DNA of 64,000 nt from a virus (IMGVR_UViG_3300007276_000035:37656-101655), one strand, 5' to 3'. Counted from the first letter of the stretch, positions 1-64,000 are shown. Notes: generated by a model not told the origin, from the sequence alone. A program made the numbers and translations.

Positions 1-459
1 CTAATCAACTTCGCCCTGGAGTTTGATCCTGACATTATAATTGGTACTAGCATGGGCGGCTACATGGCAGCAGCTCTTCAGAATGCTTTCCAAAACAGCA
101 TAATATTACAGCAATGGCGGGACGACGGAAACATACCAAAACCTGGTATGTTTATTAACCCTTGCTTAGATCCTGGTCAACAGTTGCGTAAATATTTGGG
201 TGCTGGCGTTGACTATGATGACAACGAATATTTCCTTGAGCAGAGCACATTAGACTCTTATCCCATTGGACCAAACCCATTCCCAGTTACTGGTGTCCAG
301 GGAGTTGTGGTATTAGACTTAGCTGATGAAGTTATTGATGCGCAAGAAACATTTGCTACTTTAAGCAGCTATTTCCCTTGTCTTACTTTTAACGGTGGAA
401 GCCATCGGTTCGAACACATGGACGAAATTTTGCCCCTAGTAAAGTCTTTAGAGGTTTAA
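1..459 (+). CDS. YqiA/YcfP-like alpha/beta hydrolase (5' partial)
   Basis: Frame open from base 1: LINFALEFDPDIIIGTSMGGY (GxSxG nucleophile elbow), then INP, DxxDEVID and GGSHRF. Confidence 0.85.
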   Translation, partial: LINFALEFDPDIIIGTSMGGYMAAALQNAFQNSIILQQWRDDGNIPKPGMFINPCLDPGQQLRKYLGAGVDYDDNEYFLEQSTLDSYPIGPNPFPVTGVQGVVVLDLADEVIDAQETFATLSSYFPCLTFNGGSHRFEHMDEILPLVKSLEV

Positions 460-460
460 A

Positions 461-1000
461 ATGACCACTCATGCTATGATCGACATTGAGACTCTGGATA
501 CAGAAGATACGGCTGTAATTTTAAGTATCGGTGTATGTAAGTTTAATCCTTATACCTCAGAGCAACCGCACACTCGCCAACTCTGGCTACCTAGCTTAGA
601 AGAACAGTTTAAGCTAGATCGGACTGCTAGCGAAAGCACATTAGAGTGGTGGAGCAAGCAAGATCCCGAAATCCTAGAACGGGCCTTAAGTGAAGTTGGC
701 CGCCAGTCCTGTGTTACAGTAGCGAAAGAAATAAACAAGTATTTTGTTGGCGTTGACGAAATTTGGGCACAAGGCGTTCTCTTTGACATTAATATTATTG
801 CTAATTTGTTTAAGATGCTTGATATCCATACTAATTGGGCATACTGGCAGATATCTGATAGTAGAACAATCTTTAAGATGATGCCTCAAGATCCACGCAA
901 AGGTCTTCAAGAAGATCTGCATGATGCGTCTGCAGATGCATATTATCAAGCAGTTTGTGTGCAGAAAACCTTTGCACAGTTCGGAGTAACACCCCGGTAA
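461..1000 (+). CDS. DEDD 3'-5' exonuclease (DexA/Rv2179c-like)
   Basis: MIDIETL, TLEWW, WAQG..FD, DSRT, HDA..DA motifs. Confidence 0.85.
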   Translation: MTTHAMIDIETLDTEDTAVILSIGVCKFNPYTSEQPHTRQLWLPSLEEQFKLDRTASESTLEWWSKQDPEILERALSEVGRQSCVTVAKEINKYFVGVDEIWAQGVLFDINIIANLFKMLDIHTNWAYWQISDSRTIFKMMPQDPRKGLQEDLHDASADAYYQAVCVQKTFAQFGVTPR

Positions 1001-1001
1001 T

Positions 1002-1009
1002 GATAAATA
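1002..1009 (+). promoter_or_regulatory. T4-type late promoter (GATAAATA)
   Basis: Intergenic TAAATA core upstream of GGAGG RBS and ORF 1034; same motif recurs before many genes. Confidence 0.6.
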
Positions 1010-1033
1010 GTGTTATCCAGGGGAGGATAACAC

Positions 1034-1429
1034 ATGAAAAAGATATTTTTTCTAGCGGTACTAATAATAACAACCGCTTGCAGTAACGAATCCCACACAG
1101 GTCCAATGACTGGAACCCCAGTTAACGGCCAGCCACAAGCGTACATCGACTTATGCAACAGAACTCCCGAAAGTGTTCTTTGCCCTCAAGATGTACCAGT
1201 AACACACGCTAACCTAAATGCGCATTGGTGTAATATATGCGCAGAAGATAATAATCAATATACCTGGTGTGAATCCCTAAAGTGTGAAGACACTTCAGCG
1301 GTGCGTAGCATTGAGGACACACAAACAAAAAGTAACGTTATGACTGGTCGAAAGGTTCGACTACGCGCAGATGCTTATATCAAGCTATGTCGTGATGACC
1401 CAGAGTCGTTGTTGTGCAAAAAGCAATAA
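1034..1429 (+). CDS. Cys-rich lipoprotein with two BTLCP N-terminal-like repeats
   Basis: Signal peptide with lipobox ITTAC; repeats MTG..AYIDLCNRTPESVLC and MTG..AYIKLCRDDPESLLC. Confidence 0.7.
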   Translation: MKKIFFLAVLIITTACSNESHTGPMTGTPVNGQPQAYIDLCNRTPESVLCPQDVPVTHANLNAHWCNICAEDNNQYTWCESLKCEDTSAVRSIEDTQTKSNVMTGRKVRLRADAYIKLCRDDPESLLCKKQ

Positions 1430-1908
1430 TCGATATAGTAACGTACTTGTTCAATATAATTAAGAACGTATGGGAGAAAATCATGGATAATGATCGGGGT
1501 AGGCAGCTGCGTCCAGCTGAGCTACAAAAACTACAAAACAAGGCTTTTGCCTTGTTTGAATACAAACACGATGACAAAAACTACGGTGTAATGGAAGACT
1601 GGCGTAGTCATGCAGATTTACTTGCTGAAGGCAAGATTTTTGTTGATGACTGTGACGGGTATGCATTTACCATATGTGAGACACTATTACACATGGACGG
1701 TATAAAACCGGAAGACGTATTGTTTATAATTTGCGAAACAGAAACTGGCGAAGGCCATGCTGTAGCAGGTTATACCTCAGGGGGAACAACATGGATTTTG
1801 GAAAACCGTTATACGGAGATTTATGACTGGAAAAAGCGCTCGGGCTATAAATGGAACTACTATATGCAGTTTAACAATCCTGGGCAGTGGCACCAGATCG
1901 ACAAATAA
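1414..1908 (+). CDS. Transglutaminase-like cysteine proteinase (BTLCP/LapG family); alternative ATG at 1483
   Basis: Y..D...YG..EDW, DDCDGYA (catalytic Cys), GEGHAVA (His), WILEN. Confidence 0.8.
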   Translation: MQKAIIDIVTYLFNIIKNVWEKIMDNDRGRQLRPAELQKLQNKAFALFEYKHDDKNYGVMEDWRSHADLLAEGKIFVDDCDGYAFTICETLLHMDGIKPEDVLFIICETETGEGHAVAGYTSGGTTWILENRYTEIYDWKKRSGYKWNYYMQFNNPGQWHQIDK

Positions 1909-1927
1909 TAAAAATTAGGAGATCTAA

Positions 1928-2713
1928 ATGAATAAGATAAAACTATTTTCGTTAGCTCTAATAGTAATGTTTACAACTGGTTGCGCAAATCAAGCAGCTC
2001 AGGATTATTATATTGCTATGCAGGCAGCAGCAACAGCTAATTCAGTGCAGCAAGAAGCACGATATCGTGCATTAGCGACAGTTGCAGCAACAGGCGACGA
2101 AAATGCAGCAGTAGCAGCAACAATGGCTATAGCAATGACGCAAGACAAAGTGGTTGTACCACAATATGTGGAAAGCCAAAGTTTGAAATGGGCACAAGTG
2201 TTAGCAACTCCGGTAGCAGCAATAGCAGGTATTGCTATTCAAGCTGACGTAGCTAAAAATGCTAGTGACAACGCAACCAAGGTACAGTTAGGTTCACAGA
2301 ATACCACTATGGGCACTATACTTGGATTGAGCCAAGATCAGCAAAATGCATCAGTGTTAACAACGCAAAGTGTAGCTACTCTTGGGATGGCAGGCATAGA
2401 AGCTGTTAATGTAGCAGGGCAGCAATCTGCACTTGCTAATCAGCAGAATCTAGAAGTAGTACAAGCTACCTCACTAGCTGGGCTAAATGCACAAGGAACC
2501 GCTTATCAAAACGGTCTAAATGCAGTTACGGAAGTAAGCCAAGCAGGAATGCAGCAAATTACTACAGTTAGCAACAACGGTATTTCAGCAACTGAAAATA
2601 CAGCAATTGCTGGATTTAACTCTACGGAAAACATAATAAAGGATTATAATCAAGTTATACTTGACAATAATACGTTATTACAGTCGCTGATTCCAGCGCC
2701 AGTTTCACCTTAA
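1928..2713 (+). CDS. Ala/Gln-rich lipoprotein
   Basis: Lipobox FTTGC, AGGAG RBS, low-complexity helical sequence. Confidence 0.7.
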   Translation: MNKIKLFSLALIVMFTTGCANQAAQDYYIAMQAAATANSVQQEARYRALATVAATGDENAAVAATMAIAMTQDKVVVPQYVESQSLKWAQVLATPVAAIAGIAIQADVAKNASDNATKVQLGSQNTTMGTILGLSQDQQNASVLTTQSVATLGMAGIEAVNVAGQQSALANQQNLEVVQATSLAGLNAQGTAYQNGLNAVTEVSQAGMQQITTVSNNGISATENTAIAGFNSTENIIKDYNQVILDNNTLLQSLIPAPVSP

Positions 2714-2732
2714 TAAATACCTTTTAAACTGG

Positions 2733-2761
2733 TTGACAGTGTACTTGAAATATAGTATACT
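2733..2761 (+). promoter_or_regulatory. sigma70-type promoter
   Basis: TTGACA-N17-TATACT. Confidence 0.7.
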
Positions 2762-2792
2762 GTTAATCAGTGTTTAAATTTCGAGATAACTT

Positions 2793-2966
2793 ATGGAAAT
2801 TCTAATAGCATACGTTGTAGGTTCTTTAATAGGAGCTATAATATCATACCGGGCAGGTGTACGAGGTGGCGCTGATGCCACTCTTATATTGTTGGCGGAA
2901 AATAATTACATCCGGACTAAACTTGTCGACGGAGAAACACAAATTGTCCCACTAGATCAAGAATGA
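2793..2966 (+). CDS. Small membrane protein (57 aa, not in ORF track)
   Basis: MEILIAYVVGSLIGAIISYRAG...; stop overlaps next ATG (ATGA). Confidence 0.65.
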   Translation: MEILIAYVVGSLIGAIISYRAGVRGGADATLILLAENNYIRTKLVDGETQIVPLDQE

Positions 2967-3256
2967 CAAAGTTTGCAAAGGTCAAGTGCAAGTATATTCA
3001 CGTTAATCAGAATTATATTAAGCAAAACCTAAAGCATGGTACAGACCAGCCCGTTGTTACTGTGAAGTATGGTTCCAAGAATATATACGGACACGAAGTA
3101 AAAGTACACGGAGAGAGTGAAATAGTGTATTGTGGTCCTGGCAGGGTAGACCCTCTAATCCCATGTGGAGCTAGGGTAGTGATTAAAACATTCTCAGCCG
3201 TTACTGTACACAAATATGAAGAAGGAAAAATCACAGAAACAATAGAGATAGAATGA
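2963..3256 (+). CDS. Hypothetical phage protein
   Basis: IHVNQ..IK.N.K.G...P.VTVK...CGARV motif typical of phage ORFs. Confidence 0.7.
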   Translation: MTKFAKVKCKYIHVNQNYIKQNLKHGTDQPVVTVKYGSKNIYGHEVKVHGESEIVYCGPGRVDPLIPCGARVVIKTFSAVTVHKYEEGKITETIEIE

Positions 3257-3275
3257 GCTCGGGAGGGCGGAAAAT

Positions 3276-3433
3276 GTAAGTCATTGATTTTATTGGATAT
3301 TTTTTTCCTTATAAATCAATGACTTACAAAATCCACCAAAAATAGCTCAAATTATTTTAAAACTCCAATGAAATCAATAACTTACGTGGTTGACACGTAC
3401 TGTAATGGTGCTATTATATACATGTAGGTTAAA
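3276..3433 (+). repeat. IHF-site array plus early promoter cassette, copy A
   Basis: Inverted GTAAGTCATTGATTT / AAATCAATGACTTAC pair, third site 3372-3384, then TTGACA(3390)-N16-TATTAT; near-identical to 32213-32368. Confidence 0.85.
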
Positions 3434-3450
3434 TAACGGAGTAGAGTTAG

Positions 3451-3789
3451 ATGGGTTTGATAGTTGATGTTTTGCGTTCAAGCGGTATGGATTGTACTGC
3501 TAACGGTGTTTCAAGTCAAAGCGATTGTCTCCTTGTTGCTAATGTTGATGGTCCTTTTGATCCAGGCGAGTATGCGCACAGGATGCCGATCGTTAACGTA
3601 GTAGAGGGTAACCTCCCCGGAACGGTTAAAGTAGTTCCAGCTAACATTTACAACCAAGCGCCAGAGCGCGTAATGATGGGCGGTAACTACGCTGCATCAA
3701 GTGACGCTCGCTGGAATCGCAAGTTAGAGCAGATAGCTGGTTCACGCCAGTCTGGTGCAGTTCCCATCCACGATCGTGTTGAGGCATAA
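3451..3789 (+). CDS. Hypothetical early protein
   Basis: First ORF after promoter cassette; DCT.NGVS and MMGGNYA..SD.R motifs. Confidence 0.75.
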   Translation: MGLIVDVLRSSGMDCTANGVSSQSDCLLVANVDGPFDPGEYAHRMPIVNVVEGNLPGTVKVVPANIYNQAPERVMMGGNYAASSDARWNRKLEQIAGSRQSGAVPIHDRVEA

Positions 3790-3792
3790 GAC

Positions 3793-4011
3793 ATGGACAA
3801 GAAAGCATACGAGTATTACCCTACGCGGGTTGAGTTTACCAAGTACTTCTTGTCTGGTACACTTGAAGGCATGACAGTTACGGAGCGCATGGGTTTCATA
3901 ACCTGGGATGACGCTTGCAAGTGGGCTGGTGGTGTAACAATGAGTGTCAAGTGCGACTACGTGGTACTTGAGATGCGCGACTTGCAGACTGGTGTTACGG
4001 AGAAGTTTTAA
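3793..4011 (+). CDS. Hypothetical protein
   Basis: GAGG RBS, tightly packed ORF. Confidence 0.65.
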   Translation: MDKKAYEYYPTRVEFTKYFLSGTLEGMTVTERMGFITWDDACKWAGGVTMSVKCDYVVLEMRDLQTGVTEKF

Positions 4012-4220
4012 TGGACTTGAACCCAGTTCAAACTGTTAGTAGTAAACTGGCCCAGGCTGGTATTAGGTTTACAACAGAAGCATTTTTGAGTAACTTTTAT
4101 GGTACACGGTTTATATTCGAATCACGCCGTGATGCTATAAAGGCAGAGAAGAAACTGGGCCGAGACTTCATTGTGCGAAAAAGCGGTATTACAAAAGAAT
4201 GGTACCTGGAGATATTTTAA
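4011..4220 (+). CDS. Hypothetical protein
   Basis: TAATG coupling with both neighbours. Confidence 0.65.
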   Translation: MDLNPVQTVSSKLAQAGIRFTTEAFLSNFYGTRFIFESRRDAIKAEKKLGRDFIVRKSGITKEWYLEIF

Positions 4221-4456
4221 TGCTAGTTGAATTTACTAAACCACTTGGCCCTTGGAAGACTATTTTCTGCAAGCTAGACGGTAAAGACTTAGCTCGAATA
4301 CGTGACGCAGGGACTAACGGATATCAGGTAACTGTTACCCGCATGATGTTCGAAGGACGGTTTGGTGCAACTAACACTAAGTATTTCAAAACACTAAAAA
4401 CAGCAAAGAATTTTGTAGAAGATAATGCTGTAGCAATTACAACAGGAGTTAAGTAA
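4220..4456 (+). CDS. Hypothetical protein
   Basis: GGAG RBS, TAATG coupling. Confidence 0.65.
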   Translation: MLVEFTKPLGPWKTIFCKLDGKDLARIRDAGTNGYQVTVTRMMFEGRFGATNTKYFKTLKTAKNFVEDNAVAITTGVK

Positions 4457-4962
4457 TGTCCGAAGTTATTGACAGAGCTATAGAGTTTGCTACGAGGGCA
4501 CACGGAACCCAGAAGAGAAAGTATACTGGCGAAGCGTATGTTACGCACCCTATTGCAGTCTCGAAAATTGTTGCTACGGTCCCTCACACTACAGCGATGC
4601 TGGTTGCTGCTATCCTTCACGACACAGTGGAAGATACGAATGTAACACTCAGCGAAATTGAAGCAGAGTTTGGGTCGGAAGTAGCAATGCTGGTTAACTG
4701 GTTAACTGATGTTAGTCAACTAGAAGATGGTAACAGAGAGTTAAGAAAGGCTATAGATAGGGCTCATTCAGCAGAGGCACCGCCTGATGCACAAACAATC
4801 AAGGTGGCTGACCTTATACATAATACTATAAGTATTAGTCAACACGATCCAGATTTTTGGAAAGTGTATCGACATGAAAAGCGAATGCTGCTCGATGCTC
4901 TTACACTTGCAGATGAAGCATTGCGGGACCAAGCAATTGCACAATTAGAGAGGGTTTGGTAA
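4456..4962 (+). CDS. HD-domain hydrolase, Mesh1/SpoT-like
   Basis: AH..QKRK..GE.Y..HP, LHDTVEDT, IKVADLIHN. Confidence 0.85.
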   Translation: MSEVIDRAIEFATRAHGTQKRKYTGEAYVTHPIAVSKIVATVPHTTAMLVAAILHDTVEDTNVTLSEIEAEFGSEVAMLVNWLTDVSQLEDGNRELRKAIDRAHSAEAPPDAQTIKVADLIHNTISISQHDPDFWKVYRHEKRMLLDALTLADEALRDQAIAQLERVW

Positions 4963-5174
4963 TGAAGCAGTATGCACGAATAAAAGACTACGGAGATGTC
5001 CTGATTCCTGTTGCACTACTTGAAAAGGTTGTTGCCCAAGGTTACTTAGTTAGGACGGACTATGTAGATAGCAAAGAAATTCTGTCTGAGGTTTACCCGA
5101 TACTAAACGTAGCAATGCACGATGAGAAGGAAGTTAAGGCTGTGTTAGCTCAGCAGATGTTAGAGGGAAAGTAG
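4962..5174 (+). CDS. Hypothetical protein
   Basis: TAATG coupling. Confidence 0.6.
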   Translation: MKQYARIKDYGDVLIPVALLEKVVAQGYLVRTDYVDSKEILSEVYPILNVAMHDEKEVKAVLAQQMLEGK

Positions 5175-5175
5175 A

Positions 5176-5607
5176 ATGACTGATTACGTTGGTATAGAAA
5201 CACTGAAAGGATTAACAATTGCTAGTGTCATAGACAGCGACGATGCCTGTATTGTATTCAAAACGGTATGTGGCAGAACATTCACGATGCAGCATTTTCA
5301 GGATTGCTGTGAAGCTGTTTATGTTGAAGACATCTGCGGAGATTGGGATGACATTATAGGTTCTCCTATAGTTGTAGCTGAAGAAGTGATCTCGACTGAT
5401 GCTAAACCTTATGGCGATCCATTAATCGCCGCAGAACACATTTTACGTAACGGAGACAATGAACCCGTGGATGCCGATGACTCTCATACTTGGACGTTTT
5501 ACAAGTTAGACACAGTTAAAGGTGGTGTTACTATACGTTGGTTCGGCACTTCAAACGGCTACTACTCAGAATCGGTTTCTTTTTATGAAGGTGAGAATCC
5601 TCGGTAA
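5176..5607 (+). CDS. Conserved hypothetical phage protein
   Basis: H.QDCCE.V, TWTFYKL.T.KG...IRWFG.SNGYYSE. Confidence 0.8.
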   Translation: MTDYVGIETLKGLTIASVIDSDDACIVFKTVCGRTFTMQHFQDCCEAVYVEDICGDWDDIIGSPIVVAEEVISTDAKPYGDPLIAAEHILRNGDNEPVDADDSHTWTFYKLDTVKGGVTIRWFGTSNGYYSESVSFYEGENPR

Positions 5608-5909
5608 TGCAAGTATTACAGGAAATAACTAAGTGGGAGGAAAGCACTCCTAACCACAAGTACTGGGTTAACAATGCAGGAAAGTTAGTTGCATTCGAAA
5701 ACAGCTTTGGTTACACTAAATTTAATCGACCTTTGCGTTTTGATAAAGCAAGACGCAAGTTTACGATCCTGGAAACTATCGAGGAAGCACTTCCGAAAAA
5801 CGCTCGTAAAGTGGAAGGCAGCAACGGAAAAATATACACAGTAACTGAAGACAAGTGTTCTTGCCCTGGTTTTCGCTTTCGTGGAACTTGTAAACATATG
5901 AAAGATTAA
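5607..5909 (+). CDS. SWIM zinc-finger protein
   Basis: CSCPGF.FRG.CKH. Confidence 0.8.
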   Translation: MQVLQEITKWEESTPNHKYWVNNAGKLVAFENSFGYTKFNRPLRFDKARRKFTILETIEEALPKNARKVEGSNGKIYTVTEDKCSCPGFRFRGTCKHMKD

Positions 5910-5983
5910 ACAATTACCCACTTGATGTCTTAAGTGTAGCCTAAAGAACACGAGCATAACTCCTAGGTATACTAAATATAGTT

Positions 5984-7081
5984 ATGAATAATATCTATAA
6001 CATATACCCAAATTTAAAAAAGCACGGACACAAAATAGCTTTATACGATGACTTCTTGAACCGACTAAATCCTCAACTCACCGAGGATTTAAACACTTTA
6101 CTAGAGGATCATCAGTATGTGTTTCTGTTACGTGATGAGATCTTGTCTGTAGACTACATACAAATACTACATAACCTAACAAAAGATATACCACCGGGAC
6201 GATTGTTTCTGTTTGCAGCAAGTTTAAATCCTAAAGTGGCAGACTATTACTACGAATATTGTGAGGAGTTGGGTGTTAGAGCAATACCATTAATACTTTC
6301 TTCATTGATTGATATGCCAGTCGGGCAGCATACACAGCCAAAGATAAGTACTGGTGTTAGAAAAAAGAAGTTCTTGTGTTTTAATCGTGTACCTAGGGTA
6401 CATAGAATAATGTTATTAAAAGGACTCCACGAAAGAAATTTGGTTGATCAAGGCTTTGTTTCATTCGGTTTTGATCCACTAACGCCTGACATCGTAATAG
6501 ATAGTTTCCCTCCATCAATTAAAGATTTTCTTAATGAGCACAAAGACAAATGGCCTCTACTGCTCGATTACGACGATATAGTTTCTGTTAGCCACACGTC
6601 AATGATTGATTCCAGCTTATACCCTCTATTCGAGAATTCTTATTTTAGTGTAGTAAGTGAAACATACTTCTTTAACGGAACAGAACAGGATCCTCCGCAC
6701 CACTGGGAAAACAATTGGCAATATGTCTCTGTCCTAGCACCGTTTATATTTAAAGATGATATATCTATAACCGAAAAGACGTTTAGAGCCATATTTCACA
6801 AACATCCATTTATAATAGCCGGTGCTCCACACTCGTTAGCTAAGATAAGAGAATGGGGCTATCAGACTTTTTCGCCGTGGATAGACGAAAGCTACGATGC
6901 TTGTGAGGATCACGAAGCCAGACTAGAAATAATTCTAGAAGAAATAAATAGACTGTGTAGTCTGTCAGATCAAGAATTAAATAAAATGATAAACGAAATG
7001 GCAGATGTGCTAGAACATAACTACAGACTATATATAAACAAACCATACAACAGACAAATTACACAGGAACCGGTATTATGA
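5984..7081 (+). CDS. Glycosyltransferase-like protein, paralog 1
   Basis: KKFLCFNR..R.HR, SYFSVVSET, ITEKTFRAI..KHPFI, GYQTF...IDESYD. Confidence 0.6.
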   Translation: MNNIYNIYPNLKKHGHKIALYDDFLNRLNPQLTEDLNTLLEDHQYVFLLRDEILSVDYIQILHNLTKDIPPGRLFLFAASLNPKVADYYYEYCEELGVRAIPLILSSLIDMPVGQHTQPKISTGVRKKKFLCFNRVPRVHRIMLLKGLHERNLVDQGFVSFGFDPLTPDIVIDSFPPSIKDFLNEHKDKWPLLLDYDDIVSVSHTSMIDSSLYPLFENSYFSVVSETYFFNGTEQDPPHHWENNWQYVSVLAPFIFKDDISITEKTFRAIFHKHPFIIAGAPHSLAKIREWGYQTFSPWIDESYDACEDHEARLEIILEEINRLCSLSDQELNKMINEMADVLEHNYRLYINKPYNRQITQEPVL

Positions 7082-7674
7082 AGCAGTATAATCCCTATGA
7101 CAAATATTCATCATCTGACGGCTTGGTATTAGACACCCTAGTTGTAGATGATGGGAAATGCGAATTAGTAGAACCAAGCCACCCAGCCCTGCATAAACGC
7201 GCATCTTTGGACCCATTCGATGGCACTGATTGGGTAGAACGTGAAAAAGAAATGCTTGACCTTATGCACGGTAAGTTAGGTGTAGGGTTAGCGTCCCCTC
7301 AAATCGGCTCAAGCTATAATATGTTTGTGATGCATCATAGCATCCTAGGTGATATAGGTGTGTACAATCCAACAGTTTTAGAAACAGAAGGTAAAGACCT
7401 GATAGAAGAAGGTTGCTTGTCCTGGCCGTTGCTGTACATACCAATATCTAGACCCGAAAGAATTAAAGTTAGTTATACAAAAAATGATGGCGAGACTATA
7501 GTAGAGACATGGATGGACGGGATGGATGCTCGGTGTTTCTTACACGAAGTAGATCATTTAAACGGTGTTAACTTTATAGACATCGTAAGTGAATTTAAAC
7601 TAAAACGTGCAAAAGAAAAGAGAGACAAGTTTTTTAAAAAGATGTCCAGGTCAGCCAAGAGGGTCAAATCTTAA
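7078..7674 (+). CDS. def: Peptide deformylase
   Basis: GVGLASPQIG, EEGCLS, HEVDHLNG. Confidence 0.95.
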   Translation: MKQYNPYDKYSSSDGLVLDTLVVDDGKCELVEPSHPALHKRASLDPFDGTDWVEREKEMLDLMHGKLGVGLASPQIGSSYNMFVMHHSILGDIGVYNPTVLETEGKDLIEEGCLSWPLLYIPISRPERIKVSYTKNDGETIVETWMDGMDARCFLHEVDHLNGVNFIDIVSEFKLKRAKEKRDKFFKKMSRSAKRVKS

Positions 7675-7677
7675 TAT

Positions 7678-8541
7678 ATGCTGAACCGATTTAATTTTTA
7701 TATTAATGATTTTGACCGTGTAAAAGACTATAGGGCTGAATACCCTGAAGCAGGAAAGATATTTAACTATCCTACTAGTTTTTGGTTAGGAACCCGCAAG
7801 AATAAAAAACGTCGACAGGCAGCGAATGTGCATAAGAGAGTAGTGCGACTGATGAAGCGTGTTGCTCCTGCTGAGCCTGTTCTAGTGATATACAATTTGC
7901 CTGATCGTGACATGGGTAATCACAGTAAAGGTGGCGCTGCTGACGACAAAGAATATCTAGAATTTATTCATGCTGTAGCTAGCGGTATAGGAAGTAGGAA
8001 ACCCATTCTAATATTCGAACCAGACGCAATACCGCATAGTACAATGATGACACAAGCACAACGAAAAAAACGATTATCATTAATGAAGAAAGCAATCAAG
8101 ATATTAACTGAGGAGAGTTCTGCTTTAATTTATATAGATATAGGACACAGCAATTGGTTGAGTGCTGAAGAAGCAGGAACATTATTCAACCAGGTATATG
8201 TAGAGGGGGTTTCTGGGTACAGTATTAATGTTAGTAACTTTCGCACTAATAAAGAAAGTATGCGGTGGGGAGGTCAAGTTGGAGATTATGCGCTAGTAAG
8301 TAACTTTGTGGTAGATACTAGTCGCAATGGTAATGGGCCTTACGGCAATAATTGGTGTAACCCTCCGGGTAGATGTTTAGGAACAGCACCTACCTTAAAT
8401 ACACACAATGAGAACTGCGATGCTTTTTTATGGATTAAGGTGCCTGGCGAAAGTGATGGTACATGTAACAATGGACCACGAGCAGGCCGCTTTTGGCCAG
8501 AGTACGCTAGAGAGTTAGTTCGTAATACGTCTTGGCTTTAA
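7678..8541 (+). CDS. Glycoside hydrolase family 6 (endoglucanase)
   Basis: YNLPDRD, EPDA, YIDIGHSNW, NVSNF, VDTSRNG, WCNPPG, LWIKVPGESDG. Confidence 0.93.
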   Translation: MLNRFNFYINDFDRVKDYRAEYPEAGKIFNYPTSFWLGTRKNKKRRQAANVHKRVVRLMKRVAPAEPVLVIYNLPDRDMGNHSKGGAADDKEYLEFIHAVASGIGSRKPILIFEPDAIPHSTMMTQAQRKKRLSLMKKAIKILTEESSALIYIDIGHSNWLSAEEAGTLFNQVYVEGVSGYSINVSNFRTNKESMRWGGQVGDYALVSNFVVDTSRNGNGPYGNNWCNPPGRCLGTAPTLNTHNENCDAFLWIKVPGESDGTCNNGPRAGRFWPEYARELVRNTSWL

Positions 8542-8894
8542 GATACGCCGCTTGGATCTGAAAAATCCTCAGCGTCTGGTGTAACAACTACGTTGTCTTT
8601 TTGATGGTCAGCATCAGGAACATTAATATCATTCTCTAAGTAATGCTTAACGCTACCAATATAATCATTAGCTTTGATAATCTTTGCTTGCCACCAATGC
8701 GGAAAGTCTGCATTATCTGGCGCACTGTCGAGCATCTTGTATAGCTCAACACAGTACTTGCCCATTTGAAACAGTTGCTTTTTAATAGCTGTGCGCTCAT
8801 CGTCGGTATGACCTATCGATGTTTTTGCTGTTTCTTCTTCGCCGTCCTCGTTAATGATTCCAGCTAGCAATTGCATACGTTCTATTTCATTCAT
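8538..8894 (-). CDS. Putative internal head protein
   Basis: N-terminal ERMQLLAGIINE; FP.WWQAKI..A..YI.SVKHYLE. Confidence 0.6.
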   Translation of the reverse strand: MNEIERMQLLAGIINEDGEEETAKTSIGHTDDERTAIKKQLFQMGKYCVELYKMLDSAPDNADFPHWWQAKIIKANDYIGSVKHYLENDINVPDADHQKDNVVVTPDAEDFSDPSGVS

Positions 8895-9085
8895 TTGTTC
8901 AATCTCTTCTTGAATGCTTCAAATAATGGTAACAAGTCTTGTCTATGTGTACTAACTTCCTTACCGTCGAAGTAACTTGTAGTTACTAGTGTTAATTCTT
9001 TTTTGTTATCTATAATTTCCGTTTCTACTAACAAACGACTTTTAATTCCGTCTATTATTTTTTCTTCTAGGTTTAAATTAAACAC
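8891..9085 (-). CDS. Hypothetical protein
   Basis: Coupled ORF in minus-strand operon. Confidence 0.5.
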   Translation of the reverse strand: MFNLNLEEKIIDGIKSRLLVETEIIDNKKELTLVTTSYFDGKEVSTHRQDLLPLFEAFKKRLNK

Positions 9086-9915
9086 TAGTACTCGTCCCCA
9101 TCATCACCCATTTCTCGCAGCTCTGTAACAGTATCCATCATAGTAGCCATGCTCTGTCCGGCGTAGCTATCATCACCAGCAGCACTCATGATGTGTCCGT
9201 ACCAGTATGCTTCTGCACGATTTCTAACTTGCCCACTTGGTAGTAAGCCCATAGCTTGATCAGTTAGTTCCATAATTGTCTGTGCAATTTCTTCTAGTTC
9301 ATCAGCAAGCATTGAGATATCACTATCTTCGCGTATAACAGATTCTTCTGTGTTGCCTTGTACTTCAGCTACAGCACCTTTTGCTTCTTCTTGTGTAAGC
9401 CAAGTAGCTACTGTTTTATTATTATCGCTGTAAATACTCCATGGCTCCATTGGTCGCCCAACTGCTCTCCATGGTGCAGGATAATCGTCGTTTGGTGCAA
9501 ATGCATTTACCTGCGGCGCATCGCCAATCCTAAACCCTTTCTCTTTGTATGCGGCCACTTTTTTGTCGCTTTTAACTTTAACATCTTTAAGTATGCTAGA
9601 ACCAGTATTAGTTTCGCCTTCGTCTGCTCTGTCCCGCCATGCGTCTAAGTCTTCGCCTAGGTCACTAAATACCGAAGAAAGATATGCGTGAACATCACTG
9701 CTACCAATTTCGTCTAGCTCTCTATCACCATAAAACTCAGCTGCTGATTCAACAGCTTGTAATACCTTTTCTGGACCATGCTTTTGAACTAGGTCCATGT
9801 ACTGCATTTTAATACGATGCATAATAGAATCATATACTGCTCGCATACTGTCAGTAGCCCATCTATCAAATGTGCTAGATTCAAATAAGTTTATTAGGTC
9901 ACGCATGTTCTTCAT
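9085..9915 (-). CDS. Putative internal head protein
   Basis: MKNMRDLINLFES N-terminus; acidic, modular. Confidence 0.6.
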   Translation of the reverse strand: MKNMRDLINLFESSTFDRWATDSMRAVYDSIMHRIKMQYMDLVQKHGPEKVLQAVESAAEFYGDRELDEIGSSDVHAYLSSVFSDLGEDLDAWRDRADEGETNTGSSILKDVKVKSDKKVAAYKEKGFRIGDAPQVNAFAPNDDYPAPWRAVGRPMEPWSIYSDNNKTVATWLTQEEAKGAVAEVQGNTEESVIREDSDISMLADELEEIAQTIMELTDQAMGLLPSGQVRNRAEAYWYGHIMSAAGDDSYAGQSMATMMDTVTELREMGDDGDEY

Positions 9916-9954
9916 TGTTATATTCCTGTTGGTAATTTTCTAAATTCGTTTATG

Positions 9955-10323
9955 TTATTGGCTTTTGAGCCACTTACATAACTCTTCAACGCTACCGTCG
10001 AAGAACTTAATAGCTGGCTTGCCCTTCTTACCATCGTGCCAATAAACTGGACCTCCAGGTCTAGTGGTGCTGTACACATGCACTACTGCTAGACCATCTG
10101 GGCGGGTAATTATTGTGTGGGTGTTGCCTGGTGGTTCTTTAACAACACAACCGGCTACTTTTTTACCTGCAGAAGATTGTATGGCACGAAGTAAATCCTT
10201 TTCCTTGCTCAATGCTTTCTCCAGGTCCCTAACACGTTTTTTGGCTGCCACAAGATCGTCCTGCGTGTACTTCTTTTTGTTCGCTTCCTCAATTTTCTCT
10301 AATAGGATTCTAAATTCGTTCAT
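9955..10323 (-). CDS. Putative internal head protein
   Basis: MNEFRILLEKIEEA N-terminus. Confidence 0.55.
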   Translation of the reverse strand: MNEFRILLEKIEEANKKKYTQDDLVAAKKRVRDLEKALSKEKDLLRAIQSSAGKKVAGCVVKEPPGNTHTIITRPDGLAVVHVYSTTRPGGPVYWHDGKKGKPAIKFFDGSVEELCKWLKSQ

Positions 10324-10324
10324 G

Positions 10325-11746
10325 TTATAGTCCTGCTAGTTGCCTAAGTTCAGCCATTGCGCTATCAATAGCATTCTGAGAAGTTTCTTCGACTGCTTCT
10401 TCTTCAACTGATTCTTCAGTTTCGTCTATTTCTGAATAGTCGTTAGCGTAATCATCTTCGCTAGGCTCACCTGAGCTGCCGCCTACTTTGCCAGTACCGT
10501 CACACTTGGTGCATTCGTAACTACGTGGTGCACCGTCCATGTCTACGCTGAAGTAATGCTCGCCTGTTCCGTCACAGTGTGGGCAATCGTCGCCGTCTGC
10601 TTCAGGCTCGTCTTCGCTTACATATTCAGCAGCGATGTCACTAAAGTCAACGCTATCCATCATGTCGTCTTCTGTATCTTGTACAGGAATTTCTTGATCG
10701 TCAGCTACGTCAAACTCATCGCTGGTATCTTCAGGCTCGCCTTCAGATTCTTCGCCACCAGCAGCGCGATCGCCATCATTATATGCACGGATTGCTAAAG
10801 TAGCTTGGTTGCTCAATCCAGCTTGCACTGAACTATCAACACTACTAATAAAATCAACTAGAGACTGTTGATCGCTAACAGAACCATCTGCTAAGCCTCC
10901 GCCTAGTTGCGCCATTGCATTGGAAAGCTCTGGTTCTTTTTCGCTTTCTGCATTACGCATAAGCAAACGCCCAATGTCAGCTAGCTTCTTCTCAGCATCA
11001 CTCATACCATAGTATGAACTTCTTCCTACCTGGAAAGGTACTGCCGCTGCTTCGTCAACACTTTCACTTAGTGGTAAGCCTGCAAGCTGGCGTAGTTCGT
11101 TTAAATTTTTCATATCAATACTCTCGTTAACTGTTATATTATATTTATCGTTTTCTGATTCATTAACACCCAATAGATAGTGTGCAACTAAATCAAAATA
11201 AGGTTTACCGTCTATGATTGTGTCAGCATCTATACCAGCCGCTTTTGTAAATGCGTCTCGATCGTTAGCAGCAACAGCATTTCTAACATCGGTTGCTGAA
11301 CTCAAGCGAGGTGTAGGCTTTTGATGTATACTAGCAAATTCGTAATAGCCATGCTTACCTTCTTTACCGTTATATTTTACTAAGGAATCAGTTAGCCAAG
11401 ATTCATCAGTATAAACGGTTAACGGTACTTTACCGTGTTCAGCATATACTTTGCTAGCAAGTGTAAACAGGTTTGATTCTGCAACAATGTGATTAGCTAC
11501 GCCTGGCCATAGTGCTTCCATTGCTTTAATCTTAACGTCGAATGGTAGAGGATCTTTCTTGCCTTGAGTAGATTTATTAGTGCCAACATACCAATGGTCG
11601 TTTTCGCTTGCCATTTGCCAGGCAGCAGCATGTCCCCTGTGGGGAGGATTGAACCGCCCGAACATTATACCCACAGTCTCGTATGAATCGTTGCTAGGCA
11701 AGGCACTGTTCTTTTCAAAGTCTTCTGTTATATCTTTAAATCTCAT
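10325..11746 (-). CDS. Cytidyltransferase-like (HxGH) nucleotidyltransferase with acidic tail and zinc finger
   Basis: FGRFNPPHRGH, K.DPL, SAT.VR; two CxxCDGTG; ELRQLAGL twice; start MRFKDITE at 11746. Confidence 0.8.
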   Translation of the reverse strand: MRFKDITEDFEKNSALPSNDSYETVGIMFGRFNPPHRGHAAAWQMASENDHWYVGTNKSTQGKKDPLPFDVKIKAMEALWPGVANHIVAESNLFTLASKVYAEHGKVPLTVYTDESWLTDSLVKYNGKEGKHGYYEFASIHQKPTPRLSSATDVRNAVAANDRDAFTKAAGIDADTIIDGKPYFDLVAHYLLGVNESENDKYNITVNESIDMKNLNELRQLAGLPLSESVDEAAAVPFQVGRSSYYGMSDAEKKLADIGRLLMRNAESEKEPELSNAMAQLGGGLADGSVSDQQSLVDFISSVDSSVQAGLSNQATLAIRAYNDGDRAAGGEESEGEPEDTSDEFDVADDQEIPVQDTEDDMMDSVDFSDIAAEYVSEDEPEADGDDCPHCDGTGEHYFSVDMDGAPRSYECTKCDGTGKVGGSSGEPSEDDYANDYSEIDETEESVEEEAVEETSQNAIDSAMAELRQLAGL

Positions 11747-11747
11747 A

Positions 11748-12887
11748 TTAAATACCAGGCTGCCATTTGTGTCTAGGAACAAATTTCACATTACCAAACT
11801 GCTTTTTGTCGTCACCGTATCTAACATGACCTTCACCTTTTGTATCCCAAATTTCGCCTTCTTGATCTTCTAGTTGATCAATTACACTGTTCTTAGCCAC
11901 TTGTATAATCTTAACTAACGTGAATATTTCTTCAGTGACGTTATTATACGCCTGGTCAAGCTCTTGTATTTTTGCTTGCTTGGGTTGACTTACAGTACTG
12001 TTAGCGAGCCATTGATAAAAGTGCTTACTACTTAATTTGTCTAGTTGCCTTGCTTTAGCAGTCTGGTTCACGTACTTGTAAATAATCTCTTTAACATCAG
12101 ACAAGCCTTTGACACCAGCAATGAATGTATCAATGTTCTTGCCATGCTGTGACACATACTTGTCAGCTTGATCTATTGCTGAAGTATCCACTTTAATTGG
12201 CTTCTTGTTGTATACTGGACCTAATACGATAATTGGGGCAGTGTTATTAAACTGACTAAAATCATCTATTGGTTGTTGATCGTTTTGGTTCATGCCGTAT
12301 TCTGGATAGTAAGCGTGTCCTACAATCATTGCGTCTGCTTGACTAATACGCTTGCCTAAGTCGCTGTCTTGACTTACGTGGTAACATGTACCTGAGTTTT
12401 CATTTGGACAAAAGTTATATATGCCGTTGTTGTCTAGTTCTGGGCGCGTAGAAAACATTAAGTCTCCGTATACAAACCCAACAAAATCCTTTGGTGTAGC
12501 TGCATCAAGTGGTGCGTATAAACTAGCAAACAATTTTGCAAACTGCTCTCTAGCAGGACCAGCAGCTTTAGTGCCTGTAGCAATAAAATTATAAAGTTCT
12601 TCTGCACTGTCTAGCTTAACATTGCGTCCCCAACCAGCAGTACCTGTAACTAGCAAAGGTCCGCCTGCAACTTCACGACCCCAATACACAGTAGGCTTAC
12701 CATCCCACTTCATGCGTATTGATGTTGATCCTTTATCTTGTGTAATTTCACGCAAGTGATCTAGTGCTTCTTTAACTCCAGCTGCACCGTAAAAGAATAC
12801 AAGATCTTCTAAATGATTAAAGGTTCTTCCTAGCTGTTTAAGCTCAAAAAGATTACGGGCTTCATAGATAAATTCAATCGCTTTCAT
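11748..12887 (-). CDS. DUF6267-like protein with ligase-type KxDG nucleotidyltransferase motifs
   Basis: HLEDL, MKWDG, YGDLMF, EGHV, VKFVPR. Confidence 0.65.
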   Translation of the reverse strand: MKAIEFIYEARNLFELKQLGRTFNHLEDLVFFYGAAGVKEALDHLREITQDKGSTSIRMKWDGKPTVYWGREVAGGPLLVTGTAGWGRNVKLDSAEELYNFIATGTKAAGPAREQFAKLFASLYAPLDAATPKDFVGFVYGDLMFSTRPELDNNGIYNFCPNENSGTCYHVSQDSDLGKRISQADAMIVGHAYYPEYGMNQNDQQPIDDFSQFNNTAPIIVLGPVYNKKPIKVDTSAIDQADKYVSQHGKNIDTFIAGVKGLSDVKEIIYKYVNQTAKARQLDKLSSKHFYQWLANSTVSQPKQAKIQELDQAYNNVTEEIFTLVKIIQVAKNSVIDQLEDQEGEIWDTKGEGHVRYGDDKKQFGNVKFVPRHKWQPGI

Positions 12888-12917
12888 ATTACTTATTTAT
12901 CTACTTTACACGTATTT

Positions 12918-13742
12918 CTATCTGTAATATTTAATGTATTGCCTTGCGATATATTCCCCGATCAAGATATGTTCGGTGTCACTGAAGTGTCCCTGGGTTA
13001 ATGTACCATTACTGTTAACATGGTCGTAGCGGTTCTCTACTAGATTTGGCTTCGGCAATCTTTTTTGTATCTCAGCCCATTCGGTTAGTATATTACTATC
13101 AGACCATAGTTTTGAAGTATACGGTGATAGACCCAGCCAGGTTTCAGTCACATGAAACTCAAGACCATAGCTTTTACACAACAAAAATAAATGATTTATA
13201 ACTTCGGTATTAACATATTGTGAACAGCTTTCTGGATAGTACTTTATGGCTAATGCAACATCCGGGTCGTATCCTTCACTAGGATCCACGTCTTGGTATT
13301 CAATTCCGTGCCCTCGCTCAGTTCGATGTACATGAGTAGGAACTCCGGCATCGCTAACACCAAACAGCCTAGCTTCTTGTGTGGGGGTAAAAAATACGTT
13401 TATCTTGTCGTATTTTTTCTGTGCCTCATTGAGGTCATGAATTACAAACTGTGTGAGAGAATAAAGACCCCAGCCGTTTGACGATGAACTAAGGCAAAAA
13501 CTAATCATGTCATGCTCTAGTATATTACTAGCTATAGTAGGATACGCTAGATCAGGCCTTGAAAAACTTTTATCTGTCTTGATATATCGATAGGTATACT
13601 CTAATCCTGCATTTTCACCAGGATTAGTATAAACGTAGTCGCTGTTTTGCAGACTAACTTGTTGTATATGATCTGATGGGAAAAAATGTAATAGCTCTGC
13701 TCCCATGGGAATACTGCATCCTAACCAAATATCTAAGTTCAT
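12918..13742 (-). CDS. SGNH/GDSL hydrolase-like protein
   Basis: WLGCSIPMG block I, PDLAYP, SSSN, C-terminal GHFS..EH. Confidence 0.55.
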   Translation of the reverse strand: MNLDIWLGCSIPMGAELLHFFPSDHIQQVSLQNSDYVYTNPGENAGLEYTYRYIKTDKSFSRPDLAYPTIASNILEHDMISFCLSSSSNGWGLYSLTQFVIHDLNEAQKKYDKINVFFTPTQEARLFGVSDAGVPTHVHRTERGHGIEYQDVDPSEGYDPDVALAIKYYPESCSQYVNTEVINHLFLLCKSYGLEFHVTETWLGLSPYTSKLWSDSNILTEWAEIQKRLPKPNLVENRYDHVNSNGTLTQGHFSDTEHILIGEYIARQYIKYYR

Positions 13743-14269
13743 GCGTGTTTAACTCCTACTATATGCACTCGGTCTTTTTCACCGTGGTTTATTGCACAGT
13801 GTAAACGTGTTGTGTTTGTTTCGTAAGTGTTACCGGCATCGAGATGAAAAATTTTCGCAGTCCAGTCATCTTCGTTGTAAAAGTACATTAGGCTAGTTGG
13901 GTTGGTTATAACAGGTATGTGTAATCGTATACTTTCCTTGTCTGGATACAGCTTATCGTCGTGTATAGAATATGCAGTCTTGGGAAGCATTTTTAAAATA
14001 CGCCAACGGTAATACTCAGGGTAGCGTAAAATACATTCTTCAATGTAAGTGCCTTTTAAATAATTATTTATTTGGTTGTATTCTGATTCTGGCATTGTTA
14101 TACTAGATGTTCTTCCAATACTGACAAGCCAATCGTTAGAGCCGGTCTTACTAGTAAGACTTATTTGTAATTCGTTTAATAAATTTTGTGAAGTAACTAG
14201 ATCTCTGATTTCAGTAGCTAGTAAATCTACATTGATATCAGAGTCTAGTTGTTTGACGTAGTTATGCAT
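13739..14269 (-). CDS. Asp/Asn beta-hydroxylase-like 2OG-Fe(II) oxygenase
   Basis: YSIHDD, RLHIP..TNP, HCAIN.G..DRVHIV. Confidence 0.8.
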   Translation of the reverse strand: MHNYVKQLDSDINVDLLATEIRDLVTSQNLLNELQISLTSKTGSNDWLVSIGRTSSITMPESEYNQINNYLKGTYIEECILRYPEYYRWRILKMLPKTAYSIHDDKLYPDKESIRLHIPVITNPTSLMYFYNEDDWTAKIFHLDAGNTYETNTTRLHCAINHGEKDRVHIVGVKHA

Positions 14270-14295
14270 TATAACTACTTATAGTGTCTGTTAAA

Positions 14296-14481
14296 TTAAG
14301 CTACTTCTTTCTGAAGCATTCTGAATGCGCCGTAAGCTACACCAGCCATTGCGATATACTTAAGAAACGGGCTTGCTAGTAGTACTGCTAAGCTAACGCC
14401 TGCAATAACACCGCCGTCCCAAGTTGAACGCTCTGCTAATCTTGCTTTAACCCAATCTGTAATTTTAGTAATGAAATCCAT
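14296..14481 (-). CDS. Small membrane protein
   Basis: AGGAG RBS; W.K.RL.ERSTWDG followed by hydrophobic segments. Confidence 0.7.
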   Translation of the reverse strand: MDFITKITDWVKARLAERSTWDGGVIAGVSLAVLLASPFLKYIAMAGVAYGAFRMLQKEVA

Positions 14482-14493
14482 TGATCTCTCCTT

Positions 14494-15660
14494 TTAATCG
14501 TTATTATAAAGATACATTGATCGTGTAACCCAATTGCTGTTAAACCAATCAACTTTCTTGTCTATCTCATCGTCAACCCCGTTCGGAAAAGTTACTGTAG
14601 CAGTTTGCCTTTTTGGGTTGTGTGAGATTTTTGCTTGCGGGAATGTTCCCTGTAGTGATTTGTGTACTTTTTTATCTACGTGGAAGAACTTAACACCTGT
14701 AGCTCCATCTCCGTAGAACATTTCGTTAACATCACCAGGTGATTCTTTCTGATAAGGCTTGTTACATTTTATACAACGCTTAGGATCATGTGGGTCGTAT
14801 TCGTGTTCACATTTGTCCTCTGACATAGCGCCTTTGAGTTGATCTATTACGCTACGTTGACCTTTAACGTCTAAGCTCTTGCCCATAACCTTTAGTATTT
14901 GTGCAAGTTGTTCTTTGCTTGGATCTGACTCAATGAAGTCACTAAACAGTGTAGCTACCATTTTGTGTAGTGCTGCATTTCCAGCTAGTACCATTGGGCT
15001 TTCGTCTACAGCTTTAGGATTGCGCCAGTCTTTTTTCATTTTAGATTTTAGCCTATCGTAATCATCACTGCTACCTATACCTGCATTCTTTGGTACTGGT
15101 TTCTCACCTGGACCTGGACCTTTCTTTGCAGGTCTAGCTTTTTTCTTTTCTTCTACTGGTCTTGGTTCTAGGTCTTTGGTAGTAACCTTGTTCTTTTTCA
15201 TACGACTAGTTTCCTTGTTAACGTGGGCAAGTGCAGCTTCTTCAGAATCAAAGCCACCTTTAAAACGGTTAGCCCACTTACCTGCTCTAGTCTTCCAAGC
15301 ACGGTTAGCAGCTTCACCTACCATCTTGTTGCGCATTGGGTGTGGACTGGTGTTGCCCTTCTTGGGTGGCTTGTTGGTCTTGGGCTTAGGGTCACTAGCA
15401 CGAGCATGTGGAGTTCTTGCTTCATCAACGTTACCAGGAGTATGAGCCTCTTGGATGCCTTCATCCATTTCACGAGCTTCTTCATCACTCAGGTACATGT
15501 CAGTGTCACGGTCGTAATACTTGCCTTCTTGTGGATCGTAATAATATACTCTACCGTTCTTAGCGATAAACGGGCCTTCTAACCCGGGTATATCTGTATA
15601 GCGTTCACGGTCTATCTTAGGCAATGTAGACCAGCCTTCTAGTATCTCTTTAAATTTCAT
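14494..15660 (-). CDS. Putative internal head protein (modular)
   Basis: MKFKEILE N-terminus; GLEGPF....G..YYYDP.EG.YYD..TDMY; many xxE sites. Confidence 0.65.
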   Translation of the reverse strand: MKFKEILEGWSTLPKIDRERYTDIPGLEGPFIAKNGRVYYYDPQEGKYYDRDTDMYLSDEEAREMDEGIQEAHTPGNVDEARTPHARASDPKPKTNKPPKKGNTSPHPMRNKMVGEAANRAWKTRAGKWANRFKGGFDSEEAALAHVNKETSRMKKNKVTTKDLEPRPVEEKKKARPAKKGPGPGEKPVPKNAGIGSSDDYDRLKSKMKKDWRNPKAVDESPMVLAGNAALHKMVATLFSDFIESDPSKEQLAQILKVMGKSLDVKGQRSVIDQLKGAMSEDKCEHEYDPHDPKRCIKCNKPYQKESPGDVNEMFYGDGATGVKFFHVDKKVHKSLQGTFPQAKISHNPKRQTATVTFPNGVDDEIDKKVDWFNSNWVTRSMYLYNND

Positions 15661-15688
15661 AAACTCCCCGAGCTAAAGCATTTAAACA

Positions 15689-15734
15689 TATTTATCTGAT
15701 CTTGGTTGACTTGATCCACTTTATACTGTATACT
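15689..15734. promoter_or_regulatory. Divergent promoters: late (minus strand) and sigma70 (plus strand)
   Basis: GATAAATA on minus strand at 15689-15696; TTGACT-N17-TATACT at 15706-15734. Confidence 0.6.
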
Positions 15735-15765
15735 ATATACTAATCTAACAGTTTAAGGTAGTATT

Positions 15766-16041
15766 ATGTCTTGGAACATACGAATAATCAAACAAACCCA
15801 CCCCTGTGGTACTGCAACATACGGCCTACACGAAGTGCATTACGACGATGATATGCAACCTGTTAGTTGCACTGAAAACACTATAGCAATGTCTGCAGAA
15901 TCATGGGACGACCTATATGATTACTGTGTTATGGTATTACGCGCATTCATTAAGCCTGCATTAGACATGAGCATTTTCGAACAAGATGATGTACAAGAAT
16001 CAACAGACCGAGCACTGGGACTACTTAACAATGAGCTTTAA
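15766..16041 (+). CDS. Hypothetical protein
   Basis: WN.RI...YGLHEV.YD motif common in phage ORFs. Confidence 0.7.
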   Translation: MSWNIRIIKQTHPCGTATYGLHEVHYDDDMQPVSCTENTIAMSAESWDDLYDYCVMVLRAFIKPALDMSIFEQDDVQESTDRALGLLNNEL

Positions 16042-17071
16042 TCAATCTATTAAGAGAATGGGGTTTTGTTGCAAGTACATGGACCCTGATCAAACACAGC
16101 CTAAAAAATTATTAGAGGAACTACAACGACCACTAAATACTCGTAGTACTACAATGACTTGGCTTAACAATCAAACCAAGGATGTTGCGTACCAGCGACT
16201 ATGGGAGTTAATGGAACATAACATTGCTTCGTACCAAAGGTTAGTAGAATATGCAGGCAGTTTACCAGAAAATATGCGCATGGTTAGGTTGGGTAGCGAT
16301 TGCTTGCCTGGCTTCACTCAGTCGGTGTGGGGACAACATTGGCGTCGAGGAGAAGTTCGACGATATGTGGAGACAAATCTTGCCAGAGTGGGCGAAACCG
16401 CTCGTAGGCTTGATGTTCGTCTTAGTTTTCATCCTGGTCAGTTTACTGTTTTGGCAAGTGATCGACCTGACGTAGTAGAAAAAAGCATCGAAGAATTAGA
16501 GTACCACGCATACATGGCAGAGCTAATGGGCTATGGTCAAGAGTTTATGGACTTTAAGATTAACGTACATATCTCCGGTAAGCAAGGTGCAGAAGGTATC
16601 GTTAAGGTACTACCTAGACTAAGCCCAGTTGCCCGTAATACTATGACAATAGAAAACGACGAAATGAAATGGGGTCTAGACGAAAGTCTTAAATTAAAAG
16701 ATCATTTAGCTTTAGTTCTAGACGTACACCATCACTGGATACGCGATGAAGAATATATTGAGGCAAACGATGACCGAGTTAAAGCAGTGGTCGACAGCTG
16801 GCGCGGTGTTCGCCCTGTCATTCATTATAGTTACAGCCGTTGTGAGCAGTTACCTGATGATGCTAGTAAGCATACTAATATGCATGATATCAAAAGTTTG
16901 TTGGAGCAAGGTTTTAAAAAGCAAAAACTCCGCGCACACAGTGAATACTATCCTAACAAGAAAGTAAACGAGTGGGCACTTAGCTTTTGGGACCAATTTG
17001 ATATTCAATGCGAAGCTAAAGCAAAAAATTTAGCAAGCAAACAACTATATGATCAATCGCTTAACCAATAG
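16031..17071 (+). CDS. uvsE: UV damage endonuclease
   Basis: RMGFCCK, RLSFHPGQF, NVH, IENDE, LDVHHH, RAHS, EAKAKNLA. Confidence 0.93.
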   Translation: MSFNQSIKRMGFCCKYMDPDQTQPKKLLEELQRPLNTRSTTMTWLNNQTKDVAYQRLWELMEHNIASYQRLVEYAGSLPENMRMVRLGSDCLPGFTQSVWGQHWRRGEVRRYVETNLARVGETARRLDVRLSFHPGQFTVLASDRPDVVEKSIEELEYHAYMAELMGYGQEFMDFKINVHISGKQGAEGIVKVLPRLSPVARNTMTIENDEMKWGLDESLKLKDHLALVLDVHHHWIRDEEYIEANDDRVKAVVDSWRGVRPVIHYSYSRCEQLPDDASKHTNMHDIKSLLEQGFKKQKLRAHSEYYPNKKVNEWALSFWDQFDIQCEAKAKNLASKQLYDQSLNQ

Positions 17072-18056
17072 ATTTTTACCGCCAAGGCTTCCTTTCATAC
17101 CATTGTATGATGGCCAAGATACTATCTTATACTGTTACGGTGAGGTCGACACAGTCCTAGCACAAAAAGTATCGCCCAAAGCATCAATAATAACTATCGA
17201 CAATGCTGACGGTTTGCTTAACCGTGATGAAGAAACATTGTGTGTGTTGTTGTATACTTTAAAAGATGCACTCAACGAAGATCAACTCAAGCAGTTAACA
17301 CAAAGAAACATTCTAGTGGTTGCTCCAGTAGGGCACGAAGTAGTTGATGTTGAATTCCCGGCTAGCCATCCTGACGTGCTTAGTGTCGGAATACATAACA
17401 AAGACAATCTAGTTGAACTTAATTCAAATATCGGCGATATTGATATTTACGCTCATGCTAAAGATTTAAACCAAGCAGCTACTTTGGTCGCCAGCGGATG
17501 CCTACATTATATTCAAACAAAAATGGTACGCTATGCACACGAACTTAAAGATTATGTTTTACTTAGTGCGACCAGGAATGCATTAACTGGTCCGTGGCCA
17601 CCTTTTCATGACAAACATAAAGCAATTCACGGCAAGCATTTAAACAATAGAACAATGTTTGTTCCTACAAAGCAAGAACCTATGTTGTGGAACATGCCTA
17701 AGGACTTTAATCAATACTTTTTCATTAATAAGTATAAAACAAAATATATTCCACTAAATATATCGAACACAGTAAAAGAAGTTGACCTAGGCGATGTAAA
17801 TGAATTACCTGACTTTGTAGAACTTAAGAACAATGTTCTACGTATTGATCCGAATCGTGACGATATTAAACCAGGAATATATCAATTTGAGTTAACAGCA
17901 TATACGGCTGATACACACCAAATACAAACTTTTTATATACGGTTAAAAAGTAACACAGGAGAAGACATAGATTATACTTACGCATTAGTTAGGATAGACG
18001 GCGAGTACTTTGAGCTTGGTGTCGACGATGTGTTAGAATTTTCAGGCTATCATTAA
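17049..18056 (+). CDS. Degenerate subtilase (S8)-like protein with C-terminal Ig-like domain
   Basis: VVAPVGH, FPAS.PDVLSVG, SNIG.IDIYA; catalytic GTSMA motif absent. Confidence 0.55.
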   Translation: MINRLTNRFLPPRLPFIPLYDGQDTILYCYGEVDTVLAQKVSPKASIITIDNADGLLNRDEETLCVLLYTLKDALNEDQLKQLTQRNILVVAPVGHEVVDVEFPASHPDVLSVGIHNKDNLVELNSNIGDIDIYAHAKDLNQAATLVASGCLHYIQTKMVRYAHELKDYVLLSATRNALTGPWPPFHDKHKAIHGKHLNNRTMFVPTKQEPMLWNMPKDFNQYFFINKYKTKYIPLNISNTVKEVDLGDVNELPDFVELKNNVLRIDPNRDDIKPGIYQFELTAYTADTHQIQTFYIRLKSNTGEDIDYTYALVRIDGEYFELGVDDVLEFSGYH

Positions 18057-18977
18057 ATGATTAGAGACTTAGTTGTAATAGGAACAAGTATGGCCAGCGG
18101 CGTTGGCCAGGGCCTTGAGTCTCGCACAGCAGAAGATGGTGCCGTTGTTAGTTGGGTTACTGCCTTAGCTAATTTATTAGAGGTTGACAACGTTTGGAAT
18201 CATAGCTTACCTGGAAAGCCGATTGGGTTAGTTCACGCAGATTTTGTTGAATTCCATAGGCAATATATTAAAAGATACGGAACTAGCGAAAATCTCACAA
18301 TAATACTTGAATACAGTATGCCTAGCTATAGACATTGGGATCCTGTTGCTGCATCTAGATCCGACTGTATGGGTATGAATATAATCCCACTTGCGCAGTT
18401 TAGTCCCATCATGGATTGGGAAAAAGCAAGATCATCAGCATATTATCGAGATGCTAAATTTCTACAGACTGAATTTTACGAAAGGCGCGAGATAGACATG
18501 TTAGCAGTATCACGTAACGCTGGCGCTGACATGTATCAAAAAGTAACAGACGATGTTATTTTGCCTGACGAGGTTTTAGATTTTGAAGCTCGTGCATTAG
18601 AATGGTTTAGACCTACAGAAGAAAATAAATTACGTTACATGAAATATGCCTTCGACGAACTAGGTTCTGCCCAGCGACTGTGTAACCATTGGAATACAGC
18701 TTACTTGCAAACTTGGGCAGGAGGATTTAATGACGATTACAAACGCGGAGTTGATCGATTTCTAAAGCCGTTGTCACAAGGCAACCCACGACTAATACCA
18801 ATGCAAGAGTTTACGTCTATTACTGCTACTAACGACTGGAGTGATAAAGTGTGGCGTAATCATCCAGACGAAGTCGGACACAAACGAATCGCTGAATATT
18901 TTTACAATTACATTAAAGAACATAAGATATACGAAAGACCTAACAATAATTTATATAGAGGATATACTAGTGAGTAA
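18057..18977 (+). CDS. SGNH/GDSL hydrolase-like protein
   Basis: VIGTSMASG block I, SW...LA..L, N.SLPG, NHPDEVGH..IA. Confidence 0.65.
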   Translation: MIRDLVVIGTSMASGVGQGLESRTAEDGAVVSWVTALANLLEVDNVWNHSLPGKPIGLVHADFVEFHRQYIKRYGTSENLTIILEYSMPSYRHWDPVAASRSDCMGMNIIPLAQFSPIMDWEKARSSAYYRDAKFLQTEFYERREIDMLAVSRNAGADMYQKVTDDVILPDEVLDFEARALEWFRPTEENKLRYMKYAFDELGSAQRLCNHWNTAYLQTWAGGFNDDYKRGVDRFLKPLSQGNPRLIPMQEFTSITATNDWSDKVWRNHPDEVGHKRIAEYFYNYIKEHKIYERPNNNLYRGYTSE

Positions 18978-19800
18978 TTTGCTTTGCATGGCAGTGTCAA
19001 AAATTATTGGCGATTCAGCTGAATATAATAAAAATTTAGACAATCAAACATTATTTAATGCATACCAGGACATGTGTAATATTGTTTTACATAGCGCAGA
19101 AACATTCATCCAGGAAGACTTTGACATTGTGGTTTTTGGAGATGATGTTGAAAGTTATCAAGAAATATTTCATAAAAACTTTGCTAGCGTTTATGAAGCA
19201 TGGGATATTGATAGCCCTAATAACGTGTTGTTTTTGGACTGCGACACATTAATAATTAGCCCCACAGAAGTATTCGGTAAGTATGATCGCTTTCAATTAT
19301 TTAATTATACCGACCCTAAATCGCTGCAAGGACCAGACGCTAAAAACAAATACAACTTAGCGTTTGATCATTACTTTAATGCAGGGGTTAGGTATTATCC
19401 TGACACCATGACTAAAGAAGTATGGGACCTAGGTTGGAGCTATGCATCGGATTGGGATTACGATATTTGGGGTACAGAACAAATTATATTTAATGAAATG
19501 ATGTTCTCACAAGACCGCGATCATACTACCTGGTTAAAGCCAGAAATGAATTACCAAATTCCAGGCGTTGCATTTAATAGCTTGGGTGCTTATGGTAAAG
19601 TACATCAACTTGATAGACTGAACGGGTGTAATGTCCAGGATGCTAACATTTTACATTTACATGGAACACGCGGTGCCTTGAACACATTGTTACAACAATG
19701 GGTTATTTGGAAACAAATAACTAACGAGGAGTTTGAGTTTGATAATTTTGTCGTGGTTAAAGATAGCGATGGTAATGCTACAAACTTGCAACAAAAATAA
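18970..19800 (+). CDS. GT-A glycosyltransferase (GT8-like)
   Basis: VLFLDCDT (DxD), YFNAGV, EQIIFN, ILHLHG. Confidence 0.75.
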   Translation: MSNLLCMAVSKIIGDSAEYNKNLDNQTLFNAYQDMCNIVLHSAETFIQEDFDIVVFGDDVESYQEIFHKNFASVYEAWDIDSPNNVLFLDCDTLIISPTEVFGKYDRFQLFNYTDPKSLQGPDAKNKYNLAFDHYFNAGVRYYPDTMTKEVWDLGWSYASDWDYDIWGTEQIIFNEMMFSQDRDHTTWLKPEMNYQIPGVAFNSLGAYGKVHQLDRLNGCNVQDANILHLHGTRGALNTLLQQWVIWKQITNEEFEFDNFVVVKDSDGNATNLQQK

Positions 19801-19826
19801 TTTTTTAAATAATGGCGCCACTAAGT

Positions 19827-19927
19827 AAAAAACTGGACAGTCTAGTTGCAGTACTCTGCGTCTAAATAGCCTATACTAAGAGGGAGGCACACAATATTAC
19901 TTGTTAGACTGAACATCAACTGTCCGT
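19827..19927 (-). ncRNA. Candidate structured ncRNA (~100 nt)
   Basis: TAAATA promoter at 19933-19938 (minus); 5' GGACAGU pairs with 3' ACUGUCC; internal stems; U6 tail. Confidence 0.45.
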
Positions 19928-19989
19928 ACTAATATTTACTAAAAAATACAAAAATCTATTCTAAACGGTGGATTTTAAGTCAAAACAGC

Positions 19990-20018
19990 TTGACCGACCA
20001 ATTAAAGTGTAGTATAAT
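19990..20018 (+). promoter_or_regulatory. sigma70-type promoter
   Basis: TTGACC-N17-TATAAT. Confidence 0.7.
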
Positions 20019-20042
20019 GTATATAACATAAAGGAATTAATC

Positions 20043-20348
20043 ATGCTAATCGATAAACCAATTGCAAAGAACGATGTAGTAACAATCAAACTATTAAGTG
20101 GCGAAGAACTTATTGCGACTTATGTTAACGAAGAAAATGGTAAGTATAATGTAGACAAGCCAGTGCAACTAGTTAGTGTCCCAGGAGACAATGGCCAAAT
20201 GGGAGTGCAGTTCCATCCTTACTTGGTTACTAGTGCAAGCACTTCGTTTGGCATAAACACTGCATTAGTTGTTACACTATGTCCTAGCTCTGATCAAGTA
20301 GCTAAAATGTATTTAGAACAAACTACTAGTATACAACTCGCAACATAA
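20043..20348 (+). CDS. Conserved phage protein, possible Sm-like fold
   Basis: VVTIKLLSGEELIA...Y..QTTSI. Confidence 0.6.
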   Translation: MLIDKPIAKNDVVTIKLLSGEELIATYVNEENGKYNVDKPVQLVSVPGDNGQMGVQFHPYLVTSASTSFGINTALVVTLCPSSDQVAKMYLEQTTSIQLAT

Positions 20349-20358
20349 GGAAGAAAAA

Positions 20359-20832
20359 ATGATCTATGAATATAATTGTATAATTGATCACGTAGTCGAC
20401 GGTGACACCATAGACGTACACATTGACTTAGGGTTTGATAACTGGGTCAAGCACCAGCGTATTAGACTACATGACATAGACACTCCAGAAACACGCACTA
20501 GTGATAAAATAGAAGAACACTTCGGTGAGCTTGCTGAACAGTTTGTTAAGAAAATGCTGCCAGAAGGTAGCATACAAAGATTAAAAAGCAAAGCATATAA
20601 CCCAAAAGGATCATACGGACGTATACTTGCAGATTTTGAATTTTATGACGCCCCTAACGATCGCTGGACTAGTCTTTGCCAAACACTAGTGGACGTAGGA
20701 TATGCTGCTAAGTATAGAACTGGCCAGGATCAAATATTAATGGAACAAGAACATCTAAATAATAGAAGAAAGTTGATAGACGCAGGCATTTCGACAATGA
20801 CCTACGAAGAAGCAGGAGTCGAGGAGGCTTAA
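20359..20832 (+). CDS. Thermonuclease (SNase-like)
   Basis: VVDGDTID, RIRL..IDTPE, YGRILA. Confidence 0.9.
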   Translation: MIYEYNCIIDHVVDGDTIDVHIDLGFDNWVKHQRIRLHDIDTPETRTSDKIEEHFGELAEQFVKKMLPEGSIQRLKSKAYNPKGSYGRILADFEFYDAPNDRWTSLCQTLVDVGYAAKYRTGQDQILMEQEHLNNRRKLIDAGISTMTYEEAGVEEA

Positions 20833-21329
20833 TGTATATTTCAACAAAATCATATGGACCCAGTGAAGGCTTTGCTGTATGCTACAGACAGTGGCGAGCA
20901 GATCGCAAAAGTGGGAAAGGCAAGGATGAGCTATATAGTATCAATGAAGTGCCAGGATGTAGTGCATTGCATGGTTACGCATTAGGGTTTCACTTCGAGT
21001 TCTCTTGTGAAACACTTGATGCTCGTAATTGGGTTGTGGACTTTGGTAGTCTACGATCGTTTAAAGAGTTCCTTAAAGAAAACTTCGATCATACTATGCT
21101 AGTAGCACAAGACGACCCCGAGTTTGAAACATTTGAAATGTTGCACAATAAAGCATTAGCTAAGATGGTTGTGGTGGAAGCCACTGGGTGTGAAGCATTA
21201 GCTAAGTTCTTGTGTGATTATCTAAACAATATTTGGTTACCAGATAACTATCCAAATGGCGGAATAGTTTGCACTAAGTTTGAGGTTAGAGAAACACCAA
21301 GCAATAGTGCTATGTATGTACCCTCATAA
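20832..21329 (+). CDS. queD: 6-pyruvoyl-tetrahydropterin synthase/QueD-like protein
   Basis: C..LHGY, WVVDFG, FDHT, E.LA, V.ETP.N.A.Y. Confidence 0.8.
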   Translation: MYISTKSYGPSEGFAVCYRQWRADRKSGKGKDELYSINEVPGCSALHGYALGFHFEFSCETLDARNWVVDFGSLRSFKEFLKENFDHTMLVAQDDPEFETFEMLHNKALAKMVVVEATGCEALAKFLCDYLNNIWLPDNYPNGGIVCTKFEVRETPSNSAMYVPS

Positions 21330-21372
21330 TCAGTAGAGTTTACATAAATGTTGTTATATCAGAGCGATATTT

Positions 21373-22589
21373 ATGGTAAATACATACATGTTCTTTGGTA
21401 TACTCACATTAATAACCGCGTTAAGCATAGCAGGCGTTGCTGCCTGGTTTAGTATTGCAGGCCTTATGGCTATTTTCAGTGCAAGTGCAATTGCCATAGC
21501 CATCATGGCAGGAGTACTTGAAGTAGGCAAACTAGTTACAGCTAGTTGGCTTTATAGGCACTGGCAAGAAACTAGATTCATGATGAAGGTGTACATGACT
21601 AGTGCAGTTGTGGTTTTAATGCTTATTACTAGCATGGGTATATTTGGATTCTTATCAAAAGCGCACCTAGACCAAGCAGCAGAAGGCGGCAACAATAATT
21701 TACTAATTAAACGAATAGAACAGCAAATGGTGCGAGAACAACGTGCAATTACTGATGCAGATATTGTAATCGGCAGTTAGATCAAGCAGTACAAACATTA
21801 ATGGATTATGATCGGATTCGAGGTAAAGATGGGGCAATTGCTGTTAGGAAAAGCCAAGCAGAAGAAAGAGCAGATCTAAAAGAAATTATAACAAGAGCAT
21901 CAGGTAATATCGCTACACTCCAAGATGATTTGCTTCCATTAAAAGAAAAAGAATTACAAGTAGAATTAAAAGTTGGGCCACTAAAATATGTCGCTGAACT
22001 TGTTTACGGGGAAAGTTCAGAGGAATTATTAGATAAAGCAGTTCGATTGTTTATACTATTATTAATATTTGTTTTTGATCCATTGGCTATAATGATGATT
22101 ATAGCAGCTAACCAAACACTACTTCATCACGGGGTATCATTAGAAAAAAGATATACGTCATCCGATGAAGAAGATGAACCTCCAAAAAAAAAGAGTAGCG
22201 AGCCAGTAAATGAGAAACAGAATGAGAAACGCGCAGACAAACCGTCAGCGACAACAACGGTCCTGGATGAATCTTCAAAGCGAGAGCGAGAAAGACTTGA
22301 GCAATACATCAATAGACTCGAGTCTGATAAAGCCGATTTGGAGTCCGAAAAAGAATACCTCAAAAACAGACCAAAAGAAATAGAATACATAGTTAAAGAA
22401 AAGCCCATTTCGCGTGTTGTTACAATCGAAGACACCGAAAGGGTAGATGCTCTAACTAAACAAGTAGAGGAACTAACCAAACAGCTTGCTCAGCAGCCTA
22501 AGCCTACACAAAAACAAAAGGAAGCTGATCTAAAAAACAAAATGGGCTTTTGGGCTGTGCCATTACCGGGCAAGGATAAAGATATATAA
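21373..22589 (+). pseudogene. Membrane coiled-coil protein split by a -1 frameshift near 21773 (ORFs 21373-21780 and 21801-22589)
   Basis: ...ADIVI then, in the -1 frame, QLDQAVQTLMDYDRIRG reads continuously; LEVGKLVTASW and VGPLKYVAEL...FVFDPLA halves of one phage family. Confidence 0.65.
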
Positions 22590-23860
22590 TGTCTACTGAA
22601 GAATTAACATGCAGTTTTTGTAGTAAGCCTCGCTCAGACGTAGACAAGCTAATTGCTGGTCCTGCTGTCTATATTTGCAATGAATGTATTACAATTAGTT
22701 ACAATATTGTTCAAGAAACCGAGATAGAAGAAGAGGTTGAACAGGAACCGCAAGAAGAAGCCATCTTAACGCCTTTAGAAATTAAGAAGTACTTAGACGA
22801 ATACATAGTCGGGCACAATGATGCAAAACAGATGCTAGCAGTTAGTGCGTATAATCATTACAAGCGCGTAGATAACGACAATGACATATTTCTAGAAAAG
22901 AGTAATATTATGCTACTTGGTCCTACTGGGTCTGGTAAGACTCTATTCGCAAAAACACTAGCAAATAAGCTAAGTGTGCCGTTTGCTATAGCGGACGCAA
23001 CTACATTAACTGAATCAGGGTACATCGGAGAAGACGTAGAAAGTATTATCGAGCGACTACTTTCGGTTGCTAACTACGATGTAGAAAAAGCTCAGCGCGG
23101 AATAATATATATAGACGAAATTGATAAAAAAGCTAGGTCAGAATCAAGCTCAAATGCTCGCGATGTGTCAGGCGAAGGTGTGCAACAGGCATTGCTACGC
23201 ATGATAGAAGGTACTACATTAAAAGTAAAAGTAGACACATTTAAGATTGAAAACCAATACATAGACTTTGATACGTCGAATGTTTTGTTTATATTGGGTG
23301 GCGCATTTGTGGGAATAGAAAAATTAATAAACAAACGGCATAAGTCAAAAACAAATATTGGATTTAATGCTAACATAAAAAATAAAGCAGAACGTGAAAA
23401 CACACTTAGCGATGTTACAACTGATGATTTAATCAAGTTTGGAATAATTCCTGAATTAATGGGCAGAGTACCTATCATTGGTGTACTTGATCGCTTAACT
23501 GAAAAAGAATTACGATTGATTTTAACGCATGTTAAAAATAACCTAATAGACCAAGAAAAGCATCTATTACAATTAGACGGAATAATACTTGAGTTTAGCG
23601 AAAGCTATTATAATACAGTTGCACGCCTAAGTGCTAAAGCAGGCATGGGAGCAAGGACGTTAAAGACTATCGTAGATAACAGTCTTATTAGTATTATGTA
23701 TAGAGCCCCAGAACTTCAAGAAGCCGGGGTAGTAAAAATATCCTTCGATAAATATCCAGTAAGCAAAGACATAAAGCCTACGCTGCATTACGATAAAGGT
23801 AGACCAGTAGTAGACAAACAGTACACAATATACAGAGGAAAGTATGAAGAACAATTATAA
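22589..23860 (+). CDS. clpX: ATP-dependent Clp protease ATPase ClpX
   Basis: CSFC..C4 zinc domain, GPTGSGKT, ADATTLTE.GY.GEDVE, DEIDK, RDVSGEGVQQALL, IGF loop. Confidence 0.97.
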   Translation: MSTEELTCSFCSKPRSDVDKLIAGPAVYICNECITISYNIVQETEIEEEVEQEPQEEAILTPLEIKKYLDEYIVGHNDAKQMLAVSAYNHYKRVDNDNDIFLEKSNIMLLGPTGSGKTLFAKTLANKLSVPFAIADATTLTESGYIGEDVESIIERLLSVANYDVEKAQRGIIYIDEIDKKARSESSSNARDVSGEGVQQALLRMIEGTTLKVKVDTFKIENQYIDFDTSNVLFILGGAFVGIEKLINKRHKSKTNIGFNANIKNKAERENTLSDVTTDDLIKFGIIPELMGRVPIIGVLDRLTEKELRLILTHVKNNLIDQEKHLLQLDGIILEFSESYYNTVARLSAKAGMGARTLKTIVDNSLISIMYRAPELQEAGVVKISFDKYPVSKDIKPTLHYDKGRPVVDKQYTIYRGKYEEQL

Positions 23861-24200
23861 GTCAAATAACAATCAACCTATCATAACAGGCGCAAGTGTG
23901 TTTGTTAGGAACGATGATGTTAATGGGGCACTGCGTAGACTCAAGAAGATCTTAGAAGCTGATAACAGACAAAAAGATTTAGCAAGACACGAGTTTTTCG
24001 AAAAAGACAGCTCAAGAAAGAAACGGGCACGTGACCAAGCCAAGAAAAGAACTAAGCGTGATAATCAAGCGGGCATAGAAGCAGGCACAGCTAATCGTCC
24101 TACTGGTCTAAAATGGATGAAGTCAAAGCGTAAGCGTAGAAAAATAATCGATGCCGATTATGCGTTTAATGTAGCAAGGCGCCGAAGCCAAACACGCTAA
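23844..24200 (+). CDS. rpsU: Ribosomal protein bS21 with basic C-terminal extension
   Basis: VFVRNDDVNGALRRLKK...RHEFFEK.S..KKR. Confidence 0.8.
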   Translation: MKNNYKSNNNQPIITGASVFVRNDDVNGALRRLKKILEADNRQKDLARHEFFEKDSSRKKRARDQAKKRTKRDNQAGIEAGTANRPTGLKWMKSKRKRRKIIDADYAFNVARRRSQTR

Positions 24201-24202
24201 CT

Positions 24203-24934
24203 GTGAAAAAACTATTCGTTGCTGGTTGCAGTTTTAGTAATTACACCGAAGTAGATAAAGTATACGGTGAGTTTGCTAGCGAAAAGATGGGTATAGAATA
24301 TAGACATCTAGCTGGTGGCTGTGGCAGCAACGATCGTTCCATTCGACTTATAATGAGTGCTATCTTAAACGGCAGCATGGACCCAGGCGATATTATAGTT
24401 TATCAACCAACAGAGTCAACCCGCACTGAATTTGCAAGCTGGTCCTTAACTGATACTCCAGATGGAAAACTGTACATGGACTCCATCTGGCCCTGGGTAA
24501 AACACGAGAAGAATGCATTATTAGAATACACGGAAACCAATACAGTGATAACTCGATGGAAAACAGACAGTCACAAGTGGCAACCAGGCAAAGACGCTGA
24601 GCTCCACAGAGCATACGAAATGTATGGCACTGTCTATAACCATGCACTAGAAATAGAGCGTAACAAATTACTTATGCTTCGGGAATTTGTAAACTCACGT
24701 AATATAAATTTTACAGTATTATGGACTGGGTATGCGTTAGATTTGCTAGAAACATACAGCATATTACTCGATGATCAAGATATACAATTAACAGAAATTT
24801 GTCCAGAATTAGCACCGGAGCCACTGGAAGAATATCAATTACACGGGACAGACCTGGCTCATTTGTCTCTAGAAGGACATAAACTATTAGGCGATAGATT
24901 AGCTAGCGCCTTAAACACTACATTCGGAGAGTAA
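24203..24934 (+). CDS. SGNH/GDSL hydrolase-like protein
   Basis: LFVAGCSFS, AGGCGSN, D.AHLS.EGH. Confidence 0.7.
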   Translation: MKKLFVAGCSFSNYTEVDKVYGEFASEKMGIEYRHLAGGCGSNDRSIRLIMSAILNGSMDPGDIIVYQPTESTRTEFASWSLTDTPDGKLYMDSIWPWVKHEKNALLEYTETNTVITRWKTDSHKWQPGKDAELHRAYEMYGTVYNHALEIERNKLLMLREFVNSRNINFTVLWTGYALDLLETYSILLDDQDIQLTEICPELAPEPLEEYQLHGTDLAHLSLEGHKLLGDRLASALNTTFGE

Positions 24935-24935
24935 A

Positions 24936-25319
24936 ATGGCATACAGTGATAAAGTTTTAGATCATTACGAAAACCCGCGCAACGTTGGTAAGTTTGATCC
25001 AAAAGAAGATAGCATAGGCACCGGAATGGTGGGCGCGCCAGCATGTGGTGACGTAATGAGACTACAAATTAAAGTTGGTAAAGATGGTTTAATCGAAGAC
25101 GCTAAGTTTAAAACATACGGTTGCGGCAGTGCTATTGCATCAAGTTCGCTACTAACTGAATGGGTAAAAGGAATGACACTAGAACAAGCAAGTGAAGTGC
25201 GAAACACAGAAATTGCTCAAGAACTAGCATTACCGCCAGTTAAAATACATTGCAGTGTATTAGCTGAGGATGCTATCAAAGCCGCCGTTCGCGACTATCG
25301 AGAAAAGCATGGATCTTAA
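24936..25319 (+). CDS. iscU: Fe-S cluster scaffold IscU
   Basis: MAYSDKVLDHYENPRN, GAPACGD, KTYGCGSA, LPPVKIHCS. Confidence 0.98.
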   Translation: MAYSDKVLDHYENPRNVGKFDPKEDSIGTGMVGAPACGDVMRLQIKVGKDGLIEDAKFKTYGCGSAIASSSLLTEWVKGMTLEQASEVRNTEIAQELALPPVKIHCSVLAEDAIKAAVRDYREKHGS

Positions 25320-25713
25320 AAAAGCATTATGGTACACAGCAGGAATGCTGTGTCTAGTGTTAGCTTATATTGGATTTATACTACCAGGTATTCCTTTTAG
25401 CATTCCATTGGTAGGTGCAGCGTATTGCTTTGCTAAATCAAGTGAAAAAATGCACGACTGGTTATATAACCATCCTTGGTTTGGTGAGTTCTTAACAAAC
25501 TTTACTGAAAAGAAAATATTTCCTACCAAAGCAAAGTACATGATGGTAGCAATGATGTCTACAACTGTAGTCATTATGTGGTTTACTACACATAACCTTG
25601 TTGCTGTATTTTGGGCAGCACTGTTTATGGCAAGTGGTGCATGGTGGACTTGGCGCTTGCCAGGTAGTGAGGAAGAATGGGAAAAGAGACAGAACAAATC
25701 TACTACGAAGTAG
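25309..25713 (+). CDS. YbaN/DUF454 membrane protein
   Basis: IG.ILPGIP, AAYCFAKSS...H.WL..HP.FG. Confidence 0.85.
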   Translation: MDLKKALWYTAGMLCLVLAYIGFILPGIPFSIPLVGAAYCFAKSSEKMHDWLYNHPWFGEFLTNFTEKKIFPTKAKYMMVAMMSTTVVIMWFTTHNLVAVFWAALFMASGAWWTWRLPGSEEEWEKRQNKSTTK

Positions 25714-26117
25714 ACCTTCCACAATTACCGGATGATATATTAGACTCTGATCCGGAATCAATCCTTAAACGTACCTGTACCTTCGACCGTATCGAATACG
25801 GGTACGGTAGCTTTGAAGCAAACCCAGAGCTATACGAGTTCTTACAGCCCTACTACAAAACGCCAATTATTGTACGCTATCAATTAGTGCTTAACGACTT
25901 ACCTAAGCACACTGACTTTTGTGATCAAGACTACAAATGCAATTACATTATTACACCAGGTGGTGACAATGTAATAACCACCTGGTACAAACAGGATCGC
26001 GTATTAGCTTATACTCAATTCGAATCACAGTTATGGTACAAGTTTAACGTGACACTTGAACACGATGTAATAAATGTAAAATCACCTCGCGTAAGTGTAA
26101 CGGTGAAAGAAACATGA
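25677..26117 (+). CDS. 2OG-Fe(II) oxygenase-like protein
   Basis: LPKHTD, NYII..GG, distal H.V....PR. Confidence 0.6.
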   Translation: MGKETEQIYYEVDLPQLPDDILDSDPESILKRTCTFDRIEYGYGSFEANPELYEFLQPYYKTPIIVRYQLVLNDLPKHTDFCDQDYKCNYIITPGGDNVITTWYKQDRVLAYTQFESQLWYKFNVTLEHDVINVKSPRVSVTVKET

Positions 26118-26416
26118 AGCGGTACTTAATAACAGCTTGGATGATCTTGATTTGGTGTTTGTTGTTACCTATAACACCATTTATTAAACAAAGTAACTGT
26201 TGGTATTATAGTGTAAAGAAACGTATATCGCAGGGCGGATCTATTGAGGCAATAGCAAGTAAGTATTGGTCAGGATATCACTTTGCTTGGATAGATCAAG
26301 ACGGGGTTTTCCATGATTATAATGTAAGATACCGCTTACCTGATCACAGCCCTTGGTGGAAGTTTATCTTATATAGCGGCAGAGAGCGTGAATTCAAAAG
26401 AATAAAAATAGGTTGA
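26114..26416 (+). CDS. Hypothetical protein with hydrophobic N-terminus
   Basis: ATGA coupling; SNCW, HFAW motifs. Confidence 0.6.
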   Translation: MKRYLITAWMILIWCLLLPITPFIKQSNCWYYSVKKRISQGGSIEAIASKYWSGYHFAWIDQDGVFHDYNVRYRLPDHSPWWKFILYSGREREFKRIKIG

Positions 26417-26441
26417 CAAGTTACTATTAACCTAGTAATAT
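26413..26441 (+). promoter_or_regulatory. sigma70-type promoter
   Basis: TTGACA-N17-TAATAT. Confidence 0.6.
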
Positions 26442-26479
26442 AGTATATATAGTTACAATTTTACTAGGAGTAATAGTAC

Positions 26480-26899
26480 ATGACAATGCACCTATTAGGT
26501 CACCAGTATTCAACTATCAACACCAAGAAGCGTAAAGTGAAGTATACAAGAGCACAGCAAGAATCGTGGACTAAAGAGTGGCGCGCACAAAACAAATGGA
26601 ACAAGCAACGCGGGTTTCCATCTATTACCTTAGAAGAATTTATCGATCAATTGCACGGCAAGACTAAACGTGTATTGAAACAACCTACATTGTCTGCTCC
26701 TCAAACTACAAATTATCGAGAGACACAACCATATCCTAGTAAAAGCGACGAAGGTGTGGGTATCGCTGGTAAACAAGAACCAAAAGTTTACGACGGTGAG
26801 CGCAAGTTGTTGGGTATTGCTACAATGCATAAGTCAAATATGGTACCTGTGTTTGATCAAGAAAGTGCAAAAGATATAGCTAACATGAGGCGTAACTAA
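26480..26899 (+). CDS. Conserved T4-like hypothetical protein
   Basis: GIATMHKSNMVPVF...AKDIA.MRR. Confidence 0.8.
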   Translation: MTMHLLGHQYSTINTKKRKVKYTRAQQESWTKEWRAQNKWNKQRGFPSITLEEFIDQLHGKTKRVLKQPTLSAPQTTNYRETQPYPSKSDEGVGIAGKQEPKVYDGERKLLGIATMHKSNMVPVFDQESAKDIANMRRN

Positions 26900-27111
26900 T
26901 GAATTACTTTAACATGCAAGGTCCATTAATTAATTTGGATCATGTGCGTAAAATTACAGAAATCGTAGACATTGCGCACCCCAGCGATTCCAGAATAACA
27001 GCAGGCTTTACATTAGAATACAGTGACGGAACCGTAGAAAAGTTTGCTGGCTCTGGTGATACAATGACATCATTGTACGAACGGTTAAGAACACGGGCAC
27101 AAAAGTTCTAG
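26899..27111 (+). CDS. Hypothetical protein
   Basis: TAATG coupling. Confidence 0.6.
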   Translation: MNYFNMQGPLINLDHVRKITEIVDIAHPSDSRITAGFTLEYSDGTVEKFAGSGDTMTSLYERLRTRAQKF

Positions 27112-27150
27112 ATTTTAGAACAAGAGCATATATCCAAAGATAAATAAAGT

Positions 27151-27231
27151 TGTAACAAAAACAAATAATACGCCAATTGGGTTTATTTGTGTTACATTAA
27201 ATCTTGCTTAACTTAAAGGAGATACACTATG
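27151..27231 (+). promoter_or_regulatory. ROSE-like RNA thermometer leader of hsp20
   Basis: Long hairpin 27151-27196, then AUCUUGCU (27201-27208) pairing with SD AAGGAGAU (27216-27223). Confidence 0.6.
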
Positions 27232-27705
27232 ACAAGCAAACCATTACGACTCTCATTGAGAGATCTTCAAAACACCCCATTAGGTAAACTAGGCATTGGA
27301 TTCGATCGCACGTTCGAAGACATGTTCGACGCAGCAGGCGCTTGCTTAACAGGTAACGGAGGCTACCCTCCCTACAATATTGCTAAACTTACCGATGACC
27401 TTGGCAGCAGCACTTACGAAATAACGTTAGCTGTAGCTGGATTCAAGGATGACGACATAGAGATTGTTGTCGAAAACAATCATTTGCGTGTCGTTGGTAA
27501 TTCTAACGCATTGTCTCAAAAAGAAGACGTATCGGTGGAATACCTACATAAAGGCATTGCGGAGCGCAACTTTACCCGCACTTTTACTTTGGCAGAACAT
27601 GTAGAAGTACGAGAAGCTCTTTTGCGTGATGGTATCTTAAAGATACGATTGGTGAGAACTGTCCCAGAGGAACTACAACCTCTGAAGATAGAAATCAAAT
27701 CTTAA
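27229..27705 (+). CDS. hsp20: Small heat shock protein (IbpA-like)
   Basis: IGFDR.F, YPPYNI, LAVAGF, YLHKGIA.R.F.R.F.LAEH. Confidence 0.95.
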   Translation: MTSKPLRLSLRDLQNTPLGKLGIGFDRTFEDMFDAAGACLTGNGGYPPYNIAKLTDDLGSSTYEITLAVAGFKDDDIEIVVENNHLRVVGNSNALSQKEDVSVEYLHKGIAERNFTRTFTLAEHVEVREALLRDGILKIRLVRTVPEELQPLKIEIKS

Positions 27706-27710
27706 TCAAC

Positions 27711-27736
27711 ATGGTCCCTGTTCAAGCAGGGACCAT
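27711..27736 (+). terminator. Hairpin, probable terminator
   Basis: ATGGTCCCTG-TTCAAG-CAGGGACCAT 10-bp stem. Confidence 0.6.
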
Positions 27737-27759
27737 TAACTTTACACACAGAGGTACAA

Positions 27760-28056
27760 ATGGCTAACACTAAAACAAAAACCAAAGAATCAGTTGATAT
27801 TTCTTACCCTAGTCGATTTAAGGTAATAATCCACAATGATGACTTTACGCCTGTTGAATTTGTTATTCAGCTATTAGTTGAAATATTTAACAAGACAATC
27901 GACGAAGCTAACGATATAACTATGCTAGTGCATACACAAGGATCTGGTATAGCAGGAGTTTACAGCTACGAAGTAGCAGAACAAAAACTCCATGAGGCGA
28001 GTTTAATTATAAGGCACAAAGGGCATCCGCTTCTGGTCGAAATAGAGGCTGTGTGA
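27760..28056 (+). CDS. clpS: N-degron adaptor ClpS
   Basis: VIIHNDDFTPVEFV, ML.VH..G..IAG, YEVAEQK. Confidence 0.95.
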   Translation: MANTKTKTKESVDISYPSRFKVIIHNDDFTPVEFVIQLLVEIFNKTIDEANDITMLVHTQGSGIAGVYSYEVAEQKLHEASLIIRHKGHPLLVEIEAV

Positions 28057-29279
28057 AAAATATTTTTAACAAACGGTATTTTTCTATATTTAAAAATAAT
28101 CCAGATTTAATTTATATGGATAGTGCAGCTAGCACACAAACGCACGATTCTGTTCTGCAAGCTATGCATCGTTATTACACTGAATATAGAGCTAATGTAG
28201 GTAGAGGTGAATATCCTTTGTCTGAGCAAGCTACGATAGCCGTAGATATAGCAAGAGAACAAGTAGCATCGCTTCTATCAACAACAGCAGACCATATACT
28301 GTTTACTAGCGGTGCTACGCAAGGATTAAACATGGTAGCAAATTGGAACAAAAGTGTTCCTCAAGTTATCATAACAGAACTAGAACATAATGCAAACATA
28401 GTGCCTTGGTTAGCTCAAGGCCGGACAGTGCATAATAACCAATTACGTGTTATCCCAAGTTCGGGAAGCACAATTAACATAGACAAAGCCGTAGAAATAC
28501 TTGAAGAAGCACCTGCTGGTTCTTTACTTAGTATAACAATGGTTAGTAACGTATCAGGCGTAGATGTCTGTACGGACAGATTAATAAAAATGGCGAGATC
28601 CTTAGGGCATCAGGTTTGCATAGATGCTTGTCAAGGAATGCCGTATTGTTTGCCAGCTGGAATAGCTAGTGGATTGTTTAGCACTATAATAGATGCAGAC
28701 TACCTGGTGTTTAGTGCGCATAAGATGTACGGCCCAACCGGAGTAGGGGCGGTATATGTTAAGCACAATCTAGATAAAATGAGACCACAATACTTTGGTG
28801 GCGGCGCAGTAGCAAATGTTACGTTTGATGGCATTGAATATTCGACAGGTGTCAGCAAGCATGAACCTGGAACACCAAACATTGCTTCTATAATTGGATT
28901 TGGGCAGATTGCTGAAATGTATAGTTATGTAGGTTACGAAAAAATACTTGATCTTTACCTAAACAAATTTAAACTAAGTAGGCAGTATTTTGCAAATATC
29001 CCTGGCCTAACTCCTGTAGGACGGTCTGACGCAAGCACTCGACTATCGGTATCCATGGCAACCTTTATTCCCAACAATCACCATAGTTCAGATATAAGTA
29101 CACTGCTTAGTAGAACAAATTTGGCAGTCAGAACAGGTAGACTATGTTCTCACCCTTACGTAGATAAGATTTCAAAAGGTAAGGGAGTTGTTAGACTTAG
29201 CTGGGGTTTATACAACGACGAAGATGATTTTAGACAAGCTCGAGAGATACTTGAAAACACAATGAAGAAACTTAATTAG
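28053..29279 (+). CDS. sufS: Cysteine desulfurase (SufS/CsdA group II)
   Basis: YMDSAAST, FTSGAT, EH.AN, SAHKMYGPTG, RTGRLCSHP. Confidence 0.9.
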   Translation: MKNIFNKRYFSIFKNNPDLIYMDSAASTQTHDSVLQAMHRYYTEYRANVGRGEYPLSEQATIAVDIAREQVASLLSTTADHILFTSGATQGLNMVANWNKSVPQVIITELEHNANIVPWLAQGRTVHNNQLRVIPSSGSTINIDKAVEILEEAPAGSLLSITMVSNVSGVDVCTDRLIKMARSLGHQVCIDACQGMPYCLPAGIASGLFSTIIDADYLVFSAHKMYGPTGVGAVYVKHNLDKMRPQYFGGGAVANVTFDGIEYSTGVSKHEPGTPNIASIIGFGQIAEMYSYVGYEKILDLYLNKFKLSRQYFANIPGLTPVGRSDASTRLSVSMATFIPNNHHSSDISTLLSRTNLAVRTGRLCSHPYVDKISKGKGVVRLSWGLYNDEDDFRQAREILENTMKKLN

Positions 29280-29288
29280 GAGACACAC

Positions 29289-29822
29289 ATGCAAACATTT
29301 GTAGTTACAGTTCCAGAAGTAACATTTAAAACTAGGATTCAAACAGACGAAGCACCAGGCTTTGCTTGGAAGGATGTAACAAGTAGAGATATATTCCAGG
29401 GCAAGCGAGTTGCTGTATTTTCACTTCCTGGCGCATTTACTCCTACATGCTCTAGTACCCATTTGCCGGGATTCGAAGCTGCATACGATCAGCTTAAAGA
29501 GCAAGGTATTGATGAAGTATACTGCATAAGTGTAAACGATGCATTTACTATGAATGCTTGGTTAACAAGCCTGGATATTGAGAACGTTAAGCCTATACCA
29601 GACGGCAGCGGTGAGTTTACTCGCAAGATGGGCTTTTTGGTAAACAAAGACAACCTTGGTTTTGGTATGCGTTCTTGGCGCTATAGCATGATTGTAAGAG
29701 ATGGCGTAGTAGAAATGATGTGGGTAGAGCCAGGTCTTAAGGATAACGCAGAAAATGACCCGTTCATAGTTAGTGATGCACAGACTATGCTCGACTTTCT
29801 AAAGAAACCCAAAGAAGAATAA
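29289..29822 (+). CDS. Peroxiredoxin (Prx5-like)
   Basis: SLPGAFTPTCS..HLPG, SVND, RSWRYSM. Confidence 0.95.
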   Translation: MQTFVVTVPEVTFKTRIQTDEAPGFAWKDVTSRDIFQGKRVAVFSLPGAFTPTCSSTHLPGFEAAYDQLKEQGIDEVYCISVNDAFTMNAWLTSLDIENVKPIPDGSGEFTRKMGFLVNKDNLGFGMRSWRYSMIVRDGVVEMMWVEPGLKDNAENDPFIVSDAQTMLDFLKKPKEE

Positions 29823-29833
29823 AGGAGACAGTA

Positions 29834-30013
29834 ATGGCAGGAAAAGGTGACACCCCTCGTCCACTATCAGTGACGAGAAAACAGTTCGACGATGAATATG
29901 ATAGAATATTCCGGAAGCGAGCTGAAGACAAGAAGCGCAAAGAAGCACTCGACCAACTCGCTGAAATAGCGCAAGAACATGGCGAATATGACACAAAACC
30001 GGAGAAAGAATAA
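29834..30013 (+). CDS. Small hypothetical protein (59 aa, not in ORF track)
   Basis: AAGGAG RBS; MAGKGDTPRP...FDDEYDRIF. Confidence 0.7.
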   Translation: MAGKGDTPRPLSVTRKQFDDEYDRIFRKRAEDKKRKEALDQLAEIAQEHGEYDTKPEKE

Positions 30014-30016
30014 AGG

Positions 30017-30045
30017 TTGACACATATACAAATAGGTAGTAAAAT
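30017..30045 (+). promoter_or_regulatory. sigma70-type promoter (leaderless gene follows)
   Basis: TTGACA-N17-TAAAAT; ATG 6 nt downstream. Confidence 0.6.
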
Positions 30046-30051
30046 AAGTAT

Positions 30052-30483
30052 ATGAGTAAATTACTAAACTTATTAGAAAAGTGTGACCGCAAAAGAGTTA
30101 TTCTCGATCGACAAAGTTCTGATCCTTATTTAACACGATATTACTTGCTATTTAAAGATCGGCCTTCATGGTTTCCGTTTAACATATTTTTGCATAATTT
30201 TCATAAAGGAGACCCTGATGACTTACACGATCATCCTTGGCCTTATTTCACTTTTATACTGCGTGGTGGTTATTGGGAGCATACTCCAGGAGGACGATTC
30301 TGGAGAGGCCGCGGGCATTTTAGAATCTGCGGTGCTCGTAGTTTGCATCGGATTGAGCTTGACCCTGATCACGATACTTGGACATTATTTATACCTGGAC
30401 TCAAGTTACGCGAGTGGGGGTTTGTAGATAATGGTATTTGGAAACAACACGAAGATTATTTAACTGAGAAATACAAAGGGTAA
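30052..30483 (+). CDS. Cupin-fold protein
   Basis: FLHNF...DPDDLHDHPW, GGYWE, HRIEL. Confidence 0.75.
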   Translation: MSKLLNLLEKCDRKRVILDRQSSDPYLTRYYLLFKDRPSWFPFNIFLHNFHKGDPDDLHDHPWPYFTFILRGGYWEHTPGGRFWRGRGHFRICGARSLHRIELDPDHDTWTLFIPGLKLREWGFVDNGIWKQHEDYLTEKYKG

Positions 30484-30490
30484 CGCTACA

Positions 30491-30658
30491 GTGATAGTTT
30501 GTGTTTGCGGGAATGTATCCACTGAAGATGTAAAGAATACAGAACAAAAAACTTTAGAGGAATTTAAAAAAGAAACCGGAGCGTGTGTCAAGTGCTGCAA
30601 GTGCTGTGACACACTTAATCATTATTGGAATAAGTTTCATGAAAATCAAAATAGTTAA
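30491..30658 (+). CDS. bfd: Bfd-like [2Fe-2S] ferredoxin (55 aa, not in ORF track)
   Basis: MIVCVCGNVS...TGACVKCCKCC fits CxC...CxxC. Confidence 0.75.
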   Translation: MIVCVCGNVSTEDVKNTEQKTLEEFKKETGACVKCCKCCDTLNHYWNKFHENQNS

Positions 30659-31283
30659 AGCCTACATGGACACAGCGTTCCGCTTTGCAGAATGTAGTAC
30701 AGCAGTACGCGCTAAAGTAGGAGCTATTGTTGTTAAGGATGATAGCATTATTTCAATCGGATATAACGGTACCCCCAGCGGCTGGGGTAATTGCTGCGAA
30801 ACGAGAGAGTATATGTCTCCGGATGCAGGAAGTTGGCTTGACCCAGACACTATCGAAGAACAATGGCCTTATACAGAAATTGTCGAAGAAGCAGACGTAG
30901 AAGTTGATCAAGAAGCATATAAGGCTTATGTAGCAGTATTAAATACCAATGAGTTTGTTGCGCCTTTAGAGATACACTACAGGAAAACTGGTGAAGTCTT
31001 TCGTTCGGAAAAACGTTATGCACTAGTAACCAAACCAGAAGTAAACCATGCTGAGTTTAATGCGATTGTTAAGCTAGCCAAACGAACCGAAAGTTCGGAT
31101 GGTGCTACACTATTTTGCACACACAGTCCTTGCGAAAATTGTGCAAAACTTATTGCACTAAGTGGAATCAGAACAGTTTATTACGGCAAAGACTGGCCTA
31201 GCAGCAAAACATCGCCACAAGGCTTAGAGTACTTAAAGAAATCCTCAGTAGAGGTAATTAGAGTATTGGGATACCAAGAATGA
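30639..31283 (+). CDS. dCMP deaminase
   Basis: S.A.R.KVGA, GYNGTP.G, HAE.NAI, HSPC..C. Confidence 0.93.
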   Translation: MKIKIVKAYMDTAFRFAECSTAVRAKVGAIVVKDDSIISIGYNGTPSGWGNCCETREYMSPDAGSWLDPDTIEEQWPYTEIVEEADVEVDQEAYKAYVAVLNTNEFVAPLEIHYRKTGEVFRSEKRYALVTKPEVNHAEFNAIVKLAKRTESSDGATLFCTHSPCENCAKLIALSGIRTVYYGKDWPSSKTSPQGLEYLKKSSVEVIRVLGYQE

Positions 31284-31669
31284 CAACTACATTTGGTTAT
31301 GATCATCTAGATGAGCTTCAAGATCGCTACCCCGCACCGATAGGAGATAGTTATCTAGCAGGCGCAATAGAGGGATATTTACTACACGGTATTCTCCCAG
31401 GGCCTTTTTTAGAAGCTATGCTTTCTAATGATCTTTTTGGTGCAGTGGGGAACGCCGTGAATCACGGCGTTCTTAGAAGCGCAGATTATAGGGATCGCAA
31501 GCATTTATATGATTCTGCACGGTGGATCAAGAAATATGTTCCCAAGGAAGCATACGGTTCACGAAAGAAAGTAGCTGAATGGAGTAAAAACAAAAAACTA
31601 AGAGAACAGTTTCGTTTAGAGTATGCTGCATCAAAGTTAAGCGGGTGCCCGATTATTAACTTTGGATAA
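31280..31669 (+). CDS. Hypothetical protein
   Basis: GI.PGPFL.A.LSNDL..A, AYGS...V..W. Confidence 0.7.
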   Translation: MTTTFGYDHLDELQDRYPAPIGDSYLAGAIEGYLLHGILPGPFLEAMLSNDLFGAVGNAVNHGVLRSADYRDRKHLYDSARWIKKYVPKEAYGSRKKVAEWSKNKKLREQFRLEYAASKLSGCPIINFG

Positions 31670-31677
31670 ATAAATGT

Positions 31678-32208
31678 ATGGTATCCAGAATCGAATTCAG
31701 CCGCAATCCCGAACTCACAGTAAAACGTGTTCCGAGTGATGCGCAACACATCGGTAAACTCAAGAGTCTCGATGTGTATTGGCATGAACCTGACTCCGAT
31801 GAGGGTGATGTATATGTTACTAGGCAAGACGAGCGTAACCGGAAAAGAATAGTCGCCCTTTGACAGTTTGGAAAGTTTCCTGGTAAACCAGCATGGCAAG
31901 TAGACATGGCATCAGTTAACCCCCAATATCAGGGACACGGAATAGTGCCTATGATTTATCGTTTTTTGATGCTAAACATTCCGGGATTTATATTACAAGC
32001 AGGTAGCACACAAAGCAGGGGTGGCAGGGCTATCTGGAACGTCCTTGCTAATTTCAAGGACATTGTTGTATATACTATGAAAGGTAAAGAAGCCATTGAG
32101 CTAGGGTCAGATCCGCTAAGCGGGGAAGTATCTGGTGAAGAAGACGGCATTACTGTATACGGTGATTACGATGACAACAAAACTCAAGTTTACGCAACAA
32201 AACGCTAA
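31678..32208 (+). pseudogene. GNAT-like acetyltransferase interrupted by in-frame TGA (31861-31863)
   Basis: ORFs 31678-31863 and 31906-32208 share a frame with a single TGA; WQVDMASVNPQYQGHGI, QS.GG..IW. Confidence 0.6.
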
Positions 32209-32212
32209 AAAC

Positions 32213-32368
32213 GTAAGTCATTGATTTTATTGGATATTTTTTTCCTTATAAATCAATGACTTACAAAATCCACTAAAATAGCTCAAATTATTTTAAAAAC
32301 CTATATATTTCAATGACTTACATGGTTGACACATGTAGTAGATGTGCTATCATATACATGTAGGTTAA
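32213..32368 (+). repeat. IHF-site array plus early promoter cassette, copy B
   Basis: Near-identical to 3276-3433; TTGACA(32326)-N16-TATCAT. Confidence 0.85.
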
Positions 32369-32387
32369 AAAACAGAGAGTAGAGCTT

Positions 32388-32771
32388 ATGTCAAATAGTT
32401 ATACAGTGTACCAAATACAACCCACCAAGGAAGAATACGATCGCATCAACCGTGAGGGTTGGGGTGCGTTACAGTGTCCCGAGATGGAACGTATGCGAGC
32501 CAAGCAAGACTTGAGCCTGCACGGCGCCCAAGCATACGAGGGTTGGATGAAGCATCACTTCTATGCTGTAGCAGTTGTTGAAGCTGATAGCCTAGAAGAT
32601 GCATTCCGTCTTACTAATCTGTGGAACGACGAGACCAGAGTTTACAGAATGTCAGCTAAGATGCATTCATTGTCTGTGGGTGACGTCTTGTTTGACGGTC
32701 GTGACTACATAATGGTTGATACGTTTGGTTTCAAGAAAGTTGATTCTAGCGTAGCTGAAGAGGTATCTTAA
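32388..32771 (+). CDS. YodL-like domain protein
   Basis: Y.VYQ, LE.AF..TN, HSLSVGDV, VD.FGF. Confidence 0.65.
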   Translation: MSNSYTVYQIQPTKEEYDRINREGWGALQCPEMERMRAKQDLSLHGAQAYEGWMKHHFYAVAVVEADSLEDAFRLTNLWNDETRVYRMSAKMHSLSVGDVLFDGRDYIMVDTFGFKKVDSSVAEEVS

Positions 32772-32772
32772 T

Positions 32773-33015
32773 ATGAAAACTGCTGGCGAAGCATATAGCA
32801 AGTGGGTCGAACTGAAAGCCCGAGAGTACGATGACGCGAGCCGTAGTGGTAGTATGCGTCCTAGTGAGGTTGTTAAGCCTTACGAGATGCTCCGGTTGAT
32901 GGATGTTATCTACGATGCTCCGTTTGGTCCGATCGATGATGAACTCATTGGTTCTGTGTACAGTGATGTCAGGCTGGCAGCGAAAGAAATTGCCGAGAAG
33001 AGGGTAGCAGCATGA
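32773..33015 (+). CDS. Hypothetical protein
   Basis: GAGG RBS, packed ORF. Confidence 0.65.
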   Translation: MKTAGEAYSKWVELKAREYDDASRSGSMRPSEVVKPYEMLRLMDVIYDAPFGPIDDELIGSVYSDVRLAAKEIAEKRVAA

Positions 33016-33383
33016 GCAGGGAACGATTAATCGAGATAGTAGAAGAAGGCACACTAGACCCAATGATGGCTCTACAGATGTGTGCCCGGTGGATGACAGA
33101 TGACGAGTGCCACAACATGTTGGATGCTCACGAGCTTACAGATCGTTTCCTTGAAGACGAGGAAGAAACGGACTACAGTAACCGAGAGCCTTTTGCTCGC
33201 CACGGTGGCGCGTATGATCGAGGCGCTGCTGATGCGTATTATCGGAGACCGTGTGCTCCGCATTATTACACAGGCAGTTCCCATCAGTCCACCCGCATTG
33301 AGCAACCCGATATGTCCGAAGAAGAAGTAATGGCATATAGGCAAGGCTTCCAGGATCAACGCGACTCAGGAGAATTCAAATAA
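33012..33383 (+). CDS. Hypothetical protein
   Basis: RHGGAYDRG.AD.YY.R...PHYY.G motif. Confidence 0.7.
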   Translation: MSRERLIEIVEEGTLDPMMALQMCARWMTDDECHNMLDAHELTDRFLEDEEETDYSNREPFARHGGAYDRGAADAYYRRPCAPHYYTGSSHQSTRIEQPDMSEEEVMAYRQGFQDQRDSGEFK

Positions 33384-33859
33384 TGATTGCTGATGTAACT
33401 ATTAAAAGCAAGGATTTTTCACTTATTCACAATTCGTTGTGTAGACTTCGTGATGCCTCAGAAAGTAGTAAAAAAATCAAGCACTCAGACTTGCGCAAGA
33501 TAGTCGAGACGCTGTATGGAGCTCTGGGTGATGCGTATAAGCAAGATTGGGCTGCTCACGATAAGGCATCGGATTACTGGCGAGGAGTTGCTGACCAAAG
33601 GAACTATACTTCTATTTGGTCCATGTACGAAGTAAAATCTTGCCAAGACCCGCACCCTTACCAAGGACACACTGCGCTAGTCTACGATACATTTTGGGGT
33701 GACGCAAACTCAATAGAAGTAGCCATTAATGGTTCTACTTGGCTTGACTTGTATGACGCAGCAGATCGAGTTATATACCAAAGTGGTGATGAGCACCACA
33801 TATTCATAGAAAACTTCTATGTCGAAGACGGTGTACTAAAATTAAGCACAGGTTCATAA
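33383..33859 (+). CDS. Hypothetical protein
   Basis: TW.DLY.AAD..I..SGD.HHIFIE.F. Confidence 0.7.
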   Translation: MIADVTIKSKDFSLIHNSLCRLRDASESSKKIKHSDLRKIVETLYGALGDAYKQDWAAHDKASDYWRGVADQRNYTSIWSMYEVKSCQDPHPYQGHTALVYDTFWGDANSIEVAINGSTWLDLYDAADRVIYQSGDEHHIFIENFYVEDGVLKLSTGS

Positions 33860-33884
33860 AGTAAACTAACCGGAGATACAAAAA

Positions 33885-34475
33885 GTGAAAACACTAGTTA
33901 AATTGGCACTCATCGCATCATTGTCAACAAGCGCAATCGCGGGGGAGCTCAACTACAATCGAACATTGGTGGTGGCTGATAGTTTGGGAGCAGCAGCAAG
34001 CTCGTGGCCGCAACAGTTACAAGCGATTGATAGTTCTCTTAATGTACAAAACAATGCACAGGGCGGAAGAAAAACAGGCGATGTAGACTTGCCGCGTGAT
34101 GTTCGTTGCGGTGGTTGGTTTGGTGGCCGTGACTGTGTTGTTCTGTTAGCACTAGGGTCAAATGATACCGAATACACTAATTTGAAGATCGCGAGCGGCA
34201 CCAGACGCTTGATTGATCAAGCTAAACTATTAGGTGCTGTACCTATCATTGTGCTGCCGCCTGTGCATAAAAACTCACCTGACATGGAAAGGGTTCGCAA
34301 GTATATTACGCGAGCTGCTGGACAGCGTAATGTTCGGGTCATTGACCTAGAAAACGTTTGGGATGACAGTCGACTGACAGATGGCGTTCATCCTAATGCA
34401 TCACTAAGTCAAGATGTTGCATTCTATATCTATGATGAGCTTATTCGGATTAAAGCTGAGCTTGGGGTTGAGTAA
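33885..34475 (+). CDS. Secreted SGNH/GDSL esterase
   Basis: Signal peptide; ADS, AQGG, LGSND, DGVHP (blocks I, II, III, V). Confidence 0.85.
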   Translation: MKTLVKLALIASLSTSAIAGELNYNRTLVVADSLGAAASSWPQQLQAIDSSLNVQNNAQGGRKTGDVDLPRDVRCGGWFGGRDCVVLLALGSNDTEYTNLKIASGTRRLIDQAKLLGAVPIIVLPPVHKNSPDMERVRKYITRAAGQRNVRVIDLENVWDDSRLTDGVHPNASLSQDVAFYIYDELIRIKAELGVE

Positions 34476-34497
34476 ACCTAATTTAACAGGAGATCCG

Positions 34498-34743
34498 ATG
34501 GATCACGTATATATAGTAGTAACTAGGACCTGGCGCAGAGAAACTGAGTTGCAAAAGGTCTTTGCTTCAAAACAACATGCAAGAGAATATGTGCTTGCAT
34601 GTTGCGAAAAAGAAAAAGAGCAACACCTCGAATATGACTACAGGAATTTCGATGATGATGTTACGGAATTGTACAATTCCAGATATGGCAAAAGCGGGAT
34701 GCCTGTGTGTTATTATCACATTTATCGGTGGGCTGTTAGTTGA
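34498..34743 (+). CDS. Hypothetical protein
   Basis: AGGAG RBS before ATG 34498. Confidence 0.6.
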   Translation: MDHVYIVVTRTWRRETELQKVFASKQHAREYVLACCEKEKEQHLEYDYRNFDDDVTELYNSRYGKSGMPVCYYHIYRWAVS

Positions 34744-35918
34744 TCATTAATGAGTTAGTTCCTCTATTAGAAGAAGTAGAAGTAGATAATACGTATAGCA
34801 CTCGGCTAAAACGCTGGAGCAGTATACCGATGTTGTCTGAACCATGCATGCCTTTCTTACACCAAGAACAACAATGGTATTGCGTAGAGGTACAAACTGA
34901 TTTAAAAAACGTAGACTCGTTGGCTGCATTACCTTTTGTTGAGTTCATCGACGAGATAAGATCAGGCAAAGTAATCTTAGGACTTTTTAACCTCAATGAA
35001 AGTTTTACTTGGATAGTAGACCTAGGTTATCGCATCGCAACCGAATTAAACATACCACCTAATCATATTGCATTATTTTCTAATGCAGGGCGATTAGATA
35101 TTAGCCCAGACACATTTCGATACTTTTGGATTAGGGACTTTGAATCCATAATCTCCAATCAAGTAAAGGCGCACCCAGATGACACTACTTTGTGTCGCAA
35201 AGACCATAATGGGGTTTTTGAAAAGAAATACTTAATGTTAAATCGTCGTTGGCGATTGCACAGGCCTTACTTTGTTGCTCTGCTCAACGAAACTAATCTG
35301 TTAGATCAAGGCCTCGTAAGTTTGGCGCCAGCTGATTGTGGGTTCGACTGGGATCAAATAATTCAGTTAACCGATGGCATAGCACTAGATATGTATACCA
35401 ATCACGAGTGGCCTGAATTTAAACCCAGGATACTACAAGCATTAACCAATGCTAAGTTGTTACCGCCAATGTATTTAGACACAGACGATTTAACAATAAA
35501 CCAAGCAGACTATCAACCACACACAAACAAGTTGTATGAACAAACGTATTTTAGTGTAGTGTCAGAAACTAATTATTTCGGCCCTGGGGACAGTAGAGCA
35601 CCATTCTTGAGTGAAAAGACATTCAAGACTATCGCGCATCGGCATCCGTTTGTAATGTTGGCACCAAGCGAAACAATGGCGTGCCTTAAGGATATAGGAT
35701 ACAAGACGTTCGACGGCTTTATAGACGAAACATATGACAAAGAAAAGAATGACGTTACCCGAATGAAAATGGTACTAGAGGAAACTAGACGCTTGTGCAG
35801 CTTGTCGCCTGATGAGGTTAAACAATTTGTTCAAGGCACTAGTGCAATTTGCGAGCATAACCTTGCTTTAATGAGAAACCGACCAGTTAACGATTTTTAC
35901 AAGGAGATGAACCTATGA
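34740..35918 (+). CDS. Glycosyltransferase-like protein, paralog 2
   Basis: KKYLMLNRRWRLHR, TYFSVVSET, LSEKTFK.I..RHPF, GYKTF...IDETYD. Confidence 0.6.
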   Translation: MIINELVPLLEEVEVDNTYSTRLKRWSSIPMLSEPCMPFLHQEQQWYCVEVQTDLKNVDSLAALPFVEFIDEIRSGKVILGLFNLNESFTWIVDLGYRIATELNIPPNHIALFSNAGRLDISPDTFRYFWIRDFESIISNQVKAHPDDTTLCRKDHNGVFEKKYLMLNRRWRLHRPYFVALLNETNLLDQGLVSLAPADCGFDWDQIIQLTDGIALDMYTNHEWPEFKPRILQALTNAKLLPPMYLDTDDLTINQADYQPHTNKLYEQTYFSVVSETNYFGPGDSRAPFLSEKTFKTIAHRHPFVMLAPSETMACLKDIGYKTFDGFIDETYDKEKNDVTRMKMVLEETRRLCSLSPDEVKQFVQGTSAICEHNLALMRNRPVNDFYKEMNL

Positions 35919-36018
35919 AGTACGTTAAAGAGATAGTCGATAATGAAGCACATTTGGCGTTTGTTTTGGTGCTAATATCAGGGGCAGTATTGCTATATAT
36001 AACCCCGTAAAATAAATC

Positions 36019-36114
36019 CCTTATAAATCAATGACTTACAAAATCAAGTTATTTTAAAAGTCCTTATAAATCAATGACTTACGTGGTTGACAAAACCTGT
36101 ATGTGTGCTATAAT
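36019..36114 (+). repeat. IHF-site array plus early promoter cassette, copy C (shorter)
   Basis: Two direct CCTTATAAATCAATGACTTAC units, then TTGACA(36087)-N16-TATAAT. Confidence 0.85.
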
Positions 36115-36145
36115 AGTTATGTTAATTAGGAATTAGGAGTAATAA

Positions 36146-36340
36146 ATGCTTAACCCGATGCAAGTACTGCAAAACTTCGCTCTTTTTATGTTCGATCAGG
36201 CCCTTGTAGCAGACAGGCAGATTCCGGATTTCGATGAATTCCACGGCGATGCTGTCGCGGTGTTCGGAACGTACATGTACACCAACAAGCAGATCGCTGC
36301 GGCGTATGAATACGCTCTGCGAATAGAGGAGGCAGCATGA
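36146..36340 (+). CDS. Hypothetical early protein
   Basis: AGGAG RBS after promoter cassette. Confidence 0.65.
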   Translation: MLNPMQVLQNFALFMFDQALVADRQIPDFDEFHGDAVAVFGTYMYTNKQIAAAYEYALRIEEAA

Positions 36341-36519
36341 TTATTTTTCCTGGAGACTATGTGCTGTACAATAACAAAGTTCAGCAAGTAGTAGATACGG
36401 ACGGCGACATGATGATCCTGCTTGATGATGGTACTTGGGTTGTCGCAAACGAAACTGAGATTGATGGTATTCGTAGCGCCGGTGAAGTAACACAATTTCT
36501 TGAAGAGAGTTTAGCATAA
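36337..36519 (+). CDS. Hypothetical protein
   Basis: GGAGG RBS, ATGA coupling. Confidence 0.65.
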   Translation: MIIFPGDYVLYNNKVQQVVDTDGDMMILLDDGTWVVANETEIDGIRSAGEVTQFLEESLA

Positions 36520-36737
36520 TGGGACTAAGAAGCTGGCCAGAACCCACAGAAAGCGACTTCATGGTTGCCCGGACTGGCATCGAAATACAAGCAGAAGCAG
36601 CTGGACTTGACCTGGCTGACCCAGGTGTGATACAGTTCATTAACAACCAAGTGGCAGTCTTAAGTGAACTGCGAGCTGAGAATCGCCAACTGCAAAGTCA
36701 CTTGCATCCGAAGTCACTAGAGAAGGAAAACAGTTAA
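36519..36737 (+). CDS. Hypothetical protein
   Basis: TAATG coupling. Confidence 0.6.
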   Translation: MGLRSWPEPTESDFMVARTGIEIQAEAAGLDLADPGVIQFINNQVAVLSELRAENRQLQSHLHPKSLEKENS

Positions 36738-36792
36738 GATATCAGTAACCAAAATCTAGAGTAGTGTTTTAGTTGAGTTGTTAAATAACGTT

Positions 36793-37008
36793 ATGAAAAA
36801 ATCAACTACACAAATGACCAAGAAAGAATTGCTCGATATAATACGCAGCAAAGACGAGCTCATCGCAAGCCTCAATGACAGAATAGACGAACTTGAAGGT
36901 ATGGCTATTGCAAGTGCAGCTAGCCCTATGGACGCTGATAGTAGCAGGATGATGGCTCTAATGAATCAGCGTATTAAAAAGTTAGAGGAAACGATTAATG
37001 ACCAATAA
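36793..37008 (+). CDS. Coiled-coil hypothetical protein
   Basis: TAAATA-N5-ATG; heptad pattern. Confidence 0.6.
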   Translation: MKKSTTQMTKKELLDIIRSKDELIASLNDRIDELEGMAIASAASPMDADSSRMMALMNQRIKKLEETINDQ

Positions 37009-37372
37009 CGTATTTGTGTATGGTACACTCAAGCACAATGGTCGAATAAGTTTACTCAGCCAGCCCGGCGCCAAGTTGATCACTGTTACAGAAACTGCTA
37101 TGCCTTTGTACGATATGATTAACTTAGGTAGCTTCCCGGGTGTCCTCGTAGGAGGCGATTCGTACGTAGTTGGTGAACTTTGGGAAGTTGATAACGAAGC
37201 AATGAAAGACTTGGATCGTATTGAGGGTTATCCTACATTCTATAATAGGCAAATAGTAGAAACCTTACATGGTCCAGCTTGGATGTATTACTTATCGGCT
37301 AGTGATTTTCCAAGTGAACAAACTATGAAACCGTCAACGGAAAATAAACTAGAGTGGAAAAATAATGACTAA
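36998..37372 (+). CDS. Gamma-glutamylcyclotransferase (AIG2-like)
   Basis: VFVYGTLK, V.GE.WEV, LD.IEG.P..Y.R. Confidence 0.9.
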   Translation: MTNNVFVYGTLKHNGRISLLSQPGAKLITVTETAMPLYDMINLGSFPGVLVGGDSYVVGELWEVDNEAMKDLDRIEGYPTFYNRQIVETLHGPAWMYYLSASDFPSEQTMKPSTENKLEWKNND

Positions 37373-37781
37373 AGAAGTAGATTTAAATTTGTACAAGGAT
37401 TTCGTTGAAGCAGTAACAAGCAACGAATCAAACAATACATCGGTACTAACCAAACGACTTGACTGGTTAGATCAAGAACACGCAACAGTAAACCCTGCCT
37501 TGCTACTTACATCAGCTATAGGACTTGCAGCGGAGTGTGGCGAGTTTGCGGAGATCCCAAAGAAGGTAGTCTTCCAAGGTAAGCCGTTGGACTCAGCAAC
37601 AGTATACCACATGAAGCGTGAGCTAGGTGATATTATGTGGTACTGGGTTAATGCATGTCGCGCATTAGACATTGATCCGAACGATGTTATTGTTGAAAAC
37701 GTAGATAAGCTAAAAGCCCGCTATCCCGGCGGTAAGTTTGACGTATCAAAATCAGAGAACAGAAAGGACGGTGATCTGTAA
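37365..37781 (+). CDS. mazG: MazG-like NTP pyrophosphohydrolase
   Basis: GLAAECGEFAE..KK, KRELGDIMWY, NV.KL..RYP. Confidence 0.9.
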   Translation: MTKEVDLNLYKDFVEAVTSNESNNTSVLTKRLDWLDQEHATVNPALLLTSAIGLAAECGEFAEIPKKVVFQGKPLDSATVYHMKRELGDIMWYWVNACRALDIDPNDVIVENVDKLKARYPGGKFDVSKSENRKDGDL

Positions 37782-38504
37782 TTGTACACCGAAAAGGTTG
37801 TTGACGTATTTCACTACGGTGAGAGCATGTTTCGATTTCGAACCACGCGCGATACAACCTTTCGCTTTAAGAACGGCGAGTTCGCTATGATTGGCATGTA
37901 CAGTCAGAAGTATAAGAGAGAAATACATCGTGCGTATAGTATTGTAAGTACAAGCTACGATGATTATCTTGAATTCCTTAGTATCAAAATTGAGGATGGG
38001 CCTCTTACTAGTGAACTACAGCATATCCAACCAGGCGATGAGATTTTAATCAAGCCTAAAACAACAGGTAGTCTTTGTGCAGACTACTTAACTCCTAAAG
38101 AGAATCTTGTCATGTTATCTACAGGAACAGGACTTGCTCCATTTGTGAGTATAATCCGAGACCCGTATACCTACGAAAGATTCAAAAACGTTTACTTATT
38201 TCATACAGTACGAAAGGTAAACGAGCTAGCATTTAGTAACACAATACTTGATGTGTGCAACGATGTACCGCTAACCTACATACCAACAGTGACCCAAGAA
38301 CCGTACGAACGGGAAGGACGCTTTTGGAAATATCTACCTGGCGTACTAGGACACGAATTAGATTATGACATAGATGGTGTTATGGTCTGCGGCAGTATGC
38401 AACTAAACAAAGAATGCCGAGATAAGTTTAGTACAGCAGGATGGCAAGAAGGAAACACCGGAGAAATGGGTGATTTCTTATTAGAACGTGCATTTGTAGG
38501 TTGA
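37782..38504 (+). CDS. fpr: Ferredoxin-NADP+ reductase
   Basis: F.FRTTR, F.NGEF.MIG, RAYSI.S, GPLTS.L, STGTGLAPF, VCGS, ERAFV. Confidence 0.95.
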   Translation: MYTEKVVDVFHYGESMFRFRTTRDTTFRFKNGEFAMIGMYSQKYKREIHRAYSIVSTSYDDYLEFLSIKIEDGPLTSELQHIQPGDEILIKPKTTGSLCADYLTPKENLVMLSTGTGLAPFVSIIRDPYTYERFKNVYLFHTVRKVNELAFSNTILDVCNDVPLTYIPTVTQEPYEREGRFWKYLPGVLGHELDYDIDGVMVCGSMQLNKECRDKFSTAGWQEGNTGEMGDFLLERAFVG

Positions 38505-38528
38505 CAGTAATCTATTCTGTGCTATAAT
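38501..38528 (+). promoter_or_regulatory. sigma70-type promoter (16-bp spacer, extended -10)
   Basis: TTGACA-N16-TATAAT preceded by TGTGC. Confidence 0.7.
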
Positions 38529-38560
38529 GTACATGTAGATATTATTTGTAGGAGAAAACA

Positions 38561-38926
38561 ATGAAATGTTTTATAGCATTTTGGTGTAACGAAGGCTTCG
38601 AGTATGTCGAAGACATTACTAAGTTGCACCCTGACATTGTTAACATGGAGATAGCACAAGCTATTTTATCTGGTGAAACAGCACCTACCCAGCCTGAGCG
38701 GAAACAAAGCGAACTGGGTAAACGCATTCATGGCATGAAAATGCGAGGACAATTTAATTCTCAGCGAGATTACGAATTGTATCTTTTCACTGCGCAAGAA
38801 ACTTTAACATACGATGATGTTATGCAATGGGTTGACTCAACCCCACAAGATGCAGTAGATTGGATCAGGCGCAACGGTAGTCCATTACTAAAGAAGTTCC
38901 CTAGAGCCGAAACGGTAATCGCATAA
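38561..38926 (+). CDS. Hypothetical protein
   Basis: AGGAG RBS; W.NEG.E, R..FNSQR.YE.Y. Confidence 0.7.
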   Translation: MKCFIAFWCNEGFEYVEDITKLHPDIVNMEIAQAILSGETAPTQPERKQSELGKRIHGMKMRGQFNSQRDYELYLFTAQETLTYDDVMQWVDSTPQDAVDWIRRNGSPLLKKFPRAETVIA

Positions 38927-39432
38927 TGAACAAATTAAATGATATAGAAACAGGATGGATATTTGTTGGCGTTGTCCAGTGTGTGTTTATCCTTTCAATG
39001 GTAATGCTTGCAGGGTGCATGGGTGGTAGCTTAAAGCCAGCTGACACAGTTCGCAAAGACGCCAAACAAATAGAAGACGTCAAAGAAGGAACCATCATAC
39101 AAATTGTTGATGTTACTATACGAGGTAACACAGAAGCAGCACAGGCTGCTGGTGGTTTACTTGGTGGCTACGCAGCAAACAGAGCAACACGTGACCAAGA
39201 CGAAGTTGTTCAAGTATTAGCATCAGCTGGCGGATTACTAGTTGGTACTATTGTTGGAGACTCTATGAGCGATTTGGCGCTAGATAAACCAGGTGTCAAT
39301 TTGTTAGTTAAGTCTAGAGGTAGAATTATAGCTATAACGCAGCAAGTGGATCGTAGACAGAACTTCAAGGTCAACGATAATGTCTGGATCATTGGGTCTG
39401 GTAAAAAAGTAAGAGTGCTCCTTAAGGATTAA
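38926..39432 (+). CDS. SlyB/Pcp-like glycine-zipper lipoprotein
   Basis: Lipobox LAGC, two glycine zippers, I.Q....F..ND.V. Confidence 0.75.
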   Translation: MNKLNDIETGWIFVGVVQCVFILSMVMLAGCMGGSLKPADTVRKDAKQIEDVKEGTIIQIVDVTIRGNTEAAQAAGGLLGGYAANRATRDQDEVVQVLASAGGLLVGTIVGDSMSDLALDKPGVNLLVKSRGRIIAITQQVDRRQNFKVNDNVWIIGSGKKVRVLLKD

Positions 39433-39434
39433 AA

Positions 39435-40220
39435 ATGACAAATAGATACTTTAAAGTTGACCTAGGAAGATATGGTGCTGAATTAACAATCGGTACTGTA
39501 AACAAAGAGTTTGTTGAGTACTGGAATGATAAGCCCCCAGAAGAACTTGTTGACCATTTGCAAGCAGTTAATTGGTCTGATAATAGTGCAGAGGACACTG
39601 ATAGTCCTCCTATGATTGATGACTTTGATACTTCTTGGTCAGAAGTAGATGACTTTGAGCATTTGTTTGCGCCAGCAGCCTCCGGCAGTTATGAGGTAGT
39701 AGAGGTAGAAATAACGCCAGGCGCTGAGTTTTCTTGCGGTGAGCTAGTTTGGGCCAACCCAGACGAACACAGATACAGCGAAGACAAGTATACTGAACTA
39801 GGCGAAAGTGTTCGGTATGACCATGAAAACTTTTTGTATGGAAGAGAAGCGTACACTAGCGAACCTACCGAAGATGTTCTTGCTTCACTGAGTGAAGACC
39901 AAGAGCTATGCCCAGTTCTTGTGTATGCTAGTGTAGAGAAAGGTTGCTTCGGGGAAGTTGTTATCCAGACAACCGGGAGTGATTTTGATCCTGAGCTATT
40001 TTCAGTTGGTACAGTAGAAACAGATCTCGATGAACTAATTGAGACTTGCTGGTATGATGGCGCAGAAGTTATCATAAACCAAGATAACATATCAACCGAC
40101 AGTAGGGACACTAACGTATTAGTAGGATACATAAATCCTGAATGGCACGGAGAGTCAACCGACTTTGCTGCTGATACTGAACTTCTTCGAGAGCTACTGT
40201 TAGACTTTTATCCGGCATAA
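39435..40220 (+). CDS. Acidic hypothetical protein
   Basis: YGAE.TIG.V, S.EKG.F. Confidence 0.7.
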   Translation: MTNRYFKVDLGRYGAELTIGTVNKEFVEYWNDKPPEELVDHLQAVNWSDNSAEDTDSPPMIDDFDTSWSEVDDFEHLFAPAASGSYEVVEVEITPGAEFSCGELVWANPDEHRYSEDKYTELGESVRYDHENFLYGREAYTSEPTEDVLASLSEDQELCPVLVYASVEKGCFGEVVIQTTGSDFDPELFSVGTVETDLDELIETCWYDGAEVIINQDNISTDSRDTNVLVGYINPEWHGESTDFAADTELLRELLLDFYPA

Positions 40221-40287
40221 ACCAAAATATTTGAGCACTGTAGGTATGTTCGGTTAAGTAACGTATATAGGCGTCCAGGCTGGAGAA

Positions 40288-40854
40288 TTGCTAGTGATAA
40301 TTGATAAACAAAAAGTACATACAAATGACCCGTCAGTGCAGGACTTGCTAACAGAAGTTAATGCGTCTGTAGACCTACAGCAGATGTTTTCAACGTTCCA
40401 TGGCGATAAATTTAATCTTACTCCGGTAATAACATATCTAGCCGCTCTTGGGATTGATTACAACAAGTTTGGGGTAACAAACCAAGCACCTGTCGCAGTA
40501 ACATCACTACCTTCTGGCGGGCAGTTAGGGGTGCATACTGATCTCAATGAATCAGAGTACACATTGATAATCCCTTTGCAAGGAAAATGCAGTTGGGTAG
40601 AATACGCTATCCGCGACGGTGAATCACCCGAATACATTACAGTAGGTGGTGGTAAGCCTTTCTATTTAAAGTGGGAAGAAAAACAACTAGGAGCAAAGAT
40701 AGTTACTCCAATTCTTGGCGCACACTTTGTAAGCACTTCTGGTCCACACAATGTGATCAATGTAGATGAGAATGAAAGAAGCATACTAATGTCAGTGCGA
40801 TTAGGCATAAACTTTAAATTACATACATTCCTCAAGGACAAGAATGCGAATTGA
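40288..40854 (+). CDS. 2OG-Fe(II) oxygenase-like protein
   Basis: LGVHTD, LIIPL.G, PHNV.N....R. Confidence 0.6.
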   Translation: MLVIIDKQKVHTNDPSVQDLLTEVNASVDLQQMFSTFHGDKFNLTPVITYLAALGIDYNKFGVTNQAPVAVTSLPSGGQLGVHTDLNESEYTLIIPLQGKCSWVEYAIRDGESPEYITVGGGKPFYLKWEEKQLGAKIVTPILGAHFVSTSGPHNVINVDENERSILMSVRLGINFKLHTFLKDKNAN

Positions 40855-41938
40855 CAATGAATTAAAACTAGACTACAATGATGTACTGTTTAGGCCGAAA
40901 CGAAGTGAGATGGCTAGTCGGAGTGAAGTTGATCTAAGCAAAACATACACTTTCCGTAACAGTGGTGCAGTTTATAACGGAATCCCTATTATGGCAGCAA
41001 ATATGGATGGGGTGGGCACTTTTAATATTGCTGCTACATTGAAAGAACATGGCTTGTTTACTTGTCTAGTTAAAAATTATGAGCTTGAAGATTGGAAGGA
41101 CAATCAAGACTTATTCTTTCCAGAGAACACCGCTATTAGTACAGGGGTTACTAAAGAAGATCTAGCAAAAACAAAGAAGATCATAAAGCAAAACTCCAGC
41201 ATTAAATATATTTGCATCGATGTAGCTAACGGTTACAGTGAAAAGTTCCTAGAAGTGGTAAGTAAGTATAGAGACTTGTATCCTGACCTTGTTATTATGG
41301 CAGGCAATGTTGTCACACCTGATATAACTGAGGAACTTATACTGCGTGGAACTGATATTGTTAAAGTGGGTATTGGCCCAGGTAGCGTGTGTACTACTCG
41401 CATTAAAACTGGCGTGGGTTACCCTCAACTTTCCGCGGTCATCGAATGCGCTGATGCGGCGCATGGCCTTGGTGGTCATATTATTGCTGATGGTGGTTGC
41501 AGTACTCCTGGTGATGTGGCTAAATCCTTTGGGGCAGGGGCTGATTTTGTTATGCTCGGAGGGATGCTAGCTGGCACCACACAGGGCGGTGGCGAAGTAA
41601 TACACAAGAAATACCGCACCAACGAGGTAGGTTGGAAAGGGGTAATGGACGATGTATATAAAACTCAAGCAGTAATTAAATTTCACGGAATGAGTTCAAC
41701 TAGGGCACAGGAGAAAAACGGTGGCACAAAAAATTATAGAGCAAGTGAAGGTAGAGTTGTTGAGGTTCCATTCCGCGGTGATGTCGAGTCCATTGTGCGA
41801 GACATTTTGGGCGGGCTCAGGAGTACTTGTACTTATGTGGGTGCTCGGACTTTAAAAGAGCTTCCTAAGCGTACAACGTTTATTCGTTGTACTAACACAC
41901 ACAATAAAGTCTACGAAAGTAATACCGTGGGCGAATAA
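40844..41938 (+). CDS. guaC: GMP reductase
   Basis: MRID.ELKLD..DVL.RPKRS, CIDVANGYS, GIGPGSVCTTR, YRASEG. Confidence 0.97.
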   Translation: MRIDNELKLDYNDVLFRPKRSEMASRSEVDLSKTYTFRNSGAVYNGIPIMAANMDGVGTFNIAATLKEHGLFTCLVKNYELEDWKDNQDLFFPENTAISTGVTKEDLAKTKKIIKQNSSIKYICIDVANGYSEKFLEVVSKYRDLYPDLVIMAGNVVTPDITEELILRGTDIVKVGIGPGSVCTTRIKTGVGYPQLSAVIECADAAHGLGGHIIADGGCSTPGDVAKSFGAGADFVMLGGMLAGTTQGGGEVIHKKYRTNEVGWKGVMDDVYKTQAVIKFHGMSSTRAQEKNGGTKNYRASEGRVVEVPFRGDVESIVRDILGGLRSTCTYVGARTLKELPKRTTFIRCTNTHNKVYESNTVGE

Positions 41939-41947
41939 GGATAATAA

Positions 41948-42871
41948 ATGGAACCAACATTAGCAAACATTTTAGCATATAATCGAAACCCGCACCTAAC
42001 TAAATTTTGTACAGAAAGACTAGAGGCGCTGATAAACGAAGGTGTGTATCATAGCGATATTGACGAACTTAGCACATGCATAATCGATAAGTTAACAGCT
42101 TACAAAGACAAGCATGGCGTAAGGAAAGTGATGGTTGGTATGAGCGGTGGTATTGATAGTGCTCTTACGGCAGCACTGTTCAAGAAAGCAGGATACTTTG
42201 TTTACGGTATAACAATGCCTATCCATCAGAAGCCTGAAGAAACAGGTCTAGCGTGGGAGGCAATGGATACCCTTGGTGTTGAATCCCTAGAGATAAACTT
42301 ATCTCGTGCTTACGAAGGCATGTATAATGAGTTCCAGCAATTCGACAACACGTTAATAAATGATCGAAGCGCCAAGCGTAGAGGCAACATCAAGGCTCGT
42401 TTGCGCATGATGACTCTGTATAATTTTGCAAGTTTGCATGGCGGTATTGTCGCTAGCACTGATAATTTTAGCGAGCTAGCAGCAGGGTTTTGGACACTAC
42501 ATGGTGACGTGGGTGATGTTGCGCCAATACAATCGTTAACTAAGTCTTGGGAAGTTCCTGCTCTTGCTGAGCTTATGGGTGTTCCAAAAAGCATCATACA
42601 AGCCACACCAACTGACGGTTTAGGTATTAGTCATTCAGATGAATCTCAACTTGGCTTTAGTTACCTTGCGTTTGATGTTATGTTGCTAAGTCTTATGACT
42701 ACTGGTATAGACGAATACGCAATCGATGAAGGCTCAGCGAGAATGCTTAATGCAATCAAGAGTAGAATTAAGAATACATCGTTTAAGCGTAACAATCCAT
42801 ACAACTTAGACCACCCAAAATTTGAAGACAGATTTGATCTACTAGCTAAGTTAGATGATAGTCTAGAATAA
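41948..42871 (+). CDS. nadE: NH3-dependent NAD+ synthetase
   Basis: GMSGGIDSA, NIKARLRM, TDN.SE, GF.T.HGD, PTDGL...SDE.QLG. Confidence 0.92.
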   Translation: MEPTLANILAYNRNPHLTKFCTERLEALINEGVYHSDIDELSTCIIDKLTAYKDKHGVRKVMVGMSGGIDSALTAALFKKAGYFVYGITMPIHQKPEETGLAWEAMDTLGVESLEINLSRAYEGMYNEFQQFDNTLINDRSAKRRGNIKARLRMMTLYNFASLHGGIVASTDNFSELAAGFWTLHGDVGDVAPIQSLTKSWEVPALAELMGVPKSIIQATPTDGLGISHSDESQLGFSYLAFDVMLLSLMTTGIDEYAIDEGSARMLNAIKSRIKNTSFKRNNPYNLDHPKFEDRFDLLAKLDDSLE

Positions 42872-42876
42872 ACATT

Positions 42877-43605
42877 ATGTTTATATGGCTTGGAGATAGT
42901 TGGCAAATAGGCGCAGAATTAAGAAAGGATTCTAAACGTGAGTTGTCATTTGACTTGCGGTTTCCGCACCAGTCACTGATTCACGAGGACGATCCAGAGT
43001 TAGCATATCCTAGTTTAGTAAGTCAGCATTTTAATCAAGACATATTAGTATTAGCAATAGGTGGCGGTAGTATGCATTTTGCTGCTTATGCTCTAATGCA
43101 ATTGCTGTTAAATCGAACAACATTTGACGAGCCAACTACTGTGTTTGTACCTGACACAGGAGAAATGCGCAGGTTTGGTATTAACCTAATAGGGCAAACA
43201 GTACATGAAGGCTCAGACCTAGCAAATATAAGGGACCGAGATCCGTATCAAACTTACCAAGATATAAATCGAGAGCAATTTGCGATTTACGATTATACTA
43301 TGGCATTAAATAATATCTATTTAACTGCTGAAAAACTAGGTATACATCTTGTGCGATATCATTCTTGGTGTGTAGCTGAACCGATGATGGATCTATTATT
43401 GATACCAGAAGAAAATCACTACCACAAAGAACAATTTACGTTAACAAGTGACCTTCAAAGTTACACTGATGATGTTTACAAGACTTTTATGTATCCATGT
43501 GAAGCGCACCCTAACGTAGTAGGACACAAAGCAATGGCAAACGCAATGATAAATTTACTAGACGATAATGATAATTTTAGACAAACAAGAAAGGACTTAT
43601 ACTAA
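42877..43605 (+). CDS. SGNH-like protein (tandem paralog A)
   Basis: MFIWLGDSW..GAE, PELAYP, GGGS.HFA, PCEAHPN..GH. Confidence 0.7.
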   Translation: MFIWLGDSWQIGAELRKDSKRELSFDLRFPHQSLIHEDDPELAYPSLVSQHFNQDILVLAIGGGSMHFAAYALMQLLLNRTTFDEPTTVFVPDTGEMRRFGINLIGQTVHEGSDLANIRDRDPYQTYQDINREQFAIYDYTMALNNIYLTAEKLGIHLVRYHSWCVAEPMMDLLLIPEENHYHKEQFTLTSDLQSYTDDVYKTFMYPCEAHPNVVGHKAMANAMINLLDDNDNFRQTRKDLY

Positions 43606-44363
43606 TGTTTATATGGCTAGGACATAGTTGGGTAGTTGGTGCCGAGATGGCAGAGCTAATAACTAAAACGCCCAGTGTAGCAAGTGCTAAGTTTCCTCAC
43701 GTAGCAGCAACCGATGCCCCTGAGCTAGCATACCCAGACATAGTAAGCAAAATGTTTGGCGAAAGTTATGTTAACTTCGGTCGAGGAGGATCAAGTGTTC
43801 ATTTTGCTAATTGGAACTTGATACAACTGATAAAAGACAATACGGTTTTCCATGAACCTACTACAGTACTTTTCAGCCATTGTTCAGAACTTAGACGGTT
43901 CGGCCGACATTTAATTACAAAAGAGCATATCCACGATGGTCAGGCAGCATTCGGTATAGCAAGCCTAAAAGATAAAGATAAATACCTAGCAGAAGACCCG
44001 ACCCTTGAGAAATACGGTGGAGTCAGAAATTTAGAACGGTCTGAGTTTTGCGTGTATGATTACACAATGGCACTGAATACTATGTACTTAGCAACAAAAC
44101 AGCTAGGTGTAAATTTAGTGGTTTACAGTGTAACAAATACATCTGAACTTAACGAAGACGATCTTATAGTTCCACCTGAATGCTTTTTAGAAAGTAATCA
44201 GCCTGTATTGGGACAAGAGGTTTTTGATAATCCCAACAAATACATGCATCCTTGCCTAGGACATGCAAACATAGAGGGAAACAAAATTATAGCAGATCGC
44301 ATGAAAACTGCCCTAGATATGAATCCAGTATTTAAATCAATCAGGCAAGATCTTTATAAATAA
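43605..44363 (+). CDS. SGNH-like protein (tandem paralog B)
   Basis: MFIWLGHSW..GAE, PELAYP, GGSS.HFA, PCLGHAN..GN. Confidence 0.7.
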   Translation: MFIWLGHSWVVGAEMAELITKTPSVASAKFPHVAATDAPELAYPDIVSKMFGESYVNFGRGGSSVHFANWNLIQLIKDNTVFHEPTTVLFSHCSELRRFGRHLITKEHIHDGQAAFGIASLKDKDKYLAEDPTLEKYGGVRNLERSEFCVYDYTMALNTMYLATKQLGVNLVVYSVTNTSELNEDDLIVPPECFLESNQPVLGQEVFDNPNKYMHPCLGHANIEGNKIIADRMKTALDMNPVFKSIRQDLYK

Positions 44364-44402
44364 TTACACTATTTTATATAACCAATCTTAAGGAGAACGA
44401 TA

Positions 44403-44735
44403 ATGGACATTATGAATTTTGGAAGTTTGCTAATACTGCTTGCCGTTGTTGCCGCAGCATTTGCAGTAGTCGTGTTTATCAAAAAACAAGACGACAAGAA
44501 AGATGAAGAAGGTACTGCTCTTGAGGAGGTAACAAGAAGTATTGTTACAGTAGAAAAGCCAGCGCCTCTTCCTAGTAACGCAGAACTCATCAAGAAAACC
44601 AAGAAAGCCCTTAAAGAGTTCGCACAAGACACTTGGGGTATCGAACTTGATGTTACTAAGACCAAAGCAACAATGATCGAAGACCTGTTGACTTCACACA
44701 AAGAAGCTGTAACTTTGTACAAGAACGCAGATTAA
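44403..44735 (+). CDS. Membrane-anchored protein with HeH-like C-terminus
   Basis: N-terminal TM segment; TKKAL.EFA....GIELD..KTKA.MI; late promoter TATAAATA at 44355. Confidence 0.65.
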   Translation: MDIMNFGSLLILLAVVAAAFAVVVFIKKQDDKKDEEGTALEEVTRSIVTVEKPAPLPSNAELIKKTKKALKEFAQDTWGIELDVTKTKATMIEDLLTSHKEAVTLYKNAD

Positions 44736-44746
44736 GATAAATAGAT

Positions 44747-44860
44747 ATTGTGAGAACTTCATCCTTCTCACAATTAACCTTGTTTTACTGATGCTACCTA
44801 AAGTAGGTCAATCAAAACAAGTTAGGTTGGTGCTACGATGTAGACCAACAAACGGATGCT
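44747..44860 (+). ncRNA. Candidate structured RNA or leader (three hairpins)
   Basis: Follows GATAAATA 44736-44743; stems at 44747-44774, ~44776-44828 and 44826-44849. Confidence 0.45.
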
Positions 44861-44885
44861 AGAAATTTAGATTCGGAGAAAAAGA

Positions 44886-45050
44886 ATGTCTAAAGAAACT
44901 CACCTAAACCCGGTGACAGACGCGAGTCTGTCTATATGCCCTAAAACATCAATATGTGAAAAGGTAGACAAGATGATAATGTGCTTCGGCGCAATGATGG
45001 TAACAGCATCTGCTAGCTTTACTATATTTTATGGACTAGGTTCAATGTAA
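44886..45050 (+). CDS. Small membrane peptide (54 aa, not in ORF track)
   Basis: GGAG RBS; hydrophobic C-terminus; followed by hairpin. Confidence 0.55.
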   Translation: MSKETHLNPVTDASLSICPKTSICEKVDKMIMCFGAMMVTASASFTIFYGLGSM

Positions 45051-45052
45051 AC

Positions 45053-45076
45053 TTATTGGGTCTTCGGACCCAATAA
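45053..45076 (+). terminator. Hairpin terminator with cUUCGg loop
   Basis: TTATTGGGTC-TTCG-GACCCAATAA. Confidence 0.7.
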
Positions 45077-45095
45077 CTTAATAAAAAGAATTATT

Positions 45096-45470
45096 ATGTT
45101 ACAACACTACATAGACACAGTTAATAATTTTTATTCTGCAGAAGAATTTGATGATTGGCTGCTTAGTCTTAGTGATCCAATTCCCACTAGTATTTCTAAA
45201 GAAATACGCAAAAAAAGTAACTTAGTTAGAGGATGCGAAATCTCTACCTGGTTATCACGCACCGAATCAGAGGATGGTCCGGTAATACTTTACGACAGCG
45301 ACTCTAGGATGAACTTGGGCTTAGCTAAGATAATAGTAGACGTTTGTAATTCAACTGGCGTAAATAATTTAAGTTTTTATGACCTCAATGAAGTTACACA
45401 GTTCTTAACACTAAACAAGAAGCGCGGCTTACAACTAATGTTAAACAAAATACGTTTAATAATGTCTTGA
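45096..45470 (+). CDS. sufE: SufE-like sulfur acceptor
   Basis: NLVRGCEISTWL, DSDSRMNLGLA, LT..KKRGL. Confidence 0.75.
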   Translation: MLQHYIDTVNNFYSAEEFDDWLLSLSDPIPTSISKEIRKKSNLVRGCEISTWLSRTESEDGPVILYDSDSRMNLGLAKIIVDVCNSTGVNNLSFYDLNEVTQFLTLNKKRGLQLMLNKIRLIMS

Positions 45471-45495
45471 CAAACTAGAAAAACCACGTTATACT
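45467..45495 (+). promoter_or_regulatory. sigma70-type promoter
   Basis: TTGACA-N17-TATACT. Confidence 0.7.
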
Positions 45496-45524
45496 ATATA
45501 CTCACAGTACACAGGAGAAGCAAT

Positions 45525-46112
45525 GTGAATTATGTACCTTATGTAATAGAGCAAACAAGCAACGGTGAACGTAGTTATGATATCTACAGTCGGATGCTTA
45601 AAGAACGTATCATTTTTCTTAATGGTGAAGTTAATGACCCAGTAAGCAATAGCATCTGCGCACAGATGTTATTTCTAGAAGCTGAAGACCCAGACTCGGA
45701 TATCTCTTTTTACATTAATAGTCCTGGCGGCCTTGTGTCAGCAGGTATGGCAATGTATGATACTATGCAGTACATTAAGCCAGATGTGTGTACAATTGTT
45801 ATGGGTCAAGCATGTAGCATGGGCAGCTTTCTTGCGCAAGCAGGAACACCCGGTAAGCGAAAAATGCTTCCCTATGCTCGCCATATGATTCACCAACCTA
45901 GTGGTGGTGCTCAAGGCAAAGCAAGTGACATTGAAATTTCGTATAAAGAGATCATGAACATCAAGAAAACAATGACTAAACTATATGTAAAGCACAACTC
46001 TGCAGGCAAGACATACGAAGAATTTGAAGCGGCGCTAGACCGTGACACGTATATGACAGCAAAAGAGTCGCTTGACTTTGGTTTAATAGACGAAATTGTT
46101 AAGTCGCGTTAG
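45525..46112 (+). CDS. clpP: ClpP protease
   Basis: [39 protein letters not shown]. Confidence 0.98.
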
Positions 46113-46134
46113 CCATTAGTGGTAAATAAGTTGT

Positions 46135-46494
46135 ATGGACACATTTGATCCGACAACAAGTTTAATCACACTAACTGACAAAGCGCAAGAGCACTTTGCT
46201 AAGGTAGCAACCGACAACGAAGCACTAGGTATTCGGTTGCGCCTAGGTGGTGGTGGATGTGCTGGTTTCCAGTATGAATGGGATATTGTTAAAGACATGG
46301 GCGATATCAAACTACAAGAATTTAGTTTACCTTTCACCGAGTGGACATTCTGGTTAGACAGCGCAAGCCAACAATACTTAGCTGGCAGCATAATTGATAA
46401 AAAAGCTGGCATCACGGGTGAATACATTGATATATCAAGTCCACTAGCAAGCAGTGCATGTGGTTGTGGCGAAAGTGTGAGCTTCACGTTATGA
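46135..46494 (+). CDS. A-type Fe-S carrier (IscA/ErpA/HesB)
   Basis: GGGCAGFQY, CGCGES. Confidence 0.93.
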   Translation: MDTFDPTTSLITLTDKAQEHFAKVATDNEALGIRLRLGGGGCAGFQYEWDIVKDMGDIKLQEFSLPFTEWTFWLDSASQQYLAGSIIDKKAGITGEYIDISSPLASSACGCGESVSFTL

Positions 46495-47354
46495 ACGCGG
46501 AATTCTGCTTTGTTGAGTACAGCTTTAATCCTGAAATAATCACGCTTAGCTCAATGGAAAGTCTACTAACTAAGTTAGGCTTTCAACGTAGAGCTTATCG
46601 AGATGAAGGGAATCACGTATTCTGGTTTCAGGGTAAATCATTAATTCTAGTAACGCAAGACACAACAATAAGCGCGCCAGCTATTACTGGTCTAGGTTTT
46701 GTAGTAGAGGAAAAAGAAATAGCATTACTTGGGACTGAGTTAGATATTTCTACTGCCATGTATTACTGCTTAGATCCACAAGGACTTAAAAACTACTTTG
46801 TTCCGTACGATTCAGAAGACAGCAACGTTGTTGGATTTGGATTTAAGCCCATTCCTGAAAATAAAGAACATAAGAATATCGGCTTAACAAGCATAAGCGG
46901 CGTAACATATAATTGCTGCCAATCTTCTTTACTATCATATTACGAAACACTAGGGTTTCGGGTAACCAAGCAAGGCGAACATTACGATCAGCTTACCGCT
47001 AAAAATAATAGATTTACTATAATGGCGTGCCTAAATAATGATAACTTACAAGTACAAAACCTTATCTTTGAAACACAAGATACATTTATTACTACTGCGC
47101 TATGTGTAGCTAACAAAATAAAACTTAAACACTTTGACATTAATCGAGATGAATTAGACTTTGGGAAACTAAGTCACTTGGTATATGGGTACAACTGCAA
47201 TGCGTCAGGGAATGCTAACAGTTATACTATTGAGAATTTCATACCAGATGCATTACCTAGCATTGATATAATTTTCAGAATGAGAAAACAGTTTATCGAC
47301 ATATCGGAACACACACTACGAGAATGCTATGCAGCCGAGTCAGAAGCAAAGTAA
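46491..47354 (+). CDS. Degenerate 4-HPPD-like (VOC fold) protein
   Basis: F.FVEY, LGF, F.QG, GLTSI...YN, VQNL.FET.D; metal-binding His not evident. Confidence 0.5.
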   Translation: MNAEFCFVEYSFNPEIITLSSMESLLTKLGFQRRAYRDEGNHVFWFQGKSLILVTQDTTISAPAITGLGFVVEEKEIALLGTELDISTAMYYCLDPQGLKNYFVPYDSEDSNVVGFGFKPIPENKEHKNIGLTSISGVTYNCCQSSLLSYYETLGFRVTKQGEHYDQLTAKNNRFTIMACLNNDNLQVQNLIFETQDTFITTALCVANKIKLKHFDINRDELDFGKLSHLVYGYNCNASGNANSYTIENFIPDALPSIDIIFRMRKQFIDISEHTLRECYAAESEAK

Positions 47355-47643
47355 AATAATACCAGACCTTTATTCGGAAGAATACCTCCAAGAATCATTT
47401 GGTTCTCTTACTCCGTCGATCGAAGAACGCACCTTGCGGACGTTTAATTCATGGGTGGCCTGGCGCAACACCGAGCTTGCCATATCACCTAATGTGCCAC
47501 CATGGAAAATACGCAAAGTAGTTAACCAACGCGGCTTACGTTATTTCGAAGATTATATTATCTCTAACAACAGAATCCGTTTTAGGGATAAATCCCAAGC
47601 AGGCTTAATGTTGCTAGTGTTAGGAGAAAAAGTTTCATGCTAG
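47329..47643 (+). CDS. Hypothetical protein
   Basis: Packed ORF. Confidence 0.6.
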   Translation: MQPSQKQSKIIPDLYSEEYLQESFGSLTPSIEERTLRTFNSWVAWRNTELAISPNVPPWKIRKVVNQRGLRYFEDYIISNNRIRFRDKSQAGLMLLVLGEKVSC

Positions 47644-47945
47644 ATTATTATTCCAAAGCCCAGGGGCTGACAGAAGAACAACTGTTAAATGAAATGGAGT
47701 CGATTAACAAACGGTTAATGCGAGGGCCAAGTCATGCTATAGAAGAACAATTGCTGGCTATGTTAGCAACCCTTGAGACAGCGTACCACGATACTCTAGA
47801 AACAGCAAGACTCAAGAACAGCAAAGATGAAGTATTAAATATAGGCGAGATAGAAGTTGTCGAATATACGCCAGATTACTCTGAGTCTGAAATGCTCGTA
47901 CATGTAGTTAATCAGTATATAGACCCGACGGAGAAAAAGAAATGA
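47637..47945 (+). CDS. Hypothetical protein
   Basis: AGGAG RBS. Confidence 0.65.
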   Translation: MLDYYSKAQGLTEEQLLNEMESINKRLMRGPSHAIEEQLLAMLATLETAYHDTLETARLKNSKDEVLNIGEIEVVEYTPDYSESEMLVHVVNQYIDPTEKKK

Positions 47946-48664
47946 ACAGTTTTGTGCTAGAAAAAACATTGAAGTTAAGACTAATTGCACTGTCTAGTAC
48001 GCAAGACCTTAATATACTTAACTACGATTTTAAATTTACATTGTTAACTGTTATGGAAAGTGAGTCTTCTTCAGATCTAGAAAAAGCCCAACAAACACAA
48101 AACATTAGTTATAACACAATAATTACGTTCCTAACTGACCTCGTAGACAATAGCATTATAGTAGTTGGTAACAAAGCAAGTGATATGGACGCAATAAGTG
48201 GATTTACTAATAACCTCATTGTAGTTCCGGACTTATCAGAGCTTAGCTTGATAGCTACATTACATTCGAAGCTTAATGCTATTACTGCTGAAGCTACAAC
48301 TGTAGATAAAATTACACTAAGAGATGTGGATTCAGACTTGTCGTACGAATATATACTGTTAGATGATCACTATGACGAATTACCTTCGGCAGAAGAATGG
48401 TCCAATGAACTTAGCTACTGGCCTGGTTGCTGGTGGAATAGGGTTGATATAACTACATCTGATCGTATTGCAGAAAATAAAAAAGAACATACCAAATGGC
48501 TAAAGATTAAGAAAGAACACAACATAGACGAAATAAACAAACAGTGGTTACATTCTATAGAGCAAGCCTTTGCGTGTACTAGTTTAGGAGAAGGCCAAGT
48601 CATTGAAGTTGACTTTGAAGCCAACGAACCGAAGCCAGCGTGGCGCCCAGTTTTTGTTGATTGA
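47942..48664 (+). CDS. Hypothetical protein
   Basis: WWNR.D..T.D motif; packed upstream of DnaE fragment. Confidence 0.7.
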   Translation: MNSFVLEKTLKLRLIALSSTQDLNILNYDFKFTLLTVMESESSSDLEKAQQTQNISYNTIITFLTDLVDNSIIVVGNKASDMDAISGFTNNLIVVPDLSELSLIATLHSKLNAITAEATTVDKITLRDVDSDLSYEYILLDDHYDELPSAEEWSNELSYWPGCWWNRVDITTSDRIAENKKEHTKWLKIKKEHNIDEINKQWLHSIEQAFACTSLGEGQVIEVDFEANEPKPAWRPVFVD

Positions 48665-48689
48665 CAAAAACACAACTACATAGTATAAT
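48661..48689 (+). promoter_or_regulatory. sigma70-type promoter (leaderless gene follows)
   Basis: TTGACA-N17-TATAAT; ATG 6 nt downstream. Confidence 0.75.
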
Positions 48690-48695
48690 ATTATT

Positions 48696-49163
48696 ATGAA
48701 TGACATTATCGCAGACACAAACACTGCAATTGAGGTATTATACCGAGATAGAAGTTTAACTGATATAATAGTATCCGAAGAATTGTGTGAAGAATATAAC
48801 AAAGTAGCACAGCTATTAGAATTAGATCCGTTACATAGTACTATAGACAGTAGCACAGATTTTGTAATCCCTGACGAATATAAGCAAATTAATGTTGAGC
48901 AATATATCTTAAATTTAGTTCCTGCTGATTCTGATCCAATGGTTATCGCAAGGGTAGAGGAGGAGTTAGCACTGTTTAATGCCAAAAACCTATACTCGTT
49001 GCTACAATTGATGATATATATAGTTGATGCTATGCGTAAAGAAAATATAGTTTGGGGTATAGGCCGCGGTAGTAGTGTAGCAAGTTATTGTTTATACTTA
49101 TTAGGCGTACACCAAATAGACAGTATAAAGTATGAATTAGACATACATGAATTTTTAAAGTAG
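48696..49163 (+). CDS. DNA polymerase III alpha (DnaE) fragment
   Basis: RV.EEL, IVD.MR...IVWG.GRGSSVAS..LYLLGVH.ID.IKY.L...EFL. Confidence 0.85.
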   Translation: MNDIIADTNTAIEVLYRDRSLTDIIVSEELCEEYNKVAQLLELDPLHSTIDSSTDFVIPDEYKQINVEQYILNLVPADSDPMVIARVEEELALFNAKNLYSLLQLMIYIVDAMRKENIVWGIGRGSSVASYCLYLLGVHQIDSIKYELDIHEFLK

Positions 49164-49171
49164 AGGATAAC

Positions 49172-49609
49172 ATGGCAATAAGAAAATCAAACCGAGGCGC
49201 TACTGTAGACATGGATGCGTTGATATCAAAATCTAATCCTAGTAGCCCGTCTGTTGGCAACATGCGAGTTAATGCAAATGGTGATAGGTTAGGCTCTAAT
49301 GGTGAGGTGATCCAAAAAAACGAAGATCGTGTCAGAGAATATTACAAGGACAATCCTCGTAGCAGCACAAACAACGCAAGCCTTAAAGGCGGAATGCAAA
49401 ATACTCAAGAGCCGACAGTAAAGGAAACTACAAAGCCTGCAACCAAAAAGAAATCTATTAAGCCAGATACTGAACCAGTAGTAGAACCAGTAGTAGAACC
49501 AGTAGAGTTCGATGCACCTGATGAAGTACAGCCACTAGGATACAAAGAAGTACACTTACCTAACGGTGATATAGATATGGTTCCATATTACAAAGAAGAA
49601 GATAAATGA
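49172..49609 (+). CDS. Hypothetical protein
   Basis: G..VDM..L, VGNMRVNA.GD.LG..G; EPVV repeat. Confidence 0.75.
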   Translation: MAIRKSNRGATVDMDALISKSNPSSPSVGNMRVNANGDRLGSNGEVIQKNEDRVREYYKDNPRSSTNNASLKGGMQNTQEPTVKETTKPATKKKSIKPDTEPVVEPVVEPVEFDAPDEVQPLGYKEVHLPNGDIDMVPYYKEEDK

Positions 49610-49666
49610 TAGGTCAGGTGCTAGATATTCTCAACAATAATATGAAAACCAAATAACGGGTGCAAA

Positions 49667-50014
49667 ATGAAACTACATGCAATTAACGACGATATACTAT
49701 GCACCGAAGGCGACTTCGGCGACCAAGTGCTAAAGTCAACTGGTATTATCGTAAAGAGTAACGCTAAAGAAAGTCAGGGTATTACAGCTCGCTGGTTTAA
49801 AATACTAAGTGTCGGCCCTGACGCTGATCAGAACCTAAAGCCTGGACAATGGTTGTTAGTGGAATATGGTCGTTGGTCAAACGGTCTTCGTATTGATCAA
49901 GATACAACTATCTGGAAAGTTGACCCAGAGCGATTACTTGCTATTGCCGATGAGAAACCTGAAACATTTTATTACAATAGAGAAGTAGCTACCGCTGACA
50001 AACTGGTGTATTAA
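49667..50014 (+). CDS. GroES-like co-chaperonin
   Basis: L.AI.D.IL, TGII, VGP, L.PG.W.LV..GRW. Confidence 0.7.
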   Translation: MKLHAINDDILCTEGDFGDQVLKSTGIIVKSNAKESQGITARWFKILSVGPDADQNLKPGQWLLVEYGRWSNGLRIDQDTTIWKVDPERLLAIADEKPETFYYNREVATADKLVY

Positions 50015-50716
50015 ATGCCAGCTTTTCCTAGAGAGGAAAGACTACCAATATTTAAAGATATAAACATTGACTGGGAAAACAGTAATGTTCTTGACTTTGG
50101 TGGTAACCGAGGAAACTTACTTGAAGATTTAGTAGCTTCGGAATATGATTTTAATCCTGAAAATTATACGTCACTTGATGTTGACCCGTCAGGACTAGAG
50201 CTTGGTCAACAAAACTTTCCAGCAAGCTCTTGGGTACATTACAACGCTGGCAATCCGGTATATAACCCAAATGGTGTAACCGGACATGCATTACCTTTCA
50301 GACCTAATACGTTTGACGTTAGTGTAGCATATAGTGTTCATAGTCACAGCACATACGAACAGCTAGTTTGGGATTTAACACAACTCAAGAAAGTAACCAA
50401 GCCAGGCGGTCTTATTGTGACTACTATTGTTGACAGGGATTTGCTTAACTTATTTCTATATAAACGCCTCAATGAATATCCCGAAGTAAGTATCCCAAAC
50501 GACTTCAATCATCTAGAAACGTATCTTTATTTTATTAACGGTAATATAATAGCTAACGACTTACGAAGTACAATAAAAAAGAAGCATTTAGTCACAGTGT
50601 ACGATGTAGATTGGCTAGCAGAAGACTTGACAGAACGAGGTTTTGATGTTACTATAAGAAATAAGATATCTGCGATAAGTCAGATCCCATTGGAGATTAA
50701 AAACAATGAAAGATAG
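50015..50716 (+). CDS. Class I SAM-dependent methyltransferase
   Basis: VLDFGGNRG, LDVD, LPF...TFD, KPGG. Confidence 0.85.
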   Translation: MPAFPREERLPIFKDINIDWENSNVLDFGGNRGNLLEDLVASEYDFNPENYTSLDVDPSGLELGQQNFPASSWVHYNAGNPVYNPNGVTGHALPFRPNTFDVSVAYSVHSHSTYEQLVWDLTQLKKVTKPGGLIVTTIVDRDLLNLFLYKRLNEYPEVSIPNDFNHLETYLYFINGNIIANDLRSTIKKKHLVTVYDVDWLAEDLTERGFDVTIRNKISAISQIPLEIKNNER

Positions 50717-50867
50717 AAGATCGGGAGTAGGCACACTTGGTTTGTTAGGTTTAGCCCTTACTGTATTAGTTATCACGGGCCACCTAAGTGCCTGGTTTCT
50801 GATAGCTGGCGTGTTTTTTATAATAGTTGGGATCGGGGACGAAATAGAAGATCACAGTAACATTTAA
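50706..50867 (+). CDS. Small membrane protein (not in ORF track)
   Basis: GGAG RBS; two hydrophobic segments. Confidence 0.55.
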   Translation: MKDRRSGVGTLGLLGLALTVLVITGHLSAWFLIAGVFFIIVGIGDEIEDHSNI

Positions 50868-50884
50868 CCTTAAGGAGGTGTCTC

Positions 50885-51118
50885 GTGAGTACTATTGTTA
50901 ATAAGAAAATTTCTTCTTACGTAGATATGTTGTATTTGGAAATTATAAATCCCTACAACGACGGATACACAACATGGGGCTACAAGAAAGACTTGTATGA
51001 TGCAATTTTTTATATCGAGGACAAGTTAGCTGACTGCTCAAGCCACGGCGCGGTAGAAACTGAATACCTCAAAGAACAGAAAATCGCACGAGCACAAAAA
51101 ATTCTAGAAGGAAAATAA
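50885..51118 (+). CDS. Hypothetical protein
   Basis: AAGGAGGT RBS; PYNDGYT.W..K. Confidence 0.7.
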   Translation: MSTIVNKKISSYVDMLYLEIINPYNDGYTTWGYKKDLYDAIFYIEDKLADCSSHGAVETEYLKEQKIARAQKILEGK

Positions 51119-51121
51119 TAC

Positions 51122-51937
51122 ATGAAGCTTGGCATAGTGGGTAGCGGGTTTGTTGGCAGTAGTGTAATCAATGGATTTAATCGTCCTGAAGTTGAACAAT
51201 GGGTAGTAGATCCTAAAAAGACAACCACTACAATGGATGAACTTATTAATGCAAAGCCTGAGATAGTATTTGTATGTGTGCCCACACCAAACACCGAAAA
51301 CGGCGAAGTAGACATATCCATAGTTTTTGATGTACTTGAGCAAATGCATTACAAGAGATACAAGGGAATCGTTGTGCTTAAAAGCACAATCACTCCTGAC
51401 TTACTTGAATCATTAACCCGCATATACCCAGATTTAAGAATAATTTATAACCCTGAGTTTTTAACCGCACAAAATGCGTGGGCAGACTTTCTTAATCCCC
51501 CGATGCAAATATTAGGAGGTGACTGGGACGATTGCATACAAGTCGAAAAGGCGTATGTAGAACACAGCAACGTTAAGATTGTGCCTACGTTTAAAACAGA
51601 CTTGACAAGTGCAAGTCTTATTAAGTACACAATTAACGCATGGCTTGCTACGAAAGTAGTGTTTATGAATGAACTGCATTTACTCCACGCTCGCGCAAAC
51701 TGCGAAACATCATGGGATCAATTTACAGAAATGCTTTCTACTGATTTGCGCATAGGTAATAGTCATATGCAAGTCCCTGGCCCCGACCACAGCTATGGTT
51801 TTGGTGGTGCATGTTTTCCTAAGGACACACAAGCATTGCTAAACTTTGCATCACGATATCTAGAACAAGAACTAAGTGTGCTAGATCAAGCAGTGGCGCG
51901 TAACAACGAACTAAGACAGGAGAAACATCACAAATGA
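51122..51937 (+). CDS. UDP-glucose/GDP-mannose dehydrogenase (no C-terminal domain)
   Basis: GIVGSGFVG, CVPTP, KSTI, YNPEFL, GFGGACFPKD. Confidence 0.92.
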   Translation: MKLGIVGSGFVGSSVINGFNRPEVEQWVVDPKKTTTTMDELINAKPEIVFVCVPTPNTENGEVDISIVFDVLEQMHYKRYKGIVVLKSTITPDLLESLTRIYPDLRIIYNPEFLTAQNAWADFLNPPMQILGGDWDDCIQVEKAYVEHSNVKIVPTFKTDLTSASLIKYTINAWLATKVVFMNELHLLHARANCETSWDQFTEMLSTDLRIGNSHMQVPGPDHSYGFGGACFPKDTQALLNFASRYLEQELSVLDQAVARNNELRQEKHHK

Positions 51938-52067
51938 AAAAGGAAAAAGTTAACATAATAGATTTTTTAACTAACGACGAAAATCCTACACTAAAAAGAC
52001 TCGAAGCTCAACTCCTGAAGGATCCCGAGTTTATAAAGTTACTCAAAGATAAAGGCTATAAACAAAA

Positions 52068-52988
52068 ATGAAAGAACTATGGACTGAAAAGTATCGACCC
52101 AACACAACAAACGATTATGTGTTTAGGGACAGTGATCAAAAAAGACAAGTAAGAGGCTGGATTGCTAGTGGAGCTATGCCACATTTGTTGTTTAGTGGTA
52201 GCCCTGGCGTAGGCAAAACTACGTTAGCTAAATTGTTGTTACACGAGTTAGACGTAAACGATTTGGACGTACTAGAGATTAACGCTAGTAATGAAAACAA
52301 TATAGACACCATCAGAAATAAGATTACAAACTTTGCTAGCACAATGCCATTTGGTGACATGAAGTATGTGTTGCTAGATGAAGCTGACTACATTACACCA
52401 AACGGTCAAGCAGCGTTGCGCGGCGTAATGGAAATGTATCATACTAGCTGTAGGTTCTTGTTAACGTGTAACTATCCACAACGTATTATTCCTGCACTAC
52501 ATAGTCGTTGCCAGGGATTTCACATTGAAAAATTAGATGTAACAGAATTTACTGCTCGTATTGCTACCATTGCTGTTACTGAGGGAGTAGATCTAGATCT
52601 TGATACATTGGACACTTATGTACAAGCTACCTATCCTGACTTACGCAAGTGCATTAATTTAGTACAGCAAAATGTGGTAGATGGCAAACTACAATCGCCA
52701 CAAGCTGGTGATGAATCTACTAGCGATTGGATGCTAGAAGCAATCGCATTATTCAAATCCAATAAGTTTAAAGAAGCACGAACACTTGTGGTTAACAAGG
52801 CTAGACCAGAAGAGTATGATGATATATTTAGGTTTATGTATCGTAACTTAGAGTTATGGGGAGAAACTGACATGCAGCAAGACCAGGCCTTGATTGTTAT
52901 ACGCGATGGTATGGTTAAGAGCGTAGCTTGTGCTGACCCTGAGATTAACTTATCTGCTACGTTTGTAGAACTTGGCATGATTAGCTAA
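52068..52988 (+). CDS. Clamp loader ATPase subunit (RFC/gp44-like)
   Basis: WTEKYRP, GSPGVGKTT, INAS, LDEAD, SRC. Confidence 0.95.
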   Translation: MKELWTEKYRPNTTNDYVFRDSDQKRQVRGWIASGAMPHLLFSGSPGVGKTTLAKLLLHELDVNDLDVLEINASNENNIDTIRNKITNFASTMPFGDMKYVLLDEADYITPNGQAALRGVMEMYHTSCRFLLTCNYPQRIIPALHSRCQGFHIEKLDVTEFTARIATIAVTEGVDLDLDTLDTYVQATYPDLRKCINLVQQNVVDGKLQSPQAGDESTSDWMLEAIALFKSNKFKEARTLVVNKARPEEYDDIFRFMYRNLELWGETDMQQDQALIVIRDGMVKSVACADPEINLSATFVELGMIS

Positions 52989-52996
52989 ATAGTATT

Positions 52997-53275
52997 ATGA
53001 CAACAGAGACAGAAAAAATAATATGGTATAAACGTTTTTGGAACTGGATAGTTAGTTTGTTCCTTGAAGAATACGAACTAACTGTCTGGTACGTTTATGA
53101 GGAATATGATGATTCACTGGGTATGAAAGTAACTAGACGCAGCGAGCGTACATACCTACTTAAAGACATAAGAAAGAAAACTCCTACTCACATACGCGGA
53201 AAAGATATAAATGGATACGACTTTGAAATTAAAACAGTTGCTCCGTTTGACTATCAGATTACAAAAACAAAGTAA
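52997..53275 (+). CDS. Hypothetical protein
   Basis: TAAATA-N5-ATG. Confidence 0.65.
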   Translation: MTTETEKIIWYKRFWNWIVSLFLEEYELTVWYVYEEYDDSLGMKVTRRSERTYLLKDIRKKTPTHIRGKDINGYDFEIKTVAPFDYQITKTK

Positions 53276-53920
53276 TTAGTGAACTATAACGTCGATTGGT
53301 TGTTTCTTTTTGCTAGGAAACACAATGTCGTGATCCTTGTGATGAACACGCCTTGGTAACTTTCCTGGTACCCCGATGCCCATTATTAATACAGCACTAT
53401 CTTCTAAGCCGAGTAGTTCAGCAACACCTGTGGGATTAAAACATGCACAGCAACCTGTACCATAACCCATAAGGCTAGCAGTTAAGTTAGCGTATCCAGC
53501 TGCTACACCTACTGCCATTTCACGATCACGCATAACTTCATTCAACACCTGATCATGATCATAATCATACCTTAAGTATTCATAGTTATTAACTATACGA
53601 GCACCGTTTTCTTCAGTGTTTGCTGCTTCGAAGACTAGCACAAGGTGCGCTAGTGTTTGACTGTTAGTTGTAATAGTTTGTTTTTCATCACCTATACCAA
53701 AGCCTTCGGTTAGCAAATGCAACTTTTCGATAATGTCACGATCTTGCAATACGTGTACCTTATAAAACGATGCATTTTGTTTGCTAGGACATTGGGTTAC
53801 ACTTTCTAAAATAATATCAACGTCTTCTTGCGGCATTTCAGCATCAAGATCCCAGTTGCGTTGAACGTGCTGGCTACGATGTATTGTTTTAAATAAGTCT
53901 TTATGTGATTTGTTAACCAT
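53276..53920 (-). CDS. Nitroreductase-family protein
   Basis: QRNWD, CPSKQN, A..MGYGTGCC.CF, MGIG. Confidence 0.8.
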   Translation of the reverse strand: MVNKSHKDLFKTIHRSQHVQRNWDLDAEMPQEDVDIILESVTQCPSKQNASFYKVHVLQDRDIIEKLHLLTEGFGIGDEKQTITTNSQTLAHLVLVFEAANTEENGARIVNNYEYLRYDYDHDQVLNEVMRDREMAVGVAAGYANLTASLMGYGTGCCACFNPTGVAELLGLEDSAVLIMGIGVPGKLPRRVHHKDHDIVFPSKKKQPIDVIVH

Positions 53921-53949
53921 TAGTTTCTCCTATAACAATTGTATTTATC

Positions 53950-53977
53950 AAAAAAATAGGAGCCGAAGCCCCCATTT
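53950..53977 (-). terminator. Rho-independent terminator after phoH
   Basis: Minus strand GGGGGC-TTCG-GCTCCT followed by ATTTTTTT. Confidence 0.75.
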
Positions 53978-53991
53978 AAACTATATGTAGT

Positions 53992-54747
53992 TTACACTTC
54001 GTCGTATAAAGCCAATACTTCAGCAACAGCAGGGTGACGTTCGATATCAGTACTATCGAATTCCACTAGCTTGATTCTACTCGAACCACTGCTTATTAAC
54101 CGCTCTATAAACATTTTGAGTCCATTGCTCTCAAAACCTCGATCGTGTTGCGCTAAGTCACCAGTTACTACAATCTTAGAACCGTCACCAATTCTAGTTA
54201 GTAGCATCTTCATCTGGCTGTCTGTAGCGTTTTGCATTTCATCTGCTATAATAAAAGAGTTCTTAAATGTTCGACCTCGCATGTATGCTAACGGGGCAAC
54301 TTCTATCTTGTTATCGCCTAACATATATTCAATCTGGTCTGGTGTGTAATACTCTTCAAAGATATCAAATATCGGTCTTGTCCACGGTGCCATCTTCTCT
54401 TGTAACGTGCCTGGTAAGAAACCATGTTGCTCGTCCACACTTACGGCAGGACGCGTCACAACAAACTTATCTACATTGCCTGACTTTAATCCTTTAATAC
54501 CTGCTAGTGTTGAGATTAGTGTTTTGCCTGTTCCTGCTGGTCCTACTGCAAACACTATGTTGATGTTGTGATCTTCTAGATAACCTAGTAAATCATCCTG
54601 GTGGAAATTTCTTGGGGTAATTTCTACTGATTTAATACGTTGACGCTCCATTGGGGCATCTGTTTTAACTAGTCTCAAATAACTATCTCCTTGATTTTTT
54701 TGGTTGCGATATTTGTTACAACTTTCTTTGCGTTTCTTCCTTGCCAT
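53992..54747 (-). CDS. phoH: PhoH-like ATPase
   Basis: GPAGTGKT, TRP.V, GFLPG, PLAYMRGRTF, DEMQN, GD..Q.D. Confidence 0.96.
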   Translation of the reverse strand: MARKKRKESCNKYRNQKNQGDSYLRLVKTDAPMERQRIKSVEITPRNFHQDDLLGYLEDHNINIVFAVGPAGTGKTLISTLAGIKGLKSGNVDKFVVTRPAVSVDEQHGFLPGTLQEKMAPWTRPIFDIFEEYYTPDQIEYMLGDNKIEVAPLAYMRGRTFKNSFIIADEMQNATDSQMKMLLTRIGDGSKIVVTGDLAQHDRGFESNGLKMFIERLISSGSSRIKLVEFDSTDIERHPAVAEVLALYDEV

Positions 54748-54985
54748 GGGTACATCTCCCGTTCGGCCACTAGAAAACACAGTGCAGGTTGTAGCCTACC
54801 ATGCTTTTTAGATGGGTTAAGAGGTTGGTTGGTATGATTGTTGTTTTGCGTCATACAATAATATTTAGCTTAAAACTCAAACCATAATATACTGTTATAA
54901 AATAGAATGTCGCGCTCTCCTAATAACAATAATCATCCCCGTTCCTTCTTAAAAGCGATAAATACTTATAACTTGGAGTTACGCT

Positions 54986-55552
54986 ATGACAATCGCAGTT
55001 AAAATGCTAAATGATCAGATAAGAAAAATATCTGAAACTAATACATTACTTGATATGCTTCTAGAATTTGAACGTATTCTAGAAGATATCGATCTTTATT
55101 CATACGCTAATTGGCAGAAGGGTGAGATTCTCGAAGGTCCTGTGTTTAGCAGGCACTTTATTACTGTTACGCTAATGTACCCTGAAAAAGATATGCCAGA
55201 TCCTAATGGCGCGAAGCGTTTGTTTGATAAAGACTGTTTAGTTAAGTATAAGAAGAATACACTCATTAGCCCTGTAAAAGTAAAATCCTTTGATGATGTT
55301 ACTACTGAGCTAGGCCCCGACGGTAAGACCAGAACAAAAGCCAAAACAAAATCAGAGCCAGTTTGGACTGTAGAGATACAAATGCCCCGCCGTTACGTGG
55401 ATGAATTTAATACTGATGTTATAAAAGCAGATGAAGATGCTTACGTAGACACAGAAAGCCTTAACCAAGAAGAACTTGCTGACGCAGAACAAATGGTTAA
55501 AGGTACCCAAGAAGACGACGATCTAAATGCACAACTGCCGGGCGAGTTTTAA
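54986..55552 (+). CDS. Conserved jumbo-phage late protein
   Basis: LLEFER.L...DLY..NW..GE...GP, MPDP.GA.RL; GATAAATA at 54957. Confidence 0.7.
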   Translation: MTIAVKMLNDQIRKISETNTLLDMLLEFERILEDIDLYSYANWQKGEILEGPVFSRHFITVTLMYPEKDMPDPNGAKRLFDKDCLVKYKKNTLISPVKVKSFDDVTTELGPDGKTRTKAKTKSEPVWTVEIQMPRRYVDEFNTDVIKADEDAYVDTESLNQEELADAEQMVKGTQEDDDLNAQLPGEF

Positions 55553-55598
55553 AACCTAATCCTTTAAGTCTGTCTTACTTTTTTAATAAATATTAGTC

Positions 55599-56432
55599 AT
55601 GAAAAGATTATTTGCATTCGGGTGCAGCTTCACCCGCTATTGGTGGCCTACTTGGGTTTTAGCCATTGATGAAAACTTTGACGAAACCCAAAACTGGGCC
55701 CTACCAGGCGGCAGCAATCCATTTATAGCAACTAGCGTAACAGAAGCCAATCAGCGCCACAAGTTCACCAAAGACGACACTGTTATCATTATGTGGACTA
55801 GTGTGGCTAGAGATGCATTTTATAACGATATTTGGTTCTTAGTCGGAAACGTATACGACCCTAATCCACCATTTAATATACCTCAAGATGATCGGTGGAG
55901 CTTGCGTGGTTACACTATGCGTGACTTAGCAGCAGTATCAAGTACTCGCGCCTTGCTAGAAAACATAGGATGCAACTTTATTTTTACGAGCATGATTGGC
56001 TTTGACGAAGATCCATCAAACGTACCAATAAACGTACCACTCGCTAGACATTTTAATAGTGACAGCGAGAAGTTCAGAATAGAAGACACTGACGATATCA
56101 TGGATCTTTATAAAGATGATTTATCTATATTCAGACGTAGCACATACGATGTTATATATGACCAAGACTTCCTAAGTAAGCCGTTACCAAACGGGAACTC
56201 GCGCCACGATCTCCATCCTAGGCCTGACGAAGCAGGTAAGTTTGCAGAAATAGTATTGCCGGAGTTTCCTATTTCGAGTGCTAAATGGGATATCCTGCAT
56301 GATGCCACAGCTAGTATAGATGAGTTTTATGCGCAACAAGACATCGGTGAACGTATGCGTGGCACCGATGAAAACCCAACGATACTACAAAGATATCTTG
56401 AATTATTAAGAACTGGCCCTGAAAGATTTTAA
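55599..56432 (+). CDS. SGNH-like protein
   Basis: RLFAFGCSFT.Y.WPTW, G.SN, MWT...R.D, DLHP. Confidence 0.7.
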   Translation: MKRLFAFGCSFTRYWWPTWVLAIDENFDETQNWALPGGSNPFIATSVTEANQRHKFTKDDTVIIMWTSVARDAFYNDIWFLVGNVYDPNPPFNIPQDDRWSLRGYTMRDLAAVSSTRALLENIGCNFIFTSMIGFDEDPSNVPINVPLARHFNSDSEKFRIEDTDDIMDLYKDDLSIFRRSTYDVIYDQDFLSKPLPNGNSRHDLHPRPDEAGKFAEIVLPEFPISSAKWDILHDATASIDEFYAQQDIGERMRGTDENPTILQRYLELLRTGPERF

Positions 56433-56482
56433 TAGAATGATAAATATAAACATAGTACTGTAATAAAAATTGAGATTAAACA

Positions 56483-57247
56483 ATGGGCCTTAAAATAAAC
56501 GACTTAAAAGATACAATTATTAGTAGACTAAGCATCGACGAGTTCGAGCCAAAGACTGGCAAAATTGAAGACATTGTGGTTCTGGGAATTCGTGTTACTG
56601 ATAGTCCGGCAGGCAAAGACTTATACGATTACCTAGGATCTAGCTACATAGAATCGCGTGATATAGAAGTATCACCAAACCCAAATGACGAAAACTACTT
56701 CTTTGTATTTGTTGAACTTAATCGAGATTCGGAAGTATTAGAAAATATCCGTAGACTTATATTAGATGTTGAGAACGTTAGCGGCAAGTTATCATGGACT
56801 GCTACTACACACCTCACCGACGAATACTTTCCGTTACATAGCGACGAACTAGCACAATTTGTTATTACCGAACCAAGCGAGTATGTAACCAAAGACGAAA
56901 AACAACAACAAGAAGCAGAGGCAATACACATGGAACAACAAGAACGAAACAAAAATATTAGAGATTTCTTTGTTGAAAGCGCACTAAGTAATGTGCAACT
57001 CGAAGGAGACACATTAGAACTTACTCGTGGCAAAATACGTGTTGAGCTTGAAGTGGTTAACTTTGGATCATCAAAAGAAACAATGAAAAAGTCAGGCATT
57101 AACGAAAGCGCATTAAAGCCGTTAGACAGCGTGTTCCGTGCATTTAACAGTATGCTAGGTGAAATGAAAGCAGTGCCTATTGATGATTACGTAGTAATTT
57201 ATCATCCAAACCATGACGAAACAGTGTTAGTAGCTAAAAGATGCTAA
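56483..57247 (+). CDS. Conserved jumbo-phage late protein
   Basis: GL...DL, SIDEFEPKTG, Y.VFVE..R; GATAAATA at 56439. Confidence 0.7.
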   Translation: MGLKINDLKDTIISRLSIDEFEPKTGKIEDIVVLGIRVTDSPAGKDLYDYLGSSYIESRDIEVSPNPNDENYFFVFVELNRDSEVLENIRRLILDVENVSGKLSWTATTHLTDEYFPLHSDELAQFVITEPSEYVTKDEKQQQEAEAIHMEQQERNKNIRDFFVESALSNVQLEGDTLELTRGKIRVELEVVNFGSSKETMKKSGINESALKPLDSVFRAFNSMLGEMKAVPIDDYVVIYHPNHDETVLVAKRC

Positions 57248-57711
57248 ACTTAATTCGTTCAATACCGTACTTAGCTATAGTTGGTGCTATAGGTTTTGCT
57301 TCGCATTGGTTTATAGTAGACCGATTAAAAAGTGAGATAGAAGACTTACAGCTAGGTCTTCAATCGTGTATAACCGAAAAGGTGTCAAATGAAGTTGCAA
57401 AGAAAGAACAAGAAGCAACAATTAAAGAGCTAAATCGACGCAGCGAAATAATGAAAATCAACATAAACGAATTAGCTGTTAGGAACCAAGGCTTAGCTAG
57501 AGAAAGAGACGAATATGTTAGCATATTTAGAAAGCATGATCTATCTAAGTTAGCTAAGCGCAAACCTGGATTAATAGAACCACGCATTAACAAAGGTACA
57601 GAAGAAGTTTTTAAACAGGTTGAAAAAGACAGCAGAGAGACACGAGATGTTATTGAAGACGACGGCTTTATTCCTTACCTTTACGACGATCTTTATTACG
57701 AGCGGATGTAG
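57241..57711 (+). CDS. i-spanin (Rz-like)
   Basis: N-terminal TM, coiled coil, HDL..LA..KPGLIE.RIN.GT; overlaps a lipoprotein gene. Confidence 0.8.
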   Translation: MLNLIRSIPYLAIVGAIGFASHWFIVDRLKSEIEDLQLGLQSCITEKVSNEVAKKEQEATIKELNRRSEIMKININELAVRNQGLARERDEYVSIFRKHDLSKLAKRKPGLIEPRINKGTEEVFKQVEKDSRETRDVIEDDGFIPYLYDDLYYERM

Positions 57712-58096
57712 TTTATTTGGTTCTAAAGAACCAACAGAGATAACTGTAATTACAAAACCGGTTCCTTTAGAGATATATCAACCGCCCCTACCACAAGAAA
57801 TTAAACTTGAAGGTATACAGTGGTTTGTAATCACTGACAGCAACTTAGAAGAAAAATTAAAAGAAATCAGAACATTCCAGGGTGGCGATCTAGTTGTATT
57901 TGCTATGACTCCTCAAGCGTATGAGAACATGTCGTATAATTTACAAGAAATGCGACGATACATTAATCAACAAAAACAAATCATTTTGTATTACAGGAAA
58001 ACTACAGCCGATGGACAAGACCTTAATGGTGACGGTATAATCGACCGTAGAGATTGGGAAATAGCAAAAAAACAACAGCAAGAAGAAGATACTTAA
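57647..58096 (+). CDS. o-spanin (Rz1-like lipoprotein)
   Basis: Lipobox TSGC, Pro-rich IYQPPLP, YE.MS.N.QE..RYI.QQ..II.YY. Confidence 0.8.
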   Translation: MLLKTTALFLTFTTIFITSGCSLFGSKEPTEITVITKPVPLEIYQPPLPQEIKLEGIQWFVITDSNLEEKLKEIRTFQGGDLVVFAMTPQAYENMSYNLQEMRRYINQQKQIILYYRKTTADGQDLNGDGIIDRRDWEIAKKQQQEEDT

Positions 58097-58226
58097 TATC
58101 AATGATCTACAGTCATATAATACGAGGTTGGGGTCCAAATTTCAATTTAAATTCTGAAATGCACAATCTTCTATTAGCTATTGGCACAATACGTCAGGTT
58201 GTTTCAGGAAACTTACTGCATACACA

Positions 58227-59243
58227 ATGACAACACAATTTCTTAGAGCACCTGACTTCATGCATTTTCTATACGACATAGAGTTCCTGCCGGACCTCGA
58301 ACATATCATTGTGACTAGTTTTGCTGAGCGTGTTAATCACGAGGAACTTGAGCAAGCAGACAAATTTAGAGAACTTTCGGCGTTGTCCGGGATTCCATTG
58401 CACAACATTAAGTTAATACTCGATGATTCGGCTGGGGTTCGTGACCTAGATATTCCCGTAGAGTATATGTATTTTCCAGCCCATGCTGTCGTTGCCGCAT
58501 ACAATCAAAACAAATACAATATACCTTTTACTGCATTTAACAAAAAATCGCCAGAGGCATTAGCTTTGCTAGGCAAGACTACCAGACCACGTATCGAATT
58601 TTTAATAAATGTTTTCCAGAATCACTATGGCTTTTATCAGAAGTTGCGCTATTCGTTTATGCTTAGAGACCAGGCTTTGTTCAGAGACGTATGCAATACA
58701 CTAAACCTATCTAATGACGTATCGGACCTTTTGCTATCATGCTTACCGCGCTACATAGACCTAAAACAAGACACGATATACCAAAAAGAAAACCCACCTG
58801 AGGTGACCTCACATTATATAGGGTACCCATTTGATCCTAGGTTGTACAATAACACGTTTATGAGTGTTGTTATGGAAACAATCTCTAATATGGATTTAGT
58901 ATCCGAAAAAACATGGCGCCCAATTCAAAACGGGCATCCGTTCGTTGTTTATGCCGGACCAAATTGGCAATCTTATATGGAGAATAACGGCATAGATACG
59001 TTTTCAGACATAGTAACACACATTACCGATGAACCAGATACTAGCAAGTATGCAGTAGCCTGCGAAGAAGCGTTTGATGCATTCAAAGCAACATCAGGAT
59101 TGGATAAACGTGTTCTTGATAACGCTCGTGTTGCCAAAGAGCTAGTTAATAAGTATAGAAAAGAGCTAGAAGCGTTTACAAATATCCCGCTTGATCAGGT
59201 GCTACACAACGTAGTTTATAGGAACTTGGGCGATAACCATTAA
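58227..59243 (+). CDS. Glycosyltransferase-like protein, paralog 3
   Basis: TFMSVVMET, VSEKTWRPI.NGHPFVV. Confidence 0.55.
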   Translation: MTTQFLRAPDFMHFLYDIEFLPDLEHIIVTSFAERVNHEELEQADKFRELSALSGIPLHNIKLILDDSAGVRDLDIPVEYMYFPAHAVVAAYNQNKYNIPFTAFNKKSPEALALLGKTTRPRIEFLINVFQNHYGFYQKLRYSFMLRDQALFRDVCNTLNLSNDVSDLLLSCLPRYIDLKQDTIYQKENPPEVTSHYIGYPFDPRLYNNTFMSVVMETISNMDLVSEKTWRPIQNGHPFVVYAGPNWQSYMENNGIDTFSDIVTHITDEPDTSKYAVACEEAFDAFKATSGLDKRVLDNARVAKELVNKYRKELEAFTNIPLDQVLHNVVYRNLGDNH

Positions 59244-59249
59244 AAGTAC

Positions 59250-59279
59250 TTGACACATACTCGGATAGTATGCTATAAT
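59250..59279 (+). promoter_or_regulatory. sigma70-type promoter (leaderless dnaJ)
   Basis: TTGACA-N18-TATAAT with TG extension; ATG 7 nt downstream. Confidence 0.65.
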
Positions 59280-59286
59280 TGTTCAT

Positions 59287-60069
59287 ATGAATCATTATCA
59301 AACCCTAGGATTATCCCCGGATGCGTCACCCAGTGATGTAAAAAAAGCATATCGAAAATTAGCAAGCAAGCACCATCCCGACAAGGGCGGTGACGCAGAG
59401 CAATTTAAGCGTATCAGCGAAGCGTACGAACAAATAACAAACCCTTCACCTGACCCACACGCTTATAGAGAGCAAACTTCCTACACTAGGGACCAGTTTG
59501 AAGAAATGTTCGGACAGGGCGATCCACTCAACGGGTTTTTCCGACAGGGACCAAGGCGAAATCCTGATGTAGTTACTAACATCAACATTTCGTTGCTGCA
59601 ATCATATACTGGCGATGACTTCTTGTTGGACTTAGGGTTCGCTAAAGAAATGTTACAGCTACAGCCAGGCATAAGAGACCAAACCAAACTGCGCGTTCCG
59701 AATAAAGGACATCAGCGGTTCAGTCAACTGCCACCCGGAGACTTAATTGTGCGAGTGAGTGTGGTATGTCCAGCGGGGATAGCGCGTGACAATGACGACT
59801 TGTATCAGAGGGTTAAAATTAATTCGATTGATGCTATATTAGGATGTAACATAGAACTTAATCATATCTCAGGAAAAAAATTAAACATCAAAGTCCCTAA
59901 GCATACACAGCCTGGGTCCAAGTTAAGGTTAACTGGCTGGGGAATGCCTAATCCAGTTAATCAGAAGAAAGGAAACTTTTATGCAATAGTTGAAATTGTT
60001 ACTCCAGCAATAACCAATGAAAAGCACATCGAAATGTTAAATATAATTAAACAAGAGGCAATACAATGA
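59287..60069 (+). CDS. DnaJ-class co-chaperone without zinc finger (CbpA-like)
   Basis: J domain with HPD; C-terminal GDL.V and G.GMP. Confidence 0.92.
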   Translation: MNHYQTLGLSPDASPSDVKKAYRKLASKHHPDKGGDAEQFKRISEAYEQITNPSPDPHAYREQTSYTRDQFEEMFGQGDPLNGFFRQGPRRNPDVVTNINISLLQSYTGDDFLLDLGFAKEMLQLQPGIRDQTKLRVPNKGHQRFSQLPPGDLIVRVSVVCPAGIARDNDDLYQRVKINSIDAILGCNIELNHISGKKLNIKVPKHTQPGSKLRLTGWGMPNPVNQKKGNFYAIVEIVTPAITNEKHIEMLNIIKQEAIQ

Positions 60070-62264
60070 GTAAAATTACTACCGTTGAAGAAATCTTTAC
60101 TTCTGCTATAGTATACGCAGCAGAGTTGGAACATGAATATGTTACTATCGAGCATGTTATGTCGATGCTACTGTCACATCCTGACGTCGAAGAATTGTGT
60201 GCGAACAATGATATTGATATTGATCAAATCAAATCAGACCTTAATAGTTACTTAGCTGATAACGAATTACACGGACTCGCTTGTCCAAACGGAAGCAAAG
60301 GTGTTCCTAAAAGGACAGGTGGGGTAGAGCGCGTTGTCCAGCGCGGAATTGCCCAATTGCATTTTGCTGAGCGCAAGCAAATTCTACCGCTTGATTTAAT
60401 GACAAGCATACTATGTGAAGAAGAATGCTTTGCTAAATATTTCTGTGAAGTTAATGGCCTTACTAAGGAATTGATTACTACTGAAGTTGAAGACCATGCA
60501 ACATCAGAAGAAGCTAAGCAACTGCTTGCTGAGTACACCGTTAACTTAAACGAGCAAGCAGAAAAAAGCCTCATTGATCCTCTTATTGGGCGACTAGAAG
60601 AAGTCGAAGATGTTGTTCATGTACTAGCAAGGCGTAAGAAGAATAACTGTGTCCTAGTAGGTGAGCCTGGAACAGGTAAGACTGCTATTGCTGAAGGACT
60701 TGCTAAGAAGATTGTAGATGACGATGTACCCAAGACACTAAAAGGCAAAGTTGTCTATAGTATGGACTTGGGTACTATGCTAGCAGGAACACGATATAGA
60801 GGCGACTTTGAAGAACGTCTTAAAGGTGTACTTAAAGCACTAGAAGAAGATCCTAATGCAATTTTGTTTATTGATGAGATACACATGATCATGGGTGCAG
60901 GAGCTAGTGGTTCAGGTAACATTGATGCTGCTAACTTGCTCAAGCCGGTATTGGGAAGAGGACGTATGCTTACAATTGGTGCTACCACGCCAGACGAGTT
61001 TGCGGATACATTTGACAAAGATCGTGCATTGATGCGTCGATTCGCTCGCATTGATATTGAAGAAACTGATGTAGAAAGTACTAAGCAAATTGTTCATGGC
61101 TTGAAGCATCACTACGAACAGTTCCACGGTGTAACCTACGATACAAAACTGCTAGAGCGCAGTGTAGAACTTACTGATCGTTATATTAAGACTAAGCACT
61201 TCCCAGACAAAGCTCTTGATGTAGTTGATGCAGCAGGTGCTGCCGTTAAACTAAAAGATCAAGAAAAAGTCACAATGCAAGATATTGTTCGTGTTATTAG
61301 TAAGATTAGTAAAATTGGTGAGGACATAATTGATATAGATAGTACTAGTGGATTTGAAACACTAAGCGATCGTATTAAGACTAAAGTTTACGGGCAAGAC
61401 GAAGCTATCGACACAATGGTTGAAGCTATACTGGTTGCTAAAGCAGGGCTACGTGAACCGCACAAGCCTATCGGTAGCTTCCTACTTGTTGGACCAACCG
61501 GTACTGGCAAAACAGAATCAGCTCGCGCGTTAGCTGGAGAACTACAGTGTCCGCTAGTTAAGTTTGATATGAGTGAATACCAAGAACGCCATAGTGTAAG
61601 TAAGTTAATTGGTGCTCCTCCAGGCTATGTCGGTCACGCAGAAGGTAAGATGGGGCAAGGGCAATTGCTTGCTGCCGTAGAAGAATCGCCTAATTGCGTG
61701 TTGCTTCTTGATGAAGTTGAAAAGGCTGCGCCTGAAGTTCTGCAAGTGTTGTTGCAAATTATGGACGACGGTGTGCTAACTGGTAGTGCAGGCAAAAAAG
61801 TAGACTTCTCTAATGTTGTTATGCTCATGACATCTAACTTAGGTGCAGCGGCAGCGGAAAAGAAGCGCATAGGGTTTGGTGATTTAGATAATTCAAGTCA
61901 AGTAGGAAAAGCTATCGAAAAGTTCTTTACTCCGGAGTTCCGCAACAGAATGGATGCAGTAGTTGGTTTCAACAAGCTGGCTCCAGAACAAATGCTACAG
62001 ATTGTTTCACGTCTTGTACTAGAAACAAATATGTTACTGAGCACCAACGACAGCACAGTGCGTATTAAGATTAGCGCCAAAGCAAAACGACAACTAGCAA
62101 AAGATGGGTATGATCCGAGCATGGGTGCAAGACCGTTGAAACGTGTGTTTGAATCAGAAGTTAAGAAGCCATTGAGTCGTAAAGTATTGTTTGACTCGCT
62201 TGAGAACTGTGTCGTTACCGTAGATTATAAGAAAGATGGCGGTTACTACTTTGTTGTTAAGTGA
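60066..62264 (+). CDS. clpA: ClpA ATPase
   Basis: HEYVT.EH N-domain, two AAA+ modules ([16 protein letters not shown]), no M-domain, IGF loop. Confidence 0.95.
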
Positions 62265-62946
62265 TGAAAAACTACTAGGGGATAACTATAAAGGGCACAC
62301 AGTTACCCCTATTGCCAGTACGTTCTACAAAAAATACATTTATCGTGTAACTTTTGGTGATACTTCATTCCGTAAAAAACTTCGGTCCTGGGCTGAAGAC
62401 AATATTGCTAATGATTACAAAATAAGAGTTAATCGAATCATTAGCAAAAAAGGCCCGGTGCGTTATCAGCCTATTAGACTGTATTTGATGTCGATTGATG
62501 ACTTGAACCTAGTTCTTGATACTTTTAATGACGGGGAAATTGCAGAGCTTAGTGGTGTTACTAATAGCGATCTACGTGATCAGCTAGCTGATGATAAGAT
62601 TCATTTAGAATCTAAGCCTCATAAGTATTTCCAGAAGTTTGAATATAAAGTAGTTTGCGCTGGACCAAAAATACAGCGTACCCCAATGGGATTTCCCCGG
62701 GGCCCACACAATCATTGGCGTGTGTATAGCATAAGGCGAGCACGGCTAACTCCTCTGCAATGCGCAAAAATACTAGAATTTATCTCGTGCCAAGCAAGCA
62801 CAGAAGACTATGTTTACAGAAAAAGTTTTGATACCCTAACCATCTTTGGAACTAACGCAGTCGCAAAAGAAATAATGCCGTTGATACGGTTAACTCAGCC
62901 TGACGTGCATCTTAAAGTTTACAAGTGTGTTACTCCAATTATCTGA
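62236..62946 (+). CDS. Hypothetical protein
   Basis: Long ORF; start uncertain. Confidence 0.6.
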   Translation: MAVTTLLLSDEKLLGDNYKGHTVTPIASTFYKKYIYRVTFGDTSFRKKLRSWAEDNIANDYKIRVNRIISKKGPVRYQPIRLYLMSIDDLNLVLDTFNDGEIAELSGVTNSDLRDQLADDKIHLESKPHKYFQKFEYKVVCAGPKIQRTPMGFPRGPHNHWRVYSIRRARLTPLQCAKILEFISCQASTEDYVYRKSFDTLTIFGTNAVAKEIMPLIRLTQPDVHLKVYKCVTPII

Positions 62947-62979
62947 TAAATACTATTGCAATACAGAGGAGATATACAC

Positions 62980-63144
62980 ATGGCTAAAGTACACGCCGAA
63001 TCAATTACTATTGAAATAAGTCGCTTGGTTAAAGACAGTGAGTCGGTTACTCCAGTAGTAACGGCTGAAATTGCTGCTACAATAGAACAAGTAGCACAAG
63101 AACTAATTACTGGCGCTATCGTAGAAATAAAGGAAATTAAGTAA
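62980..63144 (+). CDS. Small late protein
   Basis: GATAAATA at 62945; GAGGAG RBS. Confidence 0.7.
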   Translation: MAKVHAESITIEISRLVKDSESVTPVVTAEIAATIEQVAQELITGAIVEIKEIK

Positions 63145-63146
63145 CA

Positions 63147-63560
63147 ATGCCAATTTGTAGACGCAGCGTAACAATTTTAACTACTACTGGTACTACTATG
63201 AATCAGTATAGTGACGAAATTAAAGGCGACAGCTATTATGGTTACACCGATGGATTACATACTGTTCAAGTAATTTATGATCAATATGTAGGTCGCATAC
63301 GTTTACAAGCAACACTTGATTTAGAACCTACTAGTGATAGTTGGTTTGATATTATTCCTGACATAACTACTGGTAAAGAATGGAACCCTTTGGGTTACTT
63401 GCAATGGAACCTCAATGAGCCTGCATTAATCAGCGAGGCCTATACCTTCCGTGGAAACTACACATACATGCGTGTGTACATGGACCGCGAACATATTGGC
63501 GATGGCACAACGTATAGCTCAGAATACGGCCAGCTAAGACAAATAATCCTTTCTAGTTAA
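63147..63560 (+). CDS. Putative virion structural protein
   Basis: GD.YYG..DGLHTV, G.I..QATL...P...WF, F.GN..Y.R. Confidence 0.6.
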   Translation: MPICRRSVTILTTTGTTMNQYSDEIKGDSYYGYTDGLHTVQVIYDQYVGRIRLQATLDLEPTSDSWFDIIPDITTGKEWNPLGYLQWNLNEPALISEAYTFRGNYTYMRVYMDREHIGDGTTYSSEYGQLRQIILSS

Positions 63561-63645
63561 TTTTTAATATACTTTCCGAACTATCCGTCTGACCTGTTTA
63601 CCAAAAAGTGATAAATACTTGTTATTAACGCTCGTAGGATAAAAC

Positions 63646-64000
63646 ATGGCCAATACTTACATAGAATTAAACGATACTACTAACAGCTATATAGGACAGG
63701 AAGGCAAGTACCTTCGCGTAAATCCTGATGCTAATGCGGTTATATTTTCCGATATTTGTTTAGAGTTTCTAGACAATGTACGGTCTGCACCTGGTCCTGT
63801 CAACGGTGACGTGCTAGCTTATAGCTCAACAACTAGCGAATGGCGCCCTATATCAAATGACCCGTATACCACAGGAAACGGTATACAAATAGACAACGGA
63901 CAAATTAATGTTATTGCTGGATCAGGCGGCGGATTAACTTCAAACATTAACGGAATTTATATTACACCACTTTCAAACGTAAGTGGTGCGTACGGTGGCA
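63646..64000 (+). CDS. Tail fibre/structural protein (3' partial)
   Basis: GATAAATA at 63610; LND...SY.G..GK.LRVN, L.NV, GDVLAY....EW, GNGIQI. Confidence 0.65.
   Translation, partial: MANTYIELNDTTNSYIGQEGKYLRVNPDANAVIFSDICLEFLDNVRSAPGPVNGDVLAYSSTTSEWRPISNDPYTTGNGIQIDNGQINVIAGSGGGLTSNINGIYITPLSNVSGAYGG

Follow-up and report, generated by a model that had tools for sequence, protein, structure and literature searches.

The window (the whole stretch of DNA analyzed, 64,000 nucleotides) is a fragment of a freshwater jumbo phage with a genome of about 360 kb, and belongs to a contig of 101 kb. The sequence-only reading had assigned the DNA to a phage, and this was confirmed by the virus record (IMG/VR-type, CheckV completeness 28%), by virion structural proteins encoded on the contig and by the collinearity of the contig with a 340-kb viral contig. 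The following features were identified.

22589..23860, + strand: ClpX unfoldase, first gene of a ClpX-bS21-x-IscU block (NF003745, 487.8 bits, cut-off 359; syntenic IMG/VR loci, 54-60% identity)
23844..24200, + strand: bS21 ribosomal protein homologue (PF01165, E 4e-10; adjoins ClpX also in relatives L004, L006, L007 and L015)
24203..24934, + strand: conserved viral protein of unassigned function, with a 1-nt gap to IscU downstream (31-33% identical in relatives)
24936..25319, + strand: IscU scaffold of bona fide ISC type (PF01592, E 9e-53; TIGR01999, 218.5 bits, cut-off 192.4)
25270..25713, + strand: YbaN/DUF454 membrane protein (PF04304, 99.3 bits)
27229..27705, + strand: Hsp20 small heat-shock protein, opening an Hsp20-ClpS-SufS-Prx block (PF00011, E 8.5e-16; syntenic in all relatives)
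27760..28056, + strand: ClpS adaptor, its stop overlapping the SufS start by 4 nt (PF02617, 88.8 bits)
28053..29279, + strand: SufS-family (type II) cysteine desulfurase, loop RTGRLC (PF00266, E 2e-77; TIGR01979, 273.8 bits, below the cut-off of 475.1)
29289..29822, + strand: Prx5-type peroxiredoxin (PGAFTPTC), 9 nt after SufS (PF08534, 89.9 bits; PDB 1nm3 Prx domain, 181 bits; identity 57-70% in relatives, with synteny kept)
30491..30658, + strand: probable Bfd-like [2Fe-2S] mini-ferredoxin, 55 aa (C4, C6, C32, C35; ribosome-binding site, tight packing)
37782..38504, + strand: ferredoxin/flavodoxin-NADP+ reductase, bacterial subclass I, FPR (PDB 6rr3, 4f7d, 2qdx and 1a8p, 194-199 bits over residues 3-239)
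45096..45470, + strand: SufE/CsdE-family sulfur acceptor (Cys47), opening a SufE-ClpP-A-type carrier block (PF02657, 41.9 bits, gathering score 27)
45525..46112, + strand: ClpP protease subunit, flanked by SufE and the A-type carrier (PF00574, 257 bits; NF001368, 300 bits against 249)
46135..46494, + strand: A-type Fe-S carrier of the ErpA/SufA/IscA family (TIGR00049, 61.4 bits against 58.8)
59287..62264, + strand: DnaJ-like co-chaperone and ClpA (PF00226 and PF01556; TIGR02639, 801 bits)

The earlier reading had named an IscU, a SufS-family desulfurase, a SufE-like acceptor, an A-type carrier, an Fpr, a peroxiredoxin and a YbaN protein, all of which were recovered where it had placed them, on the + strand and with strong scores, and the hybrid ISC/SUF make-up that it described holds. 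Its description of the genes as scattered had to be corrected: they lie in three conserved syntenic blocks interleaved with Clp protease genes, namely ClpX-bS21-x-IscU, Hsp20-ClpS-SufS-Prx and SufE-ClpP-A-type carrier, and this synteny is kept in more than 15 IMG/VR contigs at amino-acid identities of 40-70%. The DnaJ-like protein and ClpA round off the Clp/chaperone set that surrounds the Fe-S genes of the phage. Near-identical copies, differing by scattered single bases only, recur in three or more independent studies of freshwater, and contigs from an independent sample of freshwater match the direct ClpS-SufS and SufS-Prx junctions at ≥99%. All frames of the Fe-S set are intact, with the catalytic residues read in the translations. 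One RNA library matched in four exact 151-nt pieces, which could derive from DNA. Sigma-70-like sites lie at 26413, 30017, 36087 and 38501; overall counts of such promoters do not exceed chance.

Scaffold, desulfurase, sulfur acceptor and carrier

The IscU cluster ligands Cys37, Asp39, Cys63, His105 and Cys106 are all present (GAPACGDVM, YGCGSA and LPPVKIHCS in the translation), including the HscA-binding motif LPPVK. Identity as SufU was rejected, since TIGR01994 aligned with no more than residues 3-90 and gave 68 bits, under its cut-off of 92.5, and since the His-Cys pair and LPPVK are present. For the conserved viral protein directly upstream, Pfam and NCBIfam profiles gave no match, and its ESM-atlas neighbours were all viral hypothetical proteins.

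The desulfurase retains the PLP lysine (SAHKMYGP), the loop Cys (RTGRLC) and the substrate-binding Arg (VRLS), and its alignment with E. coli SufS is gap-free across the Cys loop. The loop variant RTGRLC claimed earlier was read in the translation in place of the R-x-G-H-H-C signature, and is typical of a clade whose loop is R-x-G-[KR]-[LVM]-C; the best 120 homologues all carry [KR/H/N][LVM]C, in contrast to GHHC in nearly all of 80 bacterial loci. In addition, His55 is replaced, and His362 and His363 are lost as well. The best match among 185,579 species genomes is 35% identical, as compared with 41-44% in IMG/VR, and by tree and loop motif the clade has members only in viral or metagenome contigs.

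The SufE-like acceptor carries its Cys in an RGCE motif, and among 57 family members, each a PF02657 protein, at least 90% retain this Cys47. Its AF2 model is confident (pLDDT 97.2), with the top 12 PDB matches all SufE or CsdE (TM 0.66-0.80), and the protein scores below both equivalog models, at 30.8 bits against 160 for SufE and 26.9 against 136.4 for CsdE. SufE was detected in 8 of 19 related records and adjoins ClpP where examined. The A-type carrier has the three conserved cysteines, Cys42 and a C-G-C (GGGGCAGF, CGCGES), and a homologue 54% identical to it occupies the same block in relative G005. A PP-loop protein at 41948 was considered as a thiolation acceptor and rejected, being NadE by a curated cut-off.

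Reductase and candidate Bfd-like protein

In P. aeruginosa, iron is released from bacterioferritin through an FPR-Bfd-bacterioferritin pathway. The phage FPR has the FAD and NAD(P) domains, matching PF00970 and PF00175, falls below the cut-off of the E. coli-type Fpr model (91 bits against 390), and has P. aeruginosa FPR among its closest solved relatives; its gene comes after MazG, as in relatives, and is 52-59% identical in L007 and G001. The identification of a Bfd ferredoxin in the sequence-only reading stands as probable. Three independent weak lines agree on it: Pfam (PF04324, 17.7 bits, or 16.5 bits when the genome was scanned, against a gathering score of 26), ESM-atlas neighbours that are small viral Fer2_BFD proteins, and a single-sequence model (pLDDT 74) with P. 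aeruginosa Bfd as each of its four best PDB matches (TM about 0.7, probability 0.91-0.98, E 0.24-0.67). Against it, the Pfam score is under threshold and a k-mer search found no homologues; in a search of the relatives the protein was absent, and it is unique to this genome. In contrast to the P. aeruginosa system, the phage has no bacterioferritin (Bfr) of its own in the 101 kb; some relatives encode Bfr, and these lack Bfd.

Gene content of relatives and of the contig

A full ClpS-SufB-SufC-SufD-SufS-SufT-Prx operon is present in relatives G001, G002, L008, L009, L012 and L019, and some relatives also have Bfr and IscS-IscU. SufS and SufE are retained in both architectures, with and without SufBCD. 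Where relatives have SufBD it is always between ClpS and SufS, and L007 has a lone SufB 4 kb from SufS. The full-operon forms are basal or paraphyletic in the SufS tree, which suggests that loss of SufBCD is derived. SufBCD-less relatives that also lack IscU are L007, L016, L021 and G005. When the 101-kb contig was searched, SufB, SufC, SufD, SufT, IscS, a second desulfurase and Bfr were all absent, leaving the SufS-type enzyme as its sole Aminotran_5 desulfurase and IscU as its sole scaffold. With about 28% of the genome covered by the contig, the rest could still encode SufBCD, IscS or Bfr. HSP70 and Fer2 ferredoxin were found in none of G000, G001, G002, G005 and G006. Since neither HscA/HSP70 nor a Fer2 ferredoxin was found, the set would not be self-sufficient and would have to work with the host ISC machinery; within the 101 kb neither SUF nor ISC is self-contained, with SufBCD, IscS, HSP70 and Fer2 all missing.

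IscU and SufBD did not co-occur in any of 19 related viral records (4 IscU-positive, 9 SufBD-positive), an exclusivity that is statistically weak (hypergeometric 0.054) and computed with phylogeny ignored. Among bacteria with the closest IscU, SufBD was missing in 23 of 25 genomes, and it was missing in 10 of 10 SAR86-type genomes.

The set resembles E. coli SUF in its type II PLP desulfurase with a short Cys loop, its SufE-fold acceptor with a conserved Cys and its A-type carrier, in the oxidative-stress context suggested by the adjacent peroxiredoxin, and in the whole sufBCDS operon plus SufT of the phage's relatives. It differs in that the contig is without SufBCD, the loop is RTGRLC rather than RTGHHC, His55 is replaced, the enzyme scores under the TIGR01979 cut-off, and the genes stand in separate blocks with Clp genes instead of in one operon. 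With bacterial ISC (IscS-IscU-IscA-HscBA-Fdx) it shares an IscU above the equivalog cut-off with all ligands and LPPVK, and an ErpA/IscA-like carrier; unlike that system, HscA/HSP70 and Fer2 ferredoxin were not found in the contig or the searched relatives, and IscS is not in the contig, although it is present in L004 and L006. B. subtilis SufSU provides a precedent for sulfur exchange between a type II desulfurase and an IscU-like fold. As in the Firmicute SufS-SufU system, a type II desulfurase is encoded along with an IscU-fold protein, but the window has IscU rather than SufU, plus a separate SufE.

Sulfur routing and alternative explanations

The explanation that we favour, and that taken as a whole we hold to have an even chance of being right, is that the window carries a genuine, vertically conserved auxiliary gene set for Fe-S cluster supply, which would be a reduced derivative of the SUF system of this phage lineage combined with a host-like IscU. 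In the mechanism proposed, SufS would move sulfur from cysteine to its own loop Cys, the persulfide would be accepted in protected form by Cys47 of SufE, and the sulfur would then pass to an IscU-type scaffold, either the phage's or the host's, because SufBCD seems to be unavailable. From the scaffold the cluster would go to the A-type carrier, and client proteins would receive it next; the FPR and the Bfd-like protein could provide electrons and draw iron out of host bacterioferritin, and Prx5 would remove peroxide. A near-complete relative encodes 8-11 radical-SAM proteins, which are likely clients; the earlier reading had proposed counting such clients. The Fe-S genes would form part of a proteostasis/stress island, set among early-type sigma-70-like promoters and beside Clp and chaperone genes. 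Judged from gene content, the SufS-SufE to IscU route is plausible but unproven; it is made plausible by the contig having no other desulfurase than the SufS-type enzyme and no other scaffold than IscU, by IscU and SufBD never occurring together in the 19 records, by bacteria with the closest IscU being mostly without SufBD, and by SufBCD not being in the contig. The SufBCD-less relatives that have no IscU, and the pairing of IscU with a phage IscS in L004 and L006, speak against it. Alternatively, IscU may serve host IscS.

That alternative belongs to a wider explanation, a lesser but real possibility, in which each phage protein is an independent plug-in that uses host partners only and no sulfur passes from SufS-SufE to IscU; IscU would be an extra scaffold for host IscS/HscBA/Fdx, and SufS-SufE would feed SufBCD of the host or of the rest of the phage genome. 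The window's IscU shares 80-85% identity with gamma/betaproteobacterial IscU and keeps LPPVK, as would be expected of a partner of host IscS/HscA, yet its GC3 (0.29) is phage-gene-like, a combination that suggests purifying selection on the surfaces that meet host partners. Marine relatives have an IscU that resembles SAR86 IscU and so looks host-matched, and in phage C48C1 IscU is present alone. In L004 and L006, a phage type-I IscS, the canonical partner of IscU, immediately precedes it, which suggests that the ancestral partner of IscU in this lineage was type I. Moreover, type-A relatives with the same [KR][LVM]C loop use SufS-SufE with SufBCD. However, the phage's own 101 kb is without SufBD, whose place in relatives is always between ClpS and SufS, and 33 of the 35 candidate host-like genomes are also without it.

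Sulfur relay for other chemistry, such as tRNA or cofactor thiolation or the feeding of radical-SAM modification enzymes, by analogy with CsdA-CsdE and with IscU and the carrier unrelated, would also fit a SufE-like protein that scores alike with SufE and CsdE models and folds, and the altered Cys loop and lost histidines suggest changed partner specificity. We nevertheless judge this relay unlikely, as relatives have a SufS of this clade within a canonical sufBCDS-sufT operon and no ThiI, MnmA or TcdA-type acceptor was found. Radical-SAM genes bear on it in both directions: G001 and G002 have them next to the SufE-ClpP block, but the phage's own contig has none. Finally, the genes could be decaying leftovers of an ancestral island that do little in this phage, the island's SufBCD, SufT, Bfr and IscS being missing here. 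This we regard as highly improbable in view of the intact frames and catalytic residues, the 57% identity to the nearest homologue with motifs conserved, the confident SufE model, and the recurrence of near-identical copies in freshwater.

Virus-encoded sufE, nifU/iscU and sufA/iscA are known as single genes in marine viromes, where sufE without sufS has also been noted (PMC8940887); for virus-encoded Fe-S assembly genes, that paper cites Sharon et al. (2011). Unlike those single genes, the set described here brings several genes together in one genome; its desulfurase is of a virus-specific clade, relatives have full SUF operons, and our literature search found no paper on a phage set of this kind. 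New here are the conserved Clp-interleaved blocks, the desulfurase clade confined to viral or metagenome contigs, the full SUF operon in relatives and the exclusivity of IscU and SufBD, together with the observation that bacteria with the closest IscU mostly lack SufBD.

A bolder form of the favoured explanation, which we put forward as tentative and rather doubtful, is that the virus-specific SufS-SufE pair of jumbo phages whose hosts have only ISC was rewired and now charges an IscU-type scaffold, replacing the lost SufBCD, and that the interleaved Clp genes are functionally coupled to it. If true, these phages would carry a natural SUF/ISC chimera, in which a peroxide-protected sulfur donor feeds the housekeeping scaffold of the host.

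Fe-S assembly and Clp genes of the window

Every gene of the Fe-S assembly set that the sequence-only reading had named was found in its place, and the finding is real and richer than that reading described. The genes of this kit, together with a conserved viral protein and the Clp genes, are listed here by their coordinates in the window.

22589-23860: ClpX
24203-24934 (+): hyp243, a conserved viral protein directly upstream of IscU
24936-25319: IscU, above the curated IscU equivalog cut-off and below the SufU one, with all cluster ligands and LPPVK
25270-25713: YbaN/DUF454 protein
27760-28056: ClpS
28053-29279: desulfurase of the SufS family (Aminotran_5; nearest solved structures SufS, 180 bits), with the PLP lysine, the substrate arginines and a short Cys loop, RTGRLC
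29289-29822: peroxiredoxin of the Prx5 type
30491-30658: Bfd candidate, 55 aa, below the Pfam threshold
37782-38504: reductase (FPR), a full-length match to subclass-I bacterial FPRs
45096-45470: SufE-like protein, above the Pfam threshold, acceptor Cys kept
45525-46112: ClpP
46135-46494: A-type carrier (ATC), TIGR00049 passed, three Cys present
59287-62264: DnaJ-ClpA

A structural model of the SufE-like protein, built from a 57-sequence alignment, reached a pLDDT of 97, with SufE and CsdE as its best structure matches. For the 55-aa protein, the position given by the sequence-only reading holds and the name Bfd is probable: the Pfam score is below threshold, and no homologue was detected in the phage family or by k-mer search, but the ORF fills the space between two genes and is preceded by a ribosome-binding site, the closest cluster in the ESM atlas is a viral Fer2_BFD family of 60 aa, and P. 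aeruginosa Bfd accounts for all four of the best fold matches of its model. Searches of Pfam, NCBIfam and the ESM atlas gave no function for hyp243, and a scan of the small ORFs for glutaredoxin, thioredoxin and frataxin found none.

The same reading had described the genes as scattered, a description that gave way when the window proteins were compared by tblastn with 27 related IMG/VR loci (numbered L), which had been collected with a SufS alignment after a scan with the single SufS sequence gave no match. Gene orders are conserved at 40-70% identity, as ClpX-bS21-x-(IscU)-x-Hsp20-ClpS-SufS-Prx and, further on, GGACT-MazG-FPR; the SufE-ClpP-ATC block recurs in the related viral records G005 and G002, and SufE-ClpP in G001. 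The Clp system of the phage is complete (ClpX, ClpS, ClpP and ClpA, accompanied by a DnaJ-like protein and Hsp20), and each of its parts has an Fe-S gene as neighbour. The ClpS stop overlaps the SufS start, and the Prx gene begins 9 nt after SufS. Since Hsp20-ClpS-SufS is spanned by a 1,039-nt contig and SufS-Prx by another, both from an independent freshwater run, these junctions are not assembly artefacts. The bS21 ribosomal protein homologue that follows ClpX (23844-24200) is kept in several relatives.

Intergenic gaps contain strong sigma-70-like sites at 26413 (ahead of h139), at 30017 (ahead of the h143-Bfd-deaminase unit), at 36087 and at 38501, a hint of early transcription by the host polymerase, although overall promoter and terminator counts show no excess over shuffles. 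The intergenic sites at 36087-36114 and 38501-38528 match the sigma-70 consensus perfectly (12/12), with an extended -10 TG. A claim of transcription from RNA-library pieces was dropped because the pieces were too few.

The phage and its desulfurase

The window is the final 64 kb of a single contig of 101,655 bp classed as a virus record (CheckV completeness 28%), the upstream part of which codes for virion structural proteins akin to the cyanomyovirus ones as well as a DnaB helicase and a class I ribonucleotide reductase. Given this completeness, and given that 74 of its 160 ORFs are common to G001 (a viral contig of 339,794 bp with a rated completeness of 91%) with their order kept, the contig covers roughly one quarter of a jumbo phage genome of some 360 kb. 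DNA near-identical to it is present in freshwater metagenomes from several studies, a habitat call that leaves out low-share sequencing runs (sediment, salt marsh, marine), and a longer contig of 132,979 bp contains the same SufS and SufE. Among GenBank phage records neither the DNA of the window nor SufE found a match; most matches to SufS, IscU and ATC were rejected as bacterial sequence filed under phage, leaving two informative records, phage C48C1 (IscU alone) and Microcystis phage MaAM05 (sufS and iscU). Affinity to the Pelagimyophages was dropped, as the paper on that group has S21 but leaves Fe-S and Clp genes unmentioned.

Elsewhere in the window, a GMP reductase/IMPDH-family protein, NadE (NAD synthase, above the curated cut-off) and a cytidylyltransferase-like protein at 40844-42871 and 10325-11782 (minus strand) suggest a nucleotide/NAD metabolism module. 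The sole match of a 155-aa ORF at 48696-49163 is a piece of the NTPase domain of DNA polymerase III alpha, and a polymerase gene that is split or fragmentary may account for it. At 53276-54780, within an otherwise plus-strand region, the minus strand carries a nitroreductase-family gene and PhoH.

The desulfurase had 2,551 homologues in a large protein collection, and the best 120 of these all carry R-x-G-[KR or rarely N]-[LVM]-C, as opposed to R-x-G-H-H-C. When 185,579 species genomes were scanned by pattern, the matches listed were ordinary SufS proteins of 35% identity or less, nearly all with GHHC, and IMG/VR contigs reached 41-44%. In a quick FastTree of 80 sequences (one cluster labelled "[bacterium]" by its source), the window SufS, all metagenome hits and 18 IMG/VR sequences fall on one side of a single branch (support 100, length 0.65), with no bacterial-genome sequence inside. 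The desulfurase thus appears to belong to a clade known here from viral and metagenome sequence only. Viral auxiliary genes reported from viromes include Fe-S assembly genes that occur singly (sufE, nifU and others), sufE being noted without sufS (PMC8940887). In contrast to these single genes, the phage of the window carries a multi-gene set and its relatives a full SUF operon; a literature search of incomplete coverage found no description of a phage-borne SUF operon, this desulfurase clade or the Clp interleaving.

Full, reduced and hybrid systems among the relatives

In G001 and G002, SufB and SufD are located between ClpS and SufS, in the order Hsp20-ClpS-SufB-(85-aa Cys-rich ORF)-SufC-SufD-SufS-DUF59/SufT-x-Prx. 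The region G001:C1:127593-135822 (loci L017 and L123) is a complete phage-borne SUF operon, and likewise L008, L009, L012, L019 and L022. The full operon (type A) is found in L008, L009, L012, L019 and in part L010, and SufS directly after ClpS (type B) in the window, L004-L007, L011, L013-L016 and L021. Type A is basal or paraphyletic in the SufS phylogeny, so the absence of SufBCD/SufT from type B is a derived loss. L007 has a lone SufB 4 kb downstream of SufS (L007:15210-16613; 60% identical to that of G001), and neither SufC nor SufD was detected.

Many relatives encode a bacterioferritin-like protein upstream, and L004 and L006 a type-I IscS (SSGSACTS) directly 5' of IscU; coordinates of the Bfr-like and IscS genes are L006:3507-5664, L004:3855-5958 and L015:2520-3017, and a small cytochrome c (CxxCH) gene lies in the IscS-IscU region of L006 and L004. 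SufB, SufC, SufD, SufT, IscS and Bfr were all looked for in the 101-kb contig and none was found, making its kit the most reduced and most hybrid version: its only desulfurase is of SUF type and its only scaffold of ISC type. In G003:4151-4438, G004:6995-7285, G006:41385-41669 and G010:26831-27136, the first 100 residues of ORFs some 200 aa long resemble the A-type carrier domain; these ORFs may be NfuA-like fusions, and the window has none.

A proposed sulfur supply to IscU and the demand for clusters

The sequence-only reading had proposed that SufS passes sulfur through SufE to IscU, which is plausible. IscU (4 records) and SufBD (9 records) co-occur in none of 19 related records, a weak exclusivity (statistic 0.054) that is not corrected for phylogeny and comes mostly from small fragments, and SufS and SufE are kept in both architectures. 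Among the 25 bacterial genomes with an IscU most similar to that of the window, 23 lack SufBD, as do all 10 of the SAR86-type genomes that best match the marine relatives in their IscU; in infections of such bacteria, SufE may therefore be without its canonical acceptor. On the other side, the partner of IscU in L004 and L006 is a phage IscS, and some type B phages have no IscU. The window IscU is 80-85% identical to bacterial IscU and only 53-57% to that of phage relatives, yet its GC3 is phage-like, which would be expected under constraint by host partners such as IscS and HscA. Neither a Fer2 ferredoxin nor HSP70/HscA was found in the five records searched. Weighing this evidence, we regard a direct SufS-SufE-IscU route as plausible but less likely than not, and consider it quite likely that the kit descends from a phage SUF system and acts as a booster that depends on the host.

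Radical-SAM enzymes, the clients to which the sequence-only reading had looked, are absent from the contig's own 101 kb but present in G001 (11 matches, 8 above the cut-off). Seven of the G001 genes cluster at 5-14 kb and one, for a 621-aa protein, adjoins the SufE-ClpP block; the run at G001:C1:4968-13826 comprises about seven consecutive genes, with further ones at 112, 174 and 334-337 kb. Further radical-SAM genes occur in G002, G003, G010 and G016. The 8-11 such enzymes of G001, which is near-complete, give a phage a concrete incentive to provide for its own supply of clusters. The viral desulfurases, which lack the His residues of the SufS signature loop, offer a ready test of the role of these residues and of how acceptor specificity is set. 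On otherwise collinear genomes, the graded series from a full SUF operon, through SufS-SufE with IscS-IscU, to SufS-SufE with IscU alone is a natural experiment on the interchangeable parts of SUF and ISC.
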